NCBI GenBank assembly: GCA_964247135.1 | Contig: CAXTTL010000070.1 | Coordinates: forward strand, 1 to 20,369 | Direction: 5' to 3' | Origin: an uncultured Deinococcales bacterium | GTDB lineage: Bacteria; Deinococcota; Deinococci; Deinococcales; JAAFIG01 | Length of the DNA stretch: 20,369 bases | Shown here: piece by piece, positions 1-20,369 of the stretch | How positions within the stretch are numbered: position 1 is the stretch's first letter | How the letters are laid out: each line of letters starts with the position of its first letter | Notes under the pieces: model-generated | Database searches by the model: none | Told to the model about the DNA's origin: nothing | The model's input: the letters and a program-made list of their open reading frames with translations, nothing else | Program-made: the position numbers and the translations under genes

Positions 1-97
1 TTTTTAGATTGCGGTTATCGTTTGGCGCGTCAACCATTATGAAAACCGCTGTAAAGGCTCGAGATTTGTGTTTTTAAAAAAAGTAATTGTCCGTCTT

Positions 98-138
98 CCC
101 TCATCCCCAACCCTTCTCCCAACATCGGGAGAAGGGGG
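98..138 (+). repeat. REP-like palindromic element (CCCTCATCCCC...CCCTTCTCCC-AACATC-GGGAGAAGGG type), copy 1
   Basis: Perfect 10-bp stem 111-120/127-136 with AACATC loop; related copy at 18079-18154. Confidence 0.8.
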
Positions 139-169
139 TTTAGGTGCTCTACACGCATTGCTCGAGATT

Positions 170-197
170 TTGCTAATTGCTAATTGCTATTCGCTAG
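170..197 (+). repeat. Short tandem heptamer repeat (TTGCTAA TTGCTAA TTGCTAT TCGCTAG)
   Basis: Four consecutive 7-mers directly after the stop codon of the ABC substrate-binding gene. Confidence 0.75.
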
Positions 198-201
198 TCT
201 C

Positions 202-1191
202 TCAGAACGGGAAATTCTTGTAATTGCTCTTGTCCACGTCCACAAACGCATTGCCACGAATGATCTTGCCTGCACCTGGTCCTTTGGTGACGGACACTTT
301 TTCGTACCCTTTGATGCCAAGGTTCATGCCGTCTTTGATGACTTTTTTCTCGAGCACCATTTGCGCGATTTTGTTCATGATGATGCCCGCATCTTTGGGG
401 TCCCAGAAGCCGATGCCGTCAACCGCGCCGGTTTCGATGTACTTGCCGGCAATGCTGGGCAGGCTGGTGCCGAAGACGCAAACTTTGTCGTTCAACCCAG
501 CTTCTTCGATGGCGCGTCCGATGCCGGCGACATCGGTGCTGGCGCTGCCTTGGAAGCCTTTGATGTCTGGGTATTTGGTCAGGATTTCCTTGGCTTTTTC
601 GTAGGCTTTATCGGCATCGTCGGCGGTTTCTTGTTTGGCGTCCACCAGCATCATCTTGGGGTTCTTGGCGGCGCTGGCAATGCCACCGTCTGCCCATTGG
701 TTGTGGGTTTTGCTGCCCAAACTGCCGACAAAGACCGTCCATTTGCCCTCGCCGCCCATGCACTTCTCGAGGCGCTTGTTGAGGTTTGCGCCGAAAGCCA
801 CGTTGTCAAAGGCTTCGATGTCATACAAGGTGTTCTTTTGGTTGTCGGCTTCGTGGGTGATGATTTTGATGCCCTTAGCCATCGCGGTTTTAAAGATCGG
901 CTCGAGGGTGGCAGGGTCCATCGGCACGACGGCGATGGCGTCTGGCTTTTTGGCGACCAAGTCGGTGATCAGTTGAAGTTGTTGCGCGGGGTCGGCTTGG
1001 GCGGGTCCTGTTTGAGTGGCATTGTTGCCCGAGGTTTTGGCGTATTCTTTGACGCCTTCCTCCATGCGGTTAAACCAGTTGATGCCAGTGATTTTCACCA
1101 CCGTGGTGATCGTCCATTTTTTCTGGGCGAACACGCCAGTGACCCCTGCCGCGACGATGAGACCTGCGCCGATCAGTAGCACTTTCTTCAT
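202..1191 (-). CDS. Sugar/polyol ABC transporter substrate-binding protein (CUT2; LsrB/RhaS-like periplasmic binding fold), 329 aa
   Basis: ATG at 1191 with GGAGG RBS at 1196-1200; signal peptide [22 protein letters not shown]; motifs [27 protein letters not shown] and GFWDPKDAG. The ORF-track start at 1500 overlaps the permease and is too long. Confidence 0.9.
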
Positions 1192-1235
1192 AACGCCTCC
1201 TCTATCAAAGACTTGAACTTCAAGTCGGATGACCT

Positions 1236-2234
1236 TTAAGAATCTCGAGCGGGCTTTGGTTTTACAAAGTCCGCAAGTCGCGTTCCTGTCAGCACAATCG
1301 AAAGCAATAGCAGCAAGCCCCAGGTGAAATCTTTGAGAAAAGTGGATGTTCCCAGGACGTTTAAGGTGCTCGAGAGCATTTGCAGCGCGAAACTGGCGAG
1401 CACCACGCCGAGCATCTTGCCCCAACCGCCCGAGGGGTTGATGCCGCCCATCACGGCAATCAAGATGGCAATCAGCAAATAACTCGAGCCGTAATCCCAT
1501 TTGATGCTCGAGGCTCGGGAGGCAATGATGATGCCTGAGATGCTGGCAAGAACACCTGACAGGGTATAGGTCACAAGCTGAATGGTGTTGTTGTTGATGC
1601 CCGTGAAGTTCGCGGCTTTTGGATTTGTGCCCATCAGATACAAACGAAAACCAAAACGGCTGCGGGTCAAAAGCCAGGAAAACCCGAGCACGACCACCAT
1701 AAAAACAACAAATGGAATTGGAATGCCCAGGATGCTGCCGTTGCCAATCTGTCCGAAGACCTCAGTTTCGCCCAAATTCACCGAAGGTCCACCAGACAAT
1801 GCAACGGAGAGTCCAATAAAGACAAATTGCGTGCCGAGCGTTGCCAGAATCGGCGGGAAGTTGCCTTTTGATACCAAAAATCCGTTGACCAAACCGCAAG
1901 CTGTTCCGACCAACAAGGCGATCAGCACAAAGGCAATGGCGTACAGCGTACCTTGACCCGCGCCGCCGAAGCTCGAGCGCACAATCAAGCCTGCAACAAT
2001 GGCGGAAAGGTTGGCGATGCTGACCACCGACAGGTCAATGCCGCCGTTGCCTGAGATCATGGTGATGGCAATGGAAATCGCCAGCAAGCCAACCTCTGGG
2101 ACTTGCACCGCCATGCTCTGAAAGTTGTCTGGACTGAGAAACTGCCCTGAGGACAAAATGGCTGCCGCAATCAAAATCACGACGAGTGCCGCAATCAAAA
2201 ATCGAAGGTGATGGTCAGCCAGAACGGAGCGCAA
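1236..2234 (-). CDS. Sugar ABC transporter permease (BPD_transp_2 / RbsC-like)
   Basis: Polytopic hydrophobic protein with [25 protein letters not shown] (EAA-like loop) and AVMGG motifs; start chosen as TTG at 2234 after GAGAGGA (start uncertain). Confidence 0.9.
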
Positions 2235-2360
2235 AGTGATCCTCTCGAGTTTGGTAACGAACGATTGGCAAACGTTTGCAGGGTAGAGTTTAAAAAAAGT
2301 TGGACGGTTAAGCCAACGCGAAAACAAAAGCTGGGTTGTGGATTATTTCTATTCTGAGGG

Positions 2361-2744
2361 CTAGACCTGTCTCGAGTCAAGTGTCTTGGCACACGAATTC
2401 GTGTTTTGAGGCTCGAATTGCGAAACATGAAAGCCGTCATTGAATGCCAGAGAAAACCTCACAAGCCAATGCCCGCAAGGTTTGAGAATTCTTTGGTGCA
2501 AACCTCAAAACTGTTTCGGATCACACGAGCTTCAAGATTGAAGCTGCGGTTTCGTCAACCTTCGTTCACGGTCCACCCAATCGCCTTGGACTGCCAGGAA
2601 CAACGCCACGGCGGCAGCTTTGGTGGGCGCAATCTCGAGCTGTACGCCGTGCGATTTGTGATCTGGAGTGATAAACAGATAAACAAATGTCGAATCTTTG
2701 TTTCGTCATGCGCCATTTTCTGGCTTGGTTGTCACGGCACGCAT
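2361..2744 (-). pseudogene. Possible decayed ORF of unknown function interrupted by three TGA codons
   Basis: Frame reads MRAVTTKPENGA*RNKDSTFVYLFITPDHKSHGVQLEIAPTKAAAVALFLAVQGDWVDRERRLTKPQLQS*SSCDPKQF*GLHQRIL...; TGA at 2706-2708, 2532-2534 and 2505-2507; the exact antisense frame is open, as is typical for genes in this window. Confidence 0.3.
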
Positions 2745-2804
2745 CGTCTGAGGTATCATTTCAAAACATCACTTACCAATTCGTATTCCTTCCAGGGGGC
2801 AAGT

Positions 2805-3803
2805 ATGAAAAAAATCTTGAACGATCCGAATCATTTTGTGAACGAAATGCTCGAGGGAATGTACAAAGCACATCCCGAAATGGTCTCGAGCGTCGGAACT
2901 GACTTGCGTTGTCTGGTGCGCAGCGATGCGCCGGTCATGAACAAAGTGGCGATTGCCACGGGTGGCGGCTCGGGTCATTTGCCCGTGTTTTTAGGTTACG
3001 TCGGACCAGGAATGCTGAGCGGTTGCGCGATAGGTGACGTCTTTCAGTCGCCCAGCAGCGATCAGATGCTCGAGGTGACAAGGCGTATTCACGGCGGCAA
3101 AGGTGTGCTTTACGTCTACGGCAATTACGGCGGCGATGTCATGAATTTTGACATGGCAACTGAAATGGCGAGCCTGGAAGACATTGAAGTGCGCACGGTG
3201 CTGGTCAAGGAAGACGTTGCCAGCGCCAGCGCTGACCGTGCCAACACGCGACGCGGCGTGGCGGGCATGGTCTTTGCCTTCAAAATTGCGGGCGCGAAAG
3301 CCGATTTGGGCGCCTCGCTCGAGGAGGTCGAAGCATCAACCGTCAAGGCGCTCGCCAACATGCGAACGATGGGTGTGGCGCTCAGTCCGTGCATTCTGCC
3401 AGCCGTGGGCAGACCAACCTTTACCGTTCCCGACGGCGAGATGGAACTGGGCATGGGGATTCACGGCGAACCTGGCGTGCGTCGCGGCAAACTCGAGACT
3501 GCCGACCAGATTGCCGACACGATTCTCGAGACCATCACCGCCGACATGCCACTGGCGTCTGGCGATACGGTTTCGGTCATGGTCAACGGACTCGGCGCGA
3601 CGCCGCCCGAAGAGCTGTATATTCTCTACCGACGCGTGCACAACAACCTCGAGCAACAGGGCGTCAAAGTCCATAAAGCCTTCGTCGGCGAGTACGCCAC
3701 CAGCCTCGAGATGGCGGGTGCCAGCATCACGATTTTAAAACTAGATGCCGAATTGCAAACGCTGCTCGACCATCCCGCCCACACGCCGATGTTCAGGGTT
3801 TAA
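2805..3803 (+). CDS. dhaK: Dihydroxyacetone kinase family, substrate-binding subunit DhaK (Dak1), 332 aa
   Basis: MKKILNDP start (ATG 2805 after AGGGGG); GGGSGH, NYGGDVMNF, RRGVAG and catalytic GIHGEPG motifs. Confidence 0.93.
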   Translation: MKKILNDPNHFVNEMLEGMYKAHPEMVSSVGTDLRCLVRSDAPVMNKVAIATGGGSGHLPVFLGYVGPGMLSGCAIGDVFQSPSSDQMLEVTRRIHGGKGVLYVYGNYGGDVMNFDMATEMASLEDIEVRTVLVKEDVASASADRANTRRGVAGMVFAFKIAGAKADLGASLEEVEASTVKALANMRTMGVALSPCILPAVGRPTFTVPDGEMELGMGIHGEPGVRRGKLETADQIADTILETITADMPLASGDTVSVMVNGLGATPPEELYILYRRVHNNLEQQGVKVHKAFVGEYATSLEMAGASITILKLDAELQTLLDHPAHTPMFRV

Positions 3804-3805
3804 CC

Positions 3806-4423
3806 ATGACCGCAACCGACTTTCAGGCGGGAATCGAACGTGTCGCCAAAAAATTGCTCGAGATCACCGATTTGCTCAACACCCTGGACGCCGCGATGGG
3901 CGACGGCGATACCGGTGTCAGCGTCTCCAAGGGCGCTCTAGGGGTGCTCGAGCACACGGCTGCCAACCCAGTGGGCAGCGACATCGGTAAGTGGCTTGCC
4001 GGCGTTGGTATGGCGTACAACCGCGTCGCCCCGAGTACGATGGGCGCTCTGGTCGCCACAGCCCTGATGCGGGCGGGCAAAGAGGCATTGGGCAGCTCGA
4101 GCGTGGACAATCAAGGTCTGGCAAGAATGCTGATGTCAGCCAGCGTGGGCGTCCAAGAGCGCGGCAAAGCCAAACTGGGCGATAAAACCCTGGTGGACGC
4201 GCTGCACCCCGCCGCCGAAGCTTTCAGCGCCGCCATCGATGCAGGCTCGAGCTTGGAGGTCGCGGGGCAAGCGATGCTCGAGGCGGCACGCAATGGACGA
4301 GATGCGGCGACGCCTTTAAAAAGCATGATCGGACGGGCGAACTGGGTGGGCGGCACCGAAGGCAAAGTTGATCCTGGAACGGTGTTGGTGGTGACGGTGC
4401 TCGAGGCGTTGATGCAAGGTTGA
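3806..4423 (+). CDS. dhaL: Dihydroxyacetone kinase family, nucleotide-binding subunit DhaL (Dak2), 205 aa
   Basis: LD-x-x-x-GDGDTG, [13 protein letters not shown] and GRA...DPG motifs; starts 2 nt after the dhaK stop. Confidence 0.92.
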
Positions 4424-4544
4424 ATTTGAAACTCAACCGTTTCGCCAGATCAGCACGGTGAAAACAAACCATTCAATGCTGAGGGATAGCGACAAAACTG
4501 TGTTGACCTTGGTGTAAAAGGTTTTTGTTAAAACATAGTTATTG

Positions 4545-4593
4545 GTAGGGTGCGCCGTGAACACTGGCTGATGGTGCGCACGGCGCACCCTAC
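4545..4593. repeat. GTAG-family REP inverted doublet (REPIN-like)
   Basis: GTAGGGTGCGCCGTGAACAC (4545-4564) faces GGTGCGCACGGCGCACCCTAC (4573-4593; reverse complement GTAGGGTGCGCCGTGCGCACC); lies between convergent transcription units. Confidence 0.85.
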
Positions 4594-4597
4594 AGTT

Positions 4598-4750
4598 CTA
4601 TGCGCAGGCATTTCGCCAGACCAGCACCGTAAAAACGAACCATCCAACGCTGAACTGTAAAACGTGTCCCTTTGACTGGAGGCTCGAGTTTTTGAGGACG
4701 TGCAGATTTTCGTTTGCTCGAGTTCCAAAAACAATTTGAATGGTTGTCAT
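4598..4750 (-). CDS. Putative 50-aa small protein (MTTIQIVFGTRANENLHVLKNSSLQSKGHVLQFSVGWFVFTVLVWRNACA)
   Basis: ATG at 4750 preceded by GGGAG RBS, 23 nt downstream of the ArsR gene; not in the ORF track. Confidence 0.4.
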   Translation of the reverse strand: MTTIQIVFGTRANENLHVLKNSSLQSKGHVLQFSVGWFVFTVLVWRNACA

Positions 4751-4773
4751 GATTTTCTCCCAAATCTCGAACT

Positions 4774-5394
4774 TCACAAGTACCGTTCACCTTCCAAATT
4801 CACGCGCGTCACACCAGGAATTCTCGAGTAAATGCCTTTTGCGCGGGTCATCAAACCTGCGGCGATCAGTTCACGGCGCAGCGTGAAAAAATCTTCGTGA
4901 AATTCAGACAAGATCAAATTCACTTCGCGCTCGGGATACGCATGGTCAAACTCAAAACTTTCCAAGATTTTCTCGAGCACAATGTCGCGTTTTTTGCGTT
5001 GAGCTGGAATCGCCCGCAACCTTCCGCGTTTTAAAAATGTGTTCAACACTTTCAGTCGAAACCCGTCCGTTTCAGAATTCGCCTCGAGTTGCACCTCTTG
5101 CAAACTCACCAGCGCCGCCAGGGTTTGCTCGAGCACACTCTTTTTGACGTTGTAATTTTGGTAATACCCGTCTTTCACGCCCTCGAGAATTCCTGCCGCC
5201 TCGAGTTGCTTGAGGTGATGGCTGACCGTGGCTGGCGTGATGCTGAGAATGCTGGCGAGTTCTTCGGTGTGGCGCGATTTTTGCTGGCAAAGGTTGACGA
5301 TCAACACGCGGCTGGGATGCCCGAGCGCCTTAAAAAAATCGGAGCGCTGCTCGAGCGACACGGTGTTGTTTGGGGTGGGTTTGTGGCTGCTCAC
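4774..5394 (-). CDS. ArsR/SmtB-family regulator fused to C-terminal DUF2087 domain, 206 aa
   Basis: FKALGHPSR...TVSHHLKQL...GI (ArsR HTH); GRL-x-x-IPAQRKKR, Y-x-EREVN and D-x-x-TLRRELI (DUF2087); GTG start overlaps the upstream TGA. Confidence 0.88.
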   Translation of the reverse strand: MSSHKPTPNNTVSLEQRSDFFKALGHPSRVLIVNLCQQKSRHTEELASILSITPATVSHHLKQLEAAGILEGVKDGYYQNYNVKKSVLEQTLAALVSLQEVQLEANSETDGFRLKVLNTFLKRGRLRAIPAQRKKRDIVLEKILESFEFDHAYPEREVNLILSEFHEDFFTLRRELIAAGLMTRAKGIYSRIPGVTRVNLEGERYL

Positions 5395-5624
5395 GTCTCA
5401 GACCAGTTGCCTTCGGGCTTGGCGCTGGTCACGTTTTTGTAGGTTCCGGCAAACAAACCCCTGGCGGCAAGCATGATGCCAAGTTTGATTTCATTTTGAA
5501 TCACGGCTTCCTGGTTTTGTTCGGCTCTGGCAAGCTCGAGTTGATTTTTGAAGCTTCGTGCGAGGTGTCGGGTAATGGCATCGTATTTTTGGGCGAGCAG
5601 GATGGTTTCGGGTGTTTCGCTCAT
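5391..5624 (-). CDS. Small helical hypothetical protein, 77 aa, translationally coupled to the ArsR gene
   Basis: ATG 5624 after AGAGGG; GTGA overlap with ArsR start; directly downstream of a consensus promoter. Confidence 0.7.
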   Translation of the reverse strand: MSETPETILLAQKYDAITRHLARSFKNQLELARAEQNQEAVIQNEIKLGIMLAARGLFAGTYKNVTSAKPEGNWSET

Positions 5625-5649
5625 GGGACCCTCTTTCTGATTCGTTGAA

Positions 5650-5689
5650 TCTCGAATCAAATACTAGATTCTGATTCGAGAATTGTCAA
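5650..5689 (-). promoter_or_regulatory. Sigma70 promoter TTGACA-17-TAGTAT overlapped by a 10-12-10 inverted repeat (probable ArsR operator)
   Basis: -35 at 5684-5689, -10 at 5661-5666; perfect arms TCTCGAATCA (5650-5659) and TGATTCGAGA (5672-5681) flank the -10. Confidence 0.75.
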
Positions 5690-5707
5690 ATCAAATCCTC
5701 CGGCTTT

Positions 5708-5739
5708 AAAATAAAATGGGACGATTTTTCATCGTCCCA
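5708..5739 (-). terminator. Intrinsic terminator of the TPR gene
   Basis: 9-bp stem TGGGACGAT/ATCGTCCCA, 5-nt loop, followed by TTTTATTTT on the minus strand. Confidence 0.8.
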
Positions 5740-5771
5740 AACAAGTACAATTTAATTTTAGAACAAATGGC

Positions 5772-7907
5772 TTACTTGATCGCCGTCAAGTACGGTTGCA
5801 CATAGGTTTTTAAGTAACTGTCAATGCCAACCGACTTGGTAAACGCATCTTTTGCCGCCGCCAAATAGGTGCCCCGCGTGCCAGCCACGGCTTCTTCCTG
5901 CGCCAAACCAAAATTCATGACCCCAGAAAAATACCAACCGAGCGAGTACTTCGGGTCAGCCTTGGTTGCCTGCCCAAGCAACTCGAGCGTCTTGTCAAAA
6001 CGACCCTGATCGGCGTAAGCCACCGCCAAGGCGGTCATGACGGCAACGTTGGTATCCAGCGTGGTTAAAACCTCGTTTAACAAATCCACCGCATCATCGG
6101 TGTTGCCCGATTTGTACATGGCTTGCGCCACAAAAAATTTGAGTTGCGCATTGTCTGGATTTGCCGCCAGAGCCTTTTGAAACGCCGTTTGCGCCTCGAG
6201 CGCGTCCAGGGAGTTGCCCAAATCGAGCAGCGCCACCCCAAGTTGATAGGACTTTAAAGCCTCGCCCGTCAGTTTCAATACCCCAATTTTGCGGCGTTCG
6301 GGCATGAAAAATGCCATCGCCTGCCGCGCCGTCTCGAGGTCGGGTTGTTGCTTCAGGCTGGCTTCAAAAGCTTTTTGCGCATCGTCAAATTGACCAGACC
6401 ACATCGCGCCAACGCCGTTCCAATAACCGTATTCGGCAACGCTCGGGTTGCTTTTGACCAGGGCATCGACCAAAGGATTTGCCTTGTCCAAACGCCCCGA
6501 AAGCAAATACATGCGGGCAATCAATTTGGGATCGAACTTGTCGCCAGCCGCTTTTTTCAGGGCTGCCTCGGCATCGCTATCGCGTCCCAATTTCGCGTTC
6601 GCATACGCCAAACCGGTCAACGCCTGAACGTTCGTGTCATCTCGAGAAACTGCCGTTTGATAGGCTTTGGCGGCATCCGCGTACAAACCTTGATGCTCGA
6701 GAATGCTGCCACGGGCGAACGCCAACGCCGAGCTGTCTGGGTAAGCCGCATCGCCTTTGGTGACAATCGCCAGTGCCTGATCGAGTTTTGGCAAACGGTT
6801 GGCGAGCGCATAAACCGTATCTGGAACGTCCGGCGTATCGCGCACCAAGTTGCGCAGGTAACGGGTGGCGCTGTCGCGGTCGTTGTTGAGATACAAGGTG
6901 ATCAGACGGTTGTGAAGCTCAACCTCATCGGGCATTCTGGGCACCAGGTTGAGAAGCACCGATTCGGCGGTTTGCCAACCCGTATTGCCGCCGTAACGCT
7001 CGAAAATATCGGCAACGTTCAATGCCGCCTCGAGAAAACGCGGGTTGTACTGCAAAGCGGTCTTAAATTCGTTGGTGGCGGCTTGCAAAATATCGTTGCT
7101 GAGCTTGTCCGCCCCGCGCAAAATGCGTAAACCCTGCAAGTAATGCAACTCGGGCTTGGAGGGATTGAGTTTTAAACCCGCATCGATCACCGTTTTGGCG
7201 TCCGCATTTTTCTTGCCCTGCAACTGAATCACGCCCGCCACCATCATCACGCTGGCATCGAGCGGCGCGAGTTTGGAGGCTTGAACCGCCAAGGGCAGGG
7301 CATCCGCCACTTTGCCAGTTTGGGACAAGAGCAAACCTCGAGCCGCCAGCGCCCAGGCGTTGCCCCCAGACTTCTCGAGAATGCCCACGCTGTCCTTTGC
7401 GCCCGGGGTCACGGCAGCCACGACCACCTCTGGCGCGGGCAATGCCGCCTCAATGCTCGAGATTTCTTTGATGTCATCGGTGCTCGGCTTTAAACCCAGC
7501 GCCTTGATTAAGGTTGCATCGGCGGTGGCAACCAATTTCTTGAAGTCACTGCCTTTTGCCACCAAGGTGCTCGACGCCGCGCCATCAACTTTTTTGACGG
7601 TGTACTCGAGCGAATACGCCCCGTCTTTACCCGAAACTTTGCCGCTGACGACATAATCTAGCGCATAAGAGTCCGCCATTCGCTCGCTATTCTCGGGGCG
7701 GGCGCGAAGGTACTGGTACAACTCGAACGGCGTTGGGGCGACCAAGCCGTCCACGCTCTCCAAGGCTCTAGACACTGCCGTTGGCACCGCCAGATTAAAG
7801 GCATCGAGATCGCCCTCGAGCGGCAAGAAACCGACACGTTGCGCGTTGGCGCTCGAGAAGACCCCCAGCGCGATCAGACCAAATACAATTCGGGTTTTGA
7901 AATTCAC
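5772..7907 (-). CDS. Secreted/periplasmic tetratricopeptide-repeat protein with N-terminal TolB-N/FlgO-like domain, 711 aa
   Basis: Signal peptide ending SANA; VGFLPL...DYVVSGKV N-domain; many TPR units ending in -LNP/-YNP/-DP. Confidence 0.85.
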   Translation of the reverse strand: MNFKTRIVFGLIALGVFSSANAQRVGFLPLEGDLDAFNLAVPTAVSRALESVDGLVAPTPFELYQYLRARPENSERMADSYALDYVVSGKVSGKDGAYSLEYTVKKVDGAASSTLVAKGSDFKKLVATADATLIKALGLKPSTDDIKEISSIEAALPAPEVVVAAVTPGAKDSVGILEKSGGNAWALAARGLLLSQTGKVADALPLAVQASKLAPLDASVMMVAGVIQLQGKKNADAKTVIDAGLKLNPSKPELHYLQGLRILRGADKLSNDILQAATNEFKTALQYNPRFLEAALNVADIFERYGGNTGWQTAESVLLNLVPRMPDEVELHNRLITLYLNNDRDSATRYLRNLVRDTPDVPDTVYALANRLPKLDQALAIVTKGDAAYPDSSALAFARGSILEHQGLYADAAKAYQTAVSRDDTNVQALTGLAYANAKLGRDSDAEAALKKAAGDKFDPKLIARMYLLSGRLDKANPLVDALVKSNPSVAEYGYWNGVGAMWSGQFDDAQKAFEASLKQQPDLETARQAMAFFMPERRKIGVLKLTGEALKSYQLGVALLDLGNSLDALEAQTAFQKALAANPDNAQLKFFVAQAMYKSGNTDDAVDLLNEVLTTLDTNVAVMTALAVAYADQGRFDKTLELLGQATKADPKYSLGWYFSGVMNFGLAQEEAVAGTRGTYLAAAKDAFTKSVGIDSYLKTYVQPYLTAIK

Positions 7908-7913
7908 AGCGTC

Positions 7914-7919
7914 ACTATA
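7914..7919 (-). promoter_or_regulatory. -10 box TATAGT of a leaderless promoter
   Basis: TATAGT lies 6 nt upstream of the GTG start at 7907, with no Shine-Dalgarno sequence. Confidence 0.6.
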
Positions 7920-7995
7920 AGGGCAAGGCTTGGTGAAGGGAATGAGAGGACGGAAAGAAAAGCTTATGAAATGCCTTTAGACTCGAGAAAACAAG

Positions 7996-8027
7996 AAAAA
8001 AGTGCGCCCCAGTCTCGCGGCGCACTT
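7996..8027 (-). terminator. Intrinsic terminator of the HtrA gene
   Basis: AAGTGCGCC/GGCGCACTT stem with a T-run on the minus strand, 15 nt after the stop codon. Confidence 0.8.
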
Positions 8028-8042
8028 GATAAAGTGTTGGGT

Positions 8043-9341
8043 TTATTTGGTGGTCAAGACTCGAGGAACGGCTTTGACTTCGATGTCCTTGCCATCGCGG
8101 CGCACCGAAAGCGTCACTTCCTCACCGACTTTCACGCCAAACACGACCCGACGCAAATCGTCCACCGATTGGACTGGCGTGCCATTGACCGCCGTGATGA
8201 CATCGCCACCGACCGGAATCGATTCGCCGTTGTAATCAATGGTTTTGTTTGCCGCCTTCAAACCCGCCTTTTCGGCTGGGCTGCCCGCTTCGATTTGCGT
8301 GATCATCATGCCGTTGGCTGGCAATTTGAACTGATCCAAAATCGCATTTGGATACGCCGCCAAATCCAGCGAACCAATCCCCAAACGTGGACGGCTGGCA
8401 GTTACATTGTTCGAGTCGAGCAATTTACCACTTTTCAAGTCGCTCAAAATGCTTTTGACCAAATTGATTGGCAGCGCAAACGCAATGCCCGCAAACTGCC
8501 CTTGACCGCTGCCCGCCGTGCCAGGGCTAATAATTGCCGTGTTGATGCCGACCACCTCACCGCTCGAGTTGACCAAAGGTCCACCAGAGTTGCCAGGGTT
8601 GACCGCCGCATCGGTCTGAATCACGTTGCTCGCCAAATTGCTCGAGCCTGAAAAGTCGCGTCCCGTGGCGCTGATGATGCCCTCACTCACACTAAAATCG
8701 AGTCCAAACGGGTTGCCCATCGCAATCGCTTTTTGCCCAACCTTGATGCTGTCCGAATCGCCGAGGTTCATTGCCGTGAACTTCTTGCCAGGCGCGTCAA
8801 TTTTGATCAATGCCACGTCATAACTTGGCGAACGCCCGACCACTTTTGCCGAATAGGTCTTTGGATCGTTGTGAAACTTGACGCTGAGCGTCTGTGCCAC
8901 CGCATCCGAATCGAGCGTCACGACATGGTTGTTGGTCAGCATCAAACCCGTATCGTCAATCACAAAACCAGACCCCGAACCCTGCGCCACCTGCGAACCC
9001 TGCTGCTGACGAATGAATTCGCAGTAAATCTGGCTGAACGACGGATCGCAAGGCGTGTCCGACTGCTGCGTGGCTTTGGCTTTGATCGACCCAATGCTCT
9101 GATCGAGCCGGTCCACAATCTCAATCGTGTTCCGTTCATTCTCGAGCTTCGCACGCCCGTAATTGAAACCAGGAATTGCAGCCGTGCCGCTCGAGCCAGC
9201 GGGCGGAGCACTCGAGATTGAAGAATTTGAGGGCGCGGTGGTTTGGGCTTTGGAGACTGGCGGGTCAAAACTCTGATAGACCATCGCAGCCCCACCCAAC
9301 GCGAGAAACACCAACACAACAGCAGCCATACGGTTATTCAT
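8043..9341 (-). CDS. htrA: HtrA/DegQ-family (S1C) serine protease with one PDZ domain, 432 aa
   Basis: Catalytic triad motifs TNNHV, YDVALIK and GNSGGP; N-terminal anchor; C-terminal PDZ (GSPAEKAGL, GDVITAVNG); AGGAGG RBS. Confidence 0.95.
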   Translation of the reverse strand: MNNRMAAVVLVFLALGGAAMVYQSFDPPVSKAQTTAPSNSSISSAPPAGSSGTAAIPGFNYGRAKLENERNTIEIVDRLDQSIGSIKAKATQQSDTPCDPSFSQIYCEFIRQQQGSQVAQGSGSGFVIDDTGLMLTNNHVVTLDSDAVAQTLSVKFHNDPKTYSAKVVGRSPSYDVALIKIDAPGKKFTAMNLGDSDSIKVGQKAIAMGNPFGLDFSVSEGIISATGRDFSGSSNLASNVIQTDAAVNPGNSGGPLVNSSGEVVGINTAIISPGTAGSGQGQFAGIAFALPINLVKSILSDLKSGKLLDSNNVTASRPRLGIGSLDLAAYPNAILDQFKLPANGMMITQIEAGSPAEKAGLKAANKTIDYNGESIPVGGDVITAVNGTPVQSVDDLRRVVFGVKVGEEVTLSVRRDGKDIEVKAVPRVLTTK

Positions 9342-9501
9342 TTTAAATTTCCTCCTGAATTCAATCCTCGAGAAATACGTTCTTGCCCCATCCTAGTCTC
9401 AGATGACCCCCTCGAGTAGTGGTGCAAGTCTCTAACGCCGTTCTGAGAGGTATTGAACTCCCAAGAGTTGAGCAAATCCTGAATTCAGGCTTTTGAACTG
9501 C

Positions 9502-9537
9502 AAAACAAAAACCACTCGAGAATGGGTTTCTCGAGTG
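9502..9537 (-). terminator. Probable terminator whose stem is built from two CTCGAG copies
   Basis: CACTCGAGAA (9513-9522) / TTCTCGAGTG (9528-9537), then GTTTTTGTTTT on the minus strand. Confidence 0.7.
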
Positions 9538-9608
9538 ACATGAATTCAAGTTGCGTAATTGTTAGCAGTCAACTCTTGTTTGAGAAAGTCAGAGGCAAGC
9601 AACTGAAA

Positions 9609-10082
9609 TTAGATTTTGAAGCGAGCAAAAATGTAAACGAAGTTCTTAAAACCAAATATTGTCTCGGTCGGCAAGAATCCAACCCCTACCCCTGGCGATT
9701 CTTCTGCGCCAATGGTTAGTGTTGGTGAGAGAATAAATTCTGCCCCAAGTACCAGATGCACATCGATCAGAAGTCCAGAAGCCGTGCCTTTTGACAAGAA
9801 TTGCGCCCCTGCACCCGCGCCGTAATAAACCGTGAACATTGGAATAATTTCATAAGGTGCAAAACGCCCGACAACCAAATCGGCGCTGACCCCAGCCGAG
9901 AAAACGCCAGAGGTGAATGGGGCAATGCCAATGGCAAACTTTAGTCCTGTGCCTTCGCCTGGGCTGTAGGTCGTGTATTCCACACCAATATTTGGGAATC
10001 CGAGCCGTACACCAAACGATTGAGCGTTTGCCGAAGTTGCAAACCCAAGAAAAACGATAAACGCGATCAGAAATTTTTTCAT
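9609..10082 (-). CDS. Small exported protein, probable outer-membrane beta-barrel, 157 aa
   Basis: ATG 10082 after GGAG; signal peptide ending SANA; Gly/aromatic alternating strands (FGVRLG, VYYGAGAG, LGAEF); C-terminal YIFARFKI resembling a beta-signal. Confidence 0.7.
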   Translation of the reverse strand: MKKFLIAFIVFLGFATSANAQSFGVRLGFPNIGVEYTTYSPGEGTGLKFAIGIAPFTSGVFSAGVSADLVVGRFAPYEIIPMFTVYYGAGAGAQFLSKGTASGLLIDVHLVLGAEFILSPTLTIGAEESPGVGVGFLPTETIFGFKNFVYIFARFKI

Positions 10083-10167
10083 ATAAAACTCCAATACACT
10101 GCCAGTAAAATCTGGCGTGAGGGATAATAGGTAGCTCGAGATTCTCGAAGTACAGAGTTTGAGCTTG

Positions 10168-11946
10168 TTATTGTAGAATCCATTTCATATCGGAAGTAGG
10201 GACTTCAGTAGACGCAGAAATTAAATTATTTGACGTATATGTTATTATAACCCAATTCCAGCCTATTTTTAAATGTTGATTTTGAGAAATTAATGTACTA
10301 CCTGTATTACATGTTCCAGTAATATCAACATTAGAATCTGAATAATTTAAAATAGCTACTTTTCCACCAATTACAGGAGGATAGGAAGTAGCAAGTAATA
10401 TTGAATGCGTATTACTTTTTAAACTAACTTGAAGACTGTAACTAGTTGTTTTATAGTTATTACTTATAACCAATGAACCTGATGAACATCCTATAGGAGT
10501 ACCACTGCTAGCAGGTATTGATATTAAATCAGACACTTTTGGAGCAGATATTAAGGCTTTAAAATTACCTAGACTATCAATTTCACTACTTCCTAATATA
10601 GAGAGGTTGATCCTAAATTCTACCTTATCTAATGGTAACGAACTATTCCAATTTGAAATTTGCCCAGAAATTGTCGTTCCAGAGGAATCAAATCCGCTAA
10701 ATGACCTAACAGAAGATGTGACATCATTGCCTGGATAAGCATTTCCAGCCAAATCTGTAACACCCGTACCAACAAGAACAGTATATGGTGTCCCCGCAGT
10801 TTGAGTGCTTGTTGTTAAAGTTACGGTTTTTCCATCGCTGGATAGAACAGCAGCCGTGACTGCCAAAGTTGATCCTGCAATACTAAATTGAGCAGCAGTA
10901 ATGGTTGCTGGCGCTAATGCCTTATCAAATAAAACATCTACCGAAGTGCTGCTTGTCGCATTTGTACCCAGAACTTTGGGAGGATTTGAAGTGGATTGCG
11001 CTGGGTTAATTGTGATGACTTTTGTCCCTGAAACACTTCCAACCGTTGCTCTAATCAACACACTGATGCTCGAGCTTCCCGAAGCTGGGGGCGTATAGTT
11101 CACGGTTGAGGTTGTACTCGCACTTAACGTACCAATACCAGTTGTATTACCAGGCTCGAGACTCCATTGAATCGCAGGTTGCGGACTGATAAAAACTCCA
11201 TTGGCATCTAGCACAATGGCTCCTATCGTTGCAGGCGGTGCTCCAAATGAAAGTGCTGTTGGACCTGTAACTGAAATACTTGAAACCACAGGCGCTGAGA
11301 TTGTTGAGATTGACATAATCCACTTTAGATCAGAAGTTGGTACTTCTGAAGTAATATTAGATCCGGTTGTTGTTCTTGTTGTAACACTCCAATTCCAGCC
11401 AATTCTAAATTGCACATTGTAATTAGATGTAAAACTTACCCCTGATTGCGAATTTGTGCAAGAACCAGTAATATCTGTATTCGTATCGGAATATATTAGT
11501 GTTGCAGATTTTTCTCCTACGGCATCAAAATTTTTAGAAGTGGCTAGGATTACTGAGCCAGGTATTAAATTATTGCTATTTCGAGGTATTTGAGCACCAT
11601 TTATGAAAGTAAATTTAGGATTATTACTGATATTTATTGCCCCAGAAGTACATGAAATAGTTGGTAGTGGTTGCAAATCTGCGGCGGTTGGTGTTGACAG
11701 AGCAACTGTGAAATTTCCTTGACCATCAATACTTCCACTTCCAACAATATTATTTCCTATAGAATTTGAAGAACCTGGCAATGGGGTAGTTCTAAACTCA
11801 ATTTTACCTAGTGTTGCTGGCGGGTTATTCCAATTCGAGATTTGCCCAGAAACACTGGTGAGTGTCGGTGGGTCCGGTTGGGTTGGACATGCCACCAACA
11901 AAACCGTCAAAACAATACCGCCAAAAATCCCTTGCTTCCAATTCAT
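10168..11946 (-). CDS. Ser/Thr-rich lipoprotein: two copies of an unknown ~170-180 aa domain flanking Ig-like domains, 592 aa
   Basis: Lipobox LVA-C at Cys20; central Ig-like segment (PPKV...VDVLFDKAL...GKTVTLTT...YTV...VTDLAGN, SbsA/Big_5-like); repeat motifs SGQISNW, YSD-N-DITG-C, IGWNW and EVPTSD-KWI each occur twice. Confidence 0.85.
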   Translation of the reverse strand: MNWKQGIFGGIVLTVLLVACPTQPDPPTLTSVSGQISNWNNPPATLGKIEFRTTPLPGSSNSIGNNIVGSGSIDGQGNFTVALSTPTAADLQPLPTISCTSGAINISNNPKFTFINGAQIPRNSNNLIPGSVILATSKNFDAVGEKSATLIYSDTNTDITGSCTNSQSGVSFTSNYNVQFRIGWNWSVTTRTTTGSNITSEVPTSDLKWIMSISTISAPVVSSISVTGPTALSFGAPPATIGAIVLDANGVFISPQPAIQWSLEPGNTTGIGTLSASTTSTVNYTPPASGSSSISVLIRATVGSVSGTKVITINPAQSTSNPPKVLGTNATSSTSVDVLFDKALAPATITAAQFSIAGSTLAVTAAVLSSDGKTVTLTTSTQTAGTPYTVLVGTGVTDLAGNAYPGNDVTSSVRSFSGFDSSGTTISGQISNWNSSLPLDKVEFRINLSILGSSEIDSLGNFKALISAPKVSDLISIPASSGTPIGCSSGSLVISNNYKTTSYSLQVSLKSNTHSILLATSYPPVIGGKVAILNYSDSNVDITGTCNTGSTLISQNQHLKIGWNWVIITYTSNNLISASTEVPTSDMKWILQ

Positions 11947-12015
11947 ACTTCCCCCTTATGGCTCGAGGTTCGTTGGTTTTTGATCCTCCTCGAGCTTTGT
12001 AAAATGAGTATTTCA

Positions 12016-12050
12016 TTCGGGCGTCCGAAAACGTCCGAGTCAAAATGAAG
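12016..12050. promoter_or_regulatory. Candidate regulator-binding region between the divergent lipoprotein and TPR-regulator genes
   Basis: Near-perfect palindrome TTCGGGCGTCCGAA (12016-12029); direct repeat CGTCCGA at 12022 and 12032; AACGTCC...AAAATGAAG also found reverse-complemented at 14130-14153. Confidence 0.5.
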
Positions 12051-12087
12051 ACGAATTTTGTATGCAATTAAAAATATCTCGAGTGTT

Positions 12088-12115
12088 TTGCTGCTCGAGG
12101 ATTTCCCGATATACT
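12088..12115 (+). promoter_or_regulatory. Leaderless promoter of the TPR regulator
   Basis: TATACT (12110-12115) 7 nt upstream of ATG 12123; TTGCTG 16 nt further upstream; no SD. Confidence 0.6.
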
Positions 12116-12122
12116 TTAAGAA

Positions 12123-13787
12123 ATGCGGGTCACAAAATCATTTGCATCGTTTCACGATATGTTCAGTGAATTACTTGAACAGAAGTCATTCCAGCAAGCA
12201 CGGGTTTTGCTGGGTCATTTTCTTCCTAAACTTGAATCCAATCTGGAGTACGAACGAACGATTGGGTTACTGAAAAACATTCCGTTGGTTGTTTTCCAAC
12301 ACGATTTTGTTTTCGCTAAATACTATGCGGAAGTCTTGTGTGGTGCTGCAAAACTCGAGGAGTTAAATCAATTTATCGAGACAACACGTTTGACATTCTC
12401 AATAGCGCAAACCGCGCTTTTACAACTCGAGTTCGCAATTGGTTTGCAGGGAGTTTATAAGCACGAAGAGGCGATGCAACTTTTAGAACAAATCAAACCG
12501 AATCTTAAAAACGAACCCTTGGGTATTGCGTTGTGTCATTTGGGTTGGTCATTGTTTGAGAAACAAAAACGTTGGGAAACCGCGTTTCAATCTGCACTAC
12601 CATTGTTGCATGGTCTGGAGTTGGCTCGGGCGTTAATCAATTTTGGTCATTGTCTGTCGCAATCTGGACAGCATCAAAAAGCCCGTAACGCTTGGCTCGA
12701 AGCGCTTCCACTTGTAAAACATCGGGCAAAAACCCGAGCCTATATTCTTTATAATCTTGCCATCGTTTCGCAACGTCAAATGCTGCCCGATTCCGAAGCC
12801 TATTTTCTTGAGTTAGAACGTGTCTCACGCAATCCGAAAGCGTTAGATCGTCGGGCTTCGGCTCTAAACGGTATTGCAATGCAACGCAGAATTCGGGGTG
12901 AATTCCCTCGAGCACAGGCAGCGTATCAAGAAGCATTGCGCTGTGCAATTACTAACATTGATTTGCTCGCGGCTTACATTGGTTTGGCTCGAGTGTATGA
13001 ATTCGCAGGGAAAGCTGCTAAAAGTTTAGCCATTCTCGAGGAAGCACTGCTCAAACCTGAATTGCCAAAAGATCAACTGGGGGTTTGCAAAGCAAGCGCT
13101 TTACTTGCTTTGGGTGATGTGCAGGGTACTTGGGAAATGCTTGAAATTGTTGGAGACGTTAAACTTGACAATGTTCGCTGGGTTGTGGCGTTTTGCAAAG
13201 CAGAACTAGCACGGCGTTTTGGACGAGAGGCGGATGCAATAGCTTATTTACAAGATTTACCAATTCACAACCTTCATGCGCGAGAAGAAGCGGGTCGTTA
13301 TCCTGAACTGGTTCGACTTTTAGCAAAGTATCATTTGCCTACACCTCAGCCGCTTGAGTATTTTTCAGGAATTACGGTGCGCGTCGAAGCAACAAATTTA
13401 CTACGAGTTTACGTCAACCAGAGGCTTTTGGACATTGCCCCAACGGGCAAAATAGCTACTATGCTTGTGTATTTGCTCGAACATGGCAAAAGCTCAAGCA
13501 CTTCAGCCTTAAGAGATATTATGTACCCAAACCATGATCCAAATGATGCTCGAAAAAGGCTTTGGGATACGGCGAAAGCCTTACAGAAAATATTGGGTTG
13601 GAAAGAATCAGTGCAAAACCCTCGAGGAGCTTACCTTTTAGATCCAAACATTATTTGGAAGTACGATATTTCAGAAGCTCGAGCACGAAAGAAGTTTGAA
13701 GGCGAGTTTTTGCAGGGGATAGACGAGCCGTGGGTAGATGATATTCGCCATGAGTTGGTGAATTTAAGTGACAAAAACGAAAAATAG
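12123..13787 (+). CDS. Cytoplasmic TPR-array protein with C-terminal SARP/OmpR-like winged-helix DNA-binding region, 554 aa (putative peptide receptor/transcription factor)
   Basis: MalT/Rap-like TPR units (ARALINFGHCL...GQHQKA, ASALNGIA...GEFPRA...YQEAL); C-terminal LRVYVN...MLVYLLEH...LRDIMYP...LQKILG...GAYLLDP...FLQGIDEPWV; no signal peptide. Confidence 0.8.
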   Translation: MRVTKSFASFHDMFSELLEQKSFQQARVLLGHFLPKLESNLEYERTIGLLKNIPLVVFQHDFVFAKYYAEVLCGAAKLEELNQFIETTRLTFSIAQTALLQLEFAIGLQGVYKHEEAMQLLEQIKPNLKNEPLGIALCHLGWSLFEKQKRWETAFQSALPLLHGLELARALINFGHCLSQSGQHQKARNAWLEALPLVKHRAKTRAYILYNLAIVSQRQMLPDSEAYFLELERVSRNPKALDRRASALNGIAMQRRIRGEFPRAQAAYQEALRCAITNIDLLAAYIGLARVYEFAGKAAKSLAILEEALLKPELPKDQLGVCKASALLALGDVQGTWEMLEIVGDVKLDNVRWVVAFCKAELARRFGREADAIAYLQDLPIHNLHAREEAGRYPELVRLLAKYHLPTPQPLEYFSGITVRVEATNLLRVYVNQRLLDIAPTGKIATMLVYLLEHGKSSSTSALRDIMYPNHDPNDARKRLWDTAKALQKILGWKESVQNPRGAYLLDPNIIWKYDISEARARKKFEGEFLQGIDEPWVDDIRHELVNLSDKNEK

Positions 13788-13801
13788 AATGAAGGTAATC
13801 A

Positions 13802-13831
13802 ATGCCACCTGCAAACTTTCACAGGTGGCAT
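13802..13831. terminator. Stem-loop between the convergent regulator and peptide genes
   Basis: Perfect 10-bp stem ATGCCACCTG/CAGGTGGCAT with 10-nt loop; no strong U-tract. Confidence 0.6.
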
Positions 13832-13838
13832 CGGGGCT

Positions 13839-14000
13839 TTAGCGCCTGCATTTGACGCATGGCAGAGTTGGGTCTGCGTAAGCAGTGGATGTTGTTAAAC
13901 CCAATCCGCTTAGAATGACCACGATGGTAACGCAAATTTTAAACTTGCTAAAAATATTTGCGTTTTGTATCGCCGTCCCGACTTGAATGTAGTTTTTCAT
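13839..14000 (-). CDS. 53-aa secreted pre-peptide; predicted mature 11-mer DPTLPCVKCRR
   Basis: ATG 14000 after AAGGAAG; basic n-region KFK, hydrophobic h-region ICVTIVVILSGLGL, A-Y-A signal peptidase I site, then only 11 residues with CxxC. Confidence 0.7.
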   Translation of the reverse strand: MKNYIQVGTAIQNANIFSKFKICVTIVVILSGLGLTTSTAYADPTLPCVKCRR

Positions 14001-14065
14001 CGTCGCTTCCTTTTGAACAAAACTGCGCGAAGTTGGCTGCGCCCTTGGTAGTTTTGTTTCCACGG

Positions 14066-14209
14066 ATGCTAGGATCAGTGTCTAAATTTGATCTGACGGT
14101 TTTTGTTGCCTGGTCTAAAATGGCGAGTGCTTCATTTTTGCGTCTTGGACGTTATATTGACTGATCTCTCGAGATAAACAAATTCGACTCTAAAATCTGA
14201 TCTAAAATC
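14066..14209 (-). promoter_or_regulatory. Peptide-gene promoter with phased direct repeats (SARP-box geometry)
   Basis: -10 TAGCAT at 14066-14071; TTTAGAC (14080-14086) exactly 8 nt upstream; degenerate GTCAGAT at +11 and perfect TTTAGAC at +33 (14113-14119); additional GATTTTAGA pair at 14189-14197 and 14201-14209. Confidence 0.55.
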
Positions 14210-14312
14210 AGGGATTGTTTCGCGGCAGAGTTGAGGTACGAGCACATCATTCTGTGAGTGTCAGATGGATTATTTTCTACAGGTGACACACCCAATTCAA
14301 ATTGCTTTGAGG

Positions 14313-14342
14313 TTGATTCAAAGCCGAAGCTTTTGTTACAAT
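14313..14342 (+). promoter_or_regulatory. Promoter of the AT-rich SARP/AAA gene
   Basis: TTGATT-18-TACAAT with extended TGn; GGGGA RBS before TTG 14361. Confidence 0.5.
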
Positions 14343-14360
14343 GAGTGCCAGGGGATACTT

Positions 14361-16312
14361 TTGATTAAGCTCAATTTTTTTGGTTTGCCGTCAGCAATGG
14401 TAGATGATAAGAGTGTCAAACTCTTGGACAGCAGAGCGTATGTGCTACTGGCGTATCTAGTATTAAGTGAAAGCCCTATGCTTGAACGAAGAAAGCTTGC
14501 TTTTTTATTGTGGGAGGATTACGAAGTTTCAGATGGTTTAAAAAGTCTATCAAATTTAATATATAAAATCATAAAAGTGTTAGGTAAAGATGTTTTAAAA
14601 ACAAACCTTAAAGAAATTGGAATTGGTGAAATTTATTGTGAATCTGTTGAGTATGAAAAATTTGATTTTGAAACTCAATTTGAAATGTTAAAAAATGGAT
14701 TTTTACGATCTATTAACTTAGAAGATTATATGGAAATTAAAACAAAAAATAGTAAAAATATTGCTGAGATAGTAAACTTTATTACTGAAAAAAATGATAA
14801 TTTTAAATATGAAGCATCTAAAATAGCTGAAAGATTAATTATAAATTGTATTAAGCAAAAAGAATTTGAAAAATCTATTACTTACTTAGAATTCTTAATA
14901 TTTAATGATTTTAACACAGAGTTTAATCCTGTTAAAATATATTTTTTAACTCTTGGAATAATAAATAAAAGTAAAATGATTGAGACTTCAAAATTTAATT
15001 ATCAAACTTATCTGAAAAAATTAAATGATAAGGTGAAAATAGATGGTGAAATTGTTAAAACAATTGAACTAGCCGAATCTAAAAATCCATTAAATTGTCA
15101 AAAAGAGTTAGAAAAAATTATATCAATAGAACCAAGTAAAAATGAAATTCGATTTTTCAGACGTCAAAAATATTGGGATCAACTGACTGATGCTTTTCAA
15201 CAAGGGAAAACAGTTGGTATCTACGGTGATAATGGTGTCGGAAAAACGAGAATGGTTCGAGAGTTTATTAAAACTCAGGGTAAAATTTTGGAGTTTTCAG
15301 GACAAATTATAGATCAAAATATAGATTATGTATGCCTTGTTAGAACTTATGAGCATATTCTAAAAATTAAAAATTTAAAATTTCCTGAAGATATTTTAAA
15401 GCAATGGAGTAGATTTATTCCGAGTCTTGTTAAAAAACCACTTGGAGTATTAAAAGCAGGTGAAAAACAAGCTTTTTTTGATGCGGTATATCGAACATAT
15501 TTAATATACCTAGCTAGTCTTAAAAAAAATGATTTTGAATATATGTTTTGGAATAATGTTCATCTTTGTGATTTAAAATCTGTGGAAGCTGGTATTTATA
15601 TGGAATCGAGGTGTTTAATGGAAGGATTAGATGCGCCTTCATCAATATTTGCTTATGAAACAACTAGAATAAAAGAAAAAACGCACTTAAGTTTTACCGA
15701 TTGGAAAAAACTAAAAGACGGCTTTGTTTTAATTAAAATTGAAAACTTATCTGAAGATGAAATACAACAACTTTTATTAGAAAATAATTTAGATTTAGGT
15801 CTATCTAAAATTTTATTTGAAAATACTAATGGAAAGATGTCTTTGATCTGTAGAATACTAGGTAATTTTCTTAAGAATGATAAAAATATTGAATTTTTAT
15901 CTAAAATCACCCCAGAATTAGAAGATTATTTTAATGATCAAATACTATCAGCTAAAAACTCATATGTACTGGCTCAATATGCTGCTGTAATGGAGGAAAT
16001 ATTAAAAAAATATAATTTGATAGATTATTTTGGTGAAATAATTGGCAAATTATGCAATATTAATAATGAATTTAAGAAAAAAGAAATAGAATTAAATAAT
16101 AACTATATTTTTAGTACTTTAAAACGTAAGAAAAAAACATTTTTGAAAATCAACTAATATTTGAATATATTTTAAGTAAAATTTCAGATAGAGAAAAATT
16201 TGATTTACTGAATGAAATTCTAAAAATTTTAAAGAAAAATAAGAGTATTTCTAAAATTATTTTAGAAAAATATACTGAAGAAATCAAAAAGTATAAATTT
16301 GGGCGCTTTTAA
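14361..16312 (+). pseudogene. AT-rich SARP (AfsR/DnrI-like) regulator with AAA/P-loop domain, frameshifted near the 3' end (first frame stops at 16157, second at 16312)
   Basis: N-terminus IKLNFFGLP...LLAYLVL...RRKLAFLLW aligns by eye with the SARP at 20004; Walker A GDNGVGKT; degenerate Walker B region NNVHLCDLKS; homologous-looking continuation FENQLIFEYILSKISDREK in the -1 frame after A7/T5 runs. Confidence 0.7.
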
Positions 16313-16544
16313 AGGCGAAAATGATGATTTTATAGGTACAATTTAGTTAATCTCGAAATAGTTCTTTTGGTTTCAGGTTGTATGAGATAACTGCCAAACG
16401 TACTCGCATTAAAAACCGCTCGAGAAACATTGTTCTCTCGAGCAGTAAAAATTCACGAATTTACAATTTGATATTCCTCATAGCCCTTCACCAAATCAAA
16501 CTCGAGTCGAGTTCTCAGGCGACCACGGATTTCAGGTTGCACAC

Positions 16545-16571
16545 AAACCAACAACCGAATTTGTTGGTTTT
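16545..16571. terminator. Terminator-like hairpin upstream of the protease pair
   Basis: AAACCAACAA/TTGTTGGTTT 10-bp stem, 6-nt loop. Confidence 0.45.
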
Positions 16572-16616
16572 ATGAAGTTGCGCAGCAACGAAGTTGTGGT
16601 GCTGCTCGAGACAGAA

Positions 16617-16645
16617 TTGAAAACTTCAGTCTCAACGTCTACACT
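16617..16645 (+). promoter_or_regulatory. Leaderless sigma70 promoter TTGAAA-17-TACACT
   Basis: -10 at 16640-16645 is 6 nt upstream of ATG 16652. Confidence 0.7.
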
Positions 16646-16651
16646 GACCAC

Positions 16652-16912
16652 ATGACATGGTTAGAGATTCGAGATCAATACCCCAACACCTGGCTGTTAC
16701 TCGAGGCAATTACTGCCCATTCCGAGAATAACCAGCGAATTTTGGAGGAACTCTCGGTCATCTCGAGATTCGATGATTCTGAAAGCGCTCTTGATGCGTA
16801 TTCAGCACTTCATGAAATTGCCCCCGCTCGAGAATTGCTGGTGTTGCACACCAGTCAAGAAAAACTCGAAATCAAAGAACGATTCTGGATGGGAATTCGG
16901 ATGGCGGCGTGA
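16652..16912 (+). CDS. Small acidic hypothetical protein (DUF5678-like partner of retropepsin genes), 86 aa
   Basis: MTWLEIRDQYPNTWLLLEA N-terminus; leaderless promoter; GTGA overlap with the protease gene. Confidence 0.75.
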   Translation: MTWLEIRDQYPNTWLLLEAITAHSENNQRILEELSVISRFDDSESALDAYSALHEIAPARELLVLHTSQEKLEIKERFWMGIRMAA

Positions 16913-17298
16913 ACATTCGGTTATGGCACGGCTTGCCGTTTGTTCAAGTCAGGCTTGAGCACAATAGGATAAGCAAGGTTCTAGAAACAGTTTTGCTTGA
17001 CACGGGTTCTGCTGGAACACTTTTCAACACATTACGATTGCGTGATATGGGTATTGGTTTTGCACCAGGCGACCCAGTTCATAAAATTCGAGGCGTCGGT
17101 GGCTCAGAATTTGTATTCAGCAAAAAACTCGAACGCATCAGTGTTTTGTCGCTCGAGCTTCAAAATTTTGATGTCGAGGTCAGTCCCATGAAATACGGAA
17201 TAGACATGGACGGAATTTTAGGACTTGATTTTTTAATGCAAACCCGAGCGATTATTGATTTGGATGCGTTGAACTTGCGAAGCTCAACAAATTCTTAA
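16909..17298 (+). CDS. Retropepsin-like (clan AA) aspartic protease, 129 aa
   Basis: LLDTGS catalytic motif, IRGVGG flap and DGILGLDFL motif; no signal peptide. Confidence 0.88.
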   Translation: MNIRLWHGLPFVQVRLEHNRISKVLETVLLDTGSAGTLFNTLRLRDMGIGFAPGDPVHKIRGVGGSEFVFSKKLERISVLSLELQNFDVEVSPMKYGIDMDGILGLDFLMQTRAIIDLDALNLRSSTNS

Positions 17299-17390
17299 CG
17301 ATGTTGTCCCGCTAACCGCGCTCCAGCCAAAAATGCGGCACAATACCCTCAAGGAAGCAAACTCGAGACTCGAGTTTTACGGAGGACACC

Positions 17391-18056
17391 ATGAGCTTAC
17401 AAAACAGAATGTTTGAATTGCGCACACCCGAAGATGTGGACAGTTTCGTCACGCAGTACCCAACCGCCGCGATTTTTAAAGCCGGAACTTGCCACAAAAC
17501 CATGCAAGGTTGGGGCAACATCGAAAAGCTCTTGCGCGAGCGCGAAGACGTGCCAGTCGGTATCATTCGCGTGGTCGAAGCCCGACCAGCCAGCAATTAC
17601 GTCGAAGCCCGCACGGGCATCACCCACCAAAGCCCGCAACTGATTTTGTTCCGCGAGGGTGAAGCCAAATTTGACCTCGACAATTGGAACATCACGCCCG
17701 AAAACCTCGAGCCACGGTTTGAAGCTTACCTGCCAGCTTTAGAGGGCGAAAACGTGGCGAAAACGGGTGCGAAAACCAACCTCGAGCCTTACAAGAAATT
17801 GCTCGATGGGTACATTGCGGGGCAAGTTTCGGAACCACAATTTCAATGGACGTACTTGGAAATGTTCCGCGCCGACGCCAGTTTACGCAGCCAAGAAGAG
17901 TTCGATGTCTTGAACAGTTTGTTTGGCAACCCAGACGAGCATCACATTCACCCTGGGGCGATCATGAATCTCGAGGCGCAAATGCAAGACCAGCAAGCGA
18001 TAGCGCCGCTTCTCGAGCGTGCGCAGGAATTGCGGACGGTTTTGAACGCACTCTGA
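17391..18056 (+). CDS. abxC: Monothiol bacilliredoxin BrxC/YtxJ family, Deinococcus AbxC type with C-terminal helical extension, 221 aa
   Basis: FKAGTCHKT active site, R-x-x-SN and HQSPQLILF motifs; about 100-aa C-terminal extension; GGAGG RBS at 17381-17385. Confidence 0.85.
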   Translation: MSLQNRMFELRTPEDVDSFVTQYPTAAIFKAGTCHKTMQGWGNIEKLLREREDVPVGIIRVVEARPASNYVEARTGITHQSPQLILFREGEAKFDLDNWNITPENLEPRFEAYLPALEGENVAKTGAKTNLEPYKKLLDGYIAGQVSEPQFQWTYLEMFRADASLRSQEEFDVLNSLFGNPDEHHIHPGAIMNLEAQMQDQQAIAPLLERAQELRTVLNAL

Positions 18057-18078
18057 AATAAATCGTTGTGGTTCTGCT

Positions 18079-18154
18079 CTCATCCCCGACCCTTCTTGAT
18101 TCCAAGACGCACCTTCGGGCGGACTCCCTTCTCTCAACATCGAGAGAAGGGAGT
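18079..18154 (+). repeat. REP-like palindromic element, copy 2 (with internal insertion)
   Basis: CTCATCCCCGACCCTTCT + 29 nt + CCCTTCTCTC-AACATC-GAGAGAAGGG; 13-bp stem 18123-18135/18142-18154; lies between convergent genes. Confidence 0.8.
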
Positions 18155-18212
18155 TTGATTTATTTATACGTGTGGCTCGAGATTTTTGTTTGATTTCATT
18201 CGGCTTTCGAGT

Positions 18213-19922
18213 TTACAAATTTCGTTTCTCGAGCACTTCCAAAAGCTGTTCGTAACTGACGGCATATTTTCGGGCAACATCGGATGCGTAACTAATTCCC
18301 TTAGACGCAGAACGCACAATGCGATACGTGCGCTTGTGCTCTTTGCCGTCGTCTTCGGTGACCGACACCAAACTCGCCAAGTTGCTCGAGCCTGGATGTT
18401 GGTTGACGCTGTCCACATCGGCAAGTTCGTGCATGTGCGTGGCAAAAATGGCGCGGACGCCCAAATACCTAAAGGCTCGCAAAATATCCCTCGCCAGGTA
18501 CACGCCCTCACCTGGGCTGGTGCTCGAGAGGGATTCGTTTAACAGGATCAGGCTGTGCTGACTGGCTTTGTGAAACAGTGCGTTTAACCGTCCTGCCTCT
18601 TCACCGAGCCGACCGGTGACGGATTCGGATTTTTCTTCGACTGGAAAGTGCGTGTAAATGCTGTCAATTGGGCTGATGCTGGCACTTTTGGCGGGAACAT
18701 GCGCCCCCATTTGGCACAGCACATGCGCCAAACCGACGGCTTGAATGAAGGTGGTTTTGCCGCCAGAGTTTGGTCCGGTCAGAATAAAAATTTTTCCGGT
18801 GTCGTCAAAATCGACATTGTTGCCCACAATCTTGTTGCCCAAATCTCGCTCGCCGTTTTTTTCAAAACGCAGTGCCAGCAAAACATTGGTTAAACCCTCA
18901 AAATGATCCTCTCGAGCCTCAGGGTTTGTCAAATCGGGCTTGCACATCGCCACGCCCAAAGCTTGCAAGCGTTTGACCAGCGTCGCCGCGCCCAGGTAAA
19001 ACGCGAACTCTGCCTCGAGGTGCAAAAGTGGGTGCGAAAAAACTTGAATGTACTGCTTTAAGACTTGCGCCACAGGACGGGTGGTGTCCTCGAGCATTTT
19101 CTCGAGGTCGGCAAAGAAGGTTGCCAGCATTCGGTCTTTGCCCGAGGCGCTGATCGCCACCTTGCCCGAACCAAAGCCGGATTCCATCGTGCTGCCACTG
19201 ATCGCGCCCATGATCGCCGCGCCGATGCCGCGTTTGGCGTCTCGAGATTGCAGGCTGGTCATGCCAATAAATTCTGGTTTTTTCTGCATTAAAAACGAGG
19301 TGACCGAATGGGTCTTGCCGACGAACCTCTCGGAATTGATCGACAGCAATGTGGCTTCTGAGGGTCTTAATTGCGCGTCGAGGTTGATCCCAACCGTCAG
19401 GCTGGTCAGGTTGCTGACCGAGCGCCGCAACTCGGGCAATTTTTGTTTCATGTCTTCAAACGATTGTTCTTGCGTGATCTCGAGCACCAATCGTTGCAAT
19501 TCTTGCAATGCGCCAGATTCAATTTTTGCGCTTTCCAGCACGCTCGAGAGTCGGTTGAGCACATCCACGTACAACTCGAGTTCCGAAAGTCGGGTCATTA
19601 AGAGTTGCAACTGACTTAAATCGCCCTCCCTGGAATTGAGTTCTTTGAGTTCGTGCAACAAGGGCAGCACGTCTTTGATGCCTTCAAACAGCAAACTCGA
19701 GCGCATAAAATCGGCAAAGACTTCTTGACGGTACGCGATTGTGGACACGTTGCCGCTGAAATGCGAAATGATTCGTTCGACATGGGGCTTGAAACGTGGT
19801 TCGATGCAGAGTGCCGCCACCAGTTCCACCAGTGCCAGGTCATGAATGCTTTCGCTCCCCAGTTCGATGGAGACGGGCGTGTCCGTGTTTTGCCACAGAC
19901 AACTGAAATGCTCGAGGTTCAT
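18213..19922 (-). CDS. MutS-related protein (MutS domain V ATPase, lacking the mismatch-binding domain), 569 aa
   Basis: LTGPNSGGKTT, G-x-x-VPA, IYTHF, GRLGEE, LILLNES and FATH motifs; start set at ATG 19922 by leaderless -10. Confidence 0.88.
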   Translation of the reverse strand: MNLEHFSCLWQNTDTPVSIELGSESIHDLALVELVAALCIEPRFKPHVERIISHFSGNVSTIAYRQEVFADFMRSSLLFEGIKDVLPLLHELKELNSREGDLSQLQLLMTRLSELELYVDVLNRLSSVLESAKIESGALQELQRLVLEITQEQSFEDMKQKLPELRRSVSNLTSLTVGINLDAQLRPSEATLLSINSERFVGKTHSVTSFLMQKKPEFIGMTSLQSRDAKRGIGAAIMGAISGSTMESGFGSGKVAISASGKDRMLATFFADLEKMLEDTTRPVAQVLKQYIQVFSHPLLHLEAEFAFYLGAATLVKRLQALGVAMCKPDLTNPEAREDHFEGLTNVLLALRFEKNGERDLGNKIVGNNVDFDDTGKIFILTGPNSGGKTTFIQAVGLAHVLCQMGAHVPAKSASISPIDSIYTHFPVEEKSESVTGRLGEEAGRLNALFHKASQHSLILLNESLSSTSPGEGVYLARDILRAFRYLGVRAIFATHMHELADVDSVNQHPGSSNLASLVSVTEDDGKEHKRTYRIVRSASKGISYASDVARKYAVSYEQLLEVLEKRNL

Positions 19923-19929
19923 TGAAAGA

Positions 19930-19938
19930 AGTTTAGCA
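19930..19938 (-). promoter_or_regulatory. Extended -10 (TGC-TAAACT) of a leaderless promoter
   Basis: 7 nt upstream of ATG 19922; no SD. Confidence 0.6.
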
Positions 19939-20003
19939 CTCGAGATTGCCACCCGAGCCTCCCCCAAGTTTGGGCGTAACATGTACGTTCAAGGAGGCTG
20001 AGG

Positions 20004-20369
20004 TTGCTCGAGGTCACGCTGCTGGGCAAACCGAGCTTGCAAATGGATGGGTTGGCGTTGGTTCTGCCGACCCGCAAGTCGCTGGCTTTGCTGGCGTACC
20101 TGGCGCTCGAGGGGGCAACATCACGCTCAAAGCTGGCGGATTTATTTTGGGGCGAACTTGCCGAGGATGATGCCCGCAAGAACTTGCGTCAAGAATTGCA
20201 TCGGCTTTCCAAAACCCCGCTTGGGGTGCTGCTCGAGCAACGCCCCGAGACGATTGCGCTGGGTGGCTTTAGCTTGGATGTGCAGCGGTTTCGGACGTTT
20301 CTGACCGAAGGCGATTTCGAGGCGGCGCTCGCGTTGTACCAGGGTCCGTTGCTCGAGGGCTTGGAGTTG
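20004..20369 (+). CDS. SARP/AfsR-family transcriptional regulator, 5' part (runs off the window)
   Basis: AAGGAGG at 19991-19997, TTG 20004; MLEVTLLGKP...RKSLALLAYLALEG...SRSKLADLFW...ARKNLRQELHRL...LDVQRF...ALALYQGPLLEG; missing from the ORF track because it has no stop codon. Confidence 0.9.
   Translation, partial: MLEVTLLGKPSLQMDGLALVLPTRKSLALLAYLALEGATSRSKLADLFWGELAEDDARKNLRQELHRLSKTPLGVLLEQRPETIALGGFSLDVQRFRTFLTEGDFEAALALYQGPLLEGLEL

Follow-up and report, generated by a model that had tools for sequence, protein, structure and literature searches.

CTCGAG behaves as a HIP-like, highly iterated palindrome in an uncultured Deinococcales family

The palindrome CTCGAG recurs at short intervals along a 20,369-nt stretch of DNA (the window) from an uncultured relative of Deinococcus and Meiothermus, which raises the question of what keeps a single hexanucleotide at such a density. 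The original prediction, made from the sequence of the window, had counted about 108 copies where about 5 were expected, an enrichment of about 20-fold. An exact search returned the same 108 copies, the first at position 58 and the last at 20352-20357. The zero-order expectation is 4.5 (observed/expected, O/E, of 24), and 100 dinucleotide-preserving shuffles of the window contained 2.85 copies on average and 6 at most.

CTCGAG in the window, the genome and the family

The enrichment is not limited to the window. The studied assembly (84% complete, 386 contigs, the longest of 116 kb) contains 33,925 copies in 5,091,702 bp, or one per 150 bp, which is 25 times the zero-order expectation of 1,369; a trinucleotide Markov model predicts 2,351. 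CTCGAG is the commonest hexamer of the assembly by more than 2-fold, and its O/E lies between 23.6 and 26.0 in six of seven GC classes of 2-kb windows and at 17.5 in the remaining class, which consists of four windows below 35% GC. In agreement with the earlier statement that restriction-site palindromes are normally avoided, 36 of the 64 palindromic hexamers have a genomic O/E below 0.2. A search of open-access full text and bioRxiv returned no published report of CTCGAG enrichment.

Enrichment was found in all 18 genomes sampled from the same family (O/E 9.7-32.6 in the samples), CTCGAG being the top hexamer in 17 of them, and larger samples of five family genomes gave 4.8-7.3 copies per kb. 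Genera outside the family had 0.8 to 3.4 copies per kb in the phylum sample, the highest being g13, g18 and g19 at 1.4-3.4, with genomes of neighbouring families reaching up to 3.4. The sample forms a gradient from under-representation through roughly 1-3 per kb to the 5-7 per kb of the studied family.

Within the window, the sites are distributed over the following parts (a strand is given where one applies):

58..9535: core-genome block with 60 of the 108 sites, collinear with same-genus genomes at 84-87% identity; genes, by Pfam, for a sugar ABC transporter, DhaK/DhaL, an ArsR-like regulator, a TPR protein and an HtrA-like protease
2853..3803, + strand: DhaK domain region with six Leu-Glu CTCGAG (3069, 3318, 3492, 3525, 3648, 3705)
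2885: one out-of-frame CTCGAG in the DhaK region
9538..14173: left part of an island specific to this strain (GC 0.42); 15 sites (about 18 times the composition expectation) and no match in any of five same-genus genomes; genes for a Big_5 protein and for a TPR protein matching the PADLOC defence model PDLC01171 (300.8 bits)
14174..16418: site-free stretch, GC 0.27, with one 630-aa ORF (14265-16157) that has a weak AAA_16 match
16419..17300: right edge of the variable region, 8 sites, partly matched in same-genus genomes
16652-17298: candidate defence gene pair PDC-M08A/B, within this right edge
17301..20357: core block with 25 sites; genes for an AbxC-like bacilliredoxin and a MutS-domain-V ATPase, the latter carrying 14 sites; collinear with the same-genus genome G005 directly after window position 9537

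The gap from 14168 to 16419 is the third longest of the 33,539 gaps between CTCGAG sites in the assembly. As proof that foreign DNA lacks CTCGAG, however, the site-free 2.25-kb stretch carries less weight than its length suggests: at a GC of 0.27 the expected number of sites is 0.1 by chance and still only about 2.5 under a 25-fold enrichment, which makes the count of zero weak evidence for recent arrival.

Codon use, repeats and protein sequence

CTCGAG could be a by-product of how codons or dipeptides are used, or of a repeat family dispersed through the genome. In favour of this, 63% of coding sites in the genome are in the CTC GAG phase, some window sites lie inside short many-copy repeats (near 76-172 and 18073-18190), and a maximal-order (pentamer) Markov model gives an O/E of only 1.24. 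We rejected this model as circular, because most CTCGA and TCGAG pentamers fall inside CTCGAG. Relative to 17 ORFs chosen in the window, 55 of the 108 sites read CTC GAG (Leu-Glu), 20 xxC TCG AGx and 10 xCT CGA Gxx, while the 2,633 bp of intergenic DNA contain the other 23, a density of 8.7 per kb that compares with 4.8 per kb within ORFs, as the original prediction of several frames and dense intergenic sites had it. By our own, crude gene calls, intergenic DNA is also the densest class genome-wide, with 7.81 sites per kb against 6.63 in native genes.

The prediction had further claimed that codon usage alone cannot explain the motif. Synonymous shuffling, which keeps protein sequence and codon usage, left 3,835 coding sites against the 27,380 observed, a 7.1-fold excess, and shuffling of codon order left a 16.8-fold excess. 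On the same crude gene calls, the three coding phases hold 17,203 / 3,962 / 6,215 sites, compared with 3,014 / 262 / 560 in the synonymous shuffles. Nor is the excess carried by a longer repeated element: the 4,820 intergenic sites lie in 4,807 distinct 26-mers, and flanking bases are weakly informative (the strongest reaches 39% genome-wide and 45% at intergenic sites). Intergenic density, shuffles and unique 26-mer contexts together refute the reading as a by-product or repeat, to which we attach a negligible probability.

The force behind CTCGAG alters amino-acid sequences. Leu-Glu pairs are written CTCGAG in 77.7% of cases (5.0% expected), and LE is the most over-used dipeptide of the proteome (O/E 2.37), an over-use of 2.4-fold. 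The DhaK domain region is a worked example of such protein rewriting, judged from a comparison with 72 homologues (from loci not labelled Deinococcota): at its six Leu-Glu CTCGAG positions the commonest residues are AD, LD, LQ, MD, LA and ME, and just 3 to 12 of these homologues have LE. The distortion extends to the k-mer, codon and composition statistics on which binning, detection of gene transfer and annotation of these metagenome-assembled genomes draw.

Preservation, turnover and spacing of sites

Site preservation was evaluated in one genome pair, the studied assembly and G005 (242 kb aligned, 85% identity). The Jaccard index of shared sites was 0.69 for CTCGAG, 0.18 for control palindromes and 0.30 for other hexamers with four G or C; in non-coding DNA it was 0.66 for CTCGAG against 0.13 for control palindromes. 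Identity dropped abruptly at the borders of the hexamer, from 0.93-0.95 within it to 0.81-0.89 outside. Codons were better conserved inside than outside CTCGAG (CTC 0.879/0.544, GAG 0.874/0.650, TCG 0.872/0.604, CGA 0.807/0.499), and synonymous third positions diverged less (CTC 0.068/0.358, GAG 0.072/0.283, TCG 0.050/0.296), as did non-coding positions (0.049/0.167). One-off variants of the word showed no extra conservation (Jaccard 0.22, against the 0.18 and 0.30 of the two control sets) and, the CTAG-containing variant excepted, are not depleted (O/E 0.51-1.74). Turnover was spread over the three half-site positions (22-29% each), no single mismatch type being prominent.

From the ratios of the word to its one-off variants, S is 2.7-3.9, leaving out the CTAG-containing variant (5.7); the relative loss measured between the genomes (0.17-0.29) is in line with S of about 2.3-3. 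Abundance and loss both agree with a weak uniform force, S being about 2.5-3. A tally over six same-genus genomes, covering about 10 kb of the window, comprised about 31 sites shared by all six, along with 14 losses and 9 gains confined to a single lineage; numbers this small do not distinguish a higher rate of gain from a lower rate of loss. The original prediction had also proposed a check of spacing periodicity. At short range the distances between sites are close to random: their distribution is almost geometric (CV 0.96; median 108, with 103 expected), and apart from the 3-base period of coding DNA and a shortage of distances under about 18 bp they show neither regularity nor helical phasing.

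The retention of sites in every frame and outside coding DNA, precise to the six bases, would also be expected from selection for a many-copy function at the DNA level that needs no methylation, such as the binding of CTCGAG by a dimeric nucleoid or chromosome-organising protein, with a small gain per site. Yet we know of no CTCGAG-binding protein, the near-geometric spacing shows no sign of even coverage, about 34,000 sites at S near 3 amount to a heavy load, and a fixation bias gives identical preservation. Xu, Lawrence and Durand read the same pattern at HIP1 as selection (PMC5861425). We consider such selection rather unlikely, and the data do not separate repair bias from selection for a function.

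The claim that CTCGAG is HIP-like is borne out genome-wide, family-wide, beyond codon usage and in the preservation of sites between genomes. According to PMC4390886 and PMC5861425, HIP1 (GCGATCGC) and the alternate cyanobacterial HIPs are, like CTCGAG, short GC-rich palindromes enriched at least 15-fold. HIP1 likewise occurs in all coding frames and in non-coding DNA, belongs to no longer repeat and coexists with avoidance of many other palindromes; it too is conserved above control palindromes, and the codons that make it up are better preserved within it than elsewhere. The two differ in length and phylum, HIP1 having eight letters in cyanobacteria and CTCGAG six letters elsewhere, and the density of CTCGAG is some six to seven times that of HIP1, with its roughly one copy per kb (Elhai 2015, PMC4390886). 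They also differ in their variants: the one-off variants of HIP1 (HIP1*) are conserved above controls, whereas those of CTCGAG are not, and one-letter deviations concentrate at the outer positions in HIP1 only. CTCGAG is thus a denser counterpart of the still unexplained cyanobacterial HIP1, and is actively kept. To our knowledge, cyanobacteria have so far been the only source of highly iterated palindromes, for which selection, biased repair and DNA uptake are all still argued as causes; the denser CTCGAG, an independent second example from a different phylum, shows that the phenomenon is general.

Methylation and the possible causes of the bias

Our preferred explanation, to which we assign a probability of roughly 0.4, is that CTCGAG is a highly iterated palindrome of this uncultured Deinococcales family, subject to a weak, uniform and hexamer-exact fixation bias with methylation-linked propagation. 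On this explanation the bias acts alike on all DNA, holds CTCGAG at about 6-7 copies per kb, slows site loss four- to six-fold, and has pushed proteins towards Leu-Glu. The data establish how large the excess and the force are, that neither codon use nor repeats account for the excess, and that CTCGAG is family-wide and preserved from one genome to another. Beyond this we infer that a restriction-less m6A methyltransferase, similar to those known from cultured relatives, acts on CTCGAG, and that in a transformable lineage repair or recombination would resolve mismatches or heteroduplexes in favour of the methylated palindrome. Fixation of new sites would then outpace their loss, as in the ratchet that Elhai proposed for HIP1.

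A link between methylation and CTCGAG abundance remains plausible. Active m6A CTCGAG methyltransferases for which no cognate nuclease is listed are present in three cultured Deinococcota (PMC4752239, S3 Table): M.Mru1279II in Meiothermus ruber, M.Mch9957IV in M. chliarophilus and M.Mhy14884I in Marinithermus hydrothermalis (Blow et al. 2016, PMC4752239). The main text of that paper does not name these organisms, and the phrases on enrichment looked for in it were absent. The three enzymes share with the studied family the same word and the same order of bacteria, and lack a listed nuclease (PMC4752239); a counterpart gene was not identified in the family. Together with the density gradient across the phylum, cultured Meiothermus and Marinithermus strains that methylate CTCGAG without a partner nuclease provide a means of comparison and experiment not available for HIP1.

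Candidate enzymes were sought through five methyltransferase Pfam families (PF00145, PF01555, PF02086, PF02384 and PF07669), whose members' specificity is not readable from sequence. Of the seven small DNA methyltransferases of the studied assembly, six have as neighbour a nuclease from a family whose prototype site is a palindrome depleted in this genome. These six are the two C5 enzymes, paired with NgoPII and Eco29kI nucleases, and three of the four N6_N4 enzymes and the D12 enzyme, beside nucleases of the PvuII, MvaI/BcnI, NotI-like (weak, 25 bits) and SacI families. Judged by these neighbours, the enzymes belong to depleted words, among them GAGCTC, CAGCTG, GGCC and CCGCGG, rather than to CTCGAG. 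An HsdM-like enzyme adjoins an HsdS gene. Four enzymes of the assembly and an orphan-like methyltransferase gene were searched at the protein level against 40 relatives; the latter had matches of at least 60% identity in three, two of them with internal stop codons, and weaker matches (23-27% identity) in four more. When the five Pfam families were collected from five further family genomes and clustered, no C5, N6_N4, D12 or gamma-class group occurred in every one of the six family genomes under comparison, which include one closed single-contig genome, and all groups were patchy. The gamma-class candidates compared, also patchy, were less than 30% identical to the enzymes of the family, and the gamma methyltransferase of a moderately enriched genus, present in 9 of 151 phylum genomes, did not track site density. 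The XhoI nuclease family (PF04555) had no match in the studied assembly, nor in any control.

Of the original proposal of a HIP-like motif maintained by a CTCGAG/TCGA methyltransferase, the first part stands, and no cognate enzyme was found for the second, either in the studied assembly at its 84% completeness or in the six family genomes compared. HIP1 differs in that CGATCG and GATC methyltransferases generally accompany it, whereas no conserved cognate was found in the CTCGAG family. The same result, no conserved methyltransferase among the family genomes compared, would suit selection for a methylation-independent DNA function.

Alternatively, CTCGAG, perhaps in methylated form, may mark kin DNA for transformation and spread without benefit, because CTCGAG-rich fragments would enter cells or recombine more readily; such a route has been suggested for uptake sequences and recently for HIP1. 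Neisseria and Haemophilus carry DNA uptake sequences of 9-12 letters, not palindromic and at about one per kb, which are thought to spread by drive rather than benefit; like CTCGAG, they are short words that are dense genome-wide and are also read as peptides. CTCGAG alters proteins and sits at random positions, as a drive would produce, and 18 of 19 family genomes have a ComEC-family gene. All 22 other relatives have one as well (40 of 41 in total), including those that under-represent CTCGAG, so that the gene does not discriminate. Six bases are, as far as we know, very short for an uptake signal, known uptake signals are not palindromes, and we know of no uptake bias in the studied Deinococcales lineage. 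A 2026 paper argues that HIP1 is a methylation-dependent uptake watermark (PMC13756078). On balance, uptake or recombination drive seems unlikely.

A bolder reading, which we hold to be unlikely, is that m6A-methylated CTCGAG serves as a kin watermark, the repair, recombination or transformation machinery preferentially keeping those strands that carry it, and that this self-sustaining drive arose independently of HIP1. Such a drive would have the strength to rewrite roughly every second Leu-Glu of the proteome, and cultured relatives that methylate CTCGAG would make the 30-year-old HIP question directly testable.

The biased repair suggested in the original prediction could also be of the very-short-patch kind, in which a C5 methyltransferase acts with a Vsr-type nuclease that restores T:G mismatches to CTCGAG. 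Dcm and Vsr of E. coli are the textbook route to over-representation of a methylated word, which gains copies through biased mismatch correction, although the effect is small. C5 enzymes for CTCGAG do exist elsewhere: they are reported from Halorubrum (PMC8112702), and S3 Table of PMC4752239 lists them for Rhodopseudomonas and Nocardia, where the cognate column shows 'V.' entries. Vsr (PF03852), however, was found in none of 19 family genomes, one of them closed, and in 2 of 41 genomes overall, while the control search matched in E. coli, B. subtilis and Caulobacter; moreover, both C5 enzymes of the studied assembly have the nuclease partners named above. This kind of repair is therefore largely refuted, and we rate it as very improbable. 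Unlike what E. coli Dcm/Vsr would leave behind, the T:G deamination neighbour CTTGAG/CTCAAG is not depleted (O/E 1.17), changes are equal at positions 1, 2 and 3, and the relatives methylate adenine (m6A, not m5C).

CTCGAG in the window and in the whole genome

The window contains exactly 108 copies of CTCGAG, spanning positions 58 to 20357, against 4.5 expected from base composition and a mean of 2.85 (maximum 6) in 100 dinucleotide-preserving shuffles. Both the count and the about 20-fold excess of the original prediction were borne out, as was its remark that the sites are not tied to one frame: over 17 ORFs, all three frames were occupied (CTC GAG, Leu-Glu, 55; xxC TCG AGx, 20; xCT CGA Gxx, 10), and 23 sites lay between ORFs (2,633 bp; 8.7 per kb versus 4.8 per kb within ORFs). 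In the assembly holding the window (G000; 5.09 Mb, 386 contigs, 52.7% GC, 84% complete), CTCGAG was the top hexamer, more than two-fold ahead of the next, with 33,925 copies or one per 150 bp; 1,369 were expected under a zero-order and 2,351 under a trinucleotide Markov model. The observed/expected ratio (O/E) was only 1.24 under a pentamer-based Markov model, a value we discounted because CTCGAG itself makes up most of those pentamers. Among 2-kb windows, O/E was 23.6-26.0 in six of seven GC classes and 17.5 in the four windows below 35% GC. The core TCGA occurred 54,610 times, 62% within CTCGAG and the remainder at expectation, and GTCGAC and TTCGAA were depleted ten-fold. Flanks were near-uninformative (G at -1 and C at +1 in 39% of sites), and spacing was near-geometric (mean 148, median 108 versus 103 expected, CV 0.96), with a 3-base period and a shortage below about 18 bp. 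The excess is real and strong.

By our own crude gene calls, density was 7.81 per kb in intergenic DNA versus 6.63 per kb in native genes. Within-gene shuffling of synonymous codons, which keeps protein and codon usage, gave 3,835 sites versus 27,380 observed, and shuffling of codon order left 1,629. The 26-base context was unique for 4,807 of 4,820 intergenic sites. An artefact of codon usage, ruled out by the 7.1-fold excess after synonymous shuffling and by the dense intergenic sites, or of a repeat family, ruled out by the unique contexts, is left with very little probability. Leu-Glu pairs (n = 22,142) were spelled CTCGAG in 77.7% of cases versus 5.0% expected from context-free codon use, and LE had the highest dipeptide O/E of all (2.37; EL, 1.01). 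The DhaK gene of the window illustrates the cost to proteins: LE is encoded by CTCGAG at six positions where only 3 to 12 of 72 homologues (loci without a Deinococcota label) carry LE, the commonest residues being AD, LD, LQ, MD, LA and ME.

Conservation and taxonomic spread of the word

Following the conservation test applied by Xu et al. to HIP1, the highly iterated palindrome of cyanobacteria (PMC5861425), we compared one same-genus pair, G000 and G005, aligned over 242 kb at 85% identity.

Jaccard index of sites in the G000/G005 alignment (all aligned DNA; non-coding)
CTCGAG: 0.69; 0.66
23 control palindromes of equal GC: 0.18; 0.13
All other 4-GC hexamers: 0.30; 0.28
One-off variants (one letter away from CTCGAG): 0.22; 0.15

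For CTCGAG the index was 0.59-0.73 in the three reading frames taken separately. Identity was 0.93-0.95 at all six positions of the word versus 0.81-0.89 in the flanks, the step falling exactly on its edges. By cyanobacterial usage, CTCGAG is a highly iterated palindrome, with five of eight listed class features present; it differs in another, as its one-off variants were no better kept (0.22) than other 4-GC hexamers (0.30).

Codons within/outside CTCGAG (conservation; synonymous third-position divergence)
CTC: 0.879/0.544; 0.068/0.358
GAG: 0.874/0.650; 0.072/0.283
TCG: 0.872/0.604; 0.050/0.296
CGA: 0.807/0.499; 0.113/0.394

Non-coding divergence was 0.049 within and 0.167 outside the word. 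These divergence ratios indicate that CTCGAG is lost at 0.17-0.29 of the background rate. The scaled coefficient of the force maintaining the word (S), obtained from base-frequency-corrected word-to-one-off ratios, was 2.7-3.9 (the CTAG-containing variant, 5.7, being left out), and a relative loss of 0.16-0.22 is expected for an S of 2.5-3. Abundance-based and loss-based estimates thus agree on a weak, uniform force, comparable in size to strong codon bias or biased gene conversion. Between the two genomes, one-letter differences were mainly transitions, with 29%, 28% and 22% at half-site positions 1, 2 and 3. Selection for a DNA-level function of CTCGAG might be the cause of the excess; we consider this rather unlikely.

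The closest public records were metagenome-assembled genomes labelled Deinococcales, Meiothermus sp., Trueperaceae and Deinococcota. Across 80 matching loci from many phyla, median O/E was 0.6, and the best match alone lay above 10. Forty relatives were sampled at up to 20 kb each; all 18 among them that belong to the family of G000 (f1; five genera) had an O/E of 9.7-32.6, with CTCGAG the top hexamer in 17. In the ten f1 genomes with large enough samples, synonymous-shuffle ratios were 3.9-13.7 and densities outside ORFs 3.6-10.2 sites per kb; five f1 genomes in larger samples (60-366 kb each, one closed) had 4.8-7.3 per kb. In a phylum sample of 150 high-quality genomes, with f1 represented by G000 alone, the largest genus (g7, 77 genomes) under-represented the word (26-1,010 copies in genomes of 1.9-6.1 Mb, against about 0.3 per kb predicted from composition); this scarcity, opposite to f1, suggests CTCGAG-specific restriction in the g7 lineage. 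Genus g9 (27 genomes) had about 0.8-1.0 per kb in most genomes and at most 1.6, some genomes of family f2 had 1.5-2.4, and genera g13, g18 and g19 had 1.4-3.4. Judged from these densities, the trait forms a gradient within the order, f1 being the extreme.

Methyltransferases and the possible cause of the excess

Three cultured relatives have active type II m6A CTCGAG methyltransferases for which S3 Table of Blow et al. 2016 (PMC4752239) gives no cognate nuclease:

Meiothermus ruber DSM 1279: M.Mru1279II, 99.5% of sites detected
M. chliarophilus DSM 9957: M.Mch9957IV, 94.1% of sites detected
Marinithermus hydrothermalis DSM 14884: M.Mhy14884I, 94.6% of sites detected; sole active enzyme of two listed

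The three organisms are unnamed in the main text of that paper, and enrichment phrases were not found there. A prior report of CTCGAG enrichment was likewise not found in open-access full text or bioRxiv. As the word is methylated in cultured relatives, a methylation link in f1 would be plausible by kinship. We tentatively favour a methylation-linked fixation bias as the cause (probability about 40%). In Elhai's model of HIP1, as set out in PMC4390886, methylation steers mismatch correction and word-creating mutations are kept; in f1, a methylated CTCGAG may similarly bias correction so that new sites would be retained. Under that model, density should level off near one site per kb; f1 has six to seven. 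An uptake or recombination drive spreading the word would parallel a 2026 paper that argues HIP1 to be a methylation-dependent uptake watermark (PMC13756078), but the ComEC gene, found in 18 of 19 f1 genomes, is also present in 22 of 22 other relatives, and we regard such a drive as improbable. Vsr-type repair carries very little weight, since Vsr was found in none of 19 f1 genomes, G000 included.

The original prediction had linked the excess to a putative CTCGAG/TCGA methyltransferase. A search for a METHYLTRANSFERASE in G000 returned two C5, four N6_N4-family, one D12 (Dam-like) and one HsdM-like enzyme, the last adjoining an HsdS gene, besides two MmeI-like enzymes and one methyltransferase-SNF2 fusion. 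No XhoI-family nuclease matched in G000, but the control likewise had no match anywhere, which makes this negative uninformative.

Methyltransferases of G000, adjoining nuclease family and copies of the site, which we take from the enzyme names to be the prototype
D12: RE_SacI (29.7 bits); GAGCTC, 0 copies
N6_N4: PvuII (224 bits); CAGCTG, 15 copies
C5: NgoPII (286 bits); GGCC, O/E 0.02
C5: Eco29kI (228 bits); CCGCGG, 11 copies
N6_N4: NotI-like (25 bits, weak); CGGCCG counted, 3 copies
N6_N4: MvaI/BcnI (217 bits)

These pairs explain the striking palindrome avoidance in G000, where O/E was below 0.2 for 36 of 64 palindromic hexamers and at or below 0.04 for 17; the rarest were GGGCCC (1 copy), CGGCCG (3), AGGCCT (4), CGTACG (5) and GGATCC (7). 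Several avoided palindromes fit the adjoining nuclease families, and others, such as CGTACG, GGATCC and GCATGC, fit none assigned. Gene neighbourhood settles the assignment for most small methyltransferases of G000, and the pairs would leave no enzyme for CTCGAG among those typed in this way.

The single orphan-like methyltransferase gene (466 aa, SPPY motif, flanked by core genes) had matches of at least 60% identity in three of 40 relatives, two of them with stop codons, and of 23-27% identity in four more. Orthologues of four paired enzymes were found by protein searches in 3 to 4 of 40 relatives each. Family searches and clustering over G000 and five other f1 genomes gave no C5, N6_N4, D12 or gamma-class group that all six share; the closed f1 genome (single contig) encodes one C5, no N6_N4 and two D12 enzymes, one of SacI type. 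Gamma-class enzymes of neighbouring families shared less than 30% identity with f1 enzymes, all groups being patchy, and one, present in 9 of 151 phylum genomes, did not track CTCGAG density.

The SacI-type pair (contig C320 of G000; L025:1061-2985), in which the D12-class methyltransferase overlaps the nuclease-family gene by 4 bp, looks like a long-time resident: GAGCTC is absent from all 5.09 Mb of G000 and occurs 0-1 times per sample (up to 20 kb) in 18 of 18 f1 genomes, and methyltransferase orthologues (75-83% identity) occur in two other f1 genomes of two genera. A core gene for an inosine-uridine nucleoside hydrolase is followed by an NgoPII-type nuclease and C5 methyltransferase in G000 (L023, contig C14), whereas in G005 (L220, contig C6) its downstream neighbours are a D12 methyltransferase and an uncharacterised 405-aa ORF; the locus 3' of it looks like a hot spot for swapping restriction-modification cassettes.

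A variable island and neighbouring features of the window

about 76-172, 4487-4597 and 18056-18190: short intergenic elements, ~100 bp each
9538-17300: variable island, about 7.8 kb, between the HtrA-like protease and bacilliredoxin genes (as located in G005)
14174-16418: stretch of GC 0.27 without CTCGAG
18213-19982 (-): 589-aa protein, sole domain MutS domain V ATPase (89.6 bits)

Window position 9537 joins 17301 almost directly in G005, and 9.5-16.6 kb had no match in any of five same-genus genomes. The island is probably a defence island; it encodes a TPR protein matching PADLOC PDLC01171 (300.8 bits), a PDC-M08A/B pair and a Big_5 surface protein, along with a 630-aa ORF that is very rich in AT and weakly matches AAA_16. 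CTCGAG still occurs 15 times in the left part of the island (GC 0.42). Among the 33,539 gaps in the assembly, only two are longer than the one at 14168-16419; it is weak evidence for recent arrival, because at GC 0.27 about 2.5 sites are all that even a 25-fold enrichment would yield.

The short intergenic elements recur in dozens of copies (75-95% identity) in G000 and all five same-genus genomes. The 589-aa protein, for which no link to CTCGAG was found, has a weak likeness to KamC-type reactivase ATPases and lacks mismatch-binding and Smr domains. It is kept across the genus, and its gene carries 14 CTCGAG sites.

What the first reader, a model, noticed from the sequence alone, without database searches (positions are those of the whole stretch)
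12123..14209. Candidate new peptide-signalling system: TPR-winged-helix receptor plus a convergent secreted CxxC micropeptide
Seen: a 554-aa cytoplasmic protein with about 400 aa of TPRs followed by a SARP/OmpR-like DNA-binding region. It converges, across one hairpin, on a 53-aa ORF with its own RBS that is almost entirely a Sec signal peptide (KFK / ICVTIVVILSGLGL / AYA) and releases only DPTLPCVKCRR (13842-13874). Established: RRNPPA systems of Firmicutes and their phages (Rap-Phr, NprR-NprX, PlcR-PapR, AimR-AimP) pair a TPR receptor with an adjacent small exported pro-peptide, but their HTH is N-terminal and their peptides are linear. Inference: this is an analogous quorum-sensing or cell-cell signalling cassette in a diderm Deinococcota lineage, with inverted domain order, a SARP-type output domain, and a possibly disulfide-cyclised or metal-binding pheromone. 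I cannot confirm from sequence alone that it is unreported.
Basis: partly seen in the sequence, partly recalled or inferred. Interest (0 to 1): 0.92.

Follow-up and report, generated by a model that had tools for sequence, protein, structure and literature searches.

The report
Micropeptide plus TPR regulator gene pair
A tiny exported-peptide gene sits beside a cytoplasmic repeat-protein regulator, and this pair recurs across the Deinococcus-Thermus group, most often inside CRISPR immune loci, so it looks like an undescribed peptide signalling module.

Summary
The 554-aa ORF (12123-13787) is a confident TPR solenoid followed by a SARP-type winged helix. The 53-aa ORF (13839-14000, minus strand) has an RBS, and a hairpin separates the two stop codons.

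Among 84 receptor homologues in Deinococcota, 68 meet an automated rule for a micro-ORF with a hydrophobic N-terminal segment and a motif tail, against 26 of 555 control genes. Reading by eye gives 72. The micro-ORF normally lies just upstream on the same strand, so the window's convergent layout is the exception. Receptor clades and peptide tails co-vary. The window falls in a clade (SH-aLRT 98) whose peptides all end PC..C. Selection concentrates on the last 12 residues.

An unforeseen result: 57 of the 84 receptors sit directly upstream of cas operons (WYL-cas3-Cascade, or Cmr in one), in the two loci checked right after a CRISPR array. The receptor family is already catalogued as an uncharacterised CRISPR accessory "TPR protein". 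I found no paper describing the peptide partner.

Secretion, binding and regulation remain untested. I read this as a convergent analogue of RRNPPA systems, not a member.

The parts
12123..13787 (+). Receptor/regulator gene, 554 aa. Residues 1-402 form a TPR solenoid. Residues about 405-554 form a SARP-type winged helix plus two helices.
   Evidence: ORF. TPR Pfam hits. AF2 pLDDT 94.7. Full-length hits to PADLOC models PDLC01171 (E 5.4e-90) and PDLC01092 C3a198 (E 4e-59).
13335..13787 (+). C-terminal DNA-binding domain (residues 405-554), SARP/OmpR-type winged helix
   Evidence: hhalign against BTAD-STAND N-termini: probability 95.4%, E 1.7e-8. Foldseek top hits AfsR 8hvr_I (E 2.6e-6) and EmbR 2ff4.
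13802..13831 (.). 10-bp stem hairpin between the two convergent stop codons. Likely a bidirectional terminator.
   Evidence: RNA fold -20.7 kcal/mol, z -3.05. The terminator scan did not flag it because no T-run follows.
13839..14000 (-). Micro-ORF, 53 aa plus stop: N-region, hydrophobic core 22-35, A-Y-A 40-42, tail DPTLPCVKCRR
   Evidence: ORF. GC 43.4%, like the receptor's 44.0% and unlike the next gene's 26.3%. The tail resembles the second peptide of L010, which ends AFADDPKPCPACRR and lies directly upstream of a receptor homologue.
13842..13874 (-). Predicted mature peptide DPTLPCVKCRR (11 aa), if signal peptidase cuts after A42
   Evidence: Inference from the A-x-A site and from alignment A4, where the conserved D-D-P-K-P-C-x-x-C block starts at this position.
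14006..14012 (-). Ribosome-binding site AAGGAAG, 5 nt before the ATG
   Evidence: Read from the minus strand.
14189..14209 (+). Two exact TCTAAAATC copies 12 nt apart, in the spacer between the micro-ORF and the 14265 gene. Candidate operator, by inference only.
   Evidence: A third near-copy lies at 14114.
14265..16157 (+). Neighbouring gene, 630 aa: winged helix plus AAA_16 STAND-like regulator. 26% GC and no CTCGAG sites, so probably a recent insertion and not part of the pair.
   Evidence: Pfam AAA_16. Clusters with BTAD-AAA-TPR proteins found near cassettes in 6 other loci. GC. CTCGAG gap.
20004..20369 (+). N-terminus of a second BTAD-STAND gene that runs off the contig. It is 48% identical to the STAND proteins next to cassettes of the same clade.
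   Evidence: tblastn E 1e-18 to 1e-20.
10168..11946 (-). Divergent neighbour, 592 aa: lipoprotein-like with a Big_5 Ig domain. Possible target gene, by inference.
   Evidence: Pfam Big_5 E 1.6e-9. A Big_5 protein also lies just upstream of the peptide gene in L018.

Best explanation
The two genes form a cognate pair. One encodes a small exported pro-peptide. The other encodes a cytoplasmic regulator that senses the peptide's C-terminal end.

Proposed steps for the window:
1. The 53-aa precursor is inserted or exported by its N-terminal hydrophobic segment.
2. It is cut after A-Y-A, releasing an 11-mer beginning D-P and carrying C-x-x-C, possibly oxidised outside the cell.
3. The peptide accumulates outside the cell and is taken up again.
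4. It binds in the TPR solenoid of the 554-aa protein.
5. Binding changes how the C-terminal SARP-type winged helix engages promoter DNA.

The likely targets here are the neighbouring surface-protein and defence-island genes. In most relatives the target is the cas operon immediately downstream.

Shown: the gene pair, the fold, the pairing across the phylum, co-variation of receptor clade and peptide tail, and protein-level selection on the tail. Inferred: export, the cleavage site, re-import, binding, and the direction of regulation.
For: Pairing across the family:
- 13 of 14 first loci had a same-strand upstream micro-ORF. The fourteenth is cut off by the contig end.
- 20 of 21 receptors in the 18-kb loci had one.
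- The automated rule gives 68 of 84 receptors against 26 of 555 control genes in the same loci. One of the 68 is a false hit in the window. Five more are seen by eye, giving 72.
- A strict motif scan of all six frames of the 5.09-Mb genome gives 6 hits. Four of them lie next to the three other receptor paralogues.

Co-variation: in a tree of 80 receptors the window lies in a 7-row clade (SH-aLRT 98). All members with readable upstream sequence have PC..C tails. The CC, ADGDDPKIGTGG, QGDDPKGGGGLG and GDDTKGGTP.G tails each map to their own clades.

Selection: in 22 nearest-neighbour pairs the last 12 residues are identical at 218 of 264 positions. Positions 13-45 are identical at 315 of 721. 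Codon differences in the tail are 72 synonymous to 46 non-synonymous. In the rest they are 87 to 410.

The peptide class is real. A profile of 11 class members finds 52 database proteins of 51-89 aa, 48 of them with E <= 2e-9. All 28 that I read carry a P/L-C...C end.

Composition ties the micro-ORF to the receptor: GC 43.4% and 44.0%, against 26.3% for the next gene.

The receptor has no hydrophobic N-terminus and has a DNA-binding domain.
Against: - No export prediction, no expression data and no binding evidence exist for this pair.
- The window's layout, convergent and downstream, is unique among the 84 receptors examined. The micro-ORF could therefore be a displaced relic.
- No orthologue of this exact pair could be fetched. 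The nearest receptors are 52% identical.
- The only close look-alike of the CRR-ended peptide is one ORF in L010 (tblastn E 0.027 in a 5-Mb search).
- In most PC..C peptides the hydrophobic segment is about 20 residues long with no clear A-x-A site and about 20 further residues before the conserved block. That fits a membrane anchor as well as a cleaved signal.
- Co-variation of neighbouring genes is expected from co-inheritance alone.
- Foldseek gives only generic TPR matches for the sensor part.
- 12 of the 84 receptors showed no upstream peptide: the window itself, one locus cut by a contig end, one with the peptide displaced 3.6 kb, and 9 with none found.
Confidence: 0.55

Rival explanations
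1. Regulator and product, not receptor and ligand. The micropeptide is an exported end product, such as a bacteriocin-like, metal-binding or modified peptide, and the TPR-SARP protein merely activates its gene, as SARPs activate pathway genes in actinomycetes.
For: The output domain is SARP-type. The tails are Cys- or Gly-rich, like many exported small peptides. Non-CRISPR cassettes sit beside secreted proteases and surface proteins.
Against: No modification enzyme, dedicated exporter or immunity gene is conserved next to the pair. An exported product with no role in sensing would not be expected to sit between a CRISPR array and cas3 in 57 of 84 loci. Tail type tracks receptor clade, which a simple promoter-activator relation does not require.
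Confidence: 0.18
2. Membrane-anchored partner. The micro-protein stays in the membrane as a single-pass anchor and, together with the TPR regulator, senses an envelope or extracellular cue, as a membrane anti-regulator does. There is no diffusible signal.
For: The hydrophobic segment is about 20 residues long and lacks a canonical A-x-A site in most PC..C peptides. There are basic residues on both sides of it in that class.
Against: The conserved, selected part is the extreme C-terminus, not the N-terminus that would face the cytoplasmic receptor. The window's peptide and the second L010 peptide place an A-x-A site directly before the conserved block. Most GG-class peptides have A before the D/G-D motif.
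Confidence: 0.14
3. In this window the micro-ORF is a displaced, no longer functional remnant and the receptor is an orphan. The family may signal, but this copy does not.
For: This is the only convergent arrangement among the 84 receptors. It lies in a rearranged low-GC island with a foreign insertion next door. The N-terminal extension is unusually long.
Against: The ORF is intact, with an RBS, a hydrophobic core, an A-x-A site and the clade's PC..C motif. Its GC content matches the receptor's. A terminator-like hairpin is placed exactly between the two stops.
Confidence: 0.1

Closest known systems
RRNPPA peptide quorum-sensing systems of Bacillota and their phages (Rap-Phr, NprR-NprX, PlcR-PapR, PrgX, Rgg-SHP, AimR-AimP). 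The description of this family is from my own knowledge.
   Same: A cytoplasmic TPR-type sensor is encoded next to a small ORF. That ORF's N-terminus looks like an export signal and its short C-terminal part is the conserved, specificity-bearing piece. Receptor clades and peptide tails co-vary. Tandem peptide genes occur (L010, L015/L028).
   Different: The DNA-binding domain is C-terminal and of the SARP/OmpR winged-helix type, not an N-terminal XRE-type HTH. No RRNPPA-specific Pfam family matches the window's protein. No RRNPPA structure appears among the Foldseek rows shown. The phylum is Deinococcota. Most copies are embedded in CRISPR-Cas loci.
SARP regulators (AfsR, EmbR; DnrI and ActII-ORF4 from my own knowledge)
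   Same: The winged helix is of the same type, followed by the first BTAD-like helices. The best structural matches are AfsR 8hvr_I/8k60 and EmbR 2ff4. There is profile-profile homology to the N-termini of neighbouring BTAD-STAND proteins.
   Different: The domain sits at the C-terminus, after about 400 aa of TPR. There is no NB-ARC/AAA module. A full BTAD domain is not detected (1 of 44 members).
CRISPR accessory family 'C3a198 TPR protein' (Shah et al. 2018, PMC6546367; table row Mrub_1490 seen as a passage) and the PADLOC-DB models PDLC01092 and PDLC01171
   Same: The window's protein matches both models end to end (E 4e-59 and 5.4e-90), so it belongs to this catalogued family.
   Different: The catalogue entry is a name without a function. 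The passages I read mention no winged helix and no partner micro-ORF, and the paper's supplements were not open to me. The window's copy has no cas gene on its 20-kb contig.
Acyl-homoserine-lactone quorum-sensing control of CRISPR-Cas in Serratia and Pseudomonas (Patterson et al. 2016, PMC5179492, seen only in the listing; Pseudomonas from my own knowledge)
   Same: If the CRISPR-embedded cassettes signal between cells, they would likewise couple cell-to-cell signalling to cas expression.
   Different: Those systems use global LuxI/R regulators encoded elsewhere in the genome. Here a dedicated peptide-receptor pair sits between the array and cas3.

Membership tests
RRNPPA receptors | TPR-type peptide-binding domain | tested here: met
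   TPR Pfam hits. AF2 solenoid of helices 7-402, pLDDT 94.7.
RRNPPA receptors | N-terminal effector domain (XRE-type HTH or phosphatase) preceding the TPR | tested here: not met
   The TPR begins at residue 7. The only DNA-binding domain is a C-terminal winged helix.
RRNPPA receptors | Sequence or fold homology to known RRNPPA receptors | tested here: not met
   No RRNPPA-specific family among the 12 Pfam hits at E <= 1. The PDB profile search gives only generic TPR proteins. No RRNPPA entry appears among the Foldseek rows listed.
RRNPPA systems | Adjacent small gene for an exported pro-peptide whose C-terminal part is the signal | tested here: inconclusive
   Adjacency and tail conservation are shown. 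Export and processing are not tested, because no signal-peptide predictor was available.
RRNPPA systems | Re-import by an oligopeptide permease and direct binding to the receptor | not testable with these tools
   This needs genetics and biophysics.
SARP regulators | OmpR-type winged helix DNA-binding domain | tested here: met
   hhalign probability 95.4%, E 1.7e-8. Foldseek hits AfsR and EmbR at E 2.6e-6 to 9e-4.
SARP regulators | N-terminal position of the winged helix, followed by a complete BTAD domain | tested here: not met
   The domain is C-terminal. BTAD matches 1 of 44 members. Only two helices follow the wing.
CRISPR accessory 'TPR protein' (C3a198 / PDLC01171) | Full-length match to the family profile | tested here: met
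   PDLC01171 E 5.4e-90 (residues 23-546 on profile positions 6-502 of 504). PDLC01092 E 4e-59.
CRISPR accessory 'TPR protein' (C3a198 / PDLC01171) | Encoded next to cas genes | tested here: not met
   No cas gene among the window's ORFs. It is met in 57 of 84 relatives.
Sec-type signal peptide (micro-ORF) | Basic n-region, hydrophobic h-region, small residues at -3 and -1 | tested here: inconclusive
   K19/K21, hydrophobic 22-35 and A40-Y-A42 read from the sequence. The n-region of 21 residues is atypical. No predictor was run.

The most novel reading that the evidence does not exclude
Deinococcota carry a host-encoded peptide communication module wired directly into adaptive immunity. A secreted 9-12-residue peptide and its TPR/winged-helix receptor sit between the CRISPR array and WYL-cas3-Cascade (or Cmr). 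Cells would then raise or prime CRISPR-Cas in response to a signal from their neighbours, reporting either cell density or an alarm from cells that have already induced the operon. The window's PC..C cassette would be an offshoot of this module, re-used to control surface-protein and defence-island genes. It may use a disulfide-closed peptide.
Probability: 0.3. Interest if true: 0.92.

Novelty: new variant of a known kind. Interest (0 to 1): 0.8.

Why it matters
Peptide signalling through cytoplasmic TPR receptors is regarded as a speciality of Bacillota and their phages. A non-homologous family built on the same logic in Deinococcota would show that this design arose more than once, and in bacteria with an outer membrane.

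The family's usual address is the larger point. It sits between a CRISPR array and cas3, in types I-C and I-E and in one III-B locus. That would give a dedicated, locus-encoded input for cas regulation, something so far known only through global regulators.

The idea is directly testable. Cultured carriers exist: Deinococcus gobiensis I-0, D. proteolyticus MRP, Allomeiothermus silvanus DSM 9946 and Calidithermus roseus NBRC 110900. The candidate peptides are short enough to synthesise.

It also gives a function hypothesis to a catalogued but unexplained CRISPR accessory gene. And it flags a class of 40-65-codon genes that do not appear in the gene tables I saw for the two named plasmids.

Tried and rejected
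- Complex prediction of the receptor with residues 24-53 of the micro-ORF gave no verdict (scores 0.02, 0.56, 0.18; controls not run). It counts neither for nor against binding.
- Two scans of metagenome contigs, one with alignment A1 and one with P0002, confirmed no locus. I therefore could not see the flanks of the closest receptors (48-52% identical).
- No RNA holder was listed among public runs. Laying two DNA runs gave only short contigs.
- Foldseek and the PDB profile search with the whole receptor gave only generic TPR matches.
- A search for inverted repeats that could explain an inversion of the receptor or peptide gene found nothing convincing. The 16-nt pair 11900/14088 is what chance would give in 2.4 kb.
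- I considered the CTCGAG pairs upstream of the receptor as SARP boxes and rejected the idea. CTCGAG occurs 108 times in the window, so it is a genome-wide feature.
- I considered that the micro-ORF belongs to the divergent 14265 gene and rejected it. The GC content differs, and the homologous gene in L021 has no such ORF next to it.
- Eight literature searches found no description of the peptide-receptor pair. Passages read in four papers likewise did not describe it. Supplementary tables, where accessory-gene lists live, were closed.
- The scan's own notes held nothing on this family.
Full report
**What is in the window**

The ORF at 12123-13787 (+) encodes 554 aa. Pfam sees only TPR families. 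An AlphaFold2 model built on 44 relatives is very confident, with pLDDT 94.7 and pTM 0.90. It shows a helical solenoid from residue 7 to 402, then a beta-beta-alpha-beta-alpha-alpha-hairpin unit, then two helices.

Pfam misses the C-terminal domain: Trans_reg_C matches 1 of 44 members and BTAD 1 of 44. Two other tests identify it. It is homologous to the N-termini of the BTAD-AAA-TPR proteins encoded nearby (hhalign probability 95.4%, E 1.7e-8, 112 columns). A model of the domain alone (pLDDT 94.6) matches AfsR best (8hvr_I, E 2.6e-6, TMq 0.65), then EmbR, then OmpR/PhoB DNA-binding domains.

The 53-codon ORF at 13842-14000 (-) has AAGGAAG 5 nt before its ATG. A 10-bp hairpin lies between the two stop codons (-20.7 kcal/mol, z -3.05). 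The ORF reads as a long N-region with K19 and K21, a hydrophobic core at 22-35, A-Y-A at 40-42, and then DPTLPCVKCRR. I had no signal-peptide predictor, so export is judged by eye.

**The decisive comparison**

The receptor belongs to a multi-copy family. Matches at E <= 0.001 occur in 25 of 41 related genomes, and the window's own genome has 4 full-length paralogues. A profile of the family matches 107 of 251 sampled Deinococcota genomes at E <= 1e-15. By family code these are f1 5 of 5, f3 63 of 103, f5 35 of 61, f4 0 of 12 and f2 3 of 69. Named records include Deinococcales MAGs, Deinococcus plasmids and Calidithermus roseus. In a library of 1.84 billion representatives, 418 proteins match at E <= 1e-30. 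Nearly all of the best 150 are 500-600 aa and match end to end.

In the first 14 loci, 13 had a small ORF immediately upstream of the receptor on the same strand. The fourteenth is cut off by the contig end. I then fetched 18-kb and 15-kb flanks and located 84 receptors with a family HMM. These loci were taken from the top of the hit lists, not at random.

I applied an automated rule: same strand, stop codon within -500 to +1300 nt of the receptor start, a hydrophobic 10-mer, 8-48 residues after it, and a Cys or Gly motif at the end. It is met by 68 of 84 receptors and by 26 of 555 other genes of 250 aa or more in the same loci. One of the 68 is a false hit inside the window's receptor. Reading the outputs adds L023, L026, L068, L079 and L080, giving 72.

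No upstream peptide was seen at 12 receptors:
- the window itself;
- L019, where the contig ends;
- L075, where the peptide lies 3.6 kb away, in front of the WYL gene;
- L046, L063, L076, L092, L095, L104, L105, L107 and L108.

A stricter motif run over all six frames of the window's 5.09-Mb genome gives 6 hits. Four of them flank the three other paralogues.

**What the peptides look like**

They are 40-65 aa long. They have a basic N-terminus and a hydrophobic stretch of 12-20 residues. After a variable spacer come a small or hydrophobic residue and an acidic pair, such as A-D-D, A-G-D-D or V-D-D. Usually P/K follows, and then the end. Three kinds of end occur: G-rich (..K.G.GG), CC.GG, or P-C-x-x-C.

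The PC..C class has 52 database relatives of 51-89 aa, 48 of them with E <= 2e-9, and every one that carries a source name is called hypothetical apart from two evidently misapplied names. All 28 that I read carry a P/L-C...C end, mostly after (L/F)VDDPK. The window's peptide and the second of two peptides in L010 (ending AFADDPKPCPACRR) form a shorter sub-type. In these, an A-x-A site directly precedes the conserved block and two arginines follow it.

**Co-variation and selection**

In a maximum-likelihood tree of 80 receptors, the window sits in a 7-row clade (SH-aLRT 98). Its other members have PC..C peptides wherever the upstream region is readable. Other tail types also map to single clades; the CC type occupies two.

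Because neighbouring genes are inherited together, co-variation alone is weak evidence. The pattern of change adds more. In 22 nearest-neighbour receptor pairs the last 12 peptide residues are identical at 218 of 264 positions, against 315 of 721 for positions 13-45 counted from the end. Codon differences in the tail are 72 synonymous to 46 non-synonymous, against 87 to 410 in the rest. The second figures are inflated by indels, since the comparison is ungapped. The ORFs are therefore translated, and the extreme C-terminus is the constrained part. That is what one expects if the mature product is the C-terminal 9-12 residues.

**An unexpected context**

Clustering the neighbouring genes showed what follows the receptor in most loci: a WYL/WCX-domain protein, usually within about 200 nt on the same strand, and then Cas3. 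After these comes Cas5d-Csd1-Cas7-Cas4 (type I-C) or Cse1 and the rest of type I-E. By this blast-cluster criterion 56 of 84 receptors have such genes within 8 kb downstream. L021 has Cmr2-Cmr3 (type III-B) directly downstream, making 57.

In both loci that I checked, L029 and L025, a CRISPR array ends just upstream of the peptide gene. Upstream alignments of six further loci begin with a shared 37-nt repeat unit. RefSeq records of cultured strains show the same order:
- Deinococcus gobiensis I-0 plasmid P5: TPR protein DGO_RS20530, WYL, casA to cas2e, with cas3 divergent.
- Allomeiothermus silvanus DSM 9946 pMESIL01: MESIL_RS17030, Cas3, cas5c, cas8c.

In both gene tables the space where the micro-ORF lies carries no annotated gene. 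PLSDB tables are incomplete, so this is not proof that the ORF was never annotated.

None of the 7 members of the window's clade is next to cas genes. Non-CRISPR cassettes of the window's clade and its f1 neighbours instead lie near BTAD-AAA-TPR STAND regulators (7 loci including the window), S8 subtilases, and Big_5, DUF11, RCC1 and Tectonin proteins.

The window has two STAND-like genes. One is 26% GC and lacks the genome's ubiquitous CTCGAG sites (14265-16157). The other is native-looking, starts at 20004 and is 48% identical to the STANDs of L018 and L026. Position 16909-17298 matches the PADLOC candidate defence protein PDC-M08B (E 2.8e-41), so the island has a defence flavour too.

**What is already known**

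PADLOC-DB holds two profiles that match the window's receptor end to end: PDLC01171 'TPR' (E 5.4e-90) and PDLC01092 'C3a198, TPR protein' (E 4e-59). C3a198 appears in a table of Shah et al. 2018 as a three-member cluster exemplified by Mrub_1490, linked to subtype III-B and described only as 'TPR protein'. I saw this as a passage.

The preprint on CRISPR-linked genes (10.1101/270033), the 2025 CRISPR classification update and the terascale-clustering paper mention other TPR proteins but not this one. I read only passages of each. Eight full-text searches returned no paper on a peptide partner, a winged helix in this protein, or peptide signalling in Deinococcota.

So the receptor is a member of a catalogued but unexplained CRISPR accessory family. 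As far as I could search, the micro-ORF, the output domain and the signalling reading are new.

**Mechanism and rivals**

The best reading (0.55) is a ligand-receptor pair built like RRNPPA systems but not related to them. An exported pro-peptide is matured to its C-terminal end and sensed by the TPR solenoid. The output passes through a SARP-type winged helix.

Against this stand several points. There is no evidence yet for export, binding or expression. The window's layout is anomalous. The anchor-like hydrophobic segment of most PC..C peptides has no clear cleavage site.

The rivals are:
- a regulator with its exported product (0.18);
- a membrane-anchored sensing partner (0.14);
- a dead, displaced micro-ORF in this particular window (0.10).

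The most novel reading that the evidence does not exclude is that, in the CRISPR-embedded majority, the module lets neighbouring cells tune or prime adaptive immunity.

**Verdict**

It is a new variant of a known kind of system, and it is testable in cultured strains.

Noticed in passing
window 1-20369: CTCGAG occurs 108 times where 2.85 are expected from shuffles, about one per 190 bp. This is a hyper-abundant palindrome of the genome. There is none in 14174-16418 and only two in 10141-11961, which marks those stretches as recent imports.
   Followed up: partly
window 9500-16500: A low-GC island (25-44%) lies in a contig of about 52% GC. The gene at 14265-16157 is 26% GC, whereas the receptor and micro-ORF are 43-44%.
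   Followed up: yes
window 16909-17298, 17391-18056, 18213-19982: Genes with a defence-island flavour: a 129-aa protein matching PADLOC PDC-M08B (E 2.8e-41), a fusion of a BrxC bacilliredoxin domain with a colicin-immunity-like domain, and a MutS-domain-V ATPase with weak LmuB/AriA P-loop hits.
   Followed up: no
L051, L052, L054, L055, L058 (upstream of the peptide genes): A palindrome, CGCGCA-N7-TGCGCG, is conserved about 60 nt before the peptide start, while the flanks vary. It is a candidate operator.
   Followed up: no
L056, L057, L065, L067, L070, L071: A 37-nt repeat unit, presumably the last CRISPR repeat, is followed by a conserved inverted repeat TGCGCGAACCCC...GGGGTTCGCGCA and then the peptide gene. 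The same repeat is visible in L051 and L055.
   Followed up: no
L075 3154-3345: A family-type peptide ending AHAEGDPPKITSGG lies directly upstream of the WYL gene, 3.6 kb away from its receptor. This is another rearranged cassette.
   Followed up: no
G000 C35:18934-19179 and C311:1916-2167: Two further micro-ORFs combine a signal-like N-terminus with the end GGGASGGGGLPGG. They are not next to a receptor paralogue and may belong to a different family.
   Followed up: no
window 14189-14209: Two exact TCTAAAATC copies lie 12 nt apart, 56-76 nt upstream of the 14265 start, with a near-copy at 14114.
   Followed up: no
L028 764-7143; L034 10298-12004; L037 4746-6419: Large secreted S8 subtilases, some carrying PKD, Ig and RCC1 domains, lie next to non-CRISPR cassettes. 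They are candidate pro-peptide processing enzymes or targets.
   Followed up: no
L107, L108 (genus g9): The weakest family members (E 1e-40 to 1e-44, in small genomes of 2.2 Mb) showed no upstream micro-ORF by my rules.
   Followed up: no
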